A stretch of DNA of 64,000 nucleotides, taken from contig JBCNUW010000005.1 of NCBI GenBank assembly GCA_039630575.1, positions 23,949 to 87,948 on the forward strand. Direction: 5' to 3'. Shown here in pieces: positions 1 to 64,000 of this stretch (within the stretch, counting starts at the first letter, position 1; each line of letters starts with the position of its first letter). This DNA is from Candidatus Hydrothermales bacterium (lineage in GTDB: Bacteria > Hydrothermota > Hydrothermia > Hydrothermales > JAJRUZ01). The position numbers were made by a program, and so were the translations under genes. Under the pieces are notes generated by a model that did no database searches, was not told where the DNA came from, and saw only the letters and a list, made by a program, of their open reading frames with translations.

Positions 1-822
1 TGGTGCCCTTATTTTTATATAAAACCTTTCACCCTCAAGTCTTTTTTTCTCAAGAATATAAAAATCATCTATCTTTTTTGTTTCATACTCTTTTGCCTTT
101 ATTTCAAACTCGTAAATGTCCTCCTTTTTCACTAAATCCTTTAACCCTTTTGGGGTATCACAAGCGAAAATCTCTCCCTTGTTTATAATCGCTATTCTAT
201 CACAAAGTTCTTCAGCTTCATACATGTTATGAGTTGTAAGTAAAATTGTTTTGCCTTCTTTCTCCTTCACCCACCTTTTTATAAATTTTCTTACATTTAT
301 ACTTGACTCAACATCTAAACCCATTGTCGGTTCGTCAAGAAAAATGCAGTCAGGATTGTTGATAAAACCCCTTGCTATGTTCATCCTTTGTCTTAATCCT
401 GTTGAGAGTCTTGATACCCTTTTTTGAAGATGTGGCCCTAAATCAAGAAGATCTGAAAGTTCTGATATTCTTTTTCTTGTTTCTTTTAAAGGAAGTCCAT
501 AGAATTGTGAGAATAAATATAGTGTTTCTTGAACAGTTAAAATCCCGTAACCCACTTCTTCCCCCCCAGATACCATGTTTATTCTCTTTCTGATTTCTCT
601 ATATTCTTTTTCTACATCATATCCTAAAACATAAGCCTTTCCTGAAGTTGGCAAAAGTAAAGTTGTTAGAATTCTTATGAGAGTTGTTTTGCCTGCTCCA
701 TTGGGTCCTAAAAGTCCAAAAATTTCCCCTTCATTAACTTTTATTGATACTCCGTTTAGGGCACATATTTTCCCATAAAATCTTTTTAAATCAACTGTTT
801 TTATAGGATAATCTATTCCCAT
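1..822 (-). CDS. ABC transporter ATP-binding protein (drug-exporter type), runs off window start
   Basis: Not in ORF track. Manual translation from ATG at 822 gives MGIDYPIKTVDLKRFYGKICALNGVSIKVNEGEIFGLLGPNGAGKTTLIRIL (Walker A), later FLDEPTMGLD and LTTHNMYEAEELCDRIAII. Positions 1-60 are still open in the same frame. Confidence 0.9.
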   Translation of the reverse strand, partial: MGIDYPIKTVDLKRFYGKICALNGVSIKVNEGEIFGLLGPNGAGKTTLIRILTTLLLPTSGKAYVLGYDVEKEYREIRKRINMVSGGEEVGYGILTVQETLYLFSQFYGLPLKETRKRISELSDLLDLGPHLQKRVSRLSTGLRQRMNIARGFINNPDCIFLDEPTMGLDVESSINVRKFIKRWVKEKEGKTILLTTHNMYEAEELCDRIAIINKGEIFACDTPKGLKDLVKKEDIYEFEIKAKEYETKKIDDFYILEKKRLEGERFYIKIRAP

Positions 823-1844
823 ATACCTTTTATCTCTGCTTTGCATCTTATACATTTCCCATCTTTTATTTTATTTTCAATAACAAAAAACATGTCCCTT
901 TTTATTAATAGCTCATTACATTCTGGACAATAGGTACTTTCAAGTTCTGGAAATCCAAAAAGATTTCCACCATAGACAAACTTTAAGCCTTCCGTTAATC
1001 CTATCTCTCTTGCTCTTATAATTTTTCTTACCTCTGTCTTTTTTCTATCTCTCATTTTATAATCTGGATGAAAGGCTGTTATGTGCCACGGTATGTAAGG
1101 TGACAGGCTCTTTATGAATTTTGCCATTTCCTTTAATTCATCCTCAGAATCGTTATAATTTGGGACTAAGAGTGTGACTATTTCAAGCCATAAACCCTTT
1201 TTAAATACTTTTTCAATTCCTTCAAGCACAAATTTTAATTTTCCCCCCAAAATTCTATAATTTTCTTCTTTAAAACTTTTTAAATCAATTTTATAAGTAT
1301 CTAAATAACCTTCAAGATAGTCTAAAACTTCATCAGTTAGATATCCGTTAGAAACATAACCTGTTTTAAGTCCCTTCTCTTTTGCTAATTTAAAAATTTC
1401 TTTCGCCCATTCGGTTGTTATTAATGGCTCATTATAAGAAGATATTATACTTTTTGACCCTTTCTTAAAAGCAATTTCCACTATATCTGAAGGGTCAATT
1501 TCTTCATAATAAATTATTGAGTTTTTATCTTTGAAAGTTTGTGAAGTTATCCAGTTTTGACAGTATGGACAATGAAAATCACAACCAAGCATTCCAAAAG
1601 TTAAAGCGTAGCTACCAGGCAAAAAATGAAAAAAAGGTTTTTTCTCTATAGGGTCATTATTTAGACCAGATACATAATTAAAGGGAACATAAAGTTTTCC
1701 ATTTATATTAAATCTAACCTTACAGATACCTCTTTTACCCTCAAAAATTACACATCTATGTGCACAGGCTAAACACTTCACCTTTTTTCCATCTAAAATT
1801 TTGTATAGCTCTCCCTCTTTTACAAATTTATCTATTTCTATCAT
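813..1844 (-). CDS. amrS: AmmeMemoRadiSam-type radical SAM enzyme
   Basis: CxxC..C N-terminus, DPIEKKP motif, radical SAM CDFHCPYC, YNEP, C-terminal CPEC..CIRC. ATG at 1844 preferred over TTG at 1859. Confidence 0.85.
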   Translation of the reverse strand: MIEIDKFVKEGELYKILDGKKVKCLACAHRCVIFEGKRGICKVRFNINGKLYVPFNYVSGLNNDPIEKKPFFHFLPGSYALTFGMLGCDFHCPYCQNWITSQTFKDKNSIIYYEEIDPSDIVEIAFKKGSKSIISSYNEPLITTEWAKEIFKLAKEKGLKTGYVSNGYLTDEVLDYLEGYLDTYKIDLKSFKEENYRILGGKLKFVLEGIEKVFKKGLWLEIVTLLVPNYNDSEDELKEMAKFIKSLSPYIPWHITAFHPDYKMRDRKKTEVRKIIRAREIGLTEGLKFVYGGNLFGFPELESTYCPECNELLIKRDMFFVIENKIKDGKCIRCKAEIKGIWE

Positions 1845-1864
1845 TTTGTTCTTTGTCAATTTAT

Positions 1865-1875
1865 GGGGTTGAACC
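1865..1875 (-). promoter_or_regulatory. T-loop-like leader motif GGTTCAACCCC, 20 nt before amrS ATG
   Basis: Matches recurrent GGTTCWANNCC motif; no SD before the ATG. Confidence 0.6.
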
Positions 1876-1944
1876 CTTTAAGTTTTATCTAAAGTATGCT
1901 ACTTTAAAAGGTTAAACGGTTTATTATATAATACTTTCTTATTT

Positions 1945-1955
1945 GGTTCTATTCC
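1945..1955 (+). promoter_or_regulatory. T-loop-like leader motif GGTTCTATTCC, 19 nt before ATG 1975
   Basis: TGG-TTCTATT-CCA mini-hairpin downstream of TATAAT (1927-1932); no SD. Confidence 0.65.
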
Positions 1956-1974
1956 ACAAAAAATTCTTTAAAAA

Positions 1975-2457
1975 ATGAAAGTATTCGGAATTAAATATAG
2001 GAAAAAAGATTTTGAATTTGAGGTGTATGGTGATAGAGAGTTTGTTGAAAAAAAGTTCAGCGAACTTTATAAAACTTTTGTTGAAAAGAGGGAAACATAT
2101 CTTGCAAAGGAATTCATTAAATTAAAGAAGCCTCTTGAAGGGATGTTTGAGATTGATTCAGAAAAGGTCAAATCTTTCTTTAAAAATTATACAGCTAAAA
2201 ATAATACACAAAGGATTATTCTTTCTGCAAAGTTCATTTATGAAGTTCTTCAAAAAAAATCTTTCTCTTTATTTGATATTAGGAATATCTATAAGATTAT
2301 GAAATGGAAAATATCAAGAAATCCGTCAACCTTTATACAAAAATTTAAAAGGAAAAAATTTTTATATGTTTTGCCTCAAAAAAAGGGAGGCAGACCAATT
2401 TATGCACTTACAGAGAGCGGTTTAAGATTCGCTGATCAGTTTAAAAAAGTATCCTAA
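1975..2457 (+). CDS. hypothetical protein, possible C-terminal winged-helix domain
   Basis: 160-aa ORF; C-terminal GGRPIYALTESG resembles a wHTH wing. Confidence 0.6.
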   Translation: MKVFGIKYRKKDFEFEVYGDREFVEKKFSELYKTFVEKRETYLAKEFIKLKKPLEGMFEIDSEKVKSFFKNYTAKNNTQRIILSAKFIYEVLQKKSFSLFDIRNIYKIMKWKISRNPSTFIQKFKRKKFLYVLPQKKGGRPIYALTESGLRFADQFKKVS

Positions 2458-2459
2458 AT

Positions 2460-3473
2460 ATGATTAATATCGATGGTTCATACAAGGAAGGTGGCGGTCA
2501 AATTTTAAGAATCTCTATCTTCTTATCACTCTTAACTAATAAACCCTTTTATATATACAATATAAGAAAGGGAAGACCTAATCCAGGTCTTAAAAATCAG
2601 CATTTACACATATTAAAATGCATAAAGGAAATATCAGAATCTAAAGTCGAGGGAGATAGGTTAAATTCCTTGGAGGTAAGATTTTTTCCAGGTAAAGTTA
2701 AAGGTGGAAAAGTAAAAATTGATTTTCAGACTGCAGGTTCAATTCCATTGTTTTTACAGACAATATTTCCCGTTTCTCTTTTATCTATAAATCCAATATA
2801 TCTTGAATTGGTTGGTGGCACTGATGTTCCAGGGGGACCTGTTTTTGATTACTTTAGATATTTTGTTTTAGATATTTTCGATAATCTTTTAAAAGAAAAA
2901 TATTTTTCAGTATTAAAAAGAGGTTACTACCCAAAGGGTGGAGGGATAGTAAAAATTAAATTACATGGAAAACTTGACAGAATTAATCTTGAGTTTGGGA
3001 ATGGAGAGCTTGTTAAAATTAAGGGATTTTTATCAGGATCAAAATTGTTGGAGGATAGGAAAGTTCTTGAGAGGATGAAAGATGCTTTTTGTAAAAAGGT
3101 TAAGTCAATAAATGATAATTTTGAATTTGAACTAAATTACGAGGATTCTCCCTCACCAGGTTGTAGCTTTTTAGTTATTGGAATTTTTAAAGGAAGGAGA
3201 AAACTTGCTGCTGATATTTTGGGCAAAAGAGGAACGCCTGCTGAGGCACTTGGTGAAGAGCTTGCAGATAAATTTGTTCTTTTTTTAAAAAGGGGTGATT
3301 CTCCAGATCCACATCTTGCCGATCATCTTGTTCCTTTTTTTGCTCTTTATGGTGGTGAAGTTTATCAAAGAGAACCCACAGATCATTTTGAAACAGCAAT
3401 TTGGACAACGAAGCATTTTTTAGACTTTAAAGTTGAAAGAAAAGAAAATATTTATAGATTTATTCCACTTTAA
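2460..3473 (+). CDS. rtcA: RNA 3'-terminal phosphate cyclase
   Basis: IDGSYKEGGGQILR, RKGRPNPGLKNQH, TAGSIPL, GGTDVP, RGYYPKGGG, DPHLADHL. Confidence 0.9.
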   Translation: MINIDGSYKEGGGQILRISIFLSLLTNKPFYIYNIRKGRPNPGLKNQHLHILKCIKEISESKVEGDRLNSLEVRFFPGKVKGGKVKIDFQTAGSIPLFLQTIFPVSLLSINPIYLELVGGTDVPGGPVFDYFRYFVLDIFDNLLKEKYFSVLKRGYYPKGGGIVKIKLHGKLDRINLEFGNGELVKIKGFLSGSKLLEDRKVLERMKDAFCKKVKSINDNFEFELNYEDSPSPGCSFLVIGIFKGRRKLAADILGKRGTPAEALGEELADKFVLFLKRGDSPDPHLADHLVPFFALYGGEVYQREPTDHFETAIWTTKHFLDFKVERKENIYRFIPL

Positions 3474-4107
3474 CAAGTTCCCCCTTTTGTAAGTAAAAAA
3501 TTTTTTTACTTTTTTTAAAAATTTCAGAGTTACTGTGACTTGATATAAAGATAATTTTTTTATCTATATTTTCCAATATATAATTTTCGAGTATTTTAAC
3601 TCCTTTTCTATCAAGTGAATTGAAGGGTTCATCTAGATACAGAAAAACAGGATCGTGTAAAAGTGATTTTATCAATGAAATTCTCTGAATCTGGCCTCTT
3701 GAAAGTTCCTTCACTTTCTTATTTAAATAATCTTTTGTTTCAAAAATTTCTGAAAGTTCGAAAATTCTCTCCTTTTTAACATTATAAAATTTTGAGGAAA
3801 ACTCAAGGTTCTCATAACTAGTTAAATCTGGATATAAAAGAGGATTATGGGAAATAAATCCTATATACTTTAGAAATTTTTCAGTTTTGTTATTAACTTT
3901 TTCACCATCATAAAAAATTTCCCCTTCAGATGGAAAAAGAATGAAGGAAAGTATTTTAAAAAGTGTTGTTTTTCCTGCACCGTTGTCACCAATAAAAAGA
4001 TAAAGGCCTTTTTCTTTTATTTCAAAACTTATATTTTTTAAAGCATAGTTTTTTTTAAAGATTTTCTTTAAGTTTATTACTCGGATACTACTTCCCTTTT
4101 GAGCCAT
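3460..4107 (-). CDS. ABC ATP-binding protein, CcmA-like
   Basis: GDNGAGKTT, LSRGQIQR, YLDEPF; IGFISHNPLLYPDLTSYENL is typical of CcmA-like ATPases. Confidence 0.8.
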   Translation of the reverse strand: MAQKGSSIRVINLKKIFKKNYALKNISFEIKEKGLYLFIGDNGAGKTTLFKILSFILFPSEGEIFYDGEKVNNKTEKFLKYIGFISHNPLLYPDLTSYENLEFSSKFYNVKKERIFELSEIFETKDYLNKKVKELSRGQIQRISLIKSLLHDPVFLYLDEPFNSLDRKGVKILENYILENIDKKIIFISSHSNSEIFKKSKKIFYLQKGELVKVE

Positions 4108-4946
4108 CTTTTTCTAATTAAGGCTAAGAAAATGATTAATAAAACTATAAAAATTAAAGGTGGAATAAATTCTTTAAACTTCCTTGCTTCTTTTAATTTT
4201 ATTTCAAAGGAAAAAAAATCACCACTTTTCAAATTTTTGAAAGAATAGAGAAGGAAGTTGCCCTGTGTTGTGTTTATGTTTGTCTTTTCAAATTGACTTT
4301 TTGTTTTTAATTCGATCTCAGGGGGCATCATCACGAGTAATTCATTAACTGGGGTTGGCATTTTTCTTTCGTATTTTACCTTACCTAACGGAATGTGATA
4401 AAGTATTGAAATTGTCTTTAGACCTGGTTTAAAACCATCGGTATACAAAAAGGTATCTCCTTTAATCTTTAACTCAAATGGTAAAATCCCTTGAAGGGAC
4501 AGTATATGTGTTGCCTTATCAGGCATATTTAACTCAAAAGTTTTTTTTACTAACTTATCTGAAGTATTAAAAAAATTGTAAACTTCTACAACCTGTATTA
4601 TTCCTTGCATTAAAACAAAGGCAATATGTGCCCTATTTAGGACTATTTTATCACTTTTAGAGGTTGTATCGTATACTGATAATTTGATATTTTCAACATT
4701 CTCAAACAGAGGATCAGTTCTATAGCTTATACCTTGGAAGTTAGTTTTTAAAAGATAAATTCCCTTTTTATCTGTTTCTACAACAAATTTTCCGTTCGGA
4801 TCTGTTTTAAGTTTAAGAGAATCAACTGGAGTAAGGTTTGAGTCAAGTTCAACAAGAGTAAAAGTGTAATTTTTTAAAGGTATACTGTCTTTTAAAAGGA
4901 TTTGACCTTTAAAGGTTAGGGAAAAAATTAAAATGGATATTTTCAT
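4077..4946 (-). CDS. exported protein with carboxypeptidase-regulatory-like beta domain and C-terminal TM helix
   Basis: Hydrophobic N-terminus, TDPNGKF motif, C-terminal TM followed by basic residues. Confidence 0.6.
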   Translation of the reverse strand: MKISILIFSLTFKGQILLKDSIPLKNYTFTLVELDSNLTPVDSLKLKTDPNGKFVVETDKKGIYLLKTNFQGISYRTDPLFENVENIKLSVYDTTSKSDKIVLNRAHIAFVLMQGIIQVVEVYNFFNTSDKLVKKTFELNMPDKATHILSLQGILPFELKIKGDTFLYTDGFKPGLKTISILYHIPLGKVKYERKMPTPVNELLVMMPPEIELKTKSQFEKTNINTTQGNFLLYSFKNLKSGDFFSFEIKLKEARKFKEFIPPLIFIVLLIIFLALIRKRWLKREVVSE

Positions 4947-4968
4947 AGTTTATGATAATTTATTTTCC

Positions 4969-5703
4969 TTATTCTTTCAAGTAGTTTATTATAAAGTTTC
5001 CGAGTTTTTCTATATTTTCTAAACTTATTTTATCCCAAGTATCTTCCACTGTATGCCAAAAGGGGTAATCAAAGTCAATAAGAAGTATAACTTTCTTATT
5101 CGATTCAAGTAAAGGCAGGTGGTCATCTAATATGTAGTATTTTAACTTTTTAATAAAAAAATTCATTTTCTTTTTCTCAGCATAGCTGAAAATTGAATAT
5201 GTGAGATCAGGAGCAAATCTCAAAGAGTAACCTTCTATAAAGATTTCAAGGTTTTTATCACCAATCATATCAAAAATTATACCCCATTTGATATCGTAAT
5301 TTTTTTTAGCAAAGTGTTTTGATCCGTAAAGTGGCGGTGTTTCTCCGAAATCTTCTCCATCAAAGAATACAAAGAGTAAGTTTTTGTTTAAATCTCTAAG
5401 TTTTTTTGCTAAGTATAAAAGCAAAATTACTCCTGAACCAGAATCGTTTGCCCCTTCAATACCTGGTTTTGTGTCATAATGAGTACCCAAAAGAATAAAA
5501 TTATTTTTTCCTTTTTTAAAAATCAAATTATAAAATTTGAAATTATCTTCAAAGAAAGAATCAATTTCACAAAGGTAGCCCATCTCTTTATACTCCCTGA
5601 AAAGAAATTCTCTTAGTTTTTTATGACTCTCTGTTCCAGGGACTCTCGGACCTATTGAAATTAGAAAATTCATATAAAAAAAAAGAATTGTATCCTTTAC
5701 CAT
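4969..5703 (-). CDS. M28 family peptidase / glutaminyl cyclase-like
   Basis: THYDT, GANDSGSGV, DGED, DMIGD, DDHLP, WHTVEDT Zn-ligand motifs. Confidence 0.85.
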   Translation of the reverse strand: MVKDTILFFYMNFLISIGPRVPGTESHKKLREFLFREYKEMGYLCEIDSFFEDNFKFYNLIFKKGKNNFILLGTHYDTKPGIEGANDSGSGVILLLYLAKKLRDLNKNLLFVFFDGEDFGETPPLYGSKHFAKKNYDIKWGIIFDMIGDKNLEIFIEGYSLRFAPDLTYSIFSYAEKKKMNFFIKKLKYYILDDHLPLLESNKKVILLIDFDYPFWHTVEDTWDKISLENIEKLGNFIINYLKE

Positions 5704-7523
5704 CAGAACATATGAAGAGGCATCGTACTAATATCGATACCAACACAGAATACACCCCTTTGTGGAGGAATTATAACCCACCTTTCCTTGATTACTAATT
5801 TGTCAATTTTCCTTTTTGCCTTTAGATCAAATAAAAAGGCTTCCTTTGGTTTTTCTCTAAAGAGTAATTTGATGTTATCATTTTCTTGTGAGTATAGATA
5901 AATGAAAAGTATATTTTCACTTAAATTTAAAGATAAAAAGTTAACGTTATCGTTTTTTAATTCAAAAAGTGACTTTAAGTCCTTTTTAAGTGTCCCCTTA
6001 AATAAAATTGGCTTATATCTAAATTTCAAAAATTCCTTAACTGTAAACTCTGAAATCTTTTTGATCTCTAATTCAACATTTTTATTAAAGACTAGTTTTA
6101 TTTTACCATTTAACCTTTTTAGAATTGTTCCAGGAATTGTTCTTAGGAGGTATTTTTTTTCTCCCTCTATAACTAAAAAACCTGAATAGACCTTTTCTGT
6201 AGTTAGCTCCTCTTTCATAAATGAAGAAAAGGTGTAAACTTTAAGGTTTTTTTCATTTCCTATTATAATTTCACAATTCTTTATGTTGAAAAGTTTCCCC
6301 TTTATTAAAAAACTTTCATCATGAGGTAAAAGGGATATTGAAAATAAAAAAATTTTTTTGTCCCATTTCAGTTTAGAATATGTCTTAATGAAGTTTTCCT
6401 TGTAAATTTCTTCTTCATAAATTCCGCCTTTCATTTCACCCTTTTCTCCAATTAACTTTGGGTAAATAAGTAGATCATAGAATTTCAAGCTACCTCTTTC
6501 ATAAATTTTGAAATCCACCTCACTTAATTCTGATTTTTCTTCTTTAAGTTCTGAAAAACTAAGGCTTTCTACCTCTGTTTTAAAGAGTTTGTTCTTTATG
6601 ATCCTATAGTATTCTGTTTTAAAGGGTAAAGAATTAAAAATAAAGTAGCTTTCTTTTTCATCAATAAGATCTTCTGTAATTTTCTTGCTGTAAAACTTTA
6701 ATTCCTTAATTTCTTCTTTTATTAATTCTATATTTTCTGTGTTGAAAAGTTTTAAGAAATTTTTAGTCTTTTCCTTAATAAAGTAATCTGAAAGAGTAAC
6801 TTTGTGAACTTTAAGAATTGTATTTAAAACGCTACATTTAAAAATTAATTCCTCAAGTTTTTTGAAGTAAAGGAAATTTTTTTTAATTTTTAGATCTGAA
6901 TTAAATTCAAGGGGTTCCCCCTTTTCAGGAACAGTTGATATTATTTCCTCAAGTGAGAAGACGTTGTTTTTTATTTCATCTTTTTGAGGAAAAGATTCTA
7001 TGAATACAGTTTTTGAGTCAAAAGAAACGTTCATTATTTTAATTTCATTTTCAGTGTCTTTTGTTATAATGATGTGTTTTTTTAATGGAATTTTTGAAAG
7101 TACAAGGTCTATCTCAAAACCTTTTATAAGGTAATAAAATCCACTTGGCAGTTTACTTATTAGTGGTATGTAAAGAATTTTTTCTCCTGAAAAATTTTCC
7201 TTTAGTTCATCGTAAACAATTTTAAAATTTGTAATAAGTGAGTGAGCTTCAAGAATATTTAAGGGAATAAAATAATAAAGGGGGTTAATTCCAATTTTTT
7301 TTAGTCTAAGAAGTAAGTTAATTTTTAACTCTTCAGAACTATTTTCTTTATAAAATCTTAGAAAGAAAGAGGCACTAGATCCTGTGTGGATGTATCTTAT
7401 ATTTCCTTTTTCCATTTCTTGAAGTATTTTTTCAAATTTAACTCTCCATTCTGGATAGCTTAGATTGAAGTTTCTCTCATAATCTGTTTCTAAAACATTC
7501 ACAAAAATTTTTTCCTCTTTCAT
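5703..7523 (-). CDS. hypothetical protein, possibly degenerate GH38-like fold
   Basis: 606-aa ORF coupled to cheR. C-terminus (NVNFLSLNLSENILFIYLYS...PKEAFLFDL) weakly resembles the GH38 C-terminal domain. Confidence 0.5.
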   Translation of the reverse strand: MKEEKIFVNVLETDYERNFNLSYPEWRVKFEKILQEMEKGNIRYIHTGSSASFFLRFYKENSSEELKINLLLRLKKIGINPLYYFIPLNILEAHSLITNFKIVYDELKENFSGEKILYIPLISKLPSGFYYLIKGFEIDLVLSKIPLKKHIIITKDTENEIKIMNVSFDSKTVFIESFPQKDEIKNNVFSLEEIISTVPEKGEPLEFNSDLKIKKNFLYFKKLEELIFKCSVLNTILKVHKVTLSDYFIKEKTKNFLKLFNTENIELIKEEIKELKFYSKKITEDLIDEKESYFIFNSLPFKTEYYRIIKNKLFKTEVESLSFSELKEEKSELSEVDFKIYERGSLKFYDLLIYPKLIGEKGEMKGGIYEEEIYKENFIKTYSKLKWDKKIFLFSISLLPHDESFLIKGKLFNIKNCEIIIGNEKNLKVYTFSSFMKEELTTEKVYSGFLVIEGEKKYLLRTIPGTILKRLNGKIKLVFNKNVELEIKKISEFTVKEFLKFRYKPILFKGTLKKDLKSLFELKNDNVNFLSLNLSENILFIYLYSQENDNIKLLFREKPKEAFLFDLKAKRKIDKLVIKERWVIIPPQRGVFCVGIDISTMPLHMF

Positions 7524-8290
7524 ATTTTTTTAAGTATTCTCTCTGTTTTAGATACATATTCAAATTTATCTAAAAATTCAAAAGGTAAGAACTCAGTTTT
7601 ACCAAGAACAAGGAAACCATCCCTTTTTAGACTTGAGTAAAGATTTTCAAAAATTACTCTCTGTTTTTCTTTTATGAAATAAATTATCACATTTCTGCAT
7701 AGGACGAGATCGAAGTTTAAAAGGGGTGGCTTTTTTGTTATATCATGAAAAAAGAAAGTTATGTTTTTTTTAAGATCCTCTGATATTTTAAAATTCCCCT
7801 CAATTTTTACAAAGTATTTATTTTTTAACTCTATGGGTGTTTCGATAAATTTATCTGGTCCGTATATTCCTTCTTTGGCTTTTTCAAGTACCTCATTATC
7901 GATATCAGTAGCGTAGATTTTATAAGTTTCAATTCCTTCTTCTTTTAAAAGTATTGCTATAGAGTAAGGTTCCTCTCCAGATGCGCAGCCTGCACTCCAT
8001 ATGTAAACCCTTTCCTTAATTTTTAGATGAGGAAAAACTATATTTTTTATCTGTTCAAAGGTGCTTTTATTCCTGAAAAAATATGATACATTGATTCCTA
8101 TTTCATCGATAAATTTTTTCCTTTCTTCTATATCAATTTCAAGTTTTTCTATATAAGAATTAAAGTTAGTTAGATTATTCTTTCTCATTCTTGCTCTTAT
8201 TCTTCTTTCTAGGTAGTTATCTCTGTAATATGAAAGGTCGATGCCTGTTTTTTCTAAAATTAATTCTTTAATTGCCTTTAAGTTATACAT
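7520..8290 (-). CDS. cheR: protein-glutamate O-methyltransferase CheR
   Basis: INVSYFFR, IWSAGCASGEEPYS, ATDID, FDLVLCRNVIIYF, LVLGKTE. Confidence 0.93.
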   Translation of the reverse strand: MYNLKAIKELILEKTGIDLSYYRDNYLERRIRARMRKNNLTNFNSYIEKLEIDIEERKKFIDEIGINVSYFFRNKSTFEQIKNIVFPHLKIKERVYIWSAGCASGEEPYSIAILLKEEGIETYKIYATDIDNEVLEKAKEGIYGPDKFIETPIELKNKYFVKIEGNFKISEDLKKNITFFFHDITKKPPLLNFDLVLCRNVIIYFIKEKQRVIFENLYSSLKRDGFLVLGKTEFLPFEFLDKFEYVSKTERILKKI

Positions 8291-9863
8291 CTACAGTTTT
8301 TTTAATGATTTCTAAGTTTCTTTTTGCTACTTTATTTTCCGGATCAATTTTTAACAAATCTTCAAAGTACTTTGTAGCAGTTTTGTGTTTACCCTCCCTT
8401 AGGTAGATGTTACCGAGTCTAAGGAATGCTTCTTTGTTTTGTTTGTCGATTGATATTATTTGGGTGTAAAGAGTTTTACTCTCATCGTATCTTCCCTTTT
8501 CGTATAAAAGGTCAGCCAGAGCAAGTTTGTACTTAACATTTGATGGTGAAAGTTTGATAGCATTTCTTAGATAATCTTCGGCTTCTTTGAACTTCTTTAA
8601 GGACCTGTATGAGATCCCTAAACCGTAGTTAACCTCTGGGTTTTTAGGATCATAACCTTTTACGATTGATAGTATTTCGATTACTTGAAGATACTTTTTT
8701 TCGTTGTAAAGCTTTTGTGCTAACATAATATAGGGTGTCTTTAGAAAAGACTTTTCCCTCATTAAAGCTTTAATTATTTCTTCTGACTTTGTTTTTTTGT
8801 TTATTTTGTCAAAGTAAATAGCTTTGTTTAGCAAAAATCTTTCATCTACAAATCCCAATTTATCAATTTCATTTAAAATTTTTTCAGCTTCTTCAAGGTT
8901 ATCTGTTTCAAGGTATATATAAAAGAGATTATTCATAATTTTTGGGTTTGAAGGGTCTCTCTTTTTAGCTTCCATTAGAAACTCTATTGCCTTTTGAAAT
9001 TCCTTTTTGTAAATTGAAAGAAGTCCTAGATAGAAAAAACCATCGGCTTTGTCAGGTATAAGTTCATTTAATCTTTTAAATTCCCTTTCTGCTTCTTCGA
9101 AGAGTCCAGTTTTTAAAAAGGCGTATCCTAAGTTAATATGTTCTAAGATTTTTGTTTTTGATATTTCTTCATCCTTTTCTTTTTTTGTAGTTGTATCTAT
9201 AACTCCCTTTAAAAGGAGATTTTTGAAGGTTTCAGCAAGTTCAAAGAGATTTTTCCCTGTTTCCTCAAGCACTTCTTTTACAGTTTTTTTTCCATCTATC
9301 ATTTCAATTATAATTTTTTCATTCTCATCAAAAGGTTTGTATGTTTTATCCTTTAGAATACAAACTTCGTTAAGTGAAGGGATTACTTCTTGAACTTTTT
9401 TCCATTCATCAAAGGTTTTTGCAGATTCTATAAGTAAATAGGAAGGGTCAAGAGAAATTACAGGTTTTTCCTTTGGAAATTCATCCTGTTCAAAGTTAAA
9501 GTATCCATCTGACCATGAGATTGCCTCTGAAACAAATTTTTTTATTTCCTCTTCGTAGGCTTTTTTTATTTCATTTTCAGGAACTCCAAGTTCAAGAAGA
9601 GCAGAGCCAAAGTTTGGTGCTCCCTTTTCAATTAAATTCTTTGCCTTTTGGTGAGTCTCTTCGTCAATTACTCCTTTAGATAAGAGAATTTCTCCTATTT
9701 TTTCTTGTTTATTTATCATTTTTCCGTATATTACTATTCCACCTTTGAAAAAAATCTCAAGAAAGTCCTCTCCGTTTGTTACTGATAGTCTACCAGTTTT
9801 TTTACCCATAACCATCAATTGGACAACATCTGAAAAGGGAATTTCTTTTAGAGAACCCCTCAT
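8283..9863 (-). CDS. DUF4388 (PatA-N) domain + MshEN-like motif + TPR repeat protein
   Basis: MRGSLKEIPFSDVVQLMVMGKKTGRL (DUF4388), KIGEILLSKGVI (MshEN-like), multiple TPRs in the C-terminal half. Confidence 0.8.
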   Translation of the reverse strand: MRGSLKEIPFSDVVQLMVMGKKTGRLSVTNGEDFLEIFFKGGIVIYGKMINKQEKIGEILLSKGVIDEETHQKAKNLIEKGAPNFGSALLELGVPENEIKKAYEEEIKKFVSEAISWSDGYFNFEQDEFPKEKPVISLDPSYLLIESAKTFDEWKKVQEVIPSLNEVCILKDKTYKPFDENEKIIIEMIDGKKTVKEVLEETGKNLFELAETFKNLLLKGVIDTTTKKEKDEEISKTKILEHINLGYAFLKTGLFEEAEREFKRLNELIPDKADGFFYLGLLSIYKKEFQKAIEFLMEAKKRDPSNPKIMNNLFYIYLETDNLEEAEKILNEIDKLGFVDERFLLNKAIYFDKINKKTKSEEIIKALMREKSFLKTPYIMLAQKLYNEKKYLQVIEILSIVKGYDPKNPEVNYGLGISYRSLKKFKEAEDYLRNAIKLSPSNVKYKLALADLLYEKGRYDESKTLYTQIISIDKQNKEAFLRLGNIYLREGKHKTATKYFEDLLKIDPENKVAKRNLEIIKKTVDV

Positions 9864-11668
9864 GGGTAGTCCTCAAAAATTCTTTCTTCTAATATTTCAA
9901 TATCAAAGGTTATTTTTTTGCTTTCTTCTAAGGATGTATAATCTAAGCTTATAAGCTCTTTCCCGCTATCTGTTAGAAATTCTGTAGAAGATTCAATTGT
10001 TTTAACTTTTTCAATTTCTTTAAAAAACTCATCTAAGTATTCTTCAAATTCTTTTAAGTCAAAAAAATCTCTGTTTATTATTTCTTTTTTTAAGTTTTCA
10101 TCAATTTCTATATTTTTACTTTTTAGTTTTTGGTTTAGGATTTCAAGAAAAATTTTATTATCTGGTTTTTCAATAAATGTAACTTTTGATATGTTAAACA
10201 AGTTTTTAAATTCTGGTGGAAGATAAATTTCTTTCATTTCCTTTTTAATTCCTATGAGGAATTTTTTTCCTTTAATTTTTTCTTTAATTATTAATGGTAT
10301 TAATTTGTCTCTAAGATCTTCTACATCGAAAAAGATCTCAGCGTCATCTATGATTATAAAGTTAAAATCCTCAAACACTGTATTCAGTTTGCTTTCATTT
10401 TCAAAAAAAAGATCAGCTAGATCTCCAGAGTTAAAAAATCTTTTCTTAGGTTCAGGGTTAATTTCATAGGCATATAAAAGATGTGTTGAAAGTCCTCTGT
10501 GACCAGGTGAGAAGACAAATATTAGCGGAGGATCTCCTTGAGTTACCTGTTTTCTTATATTTTCAAGAACCTCTCTGTTGTAATCTGACTCTATTATTTT
10601 ATATTCTGTTTCCCTTAATTTTTTAGGTATTTCTTTAGTTTTTAGATACGCTCTTTTTTCCTCAATAAATTTTTCAACTTCTTCGATTCTTTCTGGATCA
10701 AAAAGAGCCCTTTCAATTTCTAAATCTTGTTCACCTATTTCACCGTATATTTTTTGAAATTCAATCAATTTTGTAATGTCACTTATAAATTTTTTATATT
10801 CTTTTTTTATGATCTCAATGTCTTTTATGTCTATAAGTTTTTTAAGTCTATCTGTTTTGTAACCTTTCATTTCCCATATATAAATTTTTTCCTTTAATGC
10901 TGTTTTTATAGCTTCTTCCTCTCTTGCAATTATTTCAAGCTTTTCAAGACTTTTTTCTATATCTGGTATTATGTCTGAGAAAAAAAGAACTGATAGAGAT
11001 ATTCCGGTTATCTCTTCAATGTCCTCTTCTTCAATTTTTTCTTTCGAAATAAATCTTAAAAAAAGTTTATTTATGTCTCCTTCAATTTCTCTTATATTTT
11101 TATAACCTTTTTTTGAGATAAGATTTATGAATCTTTCTTCTATCAAAGCACCTCTTTTTGAGAGTTTTTCTTTAACTAAAAGTTTAATATCTTCCTCATC
11201 GGGAGGTAAAATTTCAATTACAAGCCCACCTTTTATTCTTGATATTAACTCTTCTTTCAATCCTTTTATTTCATCAAACATTAGGGAGGATGAGAGAATT
11301 ATTTGGATTTCATTAGCAAGAATTATATCAATATTTTTAGAGAAGTCTTCGATTATTTCATTTTTTATTTTATGGAAAGTTTCAAAATTATCAATAATAA
11401 GGAATCCCTTTTTAAATTCGTATATTTTTTCATAATCCTTTTCAAATTCTCTTGGTGTTAAAAAGAGTTCTTTTATGTTTTTTTCTCTTAATTTATGAGC
11501 AAGAGCTGTTACAAGATGAGTTTTTCCCATTCCTGGTTCTGAGTAAATAAAAATTGGGTTAAAAAGGAGTGGTTCTTCAACTATTGTTTCAAGTGCTCTT
11601 TTTGCCATCTTGTTTCCTTTGTATTCAATAAAATTTTTGAAGGTAAATCTCGGATTAAGAAGGCTCAT
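9860..11668 (-). CDS. DnaA/Hda-family protein with two AAA+ modules and no DNA-binding domain IV
   Basis: LNPRFTFKNFI..GNKMA, FNPIFIYSEPGMGKTHL, RIKGGL, NIREIEG; second degenerate module SPGHRGLSTHL / FIIIDDAE. Confidence 0.8.
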   Translation of the reverse strand: MSLLNPRFTFKNFIEYKGNKMAKRALETIVEEPLLFNPIFIYSEPGMGKTHLVTALAHKLREKNIKELFLTPREFEKDYEKIYEFKKGFLIIDNFETFHKIKNEIIEDFSKNIDIILANEIQIILSSSLMFDEIKGLKEELISRIKGGLVIEILPPDEEDIKLLVKEKLSKRGALIEERFINLISKKGYKNIREIEGDINKLFLRFISKEKIEEEDIEEITGISLSVLFFSDIIPDIEKSLEKLEIIAREEEAIKTALKEKIYIWEMKGYKTDRLKKLIDIKDIEIIKKEYKKFISDITKLIEFQKIYGEIGEQDLEIERALFDPERIEEVEKFIEEKRAYLKTKEIPKKLRETEYKIIESDYNREVLENIRKQVTQGDPPLIFVFSPGHRGLSTHLLYAYEINPEPKKRFFNSGDLADLFFENESKLNTVFEDFNFIIIDDAEIFFDVEDLRDKLIPLIIKEKIKGKKFLIGIKKEMKEIYLPPEFKNLFNISKVTFIEKPDNKIFLEILNQKLKSKNIEIDENLKKEIINRDFFDLKEFEEYLDEFFKEIEKVKTIESSTEFLTDSGKELISLDYTSLEESKKITFDIEILEERIFEDYP

Positions 11669-12063
11669 CTTTTTAGAAGATCAATTATCTTTTTACTAAG
11701 TTTTTTTGCTTGCACCTCAACTATTCCAAGTATTGTTCTATCGTCGAAAAAAGTGGTGAGTAAAAAATCTTCTCCTACAAGTGTATAATATATATTCCAA
11801 CTGTTTCCCTCTTGAAAAAAGGTAAGAAAATTTTTTTCTCCTATCAATCTTGCAAGTTCTCTTGTACTTTGAAAGACTCCAGCTAAAAGTGCGGAAATTG
11901 CAAGGAGGTTGAATGGTGTTTTAAAACCAGAGGAAACAAGTAATTGCCCGGAAAGGGTAGAAAGCATTGAGGAGTGTGTATTTGCTCTGTAAGTGAAATC
12001 ATCAAGTAATTTTTGAAGAGTTACAAACTCCTCAACACCTAAAATTAAGGTGTCTTTATTCAC
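11665..12063 (-). CDS. mglB: roadblock/LC7 domain protein, MglB-like
   Basis: GQLL..G, AISALLAGVFQSTRELARLIGEKNFLTFFQEG and FDDRTILGIV closely follow the MglB pattern. Confidence 0.8.
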   Translation of the reverse strand: MNKDTLILGVEEFVTLQKLLDDFTYRANTHSSMLSTLSGQLLVSSGFKTPFNLLAISALLAGVFQSTRELARLIGEKNFLTFFQEGNSWNIYYTLVGEDFLLTTFFDDRTILGIVEVQAKKLSKKIIDLLKR

Positions 12064-12091
12064 TATATATATTTTAAATTACTAACCTTTC

Positions 12092-12271
12092 TTATTTCCC
12101 CTTTTCAAAAATTAAATGAAAGGCAATAGAAAAGAAAAGTAATGTCCATGTGCCCTTAATATAAGTATAGGGTTTAAAAAGATGGGGAAACTCAGCACCT
12201 GTTAATTTTAAGATCATAGCAATTATAAATGTTATTACAGCTAGAAAAAATAAAACTTTTGAAACTTTCAT
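12092..12271 (-). CDS. small two-TM membrane protein
   Basis: 59 aa from ATG 12271 (MKVSKVLFFLAV...), two hydrophobic helices, preceded by the leader motif. Confidence 0.65.
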   Translation of the reverse strand: MKVSKVLFFLAVITFIIAMILKLTGAEFPHLFKPYTYIKGTWTLLFFSIAFHLIFEKGK

Positions 12272-12292
12272 CTTTGTATCTTGTTTTTTATA

Positions 12293-12303
12293 GGAATTGA
12301 ACC
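12293..12303 (-). promoter_or_regulatory. T-loop-like leader motif GGTTCAATTCC, 21 nt before ATG 12271
   Basis: AGG-TTCAATT-CCT immediately after a TATAAT -10 box; no SD. Confidence 0.65.
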
Positions 12304-12437
12304 TTATAATTATATAAAATATTTTAAAGTATTTGATTTTATTTGTAAAGTATATATATAATAAAAATAACAATTAATAAAAGGGAGGTGGGTTAAATTC
12401 CCATAAATTATCTTAAAACAATAGGGAGGGTTAAAAA

Positions 12438-13691
12438 ATGGAAAAGAAAAATCCATTTGAAGTTGCCCAGGAGCAGCTTGATAAGGCTGCAAGTGTATTA
12501 AAACTTGAACCACATATACATGAGATGCTGAGATGGCCTATGCGTGAAGTTCATGTAACAATTCCTGTAAGAATGGATGATGGAACAGTTAAAATTTTTA
12601 AAGGCTATAGAGTTCAATACAATGATGCCCTCGGTCCAACAAAAGGTGGTATAAGATTTCACCCAGAGGAAACTATTGATACTGTTAGAGCACTTGCTGC
12701 TTGGATGACTTGGAAAACAGCTCTCATGGACTTACCCTATGGTGGAGGAAAAGGTGGTGTTGTCTGTAATCCTAAAGAGATGTCAGAAAGAGAACTGGAA
12801 GATCTTTCAAGAGGCTATATAAGAGCAATTGCTCAGGTTATAGGTCCTGAAAAGGATATTCCTGCTCCTGATGTTTATACAAATCCCCAGATAATGGCTT
12901 GGATGATGGATGAATTTAGCAAAATAAGACAGTACAATTCACCAGGTGTCATAACTGGAAAACCATTAAGGATTGGTGGTTCTGTTGGAAGAATAGATGC
13001 TACTGCAAGAGGTGGAATGTATGTTTTAAGAGAAGCTGCTAAAAAACTCGGAATAGATCTTAAAAATGCTACCTGTGCAATTCAGGGCTACGGAAATGCA
13101 GGTTATTTTGCCCATAAATTGATAACAGAAATGTTTGGAACAAAAGTAATCGCTGTAAGTGATTCAAAGGGAGGAATTTTATCAAAAGATAAAAAACCCC
13201 TTGTTTTTGAAGAGGTTTTTGAACATAAAAATAAAACAGGATCAGTAGTTGGATTTAAGAATACAACTAAGATTACAAATGAGGAACTCCTTGAACTTGA
13301 TGTTGATATTCTTGTACCTGCTGCACTTGAGGAAGTTATTACAGGTGAGAATGCAAACAGAATTAAAGCGAAGATAATTGTTGAGCTTGCTAACGGTCCA
13401 GTTACACCTGAAGCTGATGATATACTCCATAAGAAAAATATTTTATTTTTGCCTGATTTTCTTGCAAACGCTGGTGGTGTAACTGTTTCATACTTTGAAT
13501 GGGTTCAAAACATAACTGGACTTTATTGGGATGAAGAAGAAGTTTATTCTAAGCTGGATAATAAAATGACAAAATCCTTTAATGCTGTTTGGGATGCTAT
13601 GCAAGAATATAAAGTTGATCCAAGAGTTGCAGCTTACGTTGTTGCTGTAAAGAGGGTTGTTGAAGCAATGTCTTTGAGGGGTTGGGTATAA
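12438..13691 (+). CDS. gdhA: Glu/Leu/Phe/Val dehydrogenase (glutamate dehydrogenase)
   Basis: [52 protein letters not shown]. Confidence 0.95.
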
Positions 13692-13717
13692 AAATCTTTT
13701 ATAATTTTCCTTTCATG

Positions 13718-13742
13718 GGGGGGCAAAAGCCCCCCTTTTTTT
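13718..13742 (+). terminator. intrinsic terminator after gdhA
   Basis: GGGGGGC-AAAA-GCCCCCC followed by T7, between convergent genes. Confidence 0.9.
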
Positions 13743-13744
13743 AT

Positions 13745-15088
13745 TTAAAAAATCTTCCCTGGGTTCAAAATACCTTTTGGATCAAAAATTCTTTTAATAT
13801 CCCTTTGTATCTTATATAAAAAAGGGTTTGTTTCCTTTTTGAATCCCCTTTTTTTCAAATATCCTACTCCATGTTCAGCTGTAATTGTACCCCCCCTTTT
13901 TATCACAAGTTCCCAAATTTTTTCTGAAATTTCCCTTACCGATTTCTTTTCTTCTTCTTTATAAGTTAAATTTATATGAATATTTCCATCTCCAAGATGT
14001 CCAAATATGTAAGGCTCTTTTTTGTAAATTTGAAATAAATTTTTAACATCCTCTATAAAGTTTTGAGCCGTTGTAATTGTTAAGCATATATCTTCTGAGT
14101 GAACTTTAAATCCTTTCTTTTCTGTTTCATAAAACATTTTTTTTCTTATATCCCAAATTCTCTCAACTGAGCTTTTATCATCTCCTATGAAGATTTTTTC
14201 TATTTTTTCTTTTTCTACAAGATGGTAAAATTTTTCTAAAAGGCTTTCAATTTCTTTTTCACTACCATCAAATCCTATAAAAAGTAGGGAACTTTCTTCA
14301 GGAAAGTATTCTTTAATTTTTTCTTTAACAAGACCTACACATCCCTTATCCATAAACTCTATTATGGAAGGGAAAAATTTGTTTTTGATAAGGTTTATTA
14401 CAAAATTAAAAAGATTTTCGTTTCTCCCGAAACTCATTACCATAAGCACTTCTTTTTCTGGTCTTGGAATGAGCTTTAATTTTATTTTTGTAAATAGAGC
14501 AAGAGTTCCCTCAGAGGAGCAAAGTAAATTTAAAAGGTTATAACCTGTTTTCCATTTTCTTGTTCCCCTTCCAATGTTTACAATACTTCCGTTAGGTAGT
14601 ACACATTCAAGCTCAATTAAATAGTTTGATGTTACACCATATTTATAAGCTCTTGGTCCACCAGCATTTGTTGCTATGTTTCCCCCTATTGTGCAGGAAT
14701 CAAGACTTAAAGGATCAGGTGGATAAAAGAGATTTTCCCTTAAAAGAACTTTATTTATATCACCTGTAATTACTCCAGGCTCTAGAGTTATAGTTTGATT
14801 AACAAAATCGACATCTATAATTTTATTCATTCTCTCAAAAGAAATTACACCACCCTTTAATGGTACGGAGCCTCCCGAAAGACCTGTTCCACCTCCTCTT
14901 GGTGTTATGTATATGTTCTTTTTAAAACAAAACTTAACAAACTCTGAAAGGTCTTCATTTTTTTCTGGAAGAAAAACAAATTCAGGTATTTTCCCCTTTA
15001 TAGGTGATTCATCGTACGAATACTTTATTAGTAGATATTCTTCTTTTAGTAATTTATCATCAAATTTTGATGGGAAAAAATTTTTTAT
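13745..15088 (-). CDS. FAD-linked oxidoreductase (GlcD / D-lactate dehydrogenase family), non-canonical start
   Basis: PPDPLS..CTIGGNIATNAGG, SSEGTL, GHLGDGNIH, TAEHGVG, FDPKGILNPGK. The frame extends upstream of 14830 through PRGGGTGLSGGSVP with no ATG/GTG/TTG; ATA at 15088 is a candidate start. Confidence 0.85.
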   Translation of the reverse strand: MKNFFPSKFDDKLLKEEYLLIKYSYDESPIKGKIPEFVFLPEKNEDLSEFVKFCFKKNIYITPRGGGTGLSGGSVPLKGGVISFERMNKIIDVDFVNQTITLEPGVITGDINKVLLRENLFYPPDPLSLDSCTIGGNIATNAGGPRAYKYGVTSNYLIELECVLPNGSIVNIGRGTRKWKTGYNLLNLLCSSEGTLALFTKIKLKLIPRPEKEVLMVMSFGRNENLFNFVINLIKNKFFPSIIEFMDKGCVGLVKEKIKEYFPEESSLLFIGFDGSEKEIESLLEKFYHLVEKEKIEKIFIGDDKSSVERIWDIRKKMFYETEKKGFKVHSEDICLTITTAQNFIEDVKNLFQIYKKEPYIFGHLGDGNIHINLTYKEEEKKSVREISEKIWELVIKRGGTITAEHGVGYLKKRGFKKETNPFLYKIQRDIKRIFDPKGILNPGKIF

Positions 15089-15095
15089 TTTTTCT

Positions 15096-15617
15096 TTAAA
15101 ATCCTAAACCTTTTAATCCGATAATTGTTAATGCTGCTGCACCTAAGAGTATAAAGAGGAAAAAAGCTACTACAACTGGAATAAGAACTACTACTATTGC
15201 CTTAGCAAGATCAAGTTGATGAACAATCTGAGTTATTTTTACTGTAACAACTATTATCCAGATTCCTGCAAGAGTAGAAAGAAAAGCACCAATAAAGGGT
15301 ACGACCGATACCCATTGTAAGATATAGGTCATCGCTATTGGTATATAGTAGGAAATATACTCTCCCTTTCCACCTAAAATTCTTGCAATTATCCACAATA
15401 TCCCGATACCTATAAAGGATAAAATAACTGCAAGTATTGGAAGTGTTATTATGCCAGGGATAATTTTAAGTGAACCTATTGCGCCAGCAATTCCTGCAAT
15501 TGCCACAATTAAAATTGACCAGAGGAAATTTTCCCTTTTTTCAGAAGCTTCTTTTATTGCTTCTTCCTTAAGTTGAATAATATTGAGAGCCCTTTCGATT
15601 ATTTTTCCAAAGTCCAT
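15096..15617 (-). CDS. YIP1-family membrane protein
   Basis: Multiple TM helices, ARILGGKG.Y motif. Confidence 0.75.
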   Translation of the reverse strand: MDFGKIIERALNIIQLKEEAIKEASEKRENFLWSILIVAIAGIAGAIGSLKIIPGIITLPILAVILSFIGIGILWIIARILGGKGEYISYYIPIAMTYILQWVSVVPFIGAFLSTLAGIWIIVVTVKITQIVHQLDLAKAIVVVLIPVVVAFFLFILLGAAALTIIGLKGLGF

Positions 15618-15637
15618 TTTTAAAAAATTTATAAGAG

Positions 15638-15648
15638 GGAATAGAACC
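15638..15648 (-). promoter_or_regulatory. T-loop-like leader motif GGTTCTATTCC, 20 nt before ATG 15617
   Basis: Lies in a 32-nt intergenic spacer; no SD. Confidence 0.65.
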
Positions 15649-15649
15649 T

Positions 15650-18307
15650 TTAGTTTAAAAATTTTATATTAACTTTTATTCTAAAGTCAAAATTTCTTCT
15701 TTCACCGTTATACTTTGGGTTATTGATATAAAAGGGAAGATATACGTTTATTGATACTTTGTCTTTATGAAAATTTTTTTTAAAAAATAAACCTAAGTTC
15801 CAAAAGTTATCTTCACCCCATAAAGTTTTCTCATAGAATAATCCTATATTTTTAAAACTTTTTTCAAGTAAAAATAAAAATAATTTTTTAAACTTCAAAA
15901 GCCTATATCCTTTTAAATATCCGTTTTCTGGTATAAAGGTGTAATTGCCCGAAAAAATGAAGTTTCTTTCAATTTTAAAGTTTAGAATATCATAGAAGGA
16001 GTTAGAAAAGTTAGAGAAATATTCTTGTTTAGGAAAATTTCCTTCAATTTTTCCATAATAAAATTTAAGTTTGAATTTAAAAGGAAAAAACTCGTTTACT
16101 TCATCAAAAAAAGGAGACAAAAAAGTTTCATAAACGAAGGAAATTTTTTTAAAACTTAAGTCACCGGAGATTTTCTGTGGATAAATTTCTATAAACGCGT
16201 CAAGTTTACTATAAAATAAATCAGTTCTTGGAAATAAAGTAAACCCAAATCTGAATCCACCGTAATTTACACTATCAAAAAAGCTACTTCCTTTTTTTGA
16301 ATCTTTATAAATGAATTCTATGTTAATGTGAGCACTTTTTGGATCTTTTAAATATTTTTTAAATCTCTTCTGATATCCTGCCATAATATAGTAATTTTTT
16401 TCAAAGCTTAAAGAGTTTAAGTATATAACATTTTCATGCTTAACATAAGGGAAAAAGAAAGCGTATTTAAGATTATGGTAAAGTTTTTTTTCTTTAAAAG
16501 AATAATATACTTCACCTTCAAAATAAGGAAATCTTTTGATATAGGAGAAAATATAGTTAATCCCAGGAGAAAGTCCTGATTTTGGAGAATAAAATACAAA
16601 GGGATAGTAATTTAGATATAAATTTTCATCCTTTGAGTTATGTATTAGGGAGAGTTTTTTTTCAAAATTTACAGGATAAAAGTTATTTAGTCTTTTTATA
16701 TCAAGAGAAAAATTATAAGGGTCAAGAGCATATTTTTGGGGTTCAAAATCTGTGTAAACTATAATTGATGTGTCTTTTTTAAAGGGTTTTAATTTGAATT
16801 TTGCTGTATCTTTTTTGTTTATGATGTAAACAAAAAGAGGATAAATAGTATTTCCATAATTTTTAATTTTTATTTTACTTATCCATTTGTTTTGAGCTTT
16901 AGTCTTTTTAACCTCTTTTATCCCGAAATCTGGAACAGGTAAATTTTTGACATAACTATTTTTAATGTAGTCCAAGGGCTCTCCATAAATTTTTTCAGCT
17001 TCTTTGAAAAAACTGTCGGTATCAGGATGTTTGAATTTAAAACTTCTATAATACTCTTTTAAAAATTCTTTGAATTTTTCTTCTCCCATTATGTCAAAAA
17101 GCATTGCGTATATGTGTGATCCTTTTGAATAAACGGTAAAGTAGTTATTCTTAAAAGCATGGGAAGGAAGTAAAAGAGTATCGTCAAATCCTTCTCTTAT
17201 AGTTTCAGTTATTTCTTTTGTATTTAAATAAAAGACTTTTAGATCTTTTTCTTTTTTAAATTTGTAAAAATCTGTAATAAAGGTAGCACCACCTTCATCG
17301 AGCCAAGCCTCATCTGCTTGGTTGGTTGCTAAAACTCCCATAAAATATGTATGGGCTACCTCATGAAGTATCAGAGAAAAATCATCATTACCACATAGAA
17401 TAACTCCAGGATATTCCATACCACCATCTATTATACCATCAACCGCTTTTAACCATTTGTATGGATACTCACCAAATAATTCTTTTAGAAAGTTATAGGC
17501 TCTAACTGTTCTTATTAAAAAAGAATCTTTGTAAGATTTATTTTCTTTTCTATAGAAACTTAATATATAAGTACTATCTATTAGAGTATCTTGAAACAAA
17601 AATAGAGGGCTGCAGGAAAAAAAGAAGTCAACTACATTATTAGCTTTGAAAATTACTTCTTTTTCATTTTCAGTTACTGAGGTGTCATTTTTTGAAAGAC
17701 ATTCTCCTACTCCTGCGATTATATAATTACCAGGAAGTTTAATTTTTACAAGAAAGTTTGAAAAGTTGTGATAAAATTCAGAAAAGAAACTCCATTTTCT
17801 TTTATGCCATCCCTTTTTGTCATATACACACATAATGGGGAAAAATTGTCCAAAATCATAGTGTTTAAAATTTCTTCCAGCTCTATATCTTAATATCTTA
17901 GGGATTTTTGTTCTGAAGAATATAGAAAAATTTATTGAGTCTTTGGGTTTTAATTTTTCACTGAGAAATATTTGTAAAATTGTTTCATCTAATTTAAATT
18001 TAATTTTTTTGTTTTTTATTTTTATGGAGTCAATTTCTGTAAAGGCGTCTTTCAAAAATTTTCCGGTTATGCTTAAAAAAGAAACAACATAATCTTTAAA
18101 GAGAACTTTAGTAGCTTCTGTGTTGAAATTTTTTAGACCGTTTGTGTAGAGGTAAAGATAAAGTTCACTTAGAGTATCAGGAGAAAAATTTTTATATGTA
18201 ATTTCTTCACAGCCTTTAAGTATTTGGGTAAAGGTGTCAAGTTCTAAGTTTATCTTATAGTTAACTTTTTGTTCCCAAAATATTATGAAAAATAAAATTA
18301 TTTTCAT
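15650..18307 (-). CDS. M1 family metallopeptidase with C-terminal extension
   Basis: GGMEYP, HEVAHTYF, WLDEG, VYSKG. Confidence 0.88.
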   Translation of the reverse strand: MKIILFFIIFWEQKVNYKINLELDTFTQILKGCEEITYKNFSPDTLSELYLYLYTNGLKNFNTEATKVLFKDYVVSFLSITGKFLKDAFTEIDSIKIKNKKIKFKLDETILQIFLSEKLKPKDSINFSIFFRTKIPKILRYRAGRNFKHYDFGQFFPIMCVYDKKGWHKRKWSFFSEFYHNFSNFLVKIKLPGNYIIAGVGECLSKNDTSVTENEKEVIFKANNVVDFFFSCSPLFLFQDTLIDSTYILSFYRKENKSYKDSFLIRTVRAYNFLKELFGEYPYKWLKAVDGIIDGGMEYPGVILCGNDDFSLILHEVAHTYFMGVLATNQADEAWLDEGGATFITDFYKFKKEKDLKVFYLNTKEITETIREGFDDTLLLPSHAFKNNYFTVYSKGSHIYAMLFDIMGEEKFKEFLKEYYRSFKFKHPDTDSFFKEAEKIYGEPLDYIKNSYVKNLPVPDFGIKEVKKTKAQNKWISKIKIKNYGNTIYPLFVYIINKKDTAKFKLKPFKKDTSIIVYTDFEPQKYALDPYNFSLDIKRLNNFYPVNFEKKLSLIHNSKDENLYLNYYPFVFYSPKSGLSPGINYIFSYIKRFPYFEGEVYYSFKEKKLYHNLKYAFFFPYVKHENVIYLNSLSFEKNYYIMAGYQKRFKKYLKDPKSAHINIEFIYKDSKKGSSFFDSVNYGGFRFGFTLFPRTDLFYSKLDAFIEIYPQKISGDLSFKKISFVYETFLSPFFDEVNEFFPFKFKLKFYYGKIEGNFPKQEYFSNFSNSFYDILNFKIERNFIFSGNYTFIPENGYLKGYRLLKFKKLFLFLLEKSFKNIGLFYEKTLWGEDNFWNLGLFFKKNFHKDKVSINVYLPFYINNPKYNGERRNFDFRIKVNIKFLN

Positions 18308-18648
18308 TTTCTATAGATTACACAAAAATTTTCATCTTGCCAAAGTTCAACTTCTTTAATAGAAAAAATTTTTGCTATTTCTTTAAAGAAGTATTCTGCT
18401 AAATTTTCAGTAGATGTTAAAAAGGGATATTTCAAATTTAAATCTTCATTTTCATAGGGAACAAGTTCATCAATAAAGTTTTTTATTTCCATAAAATCGA
18501 TTGTATAGCCCTCTTTATTTTTTTTGTTTGTCTCAATTGATACAATAAGTGTGTAGTTGTGATAATGGGGCTCTTCAGGTGCTCCTTTATATGATAAAAG
18601 ATGGTGTCTTGCCCTAAAACTTTTTTTATATTTAAGTATGAAGGACAT
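18304..18648 (-). CDS. queD: 6-carboxytetrahydropterin synthase / PTPS family
   Basis: FRARHHL, HYHNY, IDFMEIK, STENLA, VELWQ. Confidence 0.75.
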   Translation of the reverse strand: MSFILKYKKSFRARHHLLSYKGAPEEPHYHNYTLIVSIETNKKNKEGYTIDFMEIKNFIDELVPYENEDLNLKYPFLTSTENLAEYFFKEIAKIFSIKEVELWQDENFCVIYRK

Positions 18649-20216
18649 TATAAAAGACCTCCTTTTTTTCTAAGATAAATTTCTAACGAATAAAGTATTA
18701 TAAACATAAAAAGAAAAAATGGACTTTCTAAAAAAAAGATTTCTCTTTTATTTATCTTTTCTGATTTTTTTATTTTTATCTTTTCATCTAAGTTTATTTT
18801 TTCTCCTCCTGTTATTTCTCTTGCAGTTTCAAGGAAGGAAATATCATAATACCTTTTTTTAATTCTTTCCTCTTTTATTATTAAGTTGAAATTTTTGTTA
18901 AAGATATTTACTTTATAGTTTCCCTTTATAAATTTTATTGAAGGAGACTCGTACAAATCGTCTGATAATTTTTTTAACAAAAAATTTTTTTCATTTAGTT
19001 TAAATTTAGCTGTTTCTTTCATTTCTCCAAACTTTTTTATTAAAAATGATAATTTAAATTCTCCTTCCTTTTCTACTTCTGAAAAAAGAGGAACAATTTT
19101 AGGTTTTAAATTTGGTAGAAAATTCTTCTTTATAACTTCAATTAACAGCTTTTCAAAATCTCCGTTTGTAGCAAGGTTTATTTTCCACAAGTCAGGAGAT
19201 GCAATTAAGAGTTTTTCTTTATCCCTTAAAATGAGGGCAAATTTTTTTTTGTTACAATAAAGGGGTAAAACTGTATCACCCTTTAAATTTCTCTTTATTT
19301 CTATTTTATCAACGTTTAATTCTTTATTAGTTTCGAACTCAAATTCACCTTCAAGGATTGTATCAGGTATAAATACTAAAATAGCTTTGGAGTCTTTATC
19401 AGATTCCTTGAATATATTTATGTAAAAATCATATTCTCCCTTTAATTCGTTATAGATTCTTCCGTTTATATCAATTTCGATATTGGCATTTAAGTAGTTT
19501 TTAAAAAATCTATTTAGAAATCCAACTATAGGGTGATAGTGTAGGGATGTAATTTTTATCTTTGTGTTTAAGTCAAGATCGGTTACATAGAGATTTTCTT
19601 CTGTGTTCAGAGCAGTAAAGGTTATTCTTCTTGTGGTGTTTGGTATAAATTCAGGAATGTAGTAGTAATTTTCAATAATTTTTATACTTTTCTTTTTAAC
19701 ATCATTTTCAAAAATTTCGAGTTCAATGTCTTTTCCCTCCACTAAAAATCCCTCTTTCTTTTCTTTTCTTACAAGGTAAAGTGGGTTTACTTTGAATTTT
19801 TTACTTTGGAATTTTTCTGAGTATAGGTAATTAAATTTTATATTATTTACAGATAACAGGTTTAAAATTTCTTTTTTTTGGTTATAGTGAAATTTTCCTA
19901 AGTAAAATATTTCTGAGTTTTTAATTTTTTTTATTGAGCTTAAAAAATCTTCTTCTTTATTAATTTTTATTATGTTAAAGTCTAAATTTTTTACCTTTTT
20001 TAAAAATTCTTCTTCTATATCACTTTCAAGTAATAGCAAAGGTTTAATTTTTGATTTTTCTTCTATTTTTATTGAAAAATTTTGTAGAAAAAGAAAAAGG
20101 AAAAAAAGGGAAAGGGTTCTTAAAAGAATTAATCTTTTTGCCTTTTTTTCTTTATAGTAAAGAAAAAGTGCTATAAGAAAACTTAAAAAGAGACTAAAAA
20201 CTAATTTGTAGATCAA
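18648..20216 (-). CDS. hypothetical membrane-anchored protein (N- and C-terminal TM)
   Basis: Likely TTG start at 20216 (MIYKLVFS...). LRTLSLFFL near the N-terminus and LEIYLRKKGGLL at the end, as in vWA/GATase-associated membrane proteins. Confidence 0.6.
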   Translation of the reverse strand: MIYKLVFSLFLSFLIALFLYYKEKKAKRLILLRTLSLFFLFLFLQNFSIKIEEKSKIKPLLLLESDIEEEFLKKVKNLDFNIIKINKEEDFLSSIKKIKNSEIFYLGKFHYNQKKEILNLLSVNNIKFNYLYSEKFQSKKFKVNPLYLVRKEKKEGFLVEGKDIELEIFENDVKKKSIKIIENYYYIPEFIPNTTRRITFTALNTEENLYVTDLDLNTKIKITSLHYHPIVGFLNRFFKNYLNANIEIDINGRIYNELKGEYDFYINIFKESDKDSKAILVFIPDTILEGEFEFETNKELNVDKIEIKRNLKGDTVLPLYCNKKKFALILRDKEKLLIASPDLWKINLATNGDFEKLLIEVIKKNFLPNLKPKIVPLFSEVEKEGEFKLSFLIKKFGEMKETAKFKLNEKNFLLKKLSDDLYESPSIKFIKGNYKVNIFNKNFNLIIKEERIKKRYYDISFLETAREITGGEKINLDEKIKIKKSEKINKREIFFLESPFFLFMFIILYSLEIYLRKKGGLL

Positions 20217-21075
20217 CTTTGTGAAGATCTTGGAAAAGACCTGATGGTAAAAAGGAGTAAAAAAGTGAAACATTTTTAACTGATAAAAAAACACCTACTC
20301 CAAAACCAGTTAAAACGCGGTGTAGTCCTTCAGATTCTACTGTTTCTTTCCTTCTTGAATCAAAATTTATTGCTAAACTTATGAATCTATTTAGTTCTAA
20401 AAGAGAGGATAACCTGAAGGAAATTAGATTGTCTTCTATTGAAAACCCAAGCGATGGTTTAAAGCTTTTAAAATTGTTTTTAAAATTGGTTGAAAGGGAA
20501 AAGGAAATTTCATAAGGTAAAGAACTTGCTTTACTGTTTGTGGGTATACCGATATTTCTTAAATCAAGGGAAGTTTTAAGGGGTAACATGTTAAAATAGA
20601 AATTTTTTAAAATAGAAAAGTCAAAAGCAAAAGCATATGATGAAAATTCTTTTAATTTAACATATAGAATTTTTAAACTTAACCCCTTTTCTGTATTTAA
20701 AAATTTTTTAAAGGGGATAAAAGGTATACCTATAATCATACCAAGATGATTAGGGTAAATTACTTCACCGGTTTTAAATCCACTTTTATCAGTTACCTCA
20801 AATTTACCTGCGTTAAAAGAAAAAATAGCTGCAGCTATTTTTTTGAAATTAAAAGATAAATACACTGTGTATATATCAAGAAAGTAAGGGGTATAACCGG
20901 TTGATAGAATGAACTTATCTATAGTATTTTCGTTAGGGATGGGTCTAAAAAATATTTTTGAGGTTTCAAAGTTTTCAAAAAAGTGATTGTCTTTTTGAAG
21001 AGCTTCAACTCCTGTAAAGGGGATTCGAACATAGTCAAAAGTTAAAAAAGAGAACAATAAAATTGATATGTTCAT
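20194..21075 (-). CDS. PorV/PorQ-like outer-membrane beta-barrel
   Basis: FNAGKFEVTDKSGFKTG, AFAFDFS, LRNIG, GFGVGV, ends HKVDLQISF with terminal Phe. Confidence 0.6.
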   Translation of the reverse strand: MNISILLFSFLTFDYVRIPFTGVEALQKDNHFFENFETSKIFFRPIPNENTIDKFILSTGYTPYFLDIYTVYLSFNFKKIAAAIFSFNAGKFEVTDKSGFKTGEVIYPNHLGMIIGIPFIPFKKFLNTEKGLSLKILYVKLKEFSSYAFAFDFSILKNFYFNMLPLKTSLDLRNIGIPTNSKASSLPYEISFSLSTNFKNNFKSFKPSLGFSIEDNLISFRLSSLLELNRFISLAINFDSRRKETVESEGLHRVLTGFGVGVFLSVKNVSLFYSFLPSGLFQDLHKVDLQISF

Positions 21076-21148
21076 TTTTTAAAGAATAAAGTAAAACTAT
21101 TGAATTAATCAAGAAGGTAATTTATAATTAAAAGGAGGAATAATATAT

Positions 21149-23758
21149 ATGAAACTTTTATTTCTTTTTTTAGGTATTTCAAAATTAACTGTTAATTTTC
21201 ATACCGTGAGTTTTGATCCCCTAAAGGATAAAATCCCTTTGGTTTTTCCAGAGCTTGAAGGCTCTTATAAAAAGGGTATAAACTACATTTTGATTCAATT
21301 TAGGGAAATACCACTTCCACAGGAAAGAGAGATTTTCTCTTTTTCTTATGGAATAGAATTTACTCCCTGGTATATTCATGAAAACACTTTTATTGTTAAG
21401 ATTAATTCTCCAGAACCTGAGAAAAAGGTAAAGGAGCTTTCTTTATTAGAAAATGTTAGATGGGTTTCTCTTTATAAACCTCTTTATAAATTTACTTTTG
21501 AAGCCTTTGATTTATACTTACGGGAAAAAGATGTTAAGCACAGATTTTACGTCCATGTCTTTGACGTTTCTTATCTTGATGAGCTTGTTTTAATCTCTGA
21601 AAAACTTGGTGCAGAAATAGAATATGTTGATCATAGGAAAACTGAAGAGGAAAGACATCTTTGTTCTTTTGGTTTAAAAATAGAACCTTTTAAACTTTCA
21701 GAAATTGCTAATCACCCTGGAGTTTATGTAATTGGTAGAAATTATGATAAGATGACTTTTAACGATGCATCAAGATGGGTGATTCAAACAAATGTGAGTG
21801 TGGATACATCAATATGGAGAAGGGGAATACACGGTGAAAATGTTATTATTGGGCATAATGATGACGGACTTGATCCAAATCATTGTTTCTTTAATGGAAC
21901 TGTTCTTGGTCAGAACAAGATAGTCTATCTTTTTGATTATAATGGAGGAGGTTTTGCAAATGGTGCTCATGGAACCCATACAGCTGGTTCAGCCTGTGGC
22001 GGAACTGATCAACAGAGTTCAAATTTACAGTATAGAGGAATGGCTTACAAGGCTCGTCTTATTTCACAGGAACCTATTGGAGCAGTTCCTCCTGGTTTTT
22101 ACTCTATATTGATGGATGCCTATAATTTGGGTGCAAGAGTTCATACAAATTCTTGGGGCTATCAGTGTTTTGCATTATTAAATTATTGTGGGGCAGGTGG
22201 TTATGAGGGAGAGGCAATCGATATTGATAATTTTGTTTGGAATTACAATGACATGACAGTTCTCTTTGCTGCTGCAAATGGTGGTGATTGTGTTTCACCT
22301 TTTACTTGTGGAAATGGAAGGAGGATGTCTCGTCCAGCTACTGCAAAGAATGATATAACAGTGGTTGCGACTAGGAGAGCACCTAATCAAGAATATAAAG
22401 CTAATTGGAGTTCCTATGGAGCGCCTAGTAATCTTGGAGATAACCGCTTGGGCACAGATATTACAGCTCCTGGTGAGAATGTATATTCAGCTGATAACGA
22501 AACTGCATGTGCAGTTCTTACAATGTCAGGGACATCAATGGCTACACCCACAGCAGCAGGAGCAGCTGCTTTAGTTATACAGTACTTTAAAGAGGGTTTT
22601 TATGGAAATGGTACAAGAAATTCAGCACCTTCTCATAATCCTTCATCTGCTCTTGTTAGAGCAGTTCTGTTAGCATCAGCAAGAGATATGCAATATGATG
22701 TTGATAATAATGAAGGAGGACCAGCTAACTCAGGTGTTCCGAACATTTATGAGGGTGCAGGTAGGATAACGCTTGAGGATGCTCTTTGGTTTGGTGAGAC
22801 AAGGAAACTTTTATTTGTTGATGGTGATTTACCTGCAGGTGATAACCAGTTAACAACTGGTGATTCTATTTCTTATAGGGTTAATGTTTTAGGTAGTGAT
22901 TTTCCTTTAATTATAGTTCTTTCATGGATTGATTATTTTGGGAGTGCAAACACCTATCCTGTAATAGTGAATGATCTTGATCTTAAGGTAATAAGTCCAA
23001 CTGGTACGATTTATAGGGGGAATTATACTTCAGGTGGATGGTCTATTCCAGGTGGTTCCTTTGATAGGTTAAATTTATGGGAACTTTTTAAGCTTCAGAA
23101 TCCAGCAATAGGAGAATGGAGGATCGTAATAAGGGCTTATAGAATAACACAACCTAAGCCAGCAGGAACAAAATATCCCTTTGCTTTAGTTGTTACAGGG
23201 AATATAGGACAAATTCAAAAGCTTTCATCTGTGGAGAGTTTTTTTGCTTTATCTTCAACATCTGAGGGTGTTTTAATAACTTTCCATTATGGAGGTCTTG
23301 TGGATAGACTTTTAATATACAAAAAAGATGAGAGCGATTTTAAAATTATTTCTGAGAATAGTTTTGTGAGAACGCCTTTTAAGTATGTAGATAAAGATGT
23401 TAAGGAGGGTAAGGAATATGAGTATAAAGTTTTAGCGTTAACTTCTGAAGGAGTTTTTCATTATGGTCCTTTAAAGATAAAGTATGATTTTAAGTTTAAT
23501 TCTTTTGAACTTAGTACAAATATTACAGGTTCGAAGCTAAAAATTTTATTTACAACATTTTATAAGGATGAGATAGAGATAAATTTATATGATATAGGAG
23601 GAAAAAGAGTACAGAGATTGATGAACAAATTTCCTTTTGATAGGGGATTATACAGTATAGAGTTTGAATTAGGAGGTTATGGTATAAAACCTGGAATTTA
23701 TTTTTTAGAATTAAAGGGAAGAAAGATAAATAAGAGGGAGAAAGTGATTCTTTTTTAA
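21149..23758 (+). CDS. S8 subtilisin-like serine protease with T9SS-type C-terminal sorting domain
   Basis: Catalytic D (NDDGLD), H (HGTHTAG), S (GTSMATP); VNDLDL; C-terminal YDIGGK..PGIYFL..KVILF. Confidence 0.9.
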   Translation: MKLLFLFLGISKLTVNFHTVSFDPLKDKIPLVFPELEGSYKKGINYILIQFREIPLPQEREIFSFSYGIEFTPWYIHENTFIVKINSPEPEKKVKELSLLENVRWVSLYKPLYKFTFEAFDLYLREKDVKHRFYVHVFDVSYLDELVLISEKLGAEIEYVDHRKTEEERHLCSFGLKIEPFKLSEIANHPGVYVIGRNYDKMTFNDASRWVIQTNVSVDTSIWRRGIHGENVIIGHNDDGLDPNHCFFNGTVLGQNKIVYLFDYNGGGFANGAHGTHTAGSACGGTDQQSSNLQYRGMAYKARLISQEPIGAVPPGFYSILMDAYNLGARVHTNSWGYQCFALLNYCGAGGYEGEAIDIDNFVWNYNDMTVLFAAANGGDCVSPFTCGNGRRMSRPATAKNDITVVATRRAPNQEYKANWSSYGAPSNLGDNRLGTDITAPGENVYSADNETACAVLTMSGTSMATPTAAGAAALVIQYFKEGFYGNGTRNSAPSHNPSSALVRAVLLASARDMQYDVDNNEGGPANSGVPNIYEGAGRITLEDALWFGETRKLLFVDGDLPAGDNQLTTGDSISYRVNVLGSDFPLIIVLSWIDYFGSANTYPVIVNDLDLKVISPTGTIYRGNYTSGGWSIPGGSFDRLNLWELFKLQNPAIGEWRIVIRAYRITQPKPAGTKYPFALVVTGNIGQIQKLSSVESFFALSSTSEGVLITFHYGGLVDRLLIYKKDESDFKIISENSFVRTPFKYVDKDVKEGKEYEYKVLALTSEGVFHYGPLKIKYDFKFNSFELSTNITGSKLKILFTTFYKDEIEINLYDIGGKRVQRLMNKFPFDRGLYSIEFELGGYGIKPGIYFLELKGRKINKREKVILF

Positions 23759-23894
23759 ACTTAAATTTTAAATTAAAAATAAATTTATACTTTTTATAGA
23801 TTTAGAACCTTTTAAATAGATAAAAAAAATATTAAAAAAAATTAATAAGGGATGCTAATTTTTTTTATAATAAACTTTAAAGGAGGTCTAAAAG

Positions 23895-24182
23895 ATGGAA
23901 AAAATAAAAAAAGAGGATGAAGTTTTTTGGAGAACTCCTCTTGATTACAGAGAAATAAAAAGAACAAAGGGTAATGTGATAATTTTAGAAGACATTTGTA
24001 AGGGTTGTTCTTTTTGTATAGAGTTTTGTCCGACAAATTCACTTTCAAGATCTGAAAAGTTGAATTCAAAGGGGTATCATTTTCCTATATTTAATCCTGA
24101 GAACTGTACAGGTTGTGGGTTCTGTGAAAAGATATGTCCAGAGCTGGCTATAATTGTTGAAAAAGTTGAGGTAAAAGTATGA
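23895..24182 (+). CDS. korD: 2x[4Fe-4S] ferredoxin, oxidoreductase delta subunit
   Basis: CKGCSFCIEFCP and CTGCGFCEKICP. Confidence 0.85.
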   Translation: MEKIKKEDEVFWRTPLDYREIKRTKGNVIILEDICKGCSFCIEFCPTNSLSRSEKLNSKGYHFPIFNPENCTGCGFCEKICPELAIIVEKVEVKV

Positions 24183-25336
24183 GTGCAAAGATACTTACAG
24201 GAACTCACTATATGCTTGGTGATCATGCCTGTGGTGAGGGTGCTATTGCAGCAGGATGTAGATTTTTTGCAGGTTATCCTATAACTCCTTCCACAGAGAT
24301 TGCTGAGTGGATTTCTGCCAGGTTCCCTAAGTTTGGAGGTGTTTTTATACAGATGGAGGATGAGCTTGCTTCAATGGCTGCAATTGTTGGAGCTTCATGT
24401 GGTGGACTTAAATCTATGACTGCAACTTCGGGTCCAGGTATGTCACTTATGTTGGAAAATATGGGACTTGCTGTTATGCTTGAAGTACCCTGTGTAATTG
24501 TGAATGTTCAGAGAGGTGCTCCATCTACTGGACTTCCTACTCTTGTTGGTCAAGGAGACATAATGCAAGCAAAATGGGGTTCCCATGGTGATTATGAAAT
24601 CGTTGCCTATTCTCCAGCCTCATGTCAGGAAATGTTTGATCTTACAATTTTAGCTTTTAATACAGCTGAAATTTATAGAATTCCAGTTGTAATACTAACT
24701 GATGAAGCTGTTGGTCATTTAAGAGAAAAAGTTGTTATTCCCGATGAATCAGAGATAGAAGTTGTTAATAGAAAAAAACCGAATGTTCCACCAGAAGAAT
24801 ACTTACCATACTTACCTGATGATGACCTTGTTCCAAGAATGGCTTTAGCAGGTGAAGGTTATTTTGTTCATATGACTGGTTTGACTCATGATGAAAGAGG
24901 TTATCCAAATATAACTGCTGAAGCTCATGAAAGACTTGTAAGGAGATTGATTGATAAGATACAAAAAAACAAGGATAAAATAATAAAGTATGAAGAAGTT
25001 CAAACAGATGATGCAGAGATATTACTTATATCTTATGGAATAACAGCAAGAAGTTCTTTAAAGGCCGTTCATATTTTAAGAAAAGAGGGAATTAAAGCTG
25101 GTTTATTTAGGTTGATAACAATTTGGCCCTTTCCTTATGAAAAGATAGAGGAGCTTTCAAGAAGAGTATCACTTATTGTTGTTTCTGAGATAAATTCAGG
25201 ACAAGTAAGGGGAGAGGTTTTGAAGGCATTAAAAAGAGACCTGCCAGTAATCGGGGTAAACAAGCTAGGTGGAGATTTAATTACCCCACAAGAAATTGTT
25301 GAAAAAATAAAGGAATATTTAAAAATAAGAGTTTAA
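24179..25336 (+). CDS. korA: 2-oxoacid:ferredoxin oxidoreductase alpha subunit
   Basis: AGYPITPSTE, QMEDE, TATSGPG, QRGAPSTGLPT. Confidence 0.92.
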   Translation: MSAKILTGTHYMLGDHACGEGAIAAGCRFFAGYPITPSTEIAEWISARFPKFGGVFIQMEDELASMAAIVGASCGGLKSMTATSGPGMSLMLENMGLAVMLEVPCVIVNVQRGAPSTGLPTLVGQGDIMQAKWGSHGDYEIVAYSPASCQEMFDLTILAFNTAEIYRIPVVILTDEAVGHLREKVVIPDESEIEVVNRKKPNVPPEEYLPYLPDDDLVPRMALAGEGYFVHMTGLTHDERGYPNITAEAHERLVRRLIDKIQKNKDKIIKYEEVQTDDAEILLISYGITARSSLKAVHILRKEGIKAGLFRLITIWPFPYEKIEELSRRVSLIVVSEINSGQVRGEVLKALKRDLPVIGVNKLGGDLITPQEIVEKIKEYLKIRV

Positions 25337-25349
25337 AAAGGAGAAAAAA

Positions 25350-26201
25350 ATGGAGGTTCAAGTAAAAAAAGAAATTAAACATAGATTATCAAAATGGATT
25401 CGGGAGGACAGATGGCCTCATATTTGGTGTTCAGGCTGTGGTCTTGGAATTGCGATGAACACTATGCTTTATGCCTTTGAAGAACTGAACATTGATCCAA
25501 AGGAAGTTGCTATAGTAAGTGGAATAGGATGCACTGGTAGGGTAGCCGGCTACGTTAAAGTTGATTCCTATCATACAACTCATGGAAGACCTGTGCCTTT
25601 TGCTATAGGTCTTAAGGTTGCAAAGCCAGAAATGAAGGTTATTATATTTTCAGGCGATGGTGATATTATAGCTATTGGAGGAAATCATTTCATCCATGCG
25701 GCAAGAAGAAATTTTGATTTGATCTGTATATGTGTAAATAATTTTAACTATGGTATGACTGGAGGTCAATTTGGTCCTACTACACCTTACAAAGCCAAAA
25801 CTACAACAACACCCTATGGGAACTTTGAGTATCCCTTTAATTTACCTTATCTTGCAGCATCAGCCGGTGCAACCTTTGTGGCAAGGTGGACTTGTCTTCA
25901 CACATACTATTTAAGACAAAGTATAAAAAAGGCTTTAAAGAGAAAAGGGTTTAGCTTCATTGAAATTATTTCTCCTTGCCCAACCGGTTTTGGCAGACCA
26001 AACAAAATAGGAGAAGGTCTTGATGAGATGAGATATTATAAAGAGAAAAGTATTATTAAAAATGGAATTGACCCAAAAGATGCTGAGCTATCTTTAATGG
26101 GAGGAAATATAATTGTAGGTGAGTTTGTGGAGATAGATAAACCTTCATATCTTGAAATTCTGATGGAAAATAATGAAAGAATAAGGAGGGCAGAGATATG
26201 A
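25350..26201 (+). CDS. korB: 2-oxoacid:ferredoxin oxidoreductase beta subunit (TPP-binding)
   Basis: WCSGCG, SGIGC, HGR, GDGD...NN, GMTGGQ, SPCPT. Confidence 0.92.
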   Translation: MEVQVKKEIKHRLSKWIREDRWPHIWCSGCGLGIAMNTMLYAFEELNIDPKEVAIVSGIGCTGRVAGYVKVDSYHTTHGRPVPFAIGLKVAKPEMKVIIFSGDGDIIAIGGNHFIHAARRNFDLICICVNNFNYGMTGGQFGPTTPYKAKTTTTPYGNFEYPFNLPYLAASAGATFVARWTCLHTYYLRQSIKKALKRKGFSFIEIISPCPTGFGRPNKIGEGLDEMRYYKEKSIIKNGIDPKDAELSLMGGNIIVGEFVEIDKPSYLEILMENNERIRRAEI

Positions 26202-26773
26202 AAAGATCAATAAAGGAAATTCAATTTGCTGGTTTTGGTGGTCAAGGAATTGTTTTATCAAGTTATATTCTTGGTCAAGGTATAACTGTTTTTGAAGGTA
26301 GAAACAGCTCAATGACCCAAAGTTATGGTCCAGAAGCAAGGGGTGGAGCATGCTCCTCAGGTGTTGTTATATCAGATAATCCTGATGAGATGGTACCTTA
26401 TCCTAAAGTGACAGAACCGGATGTTTTAGTTTGCATGTCTCAAGAAGCCTATACCACCTATCTTCGCAAAATAAAAATCGGAGGAATTTTAATTTATGAT
26501 TCTGATCTTGTAACAATTGAAGATAAAAGAGATGATATAGAATATATTCCGATTCCTGCTACAAGGAAAGCTGAGGAACTTGGAAATAAGTTAGTTGCAA
26601 ATTCTATAATGCTCGGAGTTCTCCAAAGAATTACAGGTGTCTGTTCAGTAGAAGCTTTGAAAAAATCAATTGAATTTTCAGTTAGAAAAGAATATGCTGA
26701 GTTAAATATAAAAGCTTTTGATGAAGGAATAAGGCTTGCTGAGGATTTTTTAAAAAAGGGGGATAAAAAATGA
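26198..26773 (+). CDS. korC: 2-oxoacid:ferredoxin oxidoreductase gamma subunit
   Basis: AGFGGQG, QSYGPEARGG, NSIMLG. Confidence 0.92.
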   Translation: MKRSIKEIQFAGFGGQGIVLSSYILGQGITVFEGRNSSMTQSYGPEARGGACSSGVVISDNPDEMVPYPKVTEPDVLVCMSQEAYTTYLRKIKIGGILIYDSDLVTIEDKRDDIEYIPIPATRKAEELGNKLVANSIMLGVLQRITGVCSVEALKKSIEFSVRKEYAELNIKAFDEGIRLAEDFLKKGDKK

Positions 26774-27183
26774 AGTTAAATCCTTATTTTAAGGAAGAAA
26801 TTAATCGTGAATTGGGGGAACATAGTGTTTTAATGTGCTATCAATGTGGTAAATGTTCATCTTTTTGTCCAGTATTTAACTTAAGTCCAGAAAAATTCAA
26901 TCCTAGAAAATTGATTGAGATGGTTTATATAGGAGCAGAGGATGTTTTGATGACTGAAGATATATGGAGATGCACAACTTGCTATGAATGTTTTGAAAAC
27001 TGTCCCCAGAGAGTCAACTTTGTTGATATTGTATATTTACTGAGATCAAAGGCAACTGAAAAAGGTTACGCTCCAAAAGTTCCTTTGCAGGAGTTAGAAC
27101 TTGTAAAAAAAGAGGGTTTTTCTGTTCAAATTTCACCAAGAGTAAAAAAATGGAAAGAAGAGGTAGTTAAAATAGGAGGATAA
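26770..27183 (+). CDS. hdrC: heterodisulfide reductase subunit C-like
   Basis: CYQCGKCSSFCP, NPRK, IWRCTTCYECFENCP. Confidence 0.88.
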   Translation: MKLNPYFKEEINRELGEHSVLMCYQCGKCSSFCPVFNLSPEKFNPRKLIEMVYIGAEDVLMTEDIWRCTTCYECFENCPQRVNFVDIVYLLRSKATEKGYAPKVPLQELELVKKEGFSVQISPRVKKWKEEVVKIGG

Positions 27184-27185
27184 AT

Positions 27186-27968
27186 ATGAAAGATAACTTT
27201 GTTTATTTTCCGGGATGTCTTGCTTTAAGAAAGTTTCCAGGTTTCGATTATTCTACAAGATATGTCCTTGATAAGTTAAACATAAATTACAAAACTTCAG
27301 AAGATTTTGTTTGCTGTCCAGATCCTGTATGGATCAGATCCTTATCTTCTAAAGATTGGAAGAATATAGGGTTTAAAAATCTTGAATTAGCAAAAAATTT
27401 AGGCTCAACATTGTTTACAATATGTAACGGATGTTTTGAAACGCTTTATACTCTAAAGAAGAATTATATAAATTTTAAGTCATTTAGAGTTGAACATCTC
27501 GTTTATACTTTATGGAAAAATAAAAAGGACGAAATAAAAAGTAAAATAGTATTTCCCCTTAATGGTAAAAAGTTTGCAATTCATGAGGGTTGCCATTTTA
27601 AAAGACCAAGTTCTTTAATTTCCGAAGAATTTGAAGAATTGACAAAAGTAAAAATATTGAAAGAGATGGTTGAGCTTTTAGGTGCGGAAACAGCAGAGGG
27701 AAAAGATGAATGTTGTGGTTATCCAAATTCATTAACAGATAAGGAAATCTCTTATTTAATAGCAAAAAAAAGAATTGACAATTTCAAAGAAGTAGATGGG
27801 ATAGTTGTTGTATGTCCTTCTTGCTTTTCTCACTTTGAAAATGTGTTAGCTCAGGAAAAAAGGGAATTACCTGTTTACTTTTATTTTGAACTTTTAGCTT
27901 ATTCCCTTGGACTTGATAAAAATAAAATAGGTTTTGAATTTCATAGAATTAAATCTTTAACAATTTAA
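27186..27968 (+). CDS. hdrB: heterodisulfide reductase subunit B-like (CCG domains)
   Basis: YFPGC, CCPDP, CNGC, HEGCH, CCG, CPSC. Confidence 0.88.
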   Translation: MKDNFVYFPGCLALRKFPGFDYSTRYVLDKLNINYKTSEDFVCCPDPVWIRSLSSKDWKNIGFKNLELAKNLGSTLFTICNGCFETLYTLKKNYINFKSFRVEHLVYTLWKNKKDEIKSKIVFPLNGKKFAIHEGCHFKRPSSLISEEFEELTKVKILKEMVELLGAETAEGKDECCGYPNSLTDKEISYLIAKKRIDNFKEVDGIVVVCPSCFSHFENVLAQEKRELPVYFYFELLAYSLGLDKNKIGFEFHRIKSLTI

Positions 27969-27981
27969 AAGGGGGGAGAAA

Positions 27982-30447
27982 ATGAAAAAAAACGGAGAAG
28001 AAATAAGAATAGGAGTATATGTTTGCCATTGTGGATTGAACATAGCAGGTAGTGTAGATTGTATAGATGTTTCACAATTTGCATCTACTTTACCTAATGT
28101 GGTCATAGCAAGAGATTATAAGTATACTTGCTCTGAACCTGGTCAAGAGATTATAAAGAAGGACATTAAGGAATATAAATTAAACAGAGTGGTTGTTGCT
28201 TCCTGTTCACCCAGGTTACATGAACCTACCTTTAGAAAGGCAATTGAAGAGGCGGGATTGAACAAGTACTTACTTGAGATGGCAAATATAAGAGAGCATT
28301 GCTCATGGGTTCATCTTTATGACAGAAAAGCTGCTACTGAAAAAGCTAAGGATCTTGTCAGAGCAGCTGTTGCAAGAGCAAGATTCTTAAAGGAGCAAAA
28401 GGAACCAAAAGTCCCAATAATCAAGAAAGCTCTTGTAATAGGTGGAGGAGTTGCAGGTATCCAAGCAGCTCTTGATCTTGCTGATACAGGTTATGAAGTT
28501 TATATGGTTGAAAAGGAACCCTCTATAGGCGGAAGGATGGCTCAGATCGATAAGACCTTTCCTACTATGGATTGTTCAATCTGTATTCTTGCTCCTAAGA
28601 TGGCAGAAGCTGGAAGACACCCCAACATAAAGATTTTCACAAATTCTACTGTAAAAGAAATTACAGGTTACATAGGTAATTTTCATATAAAAATTGAAAA
28701 GAAGGCAAGATATGTAACAAAAGAATGCACAGCCTGTGGTGATTGCTCTAAAGTTTGTCCTGAGGAGCACCCTAACGAGTTTGACGTGGGTATGGCAACA
28801 AGGAAAGCTATTTATATACCTTTTCCCCAAGCTGTTCCAACTCAGTACATAATTGATCCGAATCTATGTCTGAACCTAAGAAAAGGTACGATAGTTTGTG
28901 AGGAATGTATTTTAGCCTGTGAAAAGAAAGCAATAAACTTTAATGATAAAGATGAGATTGTAGAAATTGATGTTGGTACAATAATTGTAGCTACCGGAAT
29001 GGATGTTTATGACCCTAAGGAAAACAACGATTATGGTTATGGAATTTATGAGAATGTTATAACTTCTCTTGAGTTTGAAAGACTTATTAATTCAGCTGGT
29101 CCAACTAAGGGTAATCTTATAAGACCCTCTGATGGTAAAATTCCAAAAATTGTTTCCTTTATTCAATGTGTAGGTTCAAGGGATTTGCGAACAAATAAGT
29201 ATTGTTCAAATGTATGTTGTATGAATACAGTGAAAGATGCCCTTTTGATTAAAGAACACTGGCCAGAGACTCAGATTTATGTTTTCTATCAAGACATAAG
29301 AGCTTTTGGCAAGGGTTTTGAAGACCTCTACAGAAGAAGTAAAGAGGAAGGAGTTATTTATATAAGGGGTTTACCCTCACGTGTTGAAGAATTACCTGAT
29401 AAGAGATTAAAGATATACGCAGAGGACACCTTATTATCAAAAACAGTTGAGCTTGAAACTGATATGGTAATACTATCAGTTGGACTTATTCCAAGAAAAG
29501 ATAAGGAGGAAATCCAGAAAAAACTTGCTTTAAGCTTGTCAGAGGATGGTTTTTACCTGGAATCACATCCCAAGTTAAAACCTGTTGATACAGCAATAGG
29601 CGGTGTATTCCTTGCAGGTTGTGCTGAAGGACCAAAGGATATAAAGGATAGTGTGACTCAGGCATCAGCTTCTGCAGCAAGAGCTGGTATTTTAATGGCA
29701 AAAGGAGAGGTTACTGTAGAGGCATTAACTCCTGTTATAGATCCTGAGGTTTGCAAAAAATGTGGTATGTGTGCAAATGTTTGTCCATATAATGCATGGA
29801 TTTGGAGTAAAGAGGAGAGAAATGTTCCTAAGTTAATTGAGGCTTCCTGTGCTGGATGTGGTGGTTGTGGTGCTGAGTGTCCATCCGAGGCGATAGATAT
29901 GAGGCACTTTCCAGATGAGGCTATATATGCTCAAATTGACGCCCTTTTGGAGGAGAACCCATCAGAGAAAATTATTGTTTTTGCCTGTAACTGGTGCTCA
30001 TATGCAGGTGCTGATCTTGCTGGTGTTTCAAGATTCCAATATCCTCCAAATGCGAGAATAATCAGATCAATGTGTTCCGCAAGAATCAAACCGGATTTTG
30101 TAATACATGCTTTAAGAAAAGGAGCAGGAGCAGTTTTGTGGTCAGGTTGCCATATAGGTGATTGTCATTACAACTTTGCGAATTTAAATGCTAAAAGAAG
30201 GTATGAAAATATGATGAAAAAACTTGAAAGACTCGGGATTAGAAAGGAAAGAGTGCAGCTTGACTGGTTCTCAGCTGCTGAGGGTATTCAGTTTGCAAAT
30301 AAGATGAAGGAGATGGCTGAAATTGTAAAGACTGTAACTCCCGAAGAAATTGAAAAAACAAAAGAGGCTTTATCTCAATTTAAAATTCCAGAAAAGTATA
30401 AAAAGTTTTTATCAACAATAAAGATGGAAGAAAAAGTTCTTGTCTAA
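27982..30447 (+). CDS. hdrA: HdrA-MvhD fusion (FAD, Fe-S)
   Basis: GVYVCHCGLNI, ASCSP, NIREHCSW, GGGVAG, DKTFPTMDCSICI, QCVGSR..YCSNVCC; C-terminal MvhD motifs FACNWCSYAGAD, MCSAR, GCHIGDCHY. Confidence 0.92.
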   Translation: MKKNGEEIRIGVYVCHCGLNIAGSVDCIDVSQFASTLPNVVIARDYKYTCSEPGQEIIKKDIKEYKLNRVVVASCSPRLHEPTFRKAIEEAGLNKYLLEMANIREHCSWVHLYDRKAATEKAKDLVRAAVARARFLKEQKEPKVPIIKKALVIGGGVAGIQAALDLADTGYEVYMVEKEPSIGGRMAQIDKTFPTMDCSICILAPKMAEAGRHPNIKIFTNSTVKEITGYIGNFHIKIEKKARYVTKECTACGDCSKVCPEEHPNEFDVGMATRKAIYIPFPQAVPTQYIIDPNLCLNLRKGTIVCEECILACEKKAINFNDKDEIVEIDVGTIIVATGMDVYDPKENNDYGYGIYENVITSLEFERLINSAGPTKGNLIRPSDGKIPKIVSFIQCVGSRDLRTNKYCSNVCCMNTVKDALLIKEHWPETQIYVFYQDIRAFGKGFEDLYRRSKEEGVIYIRGLPSRVEELPDKRLKIYAEDTLLSKTVELETDMVILSVGLIPRKDKEEIQKKLALSLSEDGFYLESHPKLKPVDTAIGGVFLAGCAEGPKDIKDSVTQASASAARAGILMAKGEVTVEALTPVIDPEVCKKCGMCANVCPYNAWIWSKEERNVPKLIEASCAGCGGCGAECPSEAIDMRHFPDEAIYAQIDALLEENPSEKIIVFACNWCSYAGADLAGVSRFQYPPNARIIRSMCSARIKPDFVIHALRKGAGAVLWSGCHIGDCHYNFANLNAKRRYENMMKKLERLGIRKERVQLDWFSAAEGIQFANKMKEMAEIVKTVTPEEIEKTKEALSQFKIPEKYKKFLSTIKMEEKVLV

Positions 30448-30502
30448 AATTTCAAGGAGGATATTAAAGGGGGTAAAAGTTTAAAATTTTTTATAAATAA
30501 AA

Positions 30503-33244
30503 TTACGTTTTACTTTTTTTAACTAAAAATTTTGGTTTTCTGGTTGAAATAAATATTGGTATTAGAATTAAAGAGGATAGAGAAGAAATAATCATAGTAA
30601 TAAAAGTTAAAATACCAAATCTTTTTATAATTATTAAATCCCCTAGAACTAAAACAAGTAGGCCTAACCCCACTGAGAGAGCATTTATAAAAACCGCTCT
30701 TCCTGTAGTTTTTAAAAGGTTTTCAAAGATATTATTGTTACCCATTTCTAATTCTTTTTTGATTCTGGAAATAACATGAATAGAGTAGTCTATACCTATA
30801 CCTATTATAATTGGAGCAATCATTACACTTGCTGCATCAAGAGGATAATTTAAAAATCCTAAAAGTCCGAAGTATATCAATGTCGTAAAAATTATTGGTA
30901 ACACTGTAATTAGTCCACCTGTTATTGATTTCCACTCAATTGAGACAAAAATGAATACTAAGATTAAAACCATTAAAAGACTTTGCATTTGACTTTTTAA
31001 GAGATTATCATCAAGTTTTTTGTAAATTTGAGGAACTCCGGTGTGATAAATCTTAAAATTAAAAATTTCTCCATCATCCTTAAATTCCTCTTCATAGGGG
31101 ATAATCCATTTTTCTCCTGTGAATTCATAAATATAATCTTTTATTTTTTTATCAAAATTTAAACTGTTTATAAACCCTAGTCTTTTGGACTCCTTTAAGA
31201 TTTCCTCCAGTTCTAAAGCTGCTTCCTCAATATCTTCCCTTTTATTTTTAAAATATTTTATTAGAACACCCTTTATATCATTTTCCTTTAGTATATCTCT
31301 AATAACTTTTTCCCTTAATTTTTTGTCTAAAATTACTATATAGGCTTCTTCACTTTTAAAATACTCCTCTAGCTTTCCAAATGATACTTCTTCTACATAT
31401 TTTTTGAATTTGCTTTCATCTGAATAAGAATAAAGAGTTTCGTAGATTTTTGTAGAGTCTTCTATGTTAAAAACTTCGCAAATTGTCTTAGTATAAAACT
31501 TTGTATATTTTTTAAAGACTTTCTCTCTTTTATTATGGTCCAAAGTGTTTTGGTCAATCATTAAATACTTACCTGAAAACCTTTTAACAACGCTTTCAAT
31601 GTAATCTGCTACTTCTCGAATTATTTTTGTTTTTCCAAGTTCTGAAACCATTTGAATTGTTGCCTTTTTACCATCTTTTCTTACTATCATATCTAATTGA
31701 GGCTGACCCTCTAAAAGAAAATAGAGGTTGTTTATTTTCTCCTCTGATTCAGGTATTGATTTAAAATCTGTGACAAGTTCATTCATTTCAGCAATTAAAT
31801 CTGCAATTGATTGAGGGTTATGTATATATTGAGATTTTTTTAGTAGATCACTTGTGTGTTTCATTAACTTTAAAATTAAGGGATTTTTAATATTATCAGC
31901 TTCAAAGACTACATAGGAAGATGCATGACCACCAAATTTATCTCTTACGAGTTCAGCAGATACCCTTACAGGATTATTACTGGGAAAATAAGCAATCATA
32001 TCAACTTCTCTTTTTATTTTTAAAATACCTAAAATACTAATAAAAAGAATTACAAAACATAATTTTGCAACTATGTTCTTATATTTTTTTATTAATTTAG
32101 AAATAAAAAAAAGTAATAAGGATGGTGGAAAAGTAAAATCTTTTATTAAGGAAATGTTTGATATATTATAAGAAAGAATAACAGGAATAAAAGTTAATGT
32201 TAGAATTAAAGCGAAAATAACACCTATACTTAAAAAAATTCCAAATTTTCTTATTACATCAAGTTGAGTAAATATAAGAGAAAGGAAACCAAAAAAAGTT
32301 GTAACTGCTGCCATAAAAATTGGAACCCACATATCTCTTACACTTTTCTTTATCCCATCATTTTCTTTTTCGTACTCTTTGTATTTGTTTAAAAGATGTA
32401 TTCCATAAGCAGAACCAACAGCTAAAAGAATAACTGGAAGAATATTAGATACTATCGATAATGGAACATTTAGAAATCCCATTAAACCAAGAACCCATGT
32501 TATAGAAATTATAACAACACTTATGATCAATAGAATTCCTTGAAAATTCTTAAAACTTAAAAATAATATCAGAGTAATTATAATTAATGAGTAAGGAATT
32601 AGCCTTATTATTTCTTTTCTTATCATTTCGTTAACAAATATAACTACAAAAGGAATCCCACTATAATGAATTTCAAAATTTTCTTTTAATTCTTCTGTAA
32701 TTTCCCTTATCTTTAATGCAGTTTTTTCTTTATCAGATTTTTCTGAAAATCTTATAATGATTGATGTATATTTTCCATCCTCTGAAACTATAACACCCTT
32801 ATATCTTTCCTTTGACATAACATAACTTTTTAAACTGTCATACTCCTCTTTTGCTTTTGGTATGTAATTGGGCGGTAGGAGTTTACCAACTTCTATTCCA
32901 TCCTCTATTTTTTTTATATCCATAATATCTGTTAGACTTAAACAATTTGAAATTCCCTCTATTTTTTTATATTCTTCTGTAAGTTCTTGAATTTTTTGGA
33001 ATGTTTTCTCATTAAAAACATCGGGAATACCTTTTAGAATAACCATTCCGATCAAATTACCCTCAAATTCCTCTCCTATTTCATTAAACATCTTTATGTA
33101 GGGCTCATCAGGTGGAAGAGCCTTTAAGATATCCCCTTGTATCTTAAGTTTTGTAATTCCAAAGACAAAAAAGAAGGTTAAAAAAGTCACAAAAATTAAG
33201 TATAATAATTTTCTTTTAAGCAAAAATTCTATTATATTTTCCAT
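30503..33244 (-). CDS. MMPL/RND family transporter
   Basis: Two TM bundles with GSAYGIH and GIGIDYSIH motifs and large soluble loops. Confidence 0.88.
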   Translation of the reverse strand: MENIIEFLLKRKLLYLIFVTFLTFFFVFGITKLKIQGDILKALPPDEPYIKMFNEIGEEFEGNLIGMVILKGIPDVFNEKTFQKIQELTEEYKKIEGISNCLSLTDIMDIKKIEDGIEVGKLLPPNYIPKAKEEYDSLKSYVMSKERYKGVIVSEDGKYTSIIIRFSEKSDKEKTALKIREITEELKENFEIHYSGIPFVVIFVNEMIRKEIIRLIPYSLIIITLILFLSFKNFQGILLIISVVIISITWVLGLMGFLNVPLSIVSNILPVILLAVGSAYGIHLLNKYKEYEKENDGIKKSVRDMWVPIFMAAVTTFFGFLSLIFTQLDVIRKFGIFLSIGVIFALILTLTFIPVILSYNISNISLIKDFTFPPSLLLFFISKLIKKYKNIVAKLCFVILFISILGILKIKREVDMIAYFPSNNPVRVSAELVRDKFGGHASSYVVFEADNIKNPLILKLMKHTSDLLKKSQYIHNPQSIADLIAEMNELVTDFKSIPESEEKINNLYFLLEGQPQLDMIVRKDGKKATIQMVSELGKTKIIREVADYIESVVKRFSGKYLMIDQNTLDHNKREKVFKKYTKFYTKTICEVFNIEDSTKIYETLYSYSDESKFKKYVEEVSFGKLEEYFKSEEAYIVILDKKLREKVIRDILKENDIKGVLIKYFKNKREDIEEAALELEEILKESKRLGFINSLNFDKKIKDYIYEFTGEKWIIPYEEEFKDDGEIFNFKIYHTGVPQIYKKLDDNLLKSQMQSLLMVLILVFIFVSIEWKSITGGLITVLPIIFTTLIYFGLLGFLNYPLDAASVMIAPIIIGIGIDYSIHVISRIKKELEMGNNNIFENLLKTTGRAVFINALSVGLGLLVLVLGDLIIIKRFGILTFITMIISSLSSLILIPIFISTRKPKFLVKKSKT

Positions 33245-33246
33245 AT

Positions 33247-33888
33247 TTATTTTAGTCTTTTTAATATTTCCTTTAAGTCTCTTTTTATTTCAAGTAAATC
33301 TTCCTTTATATCAGATATTTCTTTTATCTTTCTTTCAGATACACCAAATTCTGTAAGTATTTCTTTTATGTTATTTTTTAAATAATCTTTGAGTTCTCTT
33401 TTTGATGTTATTCCAATTTTTTTAAGAGCTTCATCAAGAACAGATCTTATTTTCTCTTCAAGTATCTTTTCCCTTTCTCTAGCAGATTCAATTAATAAAT
33501 TCTTTAACACTTCAGCTTCTTTTTCACTAATCTTCTTTTTATCAATTAAAGTTCTCACAATCTCCTTTGCTTTCTGTTCTGTGAGAGATATAGCGTTTAT
33601 AGAAGCGATAAGTGAATTTTTTATAAATTCAATTACTGCTGACTTACCAGATTTTATGATCTCTCTTAATATATAAGGAGCTGAAGAAAATTCTTTTCTA
33701 TCCTTCACTATTTCCATCAAAATTTGAACCAGGGTTAAATCAGTTATATCATCACCGGTTTCATTGTCAATTACCATAAAATCGATTCCATCCTTTACAT
33801 AGTTCGAAAGTTCTGAAATTGTAATCATTTTTGATGCTTCTGTATCGTAGAGCTTTCTGTTAGAATATTTTTTAATAACTCTTTTCAT
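33247..33888 (-). CDS. PhaR-like DNA-binding domain fused to phasin-like helical region
   Basis: IKKYSNRKLYDT...VIDNETGDDIT..TLVQI (PHB_acc_N); phasin-like AKEIVRTLIDKKKISEKEA..ALKKIGI. Confidence 0.8.
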   Translation of the reverse strand: MKRVIKKYSNRKLYDTEASKMITISELSNYVKDGIDFMVIDNETGDDITDLTLVQILMEIVKDRKEFSSAPYILREIIKSGKSAVIEFIKNSLIASINAISLTEQKAKEIVRTLIDKKKISEKEAEVLKNLLIESAREREKILEEKIRSVLDEALKKIGITSKRELKDYLKNNIKEILTEFGVSERKIKEISDIKEDLLEIKRDLKEILKRLK

Positions 33889-33895
33889 TAAAAAT

Positions 33896-35200
33896 TTAAA
33901 AATTTACTTTTAAGGTTAGATAAAATTGGTCAAAATTTTTAAAAGAATAAAATAAACTTGATGGTGAGTTTCCATGTACGTTTATAAGTCCAAAATTTAT
34001 ATCTAAATTGTCATCGGGCTTATAGCTTATTTCAGGGTTTGTAACATACCCACTTTTGTTTTGTAGGTCCTTAAAACAGACAATTTCATAGATTCCTGAT
34101 AGGCTTATTTTCAAATTGTCCCTTAAATATTTCTTTTCAATTCTTAATGCAAGGTAGTTATGTAACGAATTTTTAATATCTGGACTATATCTTTCAAAGA
34201 AAAAACCATAATTATATTGGAAGTTAACGTATAGACCATTTCTAAAAGTATAGTCAAATCCAGCTGTATACTTTAAATATGGATCCTTCAAAAGATAGAA
34301 GGGGTAAAAAGCGCTCCATATTTTCACAGTATCTATTGGTATAAAGTATCCTAACTCTGCCCAGATCCCAACACTTTTTACTTCTCCAGCTAAGTCAAAA
34401 CCTATCATATGAATTCTTGGGAAAAAGTAAAGAGCCTTTACTAATGTATCTCCTGATGAATTATCTATCAGAATCTCAGTTCCTTTAAACAAGGGAAAGT
34501 TGTCAAATCCGTAAAAATAAGAAAGTGAAAAATTTAATTTCAAAATCTTTCCGTAAAGTTTTGAGGCAAACATTGGGTTTTTAAGAGATGGAAATATGAT
34601 AGTATCTTTTATATTTCCAAAGTTTAAAGGGCTTAAAAATAATTTAAAATAGGAAATATCTTCTAATAAAAGTGGAGGTATGAATTTGGGTAAAAAGACT
34701 CCTTCTAACATAAATTCTTTTGGAAGATAAAAGTTAATTAAAATTGCTTCTGAGGGAATCTTTTTACCAAAATCAAAAGGATTTTGTAAATCATAAGGAT
34801 TAATAATGTCTGTTGGATTTAACCTGTCAGCTGTTCCCCAAGAAATTCTTTGCTTACCGATTTTTATATCAAGATTTTCAAATGGGAAATTATAGATATT
34901 TAAATAAAATTCAAATATATGAGTTTTAATTTTATAGGAAGGATCCTTGAGGTTTATAAGATTATTTTGGATATTTTTAGACCAAAGTCTTAAAAGTAAG
35001 GATGTTTCGTACTGGTATTTATCCTTTTTATCTTTTAAAGATATTTCAAACTGATGGAACATATATGGAAGAGGTTTTATACTGTCAACTTTAAAGATAT
35101 CTGGCTGAATTAAATAGAAGTTGTTAATTTTTGCTTCACCCTCTATTTCAATGGAATAAAGTAGGCAAAAGGAAAGAAAAAATAAAATAATTTTTCTCAT
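33896..35200 (-). CDS. outer-membrane beta-barrel (DUF1302-like)
   Basis: Signal peptide, IGKQRISWGTADRLNPTD, terminal LKVNF. Confidence 0.7.
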   Translation of the reverse strand: MRKIILFFLSFCLLYSIEIEGEAKINNFYLIQPDIFKVDSIKPLPYMFHQFEISLKDKKDKYQYETSLLLRLWSKNIQNNLINLKDPSYKIKTHIFEFYLNIYNFPFENLDIKIGKQRISWGTADRLNPTDIINPYDLQNPFDFGKKIPSEAILINFYLPKEFMLEGVFLPKFIPPLLLEDISYFKLFLSPLNFGNIKDTIIFPSLKNPMFASKLYGKILKLNFSLSYFYGFDNFPLFKGTEILIDNSSGDTLVKALYFFPRIHMIGFDLAGEVKSVGIWAELGYFIPIDTVKIWSAFYPFYLLKDPYLKYTAGFDYTFRNGLYVNFQYNYGFFFERYSPDIKNSLHNYLALRIEKKYLRDNLKISLSGIYEIVCFKDLQNKSGYVTNPEISYKPDDNLDINFGLINVHGNSPSSLFYSFKNFDQFYLTLKVNF

Positions 35201-35210
35201 TTTACCCTCC

Positions 35211-35915
35211 TTATTCTGCCTTTTTGAGATTTCTTTGAGTAAAAATTTCTTCAGAAAGACCTAAATCATACTCCTGTTTCAATGTTTTCATAACAGTTTT
35301 GTGTTTATCTTTTACGTTCTCCATTTCTATTTCATTAATTGACCAGTAATTTTTTATTTGAACAAACTTTTTATTTCTCATGATTTTCAAGAGATTATTT
35401 CCTTTATCAAAAAATTTAATTGAGTCTGGAAGAAAAATTTTTTTATTTACAAACATTATGAGTTTTGAATATTCTACATCAGATTCTGGCTTTGGAGTAA
35501 GTATGAGAACATATTGATTTTCGTTTTCTTCTTTAATAACGGCACTGTAATCCTTTGTAAATTCACTTTTTGCGAGATCGTTGTAAGAGAAATCTGTACC
35601 CATGAAAGATTCGTTTTTAACATGGGAGGCAATTCTTCTTATTTTTTTGAAAGCAGGCAAGTAGATGTAGAGTTCATCATCTGAAAGTACAAGAAATCCA
35701 ACACCTTTTACATCTGCTGGAGATTTAAAGACAAAAAGTTTTTTATGTTTACCTTTCATCCATATTTTCATTTCTCTTTCCTTTTGAGTACCGTCAGACT
35801 CAACAAGAACCATTTTTAATTCAGAGACCCTGTCTGAGGGTGCATTATAGGTATCTTCTACTTTTTTCAAAATTTCATTACCATTTAATATTGAAAAGAT
35901 TAAAATTAAGTTCAT
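35211..35915 (-). CDS. outer membrane lipoprotein-sorting (LolA-like) protein
   Basis: FKSPADVKGVGFL, YLPAFKKIRRI, FMGTDFSYNDL, FTQRNL. Confidence 0.85.
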   Translation of the reverse strand: MNLILIFSILNGNEILKKVEDTYNAPSDRVSELKMVLVESDGTQKEREMKIWMKGKHKKLFVFKSPADVKGVGFLVLSDDELYIYLPAFKKIRRIASHVKNESFMGTDFSYNDLAKSEFTKDYSAVIKEENENQYVLILTPKPESDVEYSKLIMFVNKKIFLPDSIKFFDKGNNLLKIMRNKKFVQIKNYWSINEIEMENVKDKHKTVMKTLKQEYDLGLSEEIFTQRNLKKAE

Positions 35916-36181
35916 TTTAACCTCCTTTTTGATTAAAATTTACGCGTTGAATTTACGCATTGCATATTAAATTATAAATGTTTTTTTTTAATTTTTCAAG
36001 TGGATTTAGAAGATATATATTGAAAGTAATTTTTTTGCATGGTTTATTAAATTAAATTTTTTTTAAATATCTTAAAATTTTTTTAATTTCTGTTAGTTTT
36101 TACGATTCTTGATTTTTTTGAATTTTATTGGTTCATTTCTTTAAAATTATTACACATTTTTAAACTTTAATTTAAAATTTA

Positions 36182-36256
36182 GGGCGGGTAGCTCAGATTG
36201 GTGAGAGCGTCGGCTTTACAAGCCGAAGGTCGTAGGTTCAAATCCTGCCCCGCCCA
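36182..36256 (+). tRNA. tRNA-Val(TAC), CCA not encoded
   Basis: GGGCGGG/CCCGCCC acceptor stem, D-arm GCTC..GAGC, anticodon arm TCGGC-TTTACAA-GCCGA, T-arm GTAGG-TTCAAAT-CCTGC. Confidence 0.97.
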
Positions 36257-36266
36257 TTTTTTTAAA

Positions 36267-38636
36267 ATGAAAAATTTTTCTATCCTCTTTGAATCTAAAA
36301 CCAAAACCTTTATCCTATACTCAATCATATCTCTTATTTATTTTTATGACCCTCTTTTTACCTTTAAACTGATGGCTGGTTCAGATTACCTGCTTGGAGG
36401 TTATGCCTCAAGAGAATGGCTCTCCTTGTGGTTAAAAAAATTCTACTTCCCTCTTTGGTATCCTGATGAAAGATTAGGTTACCCACTTCTTGAGGAATTC
36501 TGGATGGATATATTCACACCTACTGGACTTTTAAGACTTCTTTTACCTACTCATATTCACTTTAATCTTAGCTTTTTTATCTATACACTTCTTGCTGGAT
36601 TCGGAACTTATCTTTTTCTTAGAGAGCTAAAGATTAAACCAATTTTTGCCTTTATTGCAGGTGTTTTTTATTCATTTTCAGGTGCCTTAATAACAAATAC
36701 CTCAGCTGGACACCTTAACAGGCTCGTAAGTTCCTCTCTTTTGCCATATGTGCTTTTTTTCCTTTTGCTTGGTGTTAATAAAAAGAAATTTTTCTTTTTT
36801 ATCCTTGCAGGTTTTTTCTCAGGTTGGCAATTTCTTGGGGGACATTTTCAATTTAACTATTTCTCTTTTTTTATATATATACCCTTTTTCTTTTTCCTTT
36901 TATTTTCAAATCCTTTAAGTGTTAAGGAAAAAATAAAGCTAACTATCTACGCTGCATTTGGACTTTTTCTTACTTTAATGCTTTTCTCAGTTTACTTTCT
37001 TCCCCTATTTAAAAGTCTTAAATTTGTAGCAAGAGGTATTGAAAGAGGATATGAGTACTCTGCAAGCTGGCCCCTTTTCCCACTTGAAAGTCTTGATATG
37101 ATATTTATAAACTTTTCAGGATTCTTCGATACTTACTGGGGTCCAAATCTGTTTAGGCTTAACCATTACTACATCGGTTTTTTCCCCTTCGTATTCTTTA
37201 TACTTTCTCTTTTTTCAAAAAATAAAAAAACTGTTTTATTTTTCTTTATACTTTTTCTTATAACTCTAACTTTTGCCTGGGGTAAGTATTTTTTAACACA
37301 TAAGATCTTCTATAATGTACTACCCGGTATAAGTAAATTCAGGGGACCTTCAAACATCTTTTTCCTTTGTACTTTCAGTTTTGTTACCTTATCTGCCTTC
37401 GGTTTAACTTACTTTTTTGAAAATTTTGATGATAAAAAAATAAAGATAACACTTTTTACTTTTCTTACCCTTTTTATTCTTCTACTTTTACTTTTATCAC
37501 CAGTTAAAGATTTTCTAAGGGATGTTGTAAGGAAGATTTCAGAAAACCCAAAGGAGCTTAATGAGAAATTATTTGCTCTTGATAAGGTAATACCGCTTTT
37601 TAGAAATAACCTTATTTTTCTGATTTTTGAAATAATTATTGTTTATTTTATTTTTTTTCTTTTTAAAGTTAAAATAGAAAAAGAATTTTTGTTTCTTTTA
37701 TTCCCAATCATTACAATTTTTGAAGCTTTAATTTTCTTAAGACCCAAATTTTTAAAATCCATGGATATTAAAGATTACTTAAAAAGTGATGAAGTAATAG
37801 ATTTCCTTAAAAAAAGAGAAGGTGAGTTTAGGGTTTTTTACTTCCCTAACTTTTATGAACACGATAACGACGGAATTTTATCGATTTATGGAATTGAAGA
37901 TGTGGGAGGATATGTGGCAAGTCCAATTCAAAGATATCAGGATTTTATCGGTTCAGGTCAATCTGTTATGTTTAACCCTCAAAATCTAATCAAGAATAGA
38001 AACCTTCTTAATCTTTTAAATGTAAAATATTTAATTTTTCCTACTTTTCCCATGGATACACTAAAGGTTAAAGATAATGTAAAAAAAATTGTTAAATTTC
38101 TTTTAGAATATACACGAAATATGGATCTTGTTTTAAAGGGTGATAGATACTATATCTTTGAGAATAAAAATGATTTTGGAAGATTTTTTGTAAGAGGAAA
38201 AATTTATGTGGCAGAAACAGACAATGAAGCGCTAACGTTTACGGTAAAAGAAAGTATTTTTGATACTTTTGCTATAGTTGAAAAAAAATTTTTAAATGAT
38301 GAACTAAAAAATTTTGGGAGCGCTTCTCCTCAAATTGAAGAATTAAAAATTATTGAAAAAAAACCTGGATATTATAAAATTAAAATAAGATTAAACCAAA
38401 AGGGAATTTTAGTATTTTCAATGAATTACCACAACGCATGGAATGTGTTTGTTGATGGAAAACAAGGAACGGTATTTCCTGTAAATTACACTTTAACAGG
38501 AACTATAGTACCTGAAGGAGAGCATGAAATTATCTTCAGATTTGGTTCTCCTTTTCATTACGGTGGAATTTTCATTACTCTTTTAGGCTATTTTATTTTC
38601 CTATGTTTACTTGCACTTTTTGTTTTCAAAAGGTAA
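36267..38636 (+). CDS. YfhO-family membrane glycosyltransferase-like protein
   Basis: PLWYP..LGYP, GGHFQ, PGISKFRGP, LLNVKY, WNVFVDG..VPEGEHEI. True start taken as ATG 36267, after the tRNA. Confidence 0.8.
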   Translation: MKNFSILFESKTKTFILYSIISLIYFYDPLFTFKLMAGSDYLLGGYASREWLSLWLKKFYFPLWYPDERLGYPLLEEFWMDIFTPTGLLRLLLPTHIHFNLSFFIYTLLAGFGTYLFLRELKIKPIFAFIAGVFYSFSGALITNTSAGHLNRLVSSSLLPYVLFFLLLGVNKKKFFFFILAGFFSGWQFLGGHFQFNYFSFFIYIPFFFFLLFSNPLSVKEKIKLTIYAAFGLFLTLMLFSVYFLPLFKSLKFVARGIERGYEYSASWPLFPLESLDMIFINFSGFFDTYWGPNLFRLNHYYIGFFPFVFFILSLFSKNKKTVLFFFILFLITLTFAWGKYFLTHKIFYNVLPGISKFRGPSNIFFLCTFSFVTLSAFGLTYFFENFDDKKIKITLFTFLTLFILLLLLLSPVKDFLRDVVRKISENPKELNEKLFALDKVIPLFRNNLIFLIFEIIIVYFIFFLFKVKIEKEFLFLLFPIITIFEALIFLRPKFLKSMDIKDYLKSDEVIDFLKKREGEFRVFYFPNFYEHDNDGILSIYGIEDVGGYVASPIQRYQDFIGSGQSVMFNPQNLIKNRNLLNLLNVKYLIFPTFPMDTLKVKDNVKKIVKFLLEYTRNMDLVLKGDRYYIFENKNDFGRFFVRGKIYVAETDNEALTFTVKESIFDTFAIVEKKFLNDELKNFGSASPQIEELKIIEKKPGYYKIKIRLNQKGILVFSMNYHNAWNVFVDGKQGTVFPVNYTLTGTIVPEGEHEIIFRFGSPFHYGGIFITLLGYFIFLCLLALFVFKR

Positions 38637-38654
38637 AATTAAATCTTTAAAATG

Positions 38655-38665
38655 GGTTCAAAGCC
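38655..38665 (+). promoter_or_regulatory. T-loop-like leader motif GGTTCAAAGCC, 26 nt before ATG 38692
   Basis: GGG-TTCAAAG-CCC; an SD (AAGGAGG) is also present. Confidence 0.55.
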
Positions 38666-38691
38666 CCTTGTATAGATAAAGGAGGAAAAAG

Positions 38692-38895
38692 ATGATTTGT
38701 CCTGAGTGCGGCTCAATGAAAATTGAAGAAATAGAGAAAGGGTACTTCTACTGTCTTGAATGCGGTCATGAGTTTTCCGAAGAAGAGGAGTATATTGATG
38801 AATCAGACTATGAAGATGCTGTTCTTGAAGACGAAGAGGAGGAAGAAGAATTTTATGATTACGATGAAGAGGAAGAGGAGGAGGAGGAATTTTGA
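38692..38895 (+). CDS. small zinc-ribbon protein with highly acidic tail
   Basis: CPECG..CLECG, Glu/Asp-rich C-terminus, strong SD. Confidence 0.75.
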   Translation: MICPECGSMKIEEIEKGYFYCLECGHEFSEEEEYIDESDYEDAVLEDEEEEEEFYDYDEEEEEEEEF

Positions 38896-39434
38896 ATAAA
38901 CTGAGGCTCTTTTTTGGCATCCCTTTAGAAGATGATAAAAAAGATAAAATTTTTGAATACTTAAAAAGGCTCAACTTGTTAAAAAAAGATTACAAGTGGG
39001 TTCCTAAGGAAAATTACCATATTACTTTAAAATTTCTCGGAGAGGTTGAAGAGAAATTAGTAAAAGATCTTGATAAAATTGGGAAAGAAATGTGTCTTTT
39101 ATTTAATAGTTTTTCTGTACTTACTGATGGTTTTTCAGGATTCCCGAATAGAAAGAAAGCAAGAGTTTTTTTCTTAGATTTGAAAGAGAAAGAAAAAATA
39201 ATTAGGATATTTAAAGTTCTTGAGGATAAGATTACACAGCTTAATTTTAAAAGAGAAGATAGAGAATACCACCCACATATTACTCTTGCAAGGTTGAGAA
39301 ATCCTGAGAGTATACCAGATATAGATCCTCTTGAAATGGAAATCAACATAAATGGATTTTCTTTATATGAAAGTATTTTGAAAAAGGAAGGTTCTTTATA
39401 TAAAATTTTAAATACTTACTTTTTTAATAAATAA
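38892..39434 (+). CDS. thpR: RNA 2',3'-cyclic phosphodiesterase (2H family)
   Basis: RLFFGI, HITLKFLG and PHITLAR 2H motifs. Confidence 0.9.
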   Translation: MNKLRLFFGIPLEDDKKDKIFEYLKRLNLLKKDYKWVPKENYHITLKFLGEVEEKLVKDLDKIGKEMCLLFNSFSVLTDGFSGFPNRKKARVFFLDLKEKEKIIRIFKVLEDKITQLNFKREDREYHPHITLARLRNPESIPDIDPLEMEININGFSLYESILKKEGSLYKILNTYFFNK

Positions 39435-39439
39435 AAATT

Positions 39440-40411
39440 ATGGATAAAGAAAACATCATCAAAAGAGCAAAAGATGTGTTAAGACTTGAAGCTGAGGGAA
39501 TAAAGAGAATAATCAACCTATTAGATGTGGAATTTGCAAGAGCTGTTGAACTTATTCTAAATACAAAGGGAAAACTAATTGTTACAGGTCTTGGAAAATC
39601 AGGAATAGTTGGGAAGAAGATCGCTGCCACCTTTACTTCAACAGGAACACCAGCAATGTATCTTCATCCTTCTGAGTCATTACATGGAGATCTTGGAGTC
39701 GTCTCTGAAACAGATACAGCTTTTTTTATTTCAAAAAGTGGACAAACAGAGGAATTACAAATACTACTGCCCTTTTTTAAAAGGAAGAATATACCTATTA
39801 TTTCATTGACAGCAAATAGGGAATCAGATCTTGCAAAAGATTCTGATGTTGTTTTGTATGTGCCTGTTGACAAAGAGGCTTGTCCATACGATCTTGCCCC
39901 TACTGTTAGTACAACTGTTTTCCTTGCAATTGGTGATGCACTTGCCATAGTTGTTATGGAACAAAAAAGCTTTAAAGCTGAAGATTTTGCTGCCTTACAT
40001 CCAGGAGGTGTAATCGGTAAAAGGTTCTGGTTAAAAGTAAAAGACATGATGGTAAAAGATAAAGATGTACCTATAGTTCATAAAGATTCACCTATGAAGG
40101 ATGTAATAATTGAGATGACCCAAAAAAGAGGAATAACGAGTGTTGTTGACGATGATGGAAAAGTTGTTGGTGTGATCACTGATGGAGATTTGAGGAGATT
40201 GTTAGAAAAAAGCTGGGAAAAGATTTTTACTTATAGAGCCCATGAAATTATGACGACAAATCCGAAGATTATTGGGCCTAATGCATTAGCTTATACTGCT
40301 GCAAGAAAAATGGAAGAATATAAAATAACAGCCTTAATAGTAGTTGATGAAGAAAATAAGCCCATAGGAGTAATTCATCTTCATGATCTTATGAAAGCCA
40401 ATGTGATTTGA
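39440..40411 (+). CDS. kdsD: arabinose-5-phosphate isomerase (SIS + CBS)
   Basis: GLGKSG, HGDLG, SKSGQT, EACP.DLAPT, HPGG, TDGDLRR. Confidence 0.93.
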   Translation: MDKENIIKRAKDVLRLEAEGIKRIINLLDVEFARAVELILNTKGKLIVTGLGKSGIVGKKIAATFTSTGTPAMYLHPSESLHGDLGVVSETDTAFFISKSGQTEELQILLPFFKRKNIPIISLTANRESDLAKDSDVVLYVPVDKEACPYDLAPTVSTTVFLAIGDALAIVVMEQKSFKAEDFAALHPGGVIGKRFWLKVKDMMVKDKDVPIVHKDSPMKDVIIEMTQKRGITSVVDDDGKVVGVITDGDLRRLLEKSWEKIFTYRAHEIMTTNPKIIGPNALAYTAARKMEEYKITALIVVDEENKPIGVIHLHDLMKANVI

Positions 40412-41232
40412 GAAGATTTTATAAAAAAGTTAAAAGATGGATTATTTCTTTAACAGTAACTTCTCTCCTTAAGATTTTTAATTTTTATCCCATAAAATTT
40501 TATAAAATACTTGCTCTTTTTTTCTATTTTTTTCTTTCTAAGTTTAGAAAAATTGGGATTATTAATTTAAGAATTTTGAAATTTAAAAAGAAAATTCTTT
40601 GGAAAAACTTCTGTTTTATGACTTTTTGTGCTCTCAGATTTTTAAAAATAAGGAATAAAAGAGAAGATGAGATAATAAAAAACATAGAGGCTTTAAATTT
40701 TAAAACTTTTGTTGATAAGATAAATAAAAAAAGAGGTCTCCTTGTTTTTACGCTTCATTTTGGATTTTGGGAAATCATTCCAATTTACTTTTCTCTTAAA
40801 GGTTATCCTGTATGTGTAATAGCTTCGAAGGTTTATACAGATTCTATAAACAACTTTATTAACAGTATAAGAAGAAAGTTTAATGTAGAGGTTTTTCATC
40901 CAGAAAACACTTATGCACTAGCAAAGAAACTCAAAAAGGGTTATGGAGCTGGAATTCTTATGGATCAAAAACAGGGAGGGAAAAGGATTCTTGTAAATTT
41001 TTTTGGTAAGAAGGTTGAAGCCCCAACTGGTCCACTTGAAATTGCCTATAAACTAAAACCAGAAGTTCTATTAATGAAAACTCTAAACTTAAATGATAGA
41101 GATATTATTTATATTGAAAATGTTGAGTTAAGTTATAATTTAAAATATGATCTACAGAGTATATATGATAAGTTTGAAAAATGGATAAGAGAAAAACCTT
41201 GGCAATGGATACTTATACATCAAAGATTCTGA
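40408..41232 (+). CDS. lipid A biosynthesis acyltransferase (LpxL family)
   Basis: HFGFWE, LMDQ, VNFFG, PWQWILIHQRF. Confidence 0.82.
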   Translation: MRRFYKKVKRWIISLTVTSLLKIFNFYPIKFYKILALFFYFFLSKFRKIGIINLRILKFKKKILWKNFCFMTFCALRFLKIRNKREDEIIKNIEALNFKTFVDKINKKRGLLVFTLHFGFWEIIPIYFSLKGYPVCVIASKVYTDSINNFINSIRRKFNVEVFHPENTYALAKKLKKGYGAGILMDQKQGGKRILVNFFGKKVEAPTGPLEIAYKLKPEVLLMKTLNLNDRDIIYIENVELSYNLKYDLQSIYDKFEKWIREKPWQWILIHQRF

Positions 41233-41714
41233 TTTTGTTTTTTTCTATTTTTCTTTTATACTGTGAAGAAAAAAAAGTAGAGGAAATAAAATTAAGTGAA
41301 AATCTTGAAGAAACAAAAAAAGTCAAAATTGTTGAATATAAAGAAAAAGAAAAAATTTTTGAACTTTTTTCTGAAGATATAATTACCAAAGAGGATATAA
41401 TTAAGGCTAAAAATATTGAGATTATTGTATATGACAGGGGTCTAAAAACTTTACTGATAAAATCTAACTCAGGAATTTATAAAGAAAAGGAGGGCTTAGT
41501 TATACTTGAAGGTAACGTTAAAATCTGGAATTCAGAAGGAGACACTCTCTGGACAAAAGAGCTTATTTATAGCTATAACGAAGGAATCATAAAAAGTAAA
41601 TCACCTTGTGAACTTTTTCAAAAGGGTAAACATATAAAAGGTGAAGGATTTGAGAGCAAGAAACCTTTTAAGAAGATAAAAATTTTTGGAAAAGTAAAGG
41701 GTGTCTCCAAATGA
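41181..41714 (+). CDS. lptC: LPS export protein LptC
   Basis: N-terminal TM, LEGNV, DTLWTKEL, GEGFES; position in lpt operon. Start could be ATG 41205. Confidence 0.75.
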   Translation: MDKRKTLAMDTYTSKILILFFSIFLLYCEEKKVEEIKLSENLEETKKVKIVEYKEKEKIFELFSEDIITKEDIIKAKNIEIIVYDRGLKTLLIKSNSGIYKEKEGLVILEGNVKIWNSEGDTLWTKELIYSYNEGIIKSKSPCELFQKGKHIKGEGFESKKPFKKIKIFGKVKGVSK

Positions 41715-42586
41715 TCTTTTTCTTTTATTTTATCTTTTCTCTGGCTGATTATATGGCTGATGAAGTATGGGTTGAAATAAAGGAAAATAAGAAAATAATT
41801 CACGCTGTTGGTAACTTAACTTTCAAAGAGGAAAATTTTGAAACATTAGCTGATTCTGCCATTTTATTCGAAAGTGAAAGTATTGATTCAGCTTATCTTT
41901 TCAAAAATGTTAGGATTTCATCAAAAAAACTGAACATATTTTGTAGCAAAGCCTTCTTTGACTTTATTAAACAGTATGCAATCTTACACGGAAATGTAAA
42001 AATAGAAAATGATACTTTCTTAATTGAAACAGAAAGAGTTTTCTATAGTAGCAAAAAAGACTCAGCTTTTACTGATAAGGAAGTATCTATAAAAGATAAA
42101 GTAAAAAATTTAAAAATAAAAGGGTTAGGAATGATTTACCTCATAAGTAAAAAATATGGTAAAATTGATTCATTGATTCAATTAGATATAGAGGAAAAAG
42201 AGGATACGATTAAAATAAAGGGAAAAAAGCTAATTATCTTTGAAAAAAGTTTCTACGTTAAAGAAAACGTAAAAATAAAATCAAAGGATTTTTTTGCTCA
42301 ATGTGATACACTCACTTGGGAAAGTGATAGAATAACCCTATATGGTCATAAACCAAAAATAAAAACGAATGACTCTTTTCTTGAAGCCAGTTTAATTGAA
42401 ATACTTTTAAAAGATAAGAAACTAAGTAAAATTATTTCAGAAAGAGAAAGTTTTTTAAAAGCTCTTATAGAAAAAAAGGACACACTTTTTCTTTTTTCAG
42501 ATTTTCTTGAAATTTTTCTCGATGATTCACTTAAGATAGAAAAAGTTACAGCCTTTAAAAATATTGAAGGTAAAATAAAGAGATGA
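41711..42586 (+). CDS. LptA/OstA-like beta-jellyroll protein
   Basis: Repeated GNV/ADS beta motifs; lies between lptC and lptB. Confidence 0.7.
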   Translation: MIFFFYFIFSLADYMADEVWVEIKENKKIIHAVGNLTFKEENFETLADSAILFESESIDSAYLFKNVRISSKKLNIFCSKAFFDFIKQYAILHGNVKIENDTFLIETERVFYSSKKDSAFTDKEVSIKDKVKNLKIKGLGMIYLISKKYGKIDSLIQLDIEEKEDTIKIKGKKLIIFEKSFYVKENVKIKSKDFFAQCDTLTWESDRITLYGHKPKIKTNDSFLEASLIEILLKDKKLSKIISERESFLKALIEKKDTLFLFSDFLEIFLDDSLKIEKVTAFKNIEGKIKR

Positions 42587-43302
42587 TTTTAAAAACTTTA
42601 GGACTTGTAAAGATTTATAAAAAAAGGAAGGTTGTTGATAATGTTTCAATAGAGTTAAAAAGGGGAGAAATTGTTGGTCTTTTAGGTCCAAATGGAGCTG
42701 GAAAAACTACTACTTTTTACATGATCTCAGGAGTAATAAAGCCAAATGGTGGAAGAGTTTTTATAGAGGATATTGATGTGACAGATTTTCCTATGTATAA
42801 AAGAGCGAGAATGGGTATATCCTATTTACCACAAGAACCCTCTGTCTTTAGAAAACTATCGGTCTTTGATAATATATTTGGAATTCTTCAGATGAGAGGC
42901 TATAGCAATAATTTGGCTTTTAAAAAAACAGAAGAAGTTTTAAAAAAGATGGGGATTTTTCATTTGAAAGACTCAAAGGCTTATATGCTTTCAGGAGGTG
43001 AAAGAAGACGTTTAGAGGTAGCAAGAGCTTTAGTACTTGAACCAAAATTTCTTTTGTTAGATGAACCTTTTACAGGAATAGATCCAAAAACAAGAGAGGA
43101 GATACAGTCTATAATTCTGTCTCTTAAAAATGAGCAAATAGGAGTTTTGATCACTGATCATAATGTAAGGGAGACACTTGAAATAACCGACAGAGCTTAC
43201 ATAATATATGAAGGTAAAGTTTTAATTTCGGGAAAATCAGAAGAACTTGTTAAAAATGAACTTGTTAGAAAGGTTTATCTTGGTGAAAAGTTTAAGCTAT
43301 GA
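42583..43302 (+). CDS. lptB: LPS export ABC ATPase
   Basis: GPNGAGKTTTFY, YLPQEPSVFRKL, SGGERRR, ITDHNVRETL, VYLGEKF. Confidence 0.95.
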   Translation: MILKTLGLVKIYKKRKVVDNVSIELKRGEIVGLLGPNGAGKTTTFYMISGVIKPNGGRVFIEDIDVTDFPMYKRARMGISYLPQEPSVFRKLSVFDNIFGILQMRGYSNNLAFKKTEEVLKKMGIFHLKDSKAYMLSGGERRRLEVARALVLEPKFLLLDEPFTGIDPKTREEIQSIILSLKNEQIGVLITDHNVRETLEITDRAYIIYEGKVLISGKSEELVKNELVRKVYLGEKFKL

Positions 43303-44672
43303 AGGAGAAAATTAAGATAAAACAGGAGATTTCCTTAAAACCAGTTCTGTTACCTCGACTTGTTCAAATTGCAAAACTTTATTCTCTAAATCTCCTTGAA
43401 TTGAGAGAATATCTAAACAATGAACTTGAAAACAATTTTATATTGGAGAAGAAAGAAAAAAAGTTATCTGAAGTTGAAAGTGAGAGGGAAGATTTTGAAC
43501 TTAAGGAATTTTTTCAAGTTTTTTCTGAGACTGAATACTATGAAAGTAAAGAAGTTTATGAGGAAGAGGAAGATTCTCTTTCTTCAATACCCTCAAAAGG
43601 TCCTTCACTTTATGAAAGGTTGATCTATCAAATAGAATTTGCTTTTAAAGACAAAAGGGAAAAAGAATTAGCTTTAAGGCTCATTGATTATATAAACAAA
43701 GATGGTTATGTAGAAGTTGATATTAAGGAGATTTCAAAAGAACTTAACGTTAATGTTGAGGAGATTGAAAATGTTAGAAAAAGGATGTTGCAACTTGATC
43801 CTGTTGGTGTAGCTGCAGTTGATTTAAGAGAGGCTCTTCTTGCCCAGCTTGAAGTGAGAAAAATGGAAAATACTCTTGCTTACCAGATAGTGAGGGATTA
43901 TTTTGATAAATTAAAAGAGTCAAAGCAAGAACTTTTAAATATTTTAAATAAAAAAAGAGAAGAAATTGAGGAAGCATTAATTTTGATAAAAAAACTAAAT
44001 TTTAAACCTGGAGCTATATACTCTGAAGAGAACCCTGAATATGTTGTTCCAGAATACGTAATAAAGTTAAGAAATGGTGATATTGTTATTGAAGAGATAA
44101 AAGGCTTACTACCACAGATAAGGCTAAATAAATGCTACCTTAAATTACTTGAAAAAGAAAATACCCCGAGTGATGTTAAGAAGTTTATTAAGGATTATGT
44201 AAGAAAAGCCAAAACTTTCTTTGAACTTTTGAGTGAAAGAAAAAGAAAGATTGAAGAGGTGTTAAACTTTATAGTAAATTTTCAAAGAGAATTTATTACA
44301 AGCTTTGAAGGTAAGCTAAAACCTATTTCTCAAAGTGAAGCAGCAAGAAGGCTCAACCTATCTGTTTCTGCTTTGCATAGAATAATAACCGGGAAATATG
44401 TTGCTACCCCAAGAGGAATCTTTGAATTAAAGTTTTTCTTTCCAAGGGGGTTAAGGACCAAAAAAGGTAAAACTGTTGATAGAGAGGATCTCAAAAATTT
44501 TATAAAAGATTTAATTGAAAAAGAAACAATAAATTCACCTTTAACTGATAGCAAAATAAGGGAGATCATAAAAGCTAAAAAGGGAATTGAAATAACAAGA
44601 AGAGAGGTTTGCAAGTTAAGAAAAGAATTAGGTATAGAGAGTTCTATAAAAAGAAAACTAAAATCTGTTTAG
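43299..44672 (+). CDS. rpoN: RNA polymerase sigma-54 factor (divergent)
   Basis: QLDPVGVAAVDLRE.LL.QL, KYVATPRGIFELKFFF, PLTD; follows lptB; RpoN box altered to TRREVCKLR. Confidence 0.85.
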   Translation: MKEKIKIKQEISLKPVLLPRLVQIAKLYSLNLLELREYLNNELENNFILEKKEKKLSEVESEREDFELKEFFQVFSETEYYESKEVYEEEEDSLSSIPSKGPSLYERLIYQIEFAFKDKREKELALRLIDYINKDGYVEVDIKEISKELNVNVEEIENVRKRMLQLDPVGVAAVDLREALLAQLEVRKMENTLAYQIVRDYFDKLKESKQELLNILNKKREEIEEALILIKKLNFKPGAIYSEENPEYVVPEYVIKLRNGDIVIEEIKGLLPQIRLNKCYLKLLEKENTPSDVKKFIKDYVRKAKTFFELLSERKRKIEEVLNFIVNFQREFITSFEGKLKPISQSEAARRLNLSVSALHRIITGKYVATPRGIFELKFFFPRGLRTKKGKTVDREDLKNFIKDLIEKETINSPLTDSKIREIIKAKKGIEITRREVCKLRKELGIESSIKRKLKSV

Positions 44673-45515
44673 AAGAATTCCTAATACAATTATTAAAAGA
44701 CCGATTATTGAGCTTAACATAATCTTTTCTTTCAAAATCAGACTTATTAAGAAAAGTGAAATAAATGGAGAGAGATATATCAAATTTGAGGTAACAGCGA
44801 TGTTCTTTGATTTTTTTAAAGCGTATAACCATATCAAATATGTTACGCCCATTTCAAATAAACCTATATAGATGGAACCAATAAGACCTTTTAGAGGAGG
44901 AATTCTTATAGAATCTGTAAAAATCTGTGTTAAGAAAATATATAAAAAACCAAAAAGGAAATTTGTTGTTAATTTTTCTATATCACTTCTTTTATCTTTT
45001 AAATTTAAAATCCAGTATGAAGAAAATATAAAAGAACTTAGAAGGGCTAAAACTGCTCCAAGTTTACTTTCGACTTTGATTGTTTTAAATTCTCCTTCAG
45101 TAGCAATTACAATAACACCCAAAAAGCTTACGAGAAGTGATATAATGTTTATGAACCTAATTTTAGTTTTCAGAAAAAAAGTTGAAAGAAAGGTTAAAAT
45201 AATAGGCCAGGTATAGTTTAGAGGTTGGGCAATTTGTGCTCTAAGTAGCGAGTAGGCTTTAAAAAGTACAAGATAATAAAGATAGGGATTTAGAAATCCT
45301 AATATTATTGAGTTGAAAATTTCTCTTTTTGATATTTTAAATAAATTTTTTTTAAAGTTTAAAAAGTAAATTAAAAATAAAATTAAAAAAGATGTTAAGG
45401 AAGAATAAAAGAGCATTTCTTTAAAAGTAATGTATTTAAGGGTAAGTTTAAATGATGTAGCTACCGTTGACCATAAAAATGTAGCTAAAAGGGAAAATAT
45501 TAAACCTCTATCCAT
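44658..45515 (-). CDS. DMT/EamA family transporter
   Basis: About 10 TM helices, WSTVATSFK, LNYTWP, GLFEMG, LIYLSPF. Confidence 0.88.
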   Translation of the reverse strand: MDRGLIFSLLATFLWSTVATSFKLTLKYITFKEMLFYSSLTSFLILFLIYFLNFKKNLFKISKREIFNSIILGFLNPYLYYLVLFKAYSLLRAQIAQPLNYTWPIILTFLSTFFLKTKIRFINIISLLVSFLGVIVIATEGEFKTIKVESKLGAVLALLSSFIFSSYWILNLKDKRSDIEKLTTNFLFGFLYIFLTQIFTDSIRIPPLKGLIGSIYIGLFEMGVTYLIWLYALKKSKNIAVTSNLIYLSPFISLFLISLILKEKIMLSSIIGLLIIVLGILLNRF

Positions 45516-46798
45516 TTTTTATAAAATTCTTCAAATAAGTAAACATCTCTTCTAAAATTCTTTTTATCATAATTTCTCAAATAAAATAGAAGGTCGCAAG
45601 TTGAGTAATCTCTGTTTTGTTTTTGTAAATCTCCTAATTCTTCTATCAAATTTTTTACACTTTCTTCTAATTGAATTTTTTTTTCTTCCTTTTGTACAAA
45701 AAACCTCACAAATTTAAAAACTTTAAGCAAATTGAACCATAGGTAAAAGTTTTTTATATATGTTTTTTTACTTTTTGTTCTTGACATTATCTTTCTTATT
45801 TCCCTCTCAACTTTTTCTTTTAAAAGGAATTCTTTTAAGAGAGGGTGAAGATCATTAAGAGATTTTTCGCCTATGATAAAATATTTTAAATTTTTGAGCT
45901 CTTTGAAAGGCTCAAAGGAAGTTGAGTAGTAGAATTTTTCTTTACCATCAATATAATCCTTTAAAGCCTTACCTGTTCCGAAGGGAACTCTTTCAGAAAC
46001 TCTTGCCTTTGGGTAGACACAGGTATTAACTATTTCAGTAAATTTAATATTTGGTAAGATTTTTTGCACAAAATAGAAATCTTCCCCTGCCTTTCTTTTT
46101 GATTTAAATCCCCCAAATTTTGAATAAGTGTCAGCTTTAAATACAAAACATGAGCCAACTGTATAAGACACAAAAGGGTAATCGGAAAATAAAAGAGAAT
46201 TTTTGTAAAATCTTAAAAAAAGTTCATAGTATATTATCCCCTTTTTTAATCTCTCATCTTTTAAATTTTCAAATGGATGTTCGAAATAAATATGTGAAAA
46301 ATCCGACTCTGTAGTTTTGAAAGTTTTAATGATTTCTTCAAAGTAGTTTTCCTTAACAAAACAATCAGCGTCAAGAGTTGCAATTAATCCCTTTTCATTT
46401 CCTAAATAAAGATATCTGAATATAGCCTCATCACATAAAATTTTTCTTGCGTTTCCAATACCAAATTTTTTTCTTGGAATATTTTTTAGGTATATGCTGT
46501 ATATTCTTAAATTTTCTTCCTCCAATTCTTTCTTTTTTAAATTAAAAAATCTTAATATTTCTATATGTTTATTTATCACAATTTCTGTTGGATCTTCTGG
46601 CTCGTTTACTAAAAATATCAACTCTATTTTGAATTCTCTTTTATAAGCTCTTCTTAAAGATTCTATTAAAATTTCTAAATTATCAATATCTTCATTATAT
46701 ATAGGAACTGTTACAATTAAATCAAGTCCTTTGATGGGTCTTTCTTCTAAAAAAGGTTTGTGTATACAAAATTTATTTATGTAATTTTCAAGAATCAA
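45500..46798 (-). CDS. family 2 glycosyltransferase-like protein
   Basis: VPIYNE, GNARK, LDADC, AGEDFYF, RVPFGTG. Confidence 0.8.
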   Translation of the reverse strand: MILENYINKFCIHKPFLEERPIKGLDLIVTVPIYNEDIDNLEILIESLRRAYKREFKIELIFLVNEPEDPTEIVINKHIEILRFFNLKKKELEEENLRIYSIYLKNIPRKKFGIGNARKILCDEAIFRYLYLGNEKGLIATLDADCFVKENYFEEIIKTFKTTESDFSHIYFEHPFENLKDERLKKGIIYYELFLRFYKNSLLFSDYPFVSYTVGSCFVFKADTYSKFGGFKSKRKAGEDFYFVQKILPNIKFTEIVNTCVYPKARVSERVPFGTGKALKDYIDGKEKFYYSTSFEPFKELKNLKYFIIGEKSLNDLHPLLKEFLLKEKVEREIRKIMSRTKSKKTYIKNFYLWFNLLKVFKFVRFFVQKEEKKIQLEESVKNLIEELGDLQKQNRDYSTCDLLFYLRNYDKKNFRRDVYLFEEFYKKWIEV

Positions 46799-47259
46799 AG
46801 GTACCTTAAAACTTCTTCAACATGACCCTCTACCTTTACATCATAAAAGACTTTTCTTATTATGCCTTCTTCGTCAATTATGAAGGTAGACCTTACTATT
46901 CCTTTTGTAGTTTTTCCATATCTATTCTTTTTAACACAGACATTATAAACTTCCGGAATTTTGCAATTTGGATCGGAAAGTAAATTAAAGTTTAATTGGT
47001 ATTTATTTTTAAAATTCTTGTGCGATTTTATTGAATCTTTGCTTATACCTACAATTACAGCTCCTTTTTTCTTTATTTCTACCAAATTATCTCTAAAGGA
47101 AATAGCTTCCTTTGTACAGCCTGGAGTGTTATCTTTTGGATAAAAGTAAAGAACAACTTTCCTTCCCCTAAATTCTTCAATAGAGATTTCCCTCTCTTCA
47201 CCCCTTTCATCAATTCCCATTAACTTAAAATATGGTGCTCTTTCACCTTCCTTTAACAT
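46795..47259 (-). CDS. bcp: thioredoxin-dependent peroxiredoxin
   Basis: LYFYPKDNTPGCTKEA, RSTFIID. Confidence 0.92.
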   Translation of the reverse strand: MLKEGERAPYFKLMGIDERGEEREISIEEFRGRKVVLYFYPKDNTPGCTKEAISFRDNLVEIKKKGAVIVGISKDSIKSHKNFKNKYQLNFNLLSDPNCKIPEVYNVCVKKNRYGKTTKGIVRSTFIIDEEGIIRKVFYDVKVEGHVEEVLRYL

Positions 47260-47319
47260 TTTTTCCCTCCTTTTTACATTCTTAATTTTATGTTCTATTT
47301 TTTTCCTTATGCAAAGTTA

Positions 47320-48360
47320 TTATAGAGACTTTATAAACTTTTTTTGTTTTTCATCATAGTCTTTTATTTTTTCAATAAATTCAAATTTTATTTTCCCTTT
47401 TAATATATCTTTTACTATATTAGTGAGATTTTCTATTTTATCAACCAAGATTCCAGATCCAGTAGATTCTAAAAATTTTGTATTTCCCGTTTCTTGACCA
47501 GGAAGTGGGTCAATTGCAATTAGTGGTTTTTGAAGATAATTACACTCTGCAACTGTGCTGCCACCTGGTTTTGAAATTATAGCAAGAGAATTGCTCATCA
47601 AATCATGTATCTTTTCTGTATAACCAATTATTTGAATTTGATGAAGTTCTTCTTTTTCTTTTATATTTAATAATTTTTTTTCAATTTTTACATTTGTTCC
47701 ACATACATATAATTGTTTGAAGTTTAGATTTTTTAGTTCTTTGAATACATGGAAAATTGGACCTGCTCCTCTGCCGCCACCCATAACAAGAATGTAATTA
47801 TTACTGAATGAACTAATTTTTCTAAATCCTCTTCTTACTGGATATCCTAAAACTTCAAAGTTTCCCTTTAAAGATTTATTTCTTTCTAGTTCTTTTTTTG
47901 AATATTCAGAAGGAAGCCAAAGTAAATCGTAACCCTCCACAGTCCAAGCTTTATGAATTTCACCGAAATCAGTTATAACAGAAATAACTTTGAATTTATA
48001 TTTTCCCTTCAATTCATAGAGTATGGGAACATAAAAAGGGTGGGTAGAAAAAATTACTTTTGGTCTTATCTCTTTAATAATTGATCTTATGATATCTTTA
48101 AGAAAGAAGTTTTGAATTTTTACAAATTTTTTGTAACTTTCATTATTAGAAAGGTAAAAGAAAAATTTCCATAAGGAGGGATAATTTGCTAAAAAATAAT
48201 AAATTTTATCAGAGATTGAGAATGGGAATTTAGATTTCTTTAGGACATCAAAGATAAAGGTTTTTTCACCTTTAAAATCTTCTAAGAGATTCTTAATAGA
48301 AATTCCCGCTATTTTATGACCTGCACCGGTAGACGAAATTAAAATTAAAAAATTTTTCAA
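47320..48360 (-). CDS. MGDG synthase / UgtP-like glycosyltransferase
   Basis: STGAGH, STHPF, ITDFG.IH, GYPVR, KPGGST, PGQE. Confidence 0.85.
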   Translation of the reverse strand: MKNFLILISSTGAGHKIAGISIKNLLEDFKGEKTFIFDVLKKSKFPFSISDKIYYFLANYPSLWKFFFYLSNNESYKKFVKIQNFFLKDIIRSIIKEIRPKVIFSTHPFYVPILYELKGKYKFKVISVITDFGEIHKAWTVEGYDLLWLPSEYSKKELERNKSLKGNFEVLGYPVRRGFRKISSFSNNYILVMGGGRGAGPIFHVFKELKNLNFKQLYVCGTNVKIEKKLLNIKEKEELHQIQIIGYTEKIHDLMSNSLAIISKPGGSTVAECNYLQKPLIAIDPLPGQETGNTKFLESTGSGILVDKIENLTNIVKDILKGKIKFEFIEKIKDYDEKQKKFIKSL

Positions 48361-48382
48361 AATCCAATATTATTATAATATT

Positions 48383-48411
48383 TTGAAAATATTTTTTTCT
48401 TTAAGTATAAT
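48383..48411 (+). promoter_or_regulatory. sigma70-type promoter
   Basis: TTGAAA-17 bp-TATAAT. Confidence 0.7.
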
Positions 48412-48419
48412 TATAAAAA

Positions 48420-48479
48420 AAAGGGGAGAGGACATATAAATTTCCGTCCCCTGGGTTTTAAAACCTCCCTCTCCCCTTT
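48420..48479. other. GC-rich stem-loop in divergent intergenic region (candidate small RNA or attenuator)
   Basis: 12-bp inverted repeat AAAGGGGAGAGG / CCTCTCCCCTTT enclosing 36 nt. Confidence 0.6.
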
Positions 48480-48513
48480 AATTTTTGATTTTATTTAACC
48501 TATAATTAAAGTT

Positions 48514-49491
48514 ATGGCTACTGAGATAATCTCTGTAGGTCACTATGTGCCTCAGAGTATGCTATCAAATTTTGATCTTGAGAAAATAGTTGAAACATCT
48601 GATGAATGGATAACAGAAAGAACAGGTATAAAGGAAAGAAGAATTGCTGAGCCTGGTATTGCAACAAGTGATCTTGCCAAAGAAGCTGCAAATTTAGCTC
48701 TTAAAAGAGCAAATCTATCTCCCGATGATATAGATGTTTTAATTGTATCTACCGCAACTCCAGATACATATGTTGTATCAACTGCTTGTCATACTCAAGA
48801 TAAAATAGGAGCAAGGAATGCTTATGCTTTTGATATATGGGCTGCTTGTCCAGGCTTTATTTATGGTTTAAAGATTGCAAAGAGTCTTATAAATAGTGGA
48901 GAAGCTAAAACTGTTTTGGTGATTGGTGCTGAAACACTTTCTAGATTTGTCGATTGGGAGGATAGAGCAACCTGTGTGCTTTTTGGTGATGGTGCAGGTG
49001 CTGTGATAGTTGGGAATTCTAAAAATGATGAAAAGATTATTGATGTTTTTCTCGGTTCTGATGGTTCTTTAAAGGATCTTCTGATAATGCCTGCTGGTGG
49101 TGCTCTAAAACCCTTCTCCCCTGAAGTTTATTATAAAAGAGAATGTTATATAAAAATGAAGGGTAGAGAAGTTTTTAAAAATGCTGTTTTAAAGATGGAA
49201 GAAGCTGTTGATATAATTTTAAGTAGAAATAACATAAAACCCGAAGAAATTAACTTTTTTATACCTCACCAAGCCAACATTAGAATTATAGAGGCTTTAA
49301 GAGAGAGATTAAAGTTACCTAATCATAAAGTTTATGTAAATATTGAAAAATATGGAAATACATCAGCAGCATCAATTCCTATAGCTCTGTCAGAGATGGA
49401 AGAAAAGGGTCTTTTAAAAAGAGGGCATCTTCTTTTACTTGTGAGTTTTGGAGCAGGTTTTACTTGGGGATCTGCACTTATTAGATGGTAA
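48514..49491 (+). CDS. fabH: beta-ketoacyl-ACP synthase III
   Basis: ETSDEWITERTGI, AACPGF, LFGDGAGA, PHQANIRI, GNTSAAS. Confidence 0.95.
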   Translation: MATEIISVGHYVPQSMLSNFDLEKIVETSDEWITERTGIKERRIAEPGIATSDLAKEAANLALKRANLSPDDIDVLIVSTATPDTYVVSTACHTQDKIGARNAYAFDIWAACPGFIYGLKIAKSLINSGEAKTVLVIGAETLSRFVDWEDRATCVLFGDGAGAVIVGNSKNDEKIIDVFLGSDGSLKDLLIMPAGGALKPFSPEVYYKRECYIKMKGREVFKNAVLKMEEAVDIILSRNNIKPEEINFFIPHQANIRIIEALRERLKLPNHKVYVNIEKYGNTSAASIPIALSEMEEKGLLKRGHLLLLVSFGAGFTWGSALIRW

Positions 49492-50384
49492 GATCAATTT
49501 TTTTTACAGGACAGGGTTCACAGTTTGTTTCAATGGGAATCGAACTTTATAAGAAGAATGAGATTTTTAAAAAAATAGTAGATGAAGCTGAGAAAATTCT
49601 TGAAATGCCACTTAAAAAACTTATGTTTGAAGGTCCTGAAGAAGAATTGACACTTACAAAGAATGCTCAACCTGCAATCTTAACTGTTGGGGTTGGAAAA
49701 TTTGAAGTATATAAGGAAAAGAATGGTTTAGAGGGAATAGAATATGCCTTGGGTCATTCTCTTGGAGAATTCGGAGCACTTTATGCCTCGGAGGTTTTAG
49801 GTTTTGAGAGTGTGTTTAAACTTGTCAAAATAAGAGGTTTGCTTATGAATCAAGCGGGAGAAAAGACAAAAGGGACAATGGCAGTGGCTATCGGTATGGG
49901 GAAAGAAGAAGCTTTAGAAATAATAGATGAGATTAAAGATGAAAATCTTGTTATTGCGAATTACAATACACAGGAGCAGTACATTGTTTCAGGACCGGTT
50001 TTAAGTATTGAAAAGTTTATGGAACTTTCTAAAAAGAGAGGTTATAAAAAGGTAATAAAGCTTAATGTTTCAGCTGCTTTTCACTCACCTTTAATGAGAG
50101 AAGCTGCTTTAGAGTTTGAAAAATATATAGATAAAGAAGTGTTTAAAAAACCAAACTTAAAGGTAATTCAAAACTTTACTGGTAAAGCTCATGATGATCC
50201 AGATGAAATTAAAGAAAATTTAAAAAAACAGATTTTATCTCCAGTTTTATTTATTGATTCAGTTTTATATTTAACAAATTTGGGGGTAAAAAGTGGAATA
50301 GAATTTGGCCCAAAACCAATATTAAAGGGGTTGGTTGCAAGAATAGACGGTAGTTTTTCCTTAGAGTTTTTTGATGGATATTAG
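49485..50384 (+). CDS. fabD: malonyl-CoA:ACP transacylase
   Basis: GQGSQ, AQPA, GHSLGE, VSAAFHS. Confidence 0.95.
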   Translation: MVRSIFFTGQGSQFVSMGIELYKKNEIFKKIVDEAEKILEMPLKKLMFEGPEEELTLTKNAQPAILTVGVGKFEVYKEKNGLEGIEYALGHSLGEFGALYASEVLGFESVFKLVKIRGLLMNQAGEKTKGTMAVAIGMGKEEALEIIDEIKDENLVIANYNTQEQYIVSGPVLSIEKFMELSKKRGYKKVIKLNVSAAFHSPLMREAALEFEKYIDKEVFKKPNLKVIQNFTGKAHDDPDEIKENLKKQILSPVLFIDSVLYLTNLGVKSGIEFGPKPILKGLVARIDGSFSLEFFDGY

Positions 50385-51528
50385 TTTTATCCTTATTGTC
50401 ACTTTTTTACTTTCACTTTCTTTTTTATGTTCAGGTTTTGAGACTGCCTTTGTTTCACTAGATATTGACAAAATATTTATGGCTTCTTCTAAGTATGCCA
50501 GAAGGGTTCTATTAGGAAAACCAAGAGAAATATTGAATACTATCCTTTTTGTTAATAACTTAGTAAATGCTTCAATCGCAATAATTCTGACAGGTTACTT
50601 TGCAAAAACTTTCACATTATGGAAGGCTGTTTTCTCCGGGACTTTTCTGTCTTTTGCAATGATTATTACAATTGGTGAATTTCTCCCTAAATATATTGCT
50701 TCAAAATTTCCATTTCGTTTTATAAAATATGGACATCACATTATATTTTTTTTCTATTTTATTTTTTCCCCTTTCATAAATATACTTACAAGAATTTACA
50801 ATAAACTTTTAAAAGTTGAATTGGAGTCAAAGAGAGATGAACTTTTATGGCTTATCTTAGAGAAGGAGAGAATGGGAATTATTCCACCTGAAATAGCAAG
50901 AGCTTTAAAATCCTCTCTTTACTTTAGCGAAAAGGAAGTAGTAGAAGTTTTAAAACCAAGAACCGAGCTTGTGGCAATTAGTATAGAAGATCCACTTGAT
51001 TATTCAAAAAAGCTTTGTTCAAATTTAGAATATAACAAAATTCCTGTATTTAAGGGTAAGCTAGATAATATAATCGGATATATTTTGAGAACTGATCTAA
51101 AGGACTGTCAAGATGTAAATGATATTTCTTCCAAAATAAGAAAAATTCTTTTCTTTTCAGAAAACACAAAGCTTGAAAGGGCTGTTAAAGAAATGAGAAA
51201 GAGTGATATTTCTATTGCCATGGTTGTGGATGAATACGGAAATTTAAAAGGTTTTTTTACATTAGAGGATGTTATTTTAGAGCTTGTTGGAGAATTATAC
51301 GAATTTGAGAAAGATCTTGTTGTGGATGGTAAAACAAGAATTGATGATTTAAAAGAAGTTTACGGAATTATTTTTCCCAGGGGTCGTTATGAGACCATAG
51401 CTGGATTTTTAATTGATTTAAAGGGTGATCTCCCCCAAGAAAATGAAATTATTGAATTCAATGATTACAAATTTCAGGTAATTTCAAGAGATGAAAAAAG
51501 TATAAAAAAGATTAGGATTTTTAAGTAG
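50371..51528 (+). CDS. CNNM/CBS/CorC hemolysin-family protein
   Basis: SGFETA, GEFLPK, VVDEYG, TLEDVI.ELVGE, TIAGF. Confidence 0.88.
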   Translation: MMDISFILIVTFLLSLSFLCSGFETAFVSLDIDKIFMASSKYARRVLLGKPREILNTILFVNNLVNASIAIILTGYFAKTFTLWKAVFSGTFLSFAMIITIGEFLPKYIASKFPFRFIKYGHHIIFFFYFIFSPFINILTRIYNKLLKVELESKRDELLWLILEKERMGIIPPEIARALKSSLYFSEKEVVEVLKPRTELVAISIEDPLDYSKKLCSNLEYNKIPVFKGKLDNIIGYILRTDLKDCQDVNDISSKIRKILFFSENTKLERAVKEMRKSDISIAMVVDEYGNLKGFFTLEDVILELVGELYEFEKDLVVDGKTRIDDLKEVYGIIFPRGRYETIAGFLIDLKGDLPQENEIIEFNDYKFQVISRDEKSIKKIRIFK

Positions 51529-51535
51529 CTATTTT

Positions 51536-52552
51536 TTAGTCAACTTTCAATACAATTTTACCAAAAACTTTTTTTTCTTCTAAAAGTATATGGGCATCTT
51601 TTATTTTTTCAAGTGGTAAAACTCTATCAATAACAGGTTTAATCTTTCCACTGTTTAATAGATTTATACCTTGCAAGAGATGTTTTCTTGCACCCATAGT
51701 TGAGCCTATGAGACTTATTTGTTTAAAGAAGATGTATCTTAAATCAATGCTCGTATCAAATCCTGAAGTGGCACCACAGGTTATTATTTTGCCCCCCCAT
51801 TTTGAAATTCTTAATAGGCTAAAAAGGAAGTCCTTTCCAATGTGATCAAAGATAACATCAATCTTTTTTCCTTTTAACTTTTTCTCCCAATCTTTATCTG
51901 TGTAATTGATTATTTCATCTGCTCCAAGTTCTTTAGCTTTTTTAAGTTTATCATCACTGCTTGAACCTGCAACTACATAACAGTTTAAGGCCTTTAATAT
52001 CTGAATAAGCATCACACTGACTCCGCTTCCTGCTGCCATAACTAAGGCAGTTTGAAAAGGTTTAATTTTACTTTTTTTTACCATCTGCATAGCTGTAAGA
52101 AGAGTAAGAGGTAGACATGCTGCTTCTTCAAAACTAAGATTTGATGGATATGGCATTAAAAGTTCTTTCTTTACAACTATGTACTCTGCATTTCCTCCTT
52201 TTACATTTTCTCCAAGTATTTTATATTCTTTACAGAAATTTTCCTTTCCAGATATACATTTTTCACAATAACCACAGAAAGTAGCTGGGTAGAGGATTAC
52301 TTTATCATTTTTTTTAAAATAAGTATTTTCATCCTTTATTTCTTCAATAACACCTGCAATATCTGATCCCAAAATGTGAGGAAACTGAATTTTAAGGTTT
52401 GGTAGCCCTCTTCTTACCCATATATCAAGGTGATTTAGAGAACAGGCTTTAACCTTTACTTTCACCTCTCCTTCTCTTATCTCAGGTTCATTAATTTCAC
52501 CAATTTTTAATACTTCAGGTCCACCATGGTTTTCTATATAGGCTGCCTTCAT
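51536..52552 (-). CDS. zinc-binding (MDR) dehydrogenase / quinone oxidoreductase
   Basis: NHLDIWVRRG, GSDIAG, CGYCEKC..C, AAGSGV, GSTMG, FGKIVL. Confidence 0.9.
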   Translation of the reverse strand: MKAAYIENHGGPEVLKIGEINEPEIREGEVKVKVKACSLNHLDIWVRRGLPNLKIQFPHILGSDIAGVIEEIKDENTYFKKNDKVILYPATFCGYCEKCISGKENFCKEYKILGENVKGGNAEYIVVKKELLMPYPSNLSFEEAACLPLTLLTAMQMVKKSKIKPFQTALVMAAGSGVSVMLIQILKALNCYVVAGSSSDDKLKKAKELGADEIINYTDKDWEKKLKGKKIDVIFDHIGKDFLFSLLRISKWGGKIITCGATSGFDTSIDLRYIFFKQISLIGSTMGARKHLLQGINLLNSGKIKPVIDRVLPLEKIKDAHILLEEKKVFGKIVLKVD

Positions 52553-52961
52553 TTAATGTTCTTTTTTATTTTATAAACATTCCATGAACCCTTTCTCTGT
52601 ATTCTAATCCAAACTCATAATTTTTTTTAGTCAATACAACCCCATCCCTCTCCTTTTCTTTATCCACCCACTCCCAATCCATTTTATTTTCATTGTCTAA
52701 TGGAGGTTTTTCACCCTTATCCATTAACTCTATTTTTATATGATTTTTAAACTTAAAAATTTTGATTCAATTTCCCCTATTACCTCTGTAGCCGTGCTCC
52801 TCTATATTTGAAACCATTTCATCTATAACATAAACAAGTTGGTAGGAAAGTGAGGAATCAAAATTTTTTTTTAAAATTTTAAGGATTTTTTCCCTGAACT
52901 TATCCTTTTCTCTAAGTGGAGTAAAAATTTGCTCGTTATATAGAACCTCACTTCTTGACAT
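52549..52961 (-). pseudogene. RsbW-like anti-sigma / HATPase gene interrupted by a stop and frameshifts (probably sequence errors)
   Basis: DEMVSNIEEHGY (N box), then TGA, then in-frame IELMDKG; RRGMGLY (G2 box) in another frame; GSWNVYKIKKNIK* ends overlapping the next gene's ATG. Confidence 0.7.
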
Positions 52962-53100
52962 TAGAAGATTATAACAGTTAGTGTTGAAAAAAATCAAATT
53001 ATAAAGTATATATAATAATAGTTAATCGAACGCTATGCGAATAAATATTTCTATAAAGTTTTTCGGTATTCATACAAATTTCACTATTTCCCCCTCGATG

Positions 53101-53111
53101 GGTTCTAATCC
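53101..53111 (+). promoter_or_regulatory. T-loop-like leader motif GGTTCTAATCC, 24 nt before groES ATG
   Basis: GGG-TTCTAAT-CCC; an SD (GGAGGT) is also present. Confidence 0.6.
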
Positions 53112-53135
53112 CTTTATTTTTTGGAGGTAAGAATA

Positions 53136-55099
<1,964 letters not shown>

Positions 55100-55109
55100 T
55101 TAAATTCTT

Positions 55110-55139
55110 AGGGGGAGGGAAATTTTTTAACCTCCCCCT
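55110..55139 (+). terminator. hairpin after groEL (terminator or stabiliser)
   Basis: AGGGGGAGG-N12-CCTCCCCCT; weak U tract. Confidence 0.6.
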
Positions 55140-55162
55140 TAATTTAAAAGGAGGTAAAATTT

Positions 55163-55420
55163 ATGCCCATTTTTGAATTTTTGTGTGAGAAATGTGATAA
55201 AGTCTTTGAGGAACTTGTTTTACCTTCTGAGAATGAGCCTGAAAGGTGTCCTGAATGTGGTGAAAAAAGTCTCAGAAAGCTTTGGAGAGGTAGTGTAGGG
55301 CTTGTTTTTAAAGGTTCGGGATTTTATATAACTGATTATTCTAAGAATAAAAATAGTGAAAATAAGGAAAAAAAGGAAGGTAGTAATTCCTGTTGTTCAA
55401 CCTGTTCCTGCTCATTATAG
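55163..55420 (+). CDS. FmdB-family zinc ribbon protein
   Basis: MPIFEFLCEKC..CPECG..FKGSGFYITDY. Confidence 0.88.
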   Translation: MPIFEFLCEKCDKVFEELVLPSENEPERCPECGEKSLRKLWRGSVGLVFKGSGFYITDYSKNKNSENKEKKEGSNSCCSTCSCSL

Positions 55421-55422
55421 AA

Positions 55423-56274
55423 ATGTTTAAAAAAAATAAAGTAAGTGTAAAGGATATAGAATTTGGAGAGGACAAATTCATATTTATTGGTGGACCTTGT
55501 GTAATTGAAGATGAAAAATCAACTCTTATAGTTGCTGAAAAACTGAGGAAAGTAACTGATGACCTTAGTATTCGTTTTATTTTTAAATCTTCTTACTTAA
55601 AAGATAACAGATCCAGTGAACTGTCTTATCAAGGTCCAGGTATTGAAAAGGGTTTAAGAATTTTAGAGAAGGTAAAAAAGGAGCTTGATATACCAGTTCT
55701 TTCAGATGTTCATACTCCTCAAGAGGTTGATTTAGCGAAGGAGGTGCTTGACATTTTACAGCTTCCTGCTTTTCTCTGCATGCAGACCTCTTTAACTTTG
55801 TCATTAGCACGAACAGGTAAGCCTATAAATGTAAAGAAAGGTCAATTTATAGCTCCTCAAGATGTTAAGAAGATTGTCGAGAAGATAAAAAGACAAGGTA
55901 ATAGCAATATTTTAATTACAGAGAGAGGAACTTTTTTTGGTTATCATAACTTAATAGTAGATTTTCGTTCATTTAAGATCTTAAATGATATTGGATTTCC
56001 TGTTATATTTGATGCAGGTCATTCGGTTAGGAATTATGGAATTCCATCTCAAGATCCGAGGGGAGGAGATAGATCCTTTATTCCCTTACTTGTGAAGGCA
56101 GCACTTGCTACAGGATATGTTGACGCTCTGTTTTTAGAGGTTCATGAAGATCCGGAATGTGCTAAGTGTGATGCCTCAACTCAGTGGCCAATAAAAGATT
56201 TGAAAGATTTACTTAAAGTAGCTCTTGAGTTTTTCCAAAAAGGAAAAGAAACCTTAAATGAAATGAATATATAA
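55423..56274 (+). CDS. kdsA: 3-deoxy-8-phosphooctulonate synthase
   Basis: GGPCVIE, KSSYLKDNRSS, LPAFLC, NVKKGQF, ERGTFFGY. ATG 55423 preferred. Confidence 0.93.
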   Translation: MFKKNKVSVKDIEFGEDKFIFIGGPCVIEDEKSTLIVAEKLRKVTDDLSIRFIFKSSYLKDNRSSELSYQGPGIEKGLRILEKVKKELDIPVLSDVHTPQEVDLAKEVLDILQLPAFLCMQTSLTLSLARTGKPINVKKGQFIAPQDVKKIVEKIKRQGNSNILITERGTFFGYHNLIVDFRSFKILNDIGFPVIFDAGHSVRNYGIPSQDPRGGDRSFIPLLVKAALATGYVDALFLEVHEDPECAKCDASTQWPIKDLKDLLKVALEFFQKGKETLNEMNI

Positions 56275-56276
56275 CT

Positions 56277-56471
56277 TTAAGCCTTTTTATTGATTTTACA
56301 AGTTGATATACCAAAGGGAAGATACAAAGGGCAAAATCCGATAATTCCTGTTATTAAAGGTACAAGACCAATTATTCCCCACAGGCTCTTAAAGTAAATT
56401 CCAAGAAAGATTATAATTATCCCTAAAATAATTCTTATCCATCTATCTATTCCACCGACATTTTTTTTCAT
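56277..56471 (-). CDS. DUF2892 (YgaP-like) membrane protein
   Basis: MKKNVGGIDRWIR..FCPLY..GISTC. Confidence 0.9.
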   Translation of the reverse strand: MKKNVGGIDRWIRIILGIIIIFLGIYFKSLWGIIGLVPLITGIIGFCPLYLPFGISTCKINKKA

Positions 56472-56496
56472 TTTTTAATTCTTTCATTTTTGTTTT

Positions 56497-56507
56497 GGAT
56501 TTGAACC
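56497..56507 (-). promoter_or_regulatory. T-loop-like leader motif GGTTCAAATCC, 25 nt before ATG 56471
   Basis: TGG-TTCAAAT-CCA, core identical to the tRNA-Val T-loop; no SD. Confidence 0.65.
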
Positions 56508-56572
56508 ATAATAATAATTATCATATTCAATTGTTTTTTTCAAGTTTTGTTTTCTTATAATTTTTTTGATTC

Positions 56573-57970
56573 ATGGAATTTATTTTTAAAAAAAGCTATG
56601 AAGCGGAAAAAAAATTAAAATCTCTCCTTGAGATTTTTAAAAAAAAACTAAATAAAAAGTTCCTAGGTATAAGTATTTTTGATCTCGCGAACTACTCTTT
56701 TGCATGGAGAATGTTTCCTCCTTTAAGGGATGAAATTTTTTATAGTAAAGTAAGTGATAAAAATCTGATAGAAATTTTTAATAAAGTAAAAGAAAGGGAG
56801 AGATTGCTTAAGTATAAGCTTATTTTAAAAATAATAAAAAATCTATTTTGTTTTTTATTTTTTTTAATTTTTAGAAAAAGAAAATTTTCAAAAGTTATGA
56901 GTTTAATTAATTTAAAAGATGTTGATTATGTTTACTTTACAAATTCATTTAGGTCTTTTTTGAAAAATAGGGAATCATTTTATTTTCCTAAACATATTTT
57001 TTTTATGAAGTGTTCTTATAGTATATATTTAAATTCAAGAAGAGTATGTAAATCACTTTTTTACAAATTGCCAAAGGAAATAAGGTTAAAATATTATGAT
57101 GTTTTAAGTTATTATCTTTTTTACAGAATTCCTTTTCTTTTTTCATACTTTAATTTTTTTAAAAGAGAATTTAAAGAATATGAGTATTTTTTAACTTATG
57201 AGGAGGTTAGTAAATTGATGGTATTTTTTAGGTCTTTTTTTAAAAAATTTTACTGTTTTCAACATGGGCATATATGGATAAAAGATTCAATTCCAATGAG
57301 TGATTTTGGTTTTTTTCCAGTTAGAAGTGATAAAGTTTTCCTATGGGGTGAAGAGTTTAAAAGAAGATTTTTAGAAAGAGGTATAGATGAAAGGTCTCTG
57401 GATGTAATAGGTTCAGTTTTTTATGTGCCGATACTCAAATTGAATAGAGAATTGGAAAGTGAAAAGGGTAGGATTCTTTTTATAACTCAACAATTTAAAG
57501 GAATGGAAGACGAGCTTATTTATCTTTTTTCAAGATTTTTAAAGGGTTTTAAACTAGCTATGAAAGAAAGAGAAAATCTTAAACTCATTTTGAAGGCACG
57601 AAAAAGGGAAAATTTAAAAATATATAAGATTCTTTTAAAAAAATTTAATATAAAAAATTATAAAATTTTGACTGAAAATCTAATAGAAGAAATTCAAAAA
57701 GCTGAAGCAGTTTTTTCTATTTATTCAACTGCCCTTTATGAAGTCATCTTATTTAACAGATATATTTTTTGTGTATTTCCAGAGAAATGTACCCCCTTTT
57801 TTCCATATGAGATTTTTAGCATACCATATTCTGATGATCCAGAAAAAATTAAAAATTTTATAATTTCTCCATTTTTTTCTAGTTTTGACAAAACTACTTT
57901 GAAGAATTACATTTTTAATATTGATGATCCGGAATCGGTATACATGAAAATTAAAAGATACATAATGTAA
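56573..57970 (+). CDS. putative polysaccharide-biosynthesis protein (GT-B-like)
   Basis: FQHG, VFLWGE, VIGS, YSTALYE motifs; extremely AT-rich. Confidence 0.55.
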   Translation: MEFIFKKSYEAEKKLKSLLEIFKKKLNKKFLGISIFDLANYSFAWRMFPPLRDEIFYSKVSDKNLIEIFNKVKERERLLKYKLILKIIKNLFCFLFFLIFRKRKFSKVMSLINLKDVDYVYFTNSFRSFLKNRESFYFPKHIFFMKCSYSIYLNSRRVCKSLFYKLPKEIRLKYYDVLSYYLFYRIPFLFSYFNFFKREFKEYEYFLTYEEVSKLMVFFRSFFKKFYCFQHGHIWIKDSIPMSDFGFFPVRSDKVFLWGEEFKRRFLERGIDERSLDVIGSVFYVPILKLNRELESEKGRILFITQQFKGMEDELIYLFSRFLKGFKLAMKERENLKLILKARKRENLKIYKILLKKFNIKNYKILTENLIEEIQKAEAVFSIYSTALYEVILFNRYIFCVFPEKCTPFFPYEIFSIPYSDDPEKIKNFIISPFFSSFDKTTLKNYIFNIDDPESVYMKIKRYIM

Positions 57971-57978
57971 AATTAATT

Positions 57979-58734
57979 ATGTTTTTTGATACACATGCTC
58001 ACTTAAATGATGAAATTTTTTTCGAAGATCTTGATTTAGTTGTAGAAAGAGCTTTTAAGAATAAAGTAGAGAGAATAATTGTAGTAGGCTATGATGTTAG
58101 TTCTTCTGAAAGAGCAATTGAAATCTCGCGTAAATATAAAGGAAATATTTTCGCAGCATGTGCTATCCATCCTCATGATGCACGAAATTTTGAAAATGAT
58201 TTTAAAATAATAGAGGAATTATCAAAGGAGGAGGAAGTAATTGCTATAGGTGAGACAGGACTCGATTTTTATAGAAATTTCTCCCCAAGGGAAGCTCAGA
58301 TTGATTGCTTTAAAGCCTCTATTGAACTTGCTATTAAGAGGAATTTACCCCTGATTTTGCATGTCAGAAAGGCTTTTCCAGAAGTTTTTAAGATTTTAGA
58401 AGAATATAAAAATCTTAGAGGAATTTTTCATTCTTTTTCAGGTGGAATAAATGAATCAAAAAAGGCTATAGAGCTTAATTTTTGTGTCTCTTTTTCTGGT
58501 TCAATTACTTATGGTTCTAAAAAACTTGAATTAAGCTTAAAAAATCTTCCCTCAGATAGGATTTTGTTTGAAACTGATTCCCCTTATCTTACTCCAAGAC
58601 CATTAAAGGGTAGGAATGAACCCGCTAATCTCTTTTATACAGTAAACTTTGCTTCCTCTATTTTAGATATTTCTATTGAAGAGTTAGAGAAAGTTACTTC
58701 AGAAAACGCAAAAAGGCTTTTTAACCTTGAATAA
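57979..58734 (+). CDS. tatD: TatD family hydrolase
   Basis: DTHAHL, IHPH, IGETGLD, ETDSPYL. Confidence 0.93.
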   Translation: MFFDTHAHLNDEIFFEDLDLVVERAFKNKVERIIVVGYDVSSSERAIEISRKYKGNIFAACAIHPHDARNFENDFKIIEELSKEEEVIAIGETGLDFYRNFSPREAQIDCFKASIELAIKRNLPLILHVRKAFPEVFKILEEYKNLRGIFHSFSGGINESKKAIELNFCVSFSGSITYGSKKLELSLKNLPSDRILFETDSPYLTPRPLKGRNEPANLFYTVNFASSILDISIEELEKVTSENAKRLFNLE

Positions 58735-59692
58735 GAAAATTTTACTTTTGTTAAAGGTTTTTTTGACTTTCTTTTTACTTGGTGTAATTTTTTATAAGAT
58801 AGACATCAATGAATTTTTAAAAATATATAAAAGAATTAATTTTAAATATTTAGTTCCAGCTATTTTGGCCTATTATTTTGCCTTTCTTTTTCTATCTTTG
58901 AGGTGGAAGTTTTTACTCTTGGGGTATTCAGGTAAAGTAAAACTTTTAGAGATATTTAGAGTTTATTTACTTGGAATGCTTATAAACACGGTTTCACCAA
59001 GTACATTAGGTGTGGATGTTTTGAGGGGTTATTTAATAGAAAAAAAGATTAAATCGGGGAAATCTTTTGCTTTTGCCTCTGTTTTGGTTGATAGAATAGT
59101 AGGTCTTTTTGGAATTTTCTCTTTTGCACCTTTTGGGCTTCTTTTTTTAAAAGGAATCCCTAATTCACATCTTCTTTTGCTTTTTTGTGTCATAATATCT
59201 TTTTCAATAATTCTTATTCTCTTTTTAACACAATCAAATTTTTTTGAAAGGATCTTTAAAAATTTAATTAAAAATATTCATTTTGGGGAGATAAATAAAA
59301 AAATTGAAAGGTTTTATGATTCTTATAAAATTTACTCAAGGTACAAAAGACTTTTATTTTTCTCTTTCATTTTAACAATTTTTTTACAAACTTTTTTTTC
59401 AATTCAAGCTTACTATTGTGCAAGAACCCTTTCTTTTAATATTTCTCCCTTTATATTTATTTTTATCATTCCTTTGATAAATGCCTTAAATTTGATACCT
59501 CTTACGATTTCAGGACTTGGGATAAGAGAGGCAGGTTTCTACATTCTCTTTAGTCAGTATTTCTCACCAGAATCTTCTGTTTCAATTTCTTTTCTTTATT
59601 TTATCTCTGGAGTTTTTGCAAATTTACCCTTTGGTATATACCTCTTTAAATCACCATTTGAAAGTGAAAAAGAAATAAAAAATTATTTATAA
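58727..59692 (+). CDS. lysylphosphatidylglycerol-synthase TM / flippase-like protein
   Basis: LRW, PSTLGVDVLR, VDRIVG, PLTISGLGIRE. Confidence 0.85.
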   Translation: MNKKILLLLKVFLTFFLLGVIFYKIDINEFLKIYKRINFKYLVPAILAYYFAFLFLSLRWKFLLLGYSGKVKLLEIFRVYLLGMLINTVSPSTLGVDVLRGYLIEKKIKSGKSFAFASVLVDRIVGLFGIFSFAPFGLLFLKGIPNSHLLLLFCVIISFSIILILFLTQSNFFERIFKNLIKNIHFGEINKKIERFYDSYKIYSRYKRLLFFSFILTIFLQTFFSIQAYYCARTLSFNISPFIFIFIIPLINALNLIPLTISGLGIREAGFYILFSQYFSPESSVSISFLYFISGVFANLPFGIYLFKSPFESEKEIKNYL

Positions 59693-59702
59693 TTGATTTT
59701 AA

Positions 59703-60659
59703 ATGGATATTAAAGAATTATATAAACCTGTAAAGGATGGAATAGAACTAGTCAATTTTAAGATAAAGGAGATTTTTAAGGAGAGTTACTTGCCTAAGTT
59801 TCAAGATAGTTTGCTGCAAGGTAAGAGATTAAGGCCCTTACTTGTTCTTTATTCTTCTTTTGCTTTTAGAGATTTAAACGAAGAAAAAGTTCATGTAGCT
59901 TGTGCTGTTGAACTTGTTCATTTTGCATCTTTAATTCATGATGATGTAGTAGATGAAGCTAAGGAGCGAAGAAGAGCTTTCACCCTTAATTATCATTATG
60001 GAAATCACGTAGCTGTGTTATTAGGAGATTTTGTTTTTTCTAAGGCGATGGAATTCATAAGTAAGGTAAGAAATCCTGACCTATATGAAATTCTTTCAAG
60101 AACTTCTGTTGAGATGTGTGAAGGTGAAATAATTGATGAGTTTCTTGAAAGGGAAAAAAGGTTTGATTTAGAAAACTACTTAACTTTAATTAAGAAAAAA
60201 ACAGCTTCACTTTTTTCTGCAAGCTGTGAGATGGGTGCTTTGCTATCTGGATGTGTAGACATAGAAAGGATGAAGAGTTTTGGTTCAAAATTTGGTCTTT
60301 TGTTTCAAATTCTTGATGATCTTCATGATTTTTATAGAGAAGGCGAAGATATAAAAAGGAGTAAGGTAACTCTTCCTCATATACTGTTTAAAGATCTGAT
60401 AAGAGAAAAATTTCCGAAATTTTTTGTTGAAGAAAATGAAAACTTAAGTAGAAAAGTGAGAATCTTTTTGATCGAAAATGGGGTTACCGAAAAGTGTTAT
60501 GGTTTTTTAGATACTTACTTTAAAGAATTAAAGGACATAACCAAAGGATTTGATAAAACAATTAGGGATTACTTATACTCTTTTATAGATTATCTTAATA
60601 AAAATAAAATATTTTTATTCGATGAAAAAATTAAGGGTTCAAACCCAAAAATTTCTTAA
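59703..60659 (+). CDS. polyprenyl diphosphate synthase
   Basis: GKRLRP, HDDVVD..RR, KKTASLF, FQILDDLHD. Confidence 0.92.
   Translation: MDIKELYKPVKDGIELVNFKIKEIFKESYLPKFQDSLLQGKRLRPLLVLYSSFAFRDLNEEKVHVACAVELVHFASLIHDDVVDEAKERRRAFTLNYHYGNHVAVLLGDFVFSKAMEFISKVRNPDLYEILSRTSVEMCEGEIIDEFLEREKRFDLENYLTLIKKKTASLFSASCEMGALLSGCVDIERMKSFGSKFGLLFQILDDLHDFYREGEDIKRSKVTLPHILFKDLIREKFPKFFVEENENLSRKVRIFLIENGVTEKCYGFLDTYFKELKDITKGFDKTIRDYLYSFIDYLNKNKIFLFDEKIKGSNPKIS
60636..60646 (+). promoter_or_regulatory. T-loop-like leader motif GGTTCAAACCC, 19 nt before ATG 60666
   Basis: Embedded in the tail (KGSNP) of the upstream CDS. Confidence 0.55.
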
Positions 60660-60665
60660 AGAGGA

Positions 60666-61124
60666 ATGATATCTAAACTATTAAAACCTGAGTATATTAT
60701 ACTTGATCTTAAGGGGAAGACAAAAAGTGAGGTTTTGAAGGAAATGATAGAAGTTTTACCAATAGGTGAAGATAAGAAAAAAAGTGTATATGAGTCTGTT
60801 TTAAAAAGAGAAGAGATAGGTTCAACAGGGATTGGTAAGGGTATAGCAATTCCACATTCAAGGAGTGTTACTCTGGATGATGTTTATTTAGTTGTTGGTG
60901 TAAGTAAAAAAGGGGTGGATTTTGATGCTATAGATGGTAAGCCGGTTCATTTAATTTTTCTTTTGTGTGCAACACCAATAGATCCTGATTCAAGATATTT
61001 AATAACACTTGGAAAGATTGCACATCTTGCACGAATTCTCTCGAAGGATAAAAGTTATTTAAATTTTGAAAATGAAAAGAAATTCATAAGTTACATAAAA
61101 GAATTGGAGTCTAAAGGTGGCTAA
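60666..61124 (+). CDS. ptsN: PTS IIA (Ntr/Fru-type)
   Basis: RE..GSTGIGKGIAIPH, GVDFDAIDGKPVHLIF. Confidence 0.85.
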   Translation: MISKLLKPEYIILDLKGKTKSEVLKEMIEVLPIGEDKKKSVYESVLKREEIGSTGIGKGIAIPHSRSVTLDDVYLVVGVSKKGVDFDAIDGKPVHLIFLLCATPIDPDSRYLITLGKIAHLARILSKDKSYLNFENEKKFISYIKELESKGG

Positions 61125-61464
61125 AGAGAAAGTAAATATCATTAATACCTTAATTGCAATTAACGATTTAGATTCACAACTTTCAATTCTTGAAAATCCC
61201 TACTATAAGGAACTTGGTTTTGAGTTAAACGAGAAAAAAATAGAGAAATTAAGGGAAATCAGAGAAAAGGAAATAGAGAAGTTGCCTCCTGAAATAAGAG
61301 ATGAATATGAAATGTTACTTAGAAGATATGGTAAGGGAGTAGCACCTCTTATTGAGGGTACTTGTCTCAACTGCTTTGCTATACTTCCAACATCCTTACT
61401 TACCTTAGAGGGAAAAAATTTAATCAGATGCCCAAATTGTTCAGTTTTTCTTTATAAAGTTTAA
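61117..61464 (+). CDS. C4-type zinc ribbon protein (DUF164-like, short coiled coil)
   Basis: CLNCF...CPNC. Confidence 0.7.
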   Translation: MAKEKVNIINTLIAINDLDSQLSILENPYYKELGFELNEKKIEKLREIREKEIEKLPPEIRDEYEMLLRRYGKGVAPLIEGTCLNCFAILPTSLLTLEGKNLIRCPNCSVFLYKV

Positions 61465-61465
61465 A

Positions 61466-61771
61466 ATGGAAGAAAAGAATTTTGTTTCTCAACCACCTAT
61501 TCAGATAGAGCTTTCTGAGAAAGAAGCAGAGGGAATTTATTCAAATTTTGTTATGATTATTCATTCACCATCTGAATTTATTTTTGATTTTGCAAAAATA
61601 ATGCCAGGGATTCCAAAGGCAAAGGTTCAAGCTAGAATAATTATGACCCCTTCGCATGCTAAGTTACTTTTAAAGGCTCTTTCCGATAATATAGAAAAAT
61701 TTGAGCAGAGATTTGGAGAAATAAAGATTCATGAACAGGAAATTAAAAAAATAGGCTTTACTCCAAGATAG
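61466..61771 (+). CDS. DUF3467 protein
   Basis: GIYSNF..HSPSEFIFDF, ARIIMTPSHAK, FEQRFGEI. Confidence 0.88.
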   Translation: MEEKNFVSQPPIQIELSEKEAEGIYSNFVMIIHSPSEFIFDFAKIMPGIPKAKVQARIIMTPSHAKLLLKALSDNIEKFEQRFGEIKIHEQEIKKIGFTPR

Positions 61772-61820
61772 GAATTAGCTTTTCCTTGAATTTTAAACAA
61801 ATATATATTATTATTAAGAA

Positions 61821-62375
61821 ATGAAAATTTTTTTAAAGGAACTTAAAGAAGGAAAAACCCCTTTCTTTTATGAATTAAAGGGAAATGAAAGTGAAAAACT
61901 ATTTGAAAATTCAGAAATAAAAAGAGTTTCTCTAAATGTTTCAGGTTGGATTCAGAAAAAGGGTGTTGAGTATGTTTTTTATATTTCTGCTGATGGAGAA
62001 GGTTTTTTGGTGTGTTCTCGCTGCCTAAAGGAATTTAGGATTCCCATTAAAGAGGATTTTACATATAACATACTTTTGGGTAAAGATCCCTCCCTTTTGA
62101 AAAGAGATTATAATTTTACAGATAAAGATGTTTCAACAATTTATGTTGAAAACTACGAACTTGACAGTTTGCCACTGTTGAGGGAGACAGTTCTTCTTTC
62201 TTTACCACTAAAACCTTTATGTTCTGAAAACTGTAAGGGTTTATGTCCTGTATGTGGTGTAGACAGGAATAAAAAAGATTGTGGACACAAAGTGGGCGGT
62301 GCTCGTTCACCCTTTTCTGTATTACTTGAGGAGTTTAAAAGTAAGGGTTCAAGTCCTAAAGATAAAACAAAGTAA
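61821..62375 (+). CDS. yceD: DUF177 / YceD protein
   Basis: CSRCL, LCSENCKGLCPVCG; upstream of rpmF. Confidence 0.88.
   Translation: MKIFLKELKEGKTPFFYELKGNESEKLFENSEIKRVSLNVSGWIQKKGVEYVFYISADGEGFLVCSRCLKEFRIPIKEDFTYNILLGKDPSLLKRDYNFTDKDVSTIYVENYELDSLPLLRETVLLSLPLKPLCSENCKGLCPVCGVDRNKKDCGHKVGGARSPFSVLLEEFKSKGSSPKDKTK
62346..62356 (+). promoter_or_regulatory. T-loop-like leader motif GGTTCAAGTCC, 22 nt before rpmF ATG
   Basis: Embedded in the yceD tail (KGSSP); rpmF has no SD. Confidence 0.6.
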
Positions 62376-62378
62376 AAT

Positions 62379-62573
62379 ATGCCTGTTCCTAAGAGAAGGC
62401 ACTCACGTGCAAGGGGAAGAAAAAGAAGAACCCATTATAAGATAAAACTTATGAGTTTGGTTAAGTGTCCTAACTGTGGAGAATCAAAACTTCCCCATAG
62501 AGTATGTCCCCATTGTGGATACTACAAAGGAAAACCTGTTATTCATATAGAGGAGAAAGTTAAGAAAAGATAG
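62379..62573 (+). CDS. rpmF: 50S ribosomal protein bL32 (Zn-binding form)
   Basis: [29 protein letters not shown]. Confidence 0.97.
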
Positions 62574-63584
62574 ATGAAAATAGTTCTTGATTTATTTGGT
62601 ACTGATAGGGCTCCTCATCCAGAACTTAAAGGAGCTCAACTGTTTTTAGAGGAAAATCCAAATAATTTCTTATATTTGGTAGGCACTAAGGATTTAAAAA
62701 ATGAAGTAAAGCTAAGTGAAAAGGTTGAGTTTGTAGAGGCTGAAGAGAGGGTTTTTTCTGATGAAAAGCCTTCAGATGTTTTGAAAACTAAGAAAAACTC
62801 AACAATAGCAATAGGACTTAATCTTTTGAAAGAGGGGAAAGCTGATGTATTTTTTAGTGCAGGCAATACTGGTGCTGTGCTTGCCTATTCAATAAAAATT
62901 TTAGGTAGATTAAAAGGAGTAAAAAGACCAGCTATATGTGCTCTTTTTCCTACTGAAAAAAATTTTTGTGCAGTATTGGATGTTGGTGCTAATGCTGATT
63001 CAAGACCTATTTTTCTATACCAGTTTGGTGTTATGGGAAAGATATTTGTTGAAGAAGTGATGGGAATAGAAAATCCAAGAGTTGCTTTACTTTCAATTGG
63101 AGAAGAAAAGACAAAGGGTAATGAGCTTATAATTAAGGCAAAGGAAATTTTTGAGAGGGATAAAAGTTTAAATTTTATTGGCTTCATTGAGGGTAACGAG
63201 ATTTTAAAGGGTAAAGCTGATGTGGTTGTTACAGACGGTTTTACAGGGAATGCTCTTTTAAAGTTTGGTGAGGGTCTTGTAGAATTTACGTATGACTTCT
63301 TTTTTAGTTTGATAAAAAAATCGATTAAAAATATAATTGGCTTTTATCTAATGAAAAATGTTTTTAAGTCTTTTTTAAAGAAGTTAAGTTATGAAGAGCT
63401 AGGTGGTGCTCCTTTACTTGGAATAAACGGTTCTGTTTTTATAGGTCATGGTAGAAGCTCTGAGATTGCAATCAAAAATGCTTTAAAATCTGCTTTAAAG
63501 TATAGTGAATTAAATGTTGGTTTAAAAATTGAGAAATCTTTAGTTGAGTATGAAGATGTAAACTTAGAAACTCACAAGTTTTAA
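62574..63584 (+). CDS. plsX: phosphate acyltransferase PlsX
   Basis: SAGNTGA, LDVGAN, IGEEKTKG, DGFTGN, GGAPLLG, HGRSS. Confidence 0.95.
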   Translation: MKIVLDLFGTDRAPHPELKGAQLFLEENPNNFLYLVGTKDLKNEVKLSEKVEFVEAEERVFSDEKPSDVLKTKKNSTIAIGLNLLKEGKADVFFSAGNTGAVLAYSIKILGRLKGVKRPAICALFPTEKNFCAVLDVGANADSRPIFLYQFGVMGKIFVEEVMGIENPRVALLSIGEEKTKGNELIIKAKEIFERDKSLNFIGFIEGNEILKGKADVVVTDGFTGNALLKFGEGLVEFTYDFFFSLIKKSIKNIIGFYLMKNVFKSFLKKLSYEELGGAPLLGINGSVFIGHGRSSEIAIKNALKSALKYSELNVGLKIEKSLVEYEDVNLETHKF

Positions 63585-63778
63585 ATATATTATTTAATTT
63601 GTAATGCAATCATAGTTCCTAAAATTCATATCTTAACCCATGTTTGCCATTTTTTAGGCAAAAAATTGAATTTTTAACGCCTTTTAATTTCAAAAGTTAT
63701 TGATTTTCAAAGTTTTTTAATTTTAATCTCTTTTAAATTTTTAAAAAATGGTGGGGTCAAAATTTTATTCAAAAAGAC

Positions 63779-63807
63779 TTGACATTTTTTAATTTATCCT
63801 TTATAAT
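63779..63807 (+). promoter_or_regulatory. consensus sigma70 promoter for transposase
   Basis: TTGACA-17 bp-TATAAT, followed by SD AAGGAGGT. Confidence 0.8.
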
Positions 63808-63833
63808 TTTAATACTTAAAAAGGAGGTAAAAA

Positions 63834-64000
63834 ATGTATTTAAAGATTCACAAGGTTAAAGATAAAAAAGCAGGGAAGGTATATGAATATTTAAGGATTA
63901 TGAAATCGCGCAAAGTAAGGGGGAAGGTTAAAAAGGAAGTGATTGCTACTTTGGGGAGGGTTGATAAATTAAACAGGGAAGAACTTAAAAAGCTTGTTTT
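63834..64000 (+). mobile_element. IS1634-like transposase, N-terminal fragment running off the window
   Basis: MYLKIHKVKDKKAGKVYEYLRIMKSRKVRGKVKKEVIATLGRVDKL resembles the IS1634-family N-terminus (Y.YL....S.R..GK.....IA.LGR.D). Confidence 0.7.

What the first reader, a model, noticed from the sequence alone, without database searches (positions are those of the whole stretch)
1865..62356. Recurrent tRNA T-loop-like motif (GGTTCWANNCC) 19-26 nt upstream of start codons: candidate non-SD translation-initiation element
Seen: sense-strand copies, with the gap to the start codon in nt, at 1865-1875(-) amrS 20; 1945-1955(+) 19; 12293-12303(-) 21; 15638-15648(-) yip1 20; 36235-36245(+) tRNA T-arm/yfhO 21; 38655-38665(+) 26; 53101-53111(+) groES 24; 56497-56507(-) 25; 60636-60646(+) ptsN 19; 62346-62356(+) rpmF 22. 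A variant GGTTAAATTCC lies 36 nt before gdhA (12391-12401). Each can form a 2-3 bp stem (5 bp in the tRNA) closing a 7-nt UUC(A/U)ANN loop. Established: this is the geometry of the tRNA TpsiC loop (positions 54-60). Most of the downstream genes lack an SD and have A/U-rich spacers. Copies occur at apparent transcript 5' ends, in intra-operon spacers and inside upstream gene tails, so spacing tracks the start codon rather than the promoter. A rough base-composition estimate (about 28% GC) gives under 1 chance hit on both strands; by eye I found one other copy, inside rtcA. Inference: an RNA element that recruits or positions ribosomes by tRNA-elbow mimicry, or is read by a T-loop-recognising factor (RNase P/Z, TruB, TrmI, TrmFO). 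I do not recognise it as a catalogued element.
Basis: partly seen in the sequence, partly recalled or inferred. Interest (0 to 1): 0.93.

Follow-up and report, generated by a model that had tools for sequence, protein, structure and literature searches.

The report
tRNA T-arm mimic start signal
In one family of uncultured heat-loving bacteria, about 130 unrelated genes per genome carry a tiny copy of the tRNA T-arm some 20 bases before the start codon, mostly where sister bacteria have an ordinary ribosome-binding site, so it looks like an undescribed signal for starting protein synthesis.

Summary
GGTTCNANNCC occurs 11 times in the window against 0.88 expected. The genome has 207 copies, 43 of them in tRNAs. 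Of the 164 others, 130 lie in sense orientation 13-37 nt before a start codon. The antisense control gave 13 of 164.

- **Sequence:** the eight fixed bases are the conserved T-arm bases. Single mismatches abolish the start linkage, apart from two substitutions at C56, which keep part of it.
- **Structure:** a third stem pair covaries.
- **Spacing:** leaders without a Shine-Dalgarno (SD) sequence (n=94) have a median gap of 20 nt. It is the same at promoters, between operon genes and inside upstream gene tails.
- **Distribution:** only one family has it, 6 of 6 genomes in two genera. The 58 other genomes of the class and 5 more of the phylum do not.
- **SD replacement:** of 58 SD-less motif genes, 49 have an SD in a sister-family genome. 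The control is 99 of 289.
- **Ribosome:** the anti-SD end of 16S rRNA is unchanged.

My best reading is an SD-independent translation-initiation element (0.6). Its reader is unknown, and I found no family-specific T-loop enzyme or ribosomal protein. There are no expression data.

This scan had already noted the same motif on other pieces of this genome and in other genomes. I found no description of it in the searched literature.

The parts
1865..1875 (-). T-arm mimic GGTTCAACCCC, 20 nt before the ATG of a radical-SAM gene (813-1844); no SD
1945..1955 (+). T-arm mimic GGTTCTATTCC, 19 nt before the ATG of a 160-aa protein with no Pfam match (1975-2457); TATAAT-like box upstream; no SD
12293..12303 (-). 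T-arm mimic GGTTCAATTCC, 21 nt before the ATG of a 59-aa ORF (12092-12271); TATAAT just upstream; no SD
15638..15648 (-). T-arm mimic GGTTCTATTCC, 20 nt before the ATG of a Yip1-domain gene (15096-15617). The motif is kept in 5 of 5 genomes of the genus that have the gene
36235..36245 (+). Genuine T-arm of tRNA-Val-TAC (36182-36256). The YfhO-like gene (36267-38636) starts 21 nt after it, 10 nt after the tRNA end, with no SD
38655..38665 (+). T-arm mimic GGTTCAAAGCC, 26 nt before the ATG of a 67-aa zinc-ribbon ORF (38692-38895); an AAGGAGG SD lies between
53101..53111 (+). T-arm mimic GGTTCTAATCC, 24 nt before the groES ATG (53136); a GGAGG SD lies between
56497..56507 (-). T-arm mimic GGTTCAAATCC, 25 nt before the ATG of a 64-aa YgaP-like membrane protein (56277-56471); no SD
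60636..60646 (+). T-arm mimic GGTTCAAACCC inside the tail of the upstream ORF (59703-60659), 19 nt before the ptsN ATG (60666-61124). Kept in 6 of 6 family genomes; 4 of 4 sister-family genomes have AAGGAGGT instead
62346..62356 (+). T-arm mimic GGTTCAAGTCC inside the tail of the upstream ORF (61821-62375), 22 nt before the rpmF (L32) ATG (62379-62573); no SD
12391..12401 (+). Variant GGTTAAATTCC (C56 to A), 36 nt before the gdhA ATG (12438-13691), with a GGGAGGG SD between. This is one of the two single-base variants (both at C56) that keep some start linkage genome-wide (7 of 32)
2736..2746 (+). Copy inside the rtcA coding sequence with no start in range. Most likely one of the roughly 20-30 chance copies per genome

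Best explanation
The motif is an mRNA leader element that copies the core of the tRNA T-arm. It has two invariant G-C pairs (52-62 and 53-61), usually one more covarying pair, and a 7-nt loop TTCNANN with T54, T55, C56 and A58 invariant. It acts as a Shine-Dalgarno-independent translation-initiation signal.

When it is the only signal, its 3' edge sits 17-24 nt (median 20) before the start codon. An 85% A/U spacer links it to the start. This places the hairpin just outside the 30S mRNA exit, where standby sites and structured operators dock (my own knowledge).

When a normal SD is also present, the SD sets the register. The SD then lies 5-10 nt from the start, and the T-arm mimic lies a variable 8-23 nt further upstream as an auxiliary landing site.

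**Shown here:** the anatomy, position, strand, covariation, restriction to one family, and replacement of SD at orthologous genes.

**Inferred:** It is not identified.
For: 1. **Excess and placement.**
   - The genome has 207 copies, 43 of them in tRNAs.
   - Of 164 non-tRNA copies, 130 have a start codon (117 ATG) 13-37 nt downstream in sense.
   - With ORFs of at least 80 aa, 112 of 164 are start-linked in sense against 13 of 164 antisense. The rate at 5000 random positions is 7.9%.
   - Eight permuted control motifs gave 7-74 copies each, with 0-4 near starts.
2. **Spacing follows the start codon, not the transcript end.** The SD-less median gap is 21, 20, 20 and 21 nt in divergent, long-intergenic, short-intergenic and inside-upstream-ORF contexts. 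These hold 39, 34, 34 and 21 leaders.
3. **SD relation.**
   - An SD 4-mer is present in 0 of 53 leaders with gap 13-20, 14 of 46 with gap 21-24, and 22 of 31 with gap 25-37.
   - In the 36 leaders that have both signals, the SD-to-ATG distance is 5-10 nt. The motif-to-SD distance is spread flat over 8-23 nt.
4. **RNA level.**
   - The pair flanking GG/CC forms in 73 of 112 leaders, against 54.3 +/- 3.8 expected. None of 2000 shuffles reached that.
   - The element is not palindromic and is strand-specific.
5. **Sharp T-loop identity.** Each of the 24 single-base variants loses the start linkage, except C56 to A (7 of 32) and C56 to T (9 of 81).
6. **Replacement of SD.**
   - Data: 79 motif genes have aligned-start orthologues in a sister-family genome, of which 93% was fetched.
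   - Of these 79, 66 have an SD there and none has the motif.
   - For the 58 that are SD-less in this genome, 49 orthologues have an SD. For SD-less genes without the motif the figure is 99 of 289 (Fisher odds ratio 10.4, p=1e-12).
   - The ptsN leader carries the motif in 6 of 6 family genomes and AAGGAGGT in 4 of 4 sister-family genomes.
7. **Must allow high expression.** The genes for EF-Tu, S12, L32, GroES and ferritin carry it.
8. **Replicated in the second genus.** In a 281-kb sample, 23 of 27 non-tRNA copies are start-linked, with an SD-less median gap of 21 nt.
9. **ATG depletion in SD-less spacers.** Observed 8 against 20.3 +/- 4.0 expected. This is partly biased by how I picked starts.
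Against: - There is no direct evidence of transcription, ribosome binding or translation. No RNA run was listed.
- By nearest-neighbour energies the hairpin is weak. Its median is -1.8 kcal/mol at 37 C and +1.85 at 70 C. The G53-C61 pair has probability above 0.5 in only 37 of 130 leaders at 37 C. It would therefore need a partner or T-loop tertiary stabilisation.
- Nothing tested on the reading side distinguishes the family:
  - the 16S 3' end is identical;
  - TruB is single-copy with its catalytic motif in both families;
  - TrmI, TrmFO, a TrmA-family enzyme, bS1, bS21, bS18 and uS2 are present in both at similar frame lengths.
- In 36 of 130 leaders the motif coexists with an SD, so the two signals are not strict alternatives.
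- Gene starts come from my own crude ORF rules, not from a trained gene finder.
- Genomes of one family are kin, not independent samples.
Confidence: 0.6

Rival explanations
1. The leaders are above all substrates of the tRNA T-loop enzymes: TruB (pseudouridine 55), TrmFO (m5U54) and TrmI (m1A58). The function is mRNA modification, for example heat-dependent control of stability or decoding. The link to start codons is secondary. This can coexist with the best explanation if modification stabilises the hairpin.
For: - The motif equals the GUUCNANNC consensus. Its invariant bases are those of the T-loop.
- The genome encodes TruB, TrmI and TrmFO.
- Passages read in PMC13492117 report that E. 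coli TruB modifies a 3-bp-stem GUUCNANNC hairpin at about 0.3 of the tRNA rate. The same passages say human TRUB1 needs only a 2-bp stem.
Against: - The same enzymes are present in the sister family, which has no such leaders.
- Modification alone does not explain the 20-nt spacing, the same spacing inside operons, or the replacement of SD at orthologous genes.
- G57, present in 16 of 46 tRNAs here, appears in only 6 of 112 leaders.
Confidence: 0.15
2. It is the binding site of a family-specific RNA-binding protein that is not part of the ribosome. This would be a global post-transcriptional regulator or chaperone, in the manner of CsrA, that gates translation of about 7-10% of genes.
For: - The element is restricted to one family: 6 of 6 genomes, against 0 of 58 other class genomes.
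- The sequence definition is very sharp.
- 396 ORFs of this genome have no homologue in 93% of a sister-family genome, so family-specific proteins exist.
Against: - The genes concerned are functionally unrelated and include the most highly expressed ones, such as EF-Tu, S12, L32 and GroES.
- They have lost the SD that their orthologues carry. The site must therefore supply initiation, not merely modulate it.
- 30 family-shared, sister-absent proteins were scanned, drawn from a 12% sample of the second genus. None had a known T-loop-binding domain. One has OB folds but is membrane-anchored.
Confidence: 0.12
3. It is a 5'-end stabiliser or a processing signal. As a stabiliser it would be a protective hairpin at the start of the mRNA. 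As a processing signal it would be a cleavage mark that separates cistrons, by analogy with tRNA punctuation.
For: - TATAAT-like hexamers are enriched 8-17 nt upstream of the motif. There are 68 hits in 129 leaders, against about 3 per position as background. In promoter contexts the hairpin would thus lie within roughly the first ten bases of the transcript.
- 22 of 43 tRNA genes are followed by an ORF start 17-37 nt after their T-arm.
Against: - 55 of 130 copies are operon-internal or inside upstream coding tails, with the same gap.
- A stabiliser needs no fixed distance to the start codon and would not replace an SD.
- RNase P and RNase Z need an acceptor stem (my own knowledge). The flanks here are A/T-rich and unpaired beyond the third pair.
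Confidence: 0.06
4. It is a DNA-level signal: a promoter element of leaderless transcripts, or a transcription-factor site.
For: The motif spans about -31 to -21 relative to the ATG, near where a -35 box would lie if the mRNAs were leaderless.
Against: - No -10-like hexamer sits at a fixed distance inside the spacer (0-6 per position in up to 93 leaders). Such hexamers are instead found upstream of the motif.
- 21 copies lie inside upstream ORFs.
- It is strictly strand-specific: 4 of 164 antisense against 93 of 164 sense at gap 13-26.
- It shows stem covariation.
Confidence: 0.03

Closest known systems
tRNA T-arm / T-loop RNA motif (positions 52-62 of tRNA; part of Rfam RF00005)
   Same: It has the identical core: G52, G53, T54, T55, C56, A58, C61 and C62, with a 7-nt loop. 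The commonest leader form, GGTTCAAATCC, is also the commonest T-arm core of this genome's own tRNAs.
   Different: - The stem is 2-4 bp in 95 of 112 leaders, against 5 bp in 40 of 43 tRNAs.
- There is no acceptor, D or anticodon arm, and neither ARAGORN nor Rfam calls a tRNA there.
- G57 is avoided: 6 of 112 leaders, against 16 of 46 tRNAs.
Shine-Dalgarno ribosome-binding site
   Same: It has a fixed position upstream of start codons with comparable tightness (interquartile range 18.75-22 nt). It stands at orthologous genes where the sister family has an SD.
   Different: - It has no complementarity to the anti-SD, which is unchanged.
- It lies 17-24 nt from the start rather than 5-10 nt.
- It is defined by a fold-type motif with a covarying stem rather than by base pairing to rRNA.
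mRNA targets of TruB-family enzymes (yeast Pus4, human TRUB1: GUUCNANNC in a stem-loop) and of TRMT6/61A (m1A in T-loop-like hairpins)
   Same: The consensus and the short-stem hairpin context are the same (PMC13492117 passages; PMC5340967 seen only in the listing).
   Different: Those sites are scattered through eukaryotic mRNAs at low occupancy and are not tied to start codons. According to the discussion read in PMC13492117, bacterial TruB is held to act only on tRNA.
Ribosome standby sites and upstream 30S binding sites
   Same: It is an upstream leader element outside the SD region that could load 30S subunits. Such sites are reported as frequent in E. coli (abstract of bioRxiv 10.1101/2025.04.04.647229).
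   Different: By that abstract and its section headings, those sites can lie over 100 nt upstream of the start and often rely on SD-like motifs. This one is a single sharp structured motif at a fixed distance.
Viral tRNA-mimicking translation elements (intergenic-region IRES loop that contacts the L1 stalk; turnip crinkle virus T-shaped 3' enhancer). Recalled from my own knowledge; not read here
   Same: The principle is the same: an mRNA structure that imitates part of a tRNA to engage a tRNA-binding surface of the ribosome.
   Different: Those are eukaryotic, viral, large multi-helix folds. This is an 11-17 nt bacterial chromosomal hairpin used by about 130 cellular genes.
SD-independent initiation in Bacteroidota and leaderless mRNAs. 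Recalled from my own knowledge
   Same: A lineage-wide reduction in SD use. Here 137 of 426 genes without the motif have an SD, against 200 of 426 orthologues in the sister family.
   Different: Those systems have no structured upstream motif. Leaderless promoters put a -10 box at a fixed distance from the ATG, which is not seen here.

Membership tests
tRNA T-arm / T-loop motif | A 7-nt loop closed by a G53-C61 pair, with U54 and A58 (reverse-Hoogsteen pair) and U55 and C56 conserved | tested here: met
   All eight positions are invariant by the search definition. Single substitutions at any of them lose the start linkage, except C56 to A or T. The fold itself is not testable from sequence.
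tRNA T-arm / T-loop motif | A 5-bp T-stem within a cloverleaf tRNA | tested here: not met
   Stem lengths are 2 bp in 39, 3 bp in 33 and 4 bp in 23 of 112 leaders. No tRNA is called at the leaders by ARAGORN or Rfam.
Shine-Dalgarno site | Complementarity to the 3' end of 16S rRNA (CCUCC), 5-10 nt from the start | tested here: not met
   The motif contains no GGAG, GAGG or AGGA. Of 130 leaders, 94 have no SD 4-mer in the 14 nt ending 4 nt before the start. The gap is 17-24 nt. The 16S tail is the canonical GGATCACCTCCTTTC.
TruB/Pus4/TRUB1 substrate (GUUCNANNC stem-loop) | The consensus GUUCNANNC in the loop of a stem of at least 2-3 bp | tested here: met
   The sequence meets the consensus by definition. 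The stem is at least 2 bp in all leaders and at least 3 bp in 73 of 112. The requirements are taken from PMC13492117 passages.
TruB/Pus4/TRUB1 substrate (GUUCNANNC stem-loop) | U55 actually converted to pseudouridine | not testable with these tools
   No RNA data are available.
Leaderless-mRNA promoter | A -10 box at a fixed short distance upstream of the start codon | tested here: not met
   There are 0-6 TATAAT-like hexamers per position inside up to 93 SD-less spacers, with no peak. The enrichment lies upstream of the motif instead.
Any curated RNA family (Rfam 15) | A match at the gathering score | tested here: not met
   Only tRNA-Val matched in the 64-kb window.
Ribosome standby site / translational enhancer | Binds 30S subunits and raises initiation at the downstream start | not testable with these tools
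   Only positional and comparative evidence is available.

The most novel reading that the evidence does not exclude
The T-arm mimic is a third kind of bacterial start signal, beside SD pairing and leaderless initiation. It would be a minimal 'bacterial IRES' that the translation machinery recognises by shape as a tRNA elbow. The recognising surface could be a tRNA-elbow surface of the ribosome such as the L1 stalk, or a ribosome-bound T-loop reader. That contact would hold the start codon about 20 nt downstream in the P site.

It may have arisen from genes that sit directly behind tRNA genes and borrow the tRNA's own T-arm. In this genome 22 of 43 tRNA genes have an ORF start 17-37 nt after the T-arm, and 19 of those have no SD. 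In the sister-family sample, which lacks free-standing copies, the figure is 5 of 23 tRNAs.
Probability: 0.3. Interest if true: 0.95.

Novelty: categorically new. Interest (0 to 1): 0.87.

Why it matters
How ribosomes find start codons without a Shine-Dalgarno sequence is a long-standing open question. Large parts of the bacterial tree use SD at only a minority of genes.

This natural case is unusually well defined. A single 11-base structured motif has taken the place of the SD at about 100 genes. They include the genes for EF-Tu, S12 and L32. The sister family still uses SD at the same genes, and the rRNA anti-SD tail is unchanged.

That makes the question directly testable with a handful of reporter leaders and purified ribosomes. 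If the element works as read here, three things follow:
- it would be the first start signal based on tRNA mimicry in cellular mRNAs;
- gene finders would need a new ribosome-binding-site class for this lineage;
- it would give synthetic biology an orthogonal initiation signal.

If the T-loop enzymes instead modify these leaders, it would be the first case of programmed, genome-wide mRNA targeting by bacterial TruB, TrmFO or TrmI.

Tried and rejected
- **RNA evidence:** no RNA holder was listed for the groES-groEL stretch, so no expression, 5'-end or modification data could be examined.
- **Wider distribution by raw counts:** several other genomes of the phylum have raised raw counts. The two highest that I sampled (G116, G080) have 61% and 64.5% GC, and their copies are not start-linked. 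Five further genomes gave 19-30 hits of the motif-plus-ATG pattern, which is background level.
- **Scan of all 185,579 species:** It listed 111 stretches, shown as single hits across many phyla, two of them in WOR-3 records. It says nothing about other lineages.
- **Reader hunt:**
  - TruB, TrmI, TrmFO, a TrmA-family enzyme, bS1, bS21, bS18 and uS2 show no difference in presence, copy number or size between the families.
  - 16S rRNA differs between the families at 76 alignment columns. These include a helix around position 830-856 that is 2 nt longer. Its sequence is not conserved within the family, so I dropped it as a pairing partner.
  - 396 ORFs have no homologue in the sister genome. Of these, 32 were seen in a 12% sample of the second genus, and 30 were scanned with Pfam. 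None has a T-loop-binding domain.
- **Initiator-tRNA mimicry:** rejected. The initiator tRNA here has G57, whereas the leaders prefer A57.
- **tRNA remnants or integration sites:** rejected. The flanks are A/T-rich with no trace of an acceptor strand.
- **Pairing with the anti-SD tail:** considered and rejected. It would not explain the invariant TTC and A, and it would place the site closer to the start, not farther (inference).
- **Literature:** searches for the motif strings, for T-loop plus SD plus leader, for WOR-3 plus SD, for TruB plus bacterial mRNA, and for non-canonical RBS motifs returned no title or abstract describing such an element. The library holds open-access papers only.

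Full report
**Observation**

The pattern GGTTCNANNCC occurs 11 times in the 64-kb window, against 0.88 expected from dinucleotide-preserving shuffles; the largest shuffle count was 4.
- One copy is the genuine T-arm of tRNA-Val.
- One lies inside rtcA.
- Nine stand 19-26 nt before start codons of unrelated genes: radical SAM, an unknown 160-aa protein, a 59-aa ORF, Yip1, a zinc-ribbon ORF, GroES, a YgaP-like protein, PtsN and L32.
- The variant GGTTAAATTCC stands 36 nt before gdhA.

**Genome-wide picture**

The window's genome is 1.886 Mb in 95 contigs, 30.3% GC and 94.7% complete. It holds 207 copies, 43 of them inside the 46 tRNA genes.

Of the 164 other copies:
- 130 have a start codon (117 ATG) opening an ORF of at least 40 aa, 13-37 nt downstream on the motif's own strand;
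- 29 lie inside ORFs (21 antisense, 8 sense), about what chance gives, since the reversed-pattern control finds 22;
- 5 are otherwise intergenic.

Controls:
- With ORFs of at least 80 aa, 112 of 164 are start-linked in sense against 13 of 164 antisense. The rate at 5000 random positions is 7.9%.
- Eight permuted control motifs gave 7-74 copies, with at most 4 near starts.

**Anatomy**

The eight fixed bases correspond to G52, G53, T54, T55, C56, A58, C61 and C62 of tRNA.
- Each of the 24 single-base variants was counted genome-wide. None keeps the association with starts except C56 to A (7 of 32) and C56 to T (9 of 81).
- Loop position 57 is A in 83, T in 16, C in 7 and G in 6 of 112 leaders. 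By contrast 16 of the 46 tRNAs, including the initiator, have G57.
- The bases flanking GG and CC pair in 73 of 112 leaders, against 54.3 +/- 3.8 expected. None of 2000 shuffles reached this. G-C occurs 24 times and A-T 35 times.
- Pairs further out are at chance, so the stem is 2-4 bp in 95 of 112 leaders.
- Further flanks are A/T-rich with no trace of an acceptor strand.
- By nearest-neighbour energies the hairpin is marginal: median -1.8 kcal/mol at 37 C and +1.85 at 70 C.
- No Rfam family other than the real tRNA matches in the window.

**Relation to the start codon, the SD and the promoter**
- Leaders without an SD 4-mer (n=94) have a median gap of 20 nt, with an interquartile range of 18.75-22. 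Their spacer is 50% A, 35% T, 7.7% G and 7.1% C.
- An SD is present in 0 of 53 leaders with gap 13-20, 14 of 46 with gap 21-24, and 22 of 31 with gap 25-37.
- In the 36 leaders with both signals, the SD keeps its canonical 5-10 nt from the start. The distance from motif to SD is spread evenly over 8-23 nt.
- The SD-less gap is the same in every context:

| Context | Leaders | SD-less median gap (nt) |
|---|---|---|
| Divergent upstream gene | 39 | 21 |
| Same strand, intergenic over 60 nt | 34 | 20 |
| Same strand, intergenic up to 60 nt | 34 | 20 |
| Motif inside or overlapping the upstream ORF | 21 | 21 |

- TATAAT-like hexamers are enriched 8-17 nt upstream of the motif (68 hits in 129 leaders, against about 3 per position as background). 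They show no peak inside the spacer.
- At promoters the hairpin therefore lies near the 5' end of the mRNA. The mRNAs are not leaderless, and the motif is tied to the start codon rather than to the transcript end.
- ATG triplets are depleted in SD-less spacers: 8 against 20.3 +/- 4.0 expected. Part of this comes from how I picked starts.

**Distribution**
- In the order, the six genomes of the window's family (two genera) have 207-306 copies. The five genomes of the sister family have 60-98.
- The pattern 'motif, 16-25 nt, ATG' gives 97-177 hits in 6 of 6 family genomes. It gives 3-38 hits in the 58 other genomes of the class, which span 11 families.
- Five further genomes of the phylum gave 19-30 hits.
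- Raised raw counts elsewhere in the phylum reflect high GC in the two genomes I sampled.
- In a 281-kb sample of the second genus, 23 of 27 non-tRNA copies are start-linked, with an SD-less median gap of 21 nt.

**Replacement of SD**

I fetched 1.96 Mb, about 93%, of one sister-family genome. I paired genes by reciprocal best hits, which gave 1142 pairs.
- Of 94 pairs whose gene in this genome carries a free-standing motif, 79 have start codons that align within 3 residues.
- Of these 79, 66 have an SD in the sister genome and none has the motif.

| Gene class in this genome | Pairs | Orthologue has SD |
|---|---|---|
| SD-less, with motif | 58 | 49 (84%) |
| SD-less, without motif | 289 | 99 (34%) |
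| With SD, without motif | 137 | 101 |

- The first two rows give a Fisher odds ratio of 10.4, p=1e-12.
- The ptsN leader shows the same thing base by base. All 6 family genomes have the motif 19-20 nt before the ATG, inside the tail of the upstream gene. All 4 sister-family genomes that have the gene carry AAGGAGGT instead.
- All other families of the class lack the motif. SD is therefore the ancestral state and the motif the derived one (inference).
- Motif genes are functionally diverse. They include EF-Tu, S12, L32, GroES, ferritin, ribonucleotide reductase, a sigma-70 factor and HtrA. The element must therefore permit high expression.

**What might read it**
- The 3' end of 16S rRNA is the canonical GGATCACCTCCTTTC in three family genomes and in the five sister-family genomes.
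- TruB is single-copy in all 11 genomes of the order. It keeps the catalytic GNLDP motif in both families.
- TrmI, TrmFO and a TrmA-family enzyme are found in both families. TrmFO was not found in one family genome, G008, which is 96% complete.
- bS1, bS21, bS18 and uS2 are present in both families with similar frame lengths.
- 396 ORFs of this genome have no homologue in the sister genome. Of these, 32 were seen in the 12% sample of the second genus. None of the 30 scanned with Pfam has a T-loop-binding domain.

**Interpretation**

The best-supported reading is an RNA element that supplies translation initiation without SD pairing (confidence 0.6).
- The positional, comparative and covariation evidence is shown.
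- RNA-level reading, a positive effect on initiation and T-loop-type recognition are inferred.
- The exact match to GUUCNANNC means the leaders may also be modified. Passages read in PMC13492117 report that E. coli TruB modifies a 3-bp-stem hairpin of this consensus at about 0.3 of the tRNA rate.
- Modification alone explains neither the spacing, nor the SD replacement, nor the restriction to one family.
- A family-specific RNA-binding regulator, a 5' stabiliser or processing signal, and a DNA-level site are less likely, for the reasons given under the rivals.

**A lead on origin**

In this genome 22 of 43 tRNA genes are followed by an ORF of at least 80 aa whose start lies 17-37 nt after the tRNA's own T-arm. 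That is roughly 6-25 nt after the tRNA's 3' end. Nineteen of these have no SD, and 12 of the 19 start with ATG. tRNA-Val with yfhO in the window is one of them.

In the 793-kb sample of the sister family, 5 of 23 tRNAs show this, 4 of them with ATG and no SD. Genes borrowing an upstream tRNA's T-arm may therefore predate the free-standing copies. The difference between the two families is not significant on ATG starts alone, so this remains a hypothesis.

**Earlier notes of this scan and the literature**
- Earlier notes e1-7028513, e1-1172608, e1-6981224 and e1-5318325 describe the same motif on other pieces of this genome and in other genomes. They name the lineage as WOR-3, Hydrothermales. 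I re-derived the counts independently.
- Beyond what those notes state, I added:
  - the single-mismatch analysis;
  - the two-mode relation to SD;
  - the context-independent spacing;
  - the test against a leaderless promoter;
  - the near-genome-wide orthologue statistic;
  - the class-wide distribution;
  - the negative reader survey;
  - the observation on tRNA-borne T-arms.
- Literature searches returned no title or abstract describing such an element. They cover open-access papers only. Of PMC5340967 I saw only the search listing.

Noticed in passing
Genome-wide; in the window tRNA-Val 36182-36256 with the yfhO start at 36267: About half of the tRNA genes (22 of 43) are followed by an ORF start 17-37 nt after the T-arm, and 19 of these have no SD. 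In the sister-family sample the figure is 5 of 23. This suggests tRNA-mRNA co-transcripts and a possible origin of the free-standing motif.
   Followed up: partly
window 53136-53450 (groES): The GroES frame is interrupted after 48 codons by a TAG. The expected 'GEVIAV' stretch reads in another frame for about 15 codons before the original frame resumes. This looks like two nearby indels around a G-run, probably an assembly error rather than a pseudogene.
   Followed up: partly
16S rRNA of relatives, loci L005, L006, L008 against L001-L004 and L007, about position 829-856: A helix near position 830-856 is 2 nt longer and different in sequence in the motif-bearing family. Its arms (GGGTTCCC / GGGAATCC in one genome) resemble the two halves of the motif, but they are not conserved within the family. 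I treated this as coincidence.
   Followed up: partly
Locus L009 (G005, second 16S copy): One sister-family genome bin (67% complete) holds a second 16S gene of the motif-bearing family's type. This suggests contamination of that bin. The uS2 of G010 likewise scores like the sister family.
   Followed up: no
window 1975-2457 (+), directly upstream of rtcA (2460-3473): A 160-aa protein with no Pfam match is apparently co-transcribed with RNA 3'-phosphate cyclase and divergent from a radical-SAM gene. Both divergent genes carry the motif.
   Followed up: no
G000 contig C11:33891-36532: This is a two-gene unit shared with the second genus and absent from the sister genome. The first gene encodes a zinc ribbon, a membrane helix and two to three OB-fold (tRNA_anti-codon type) domains. 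The second encodes a TctA-like membrane protein. It is an unlikely reader of the motif, but its function is unknown.
   Followed up: partly
Genome-wide, genes without the motif: SD use is low in this genome. Of 426 aligned-start genes without the motif, 137 have an SD, against 200 of their 426 orthologues in the sister family. In 99 cases an SD present in the sister genome is missing here with no motif in its place. What these genes use instead is unknown.
   Followed up: no
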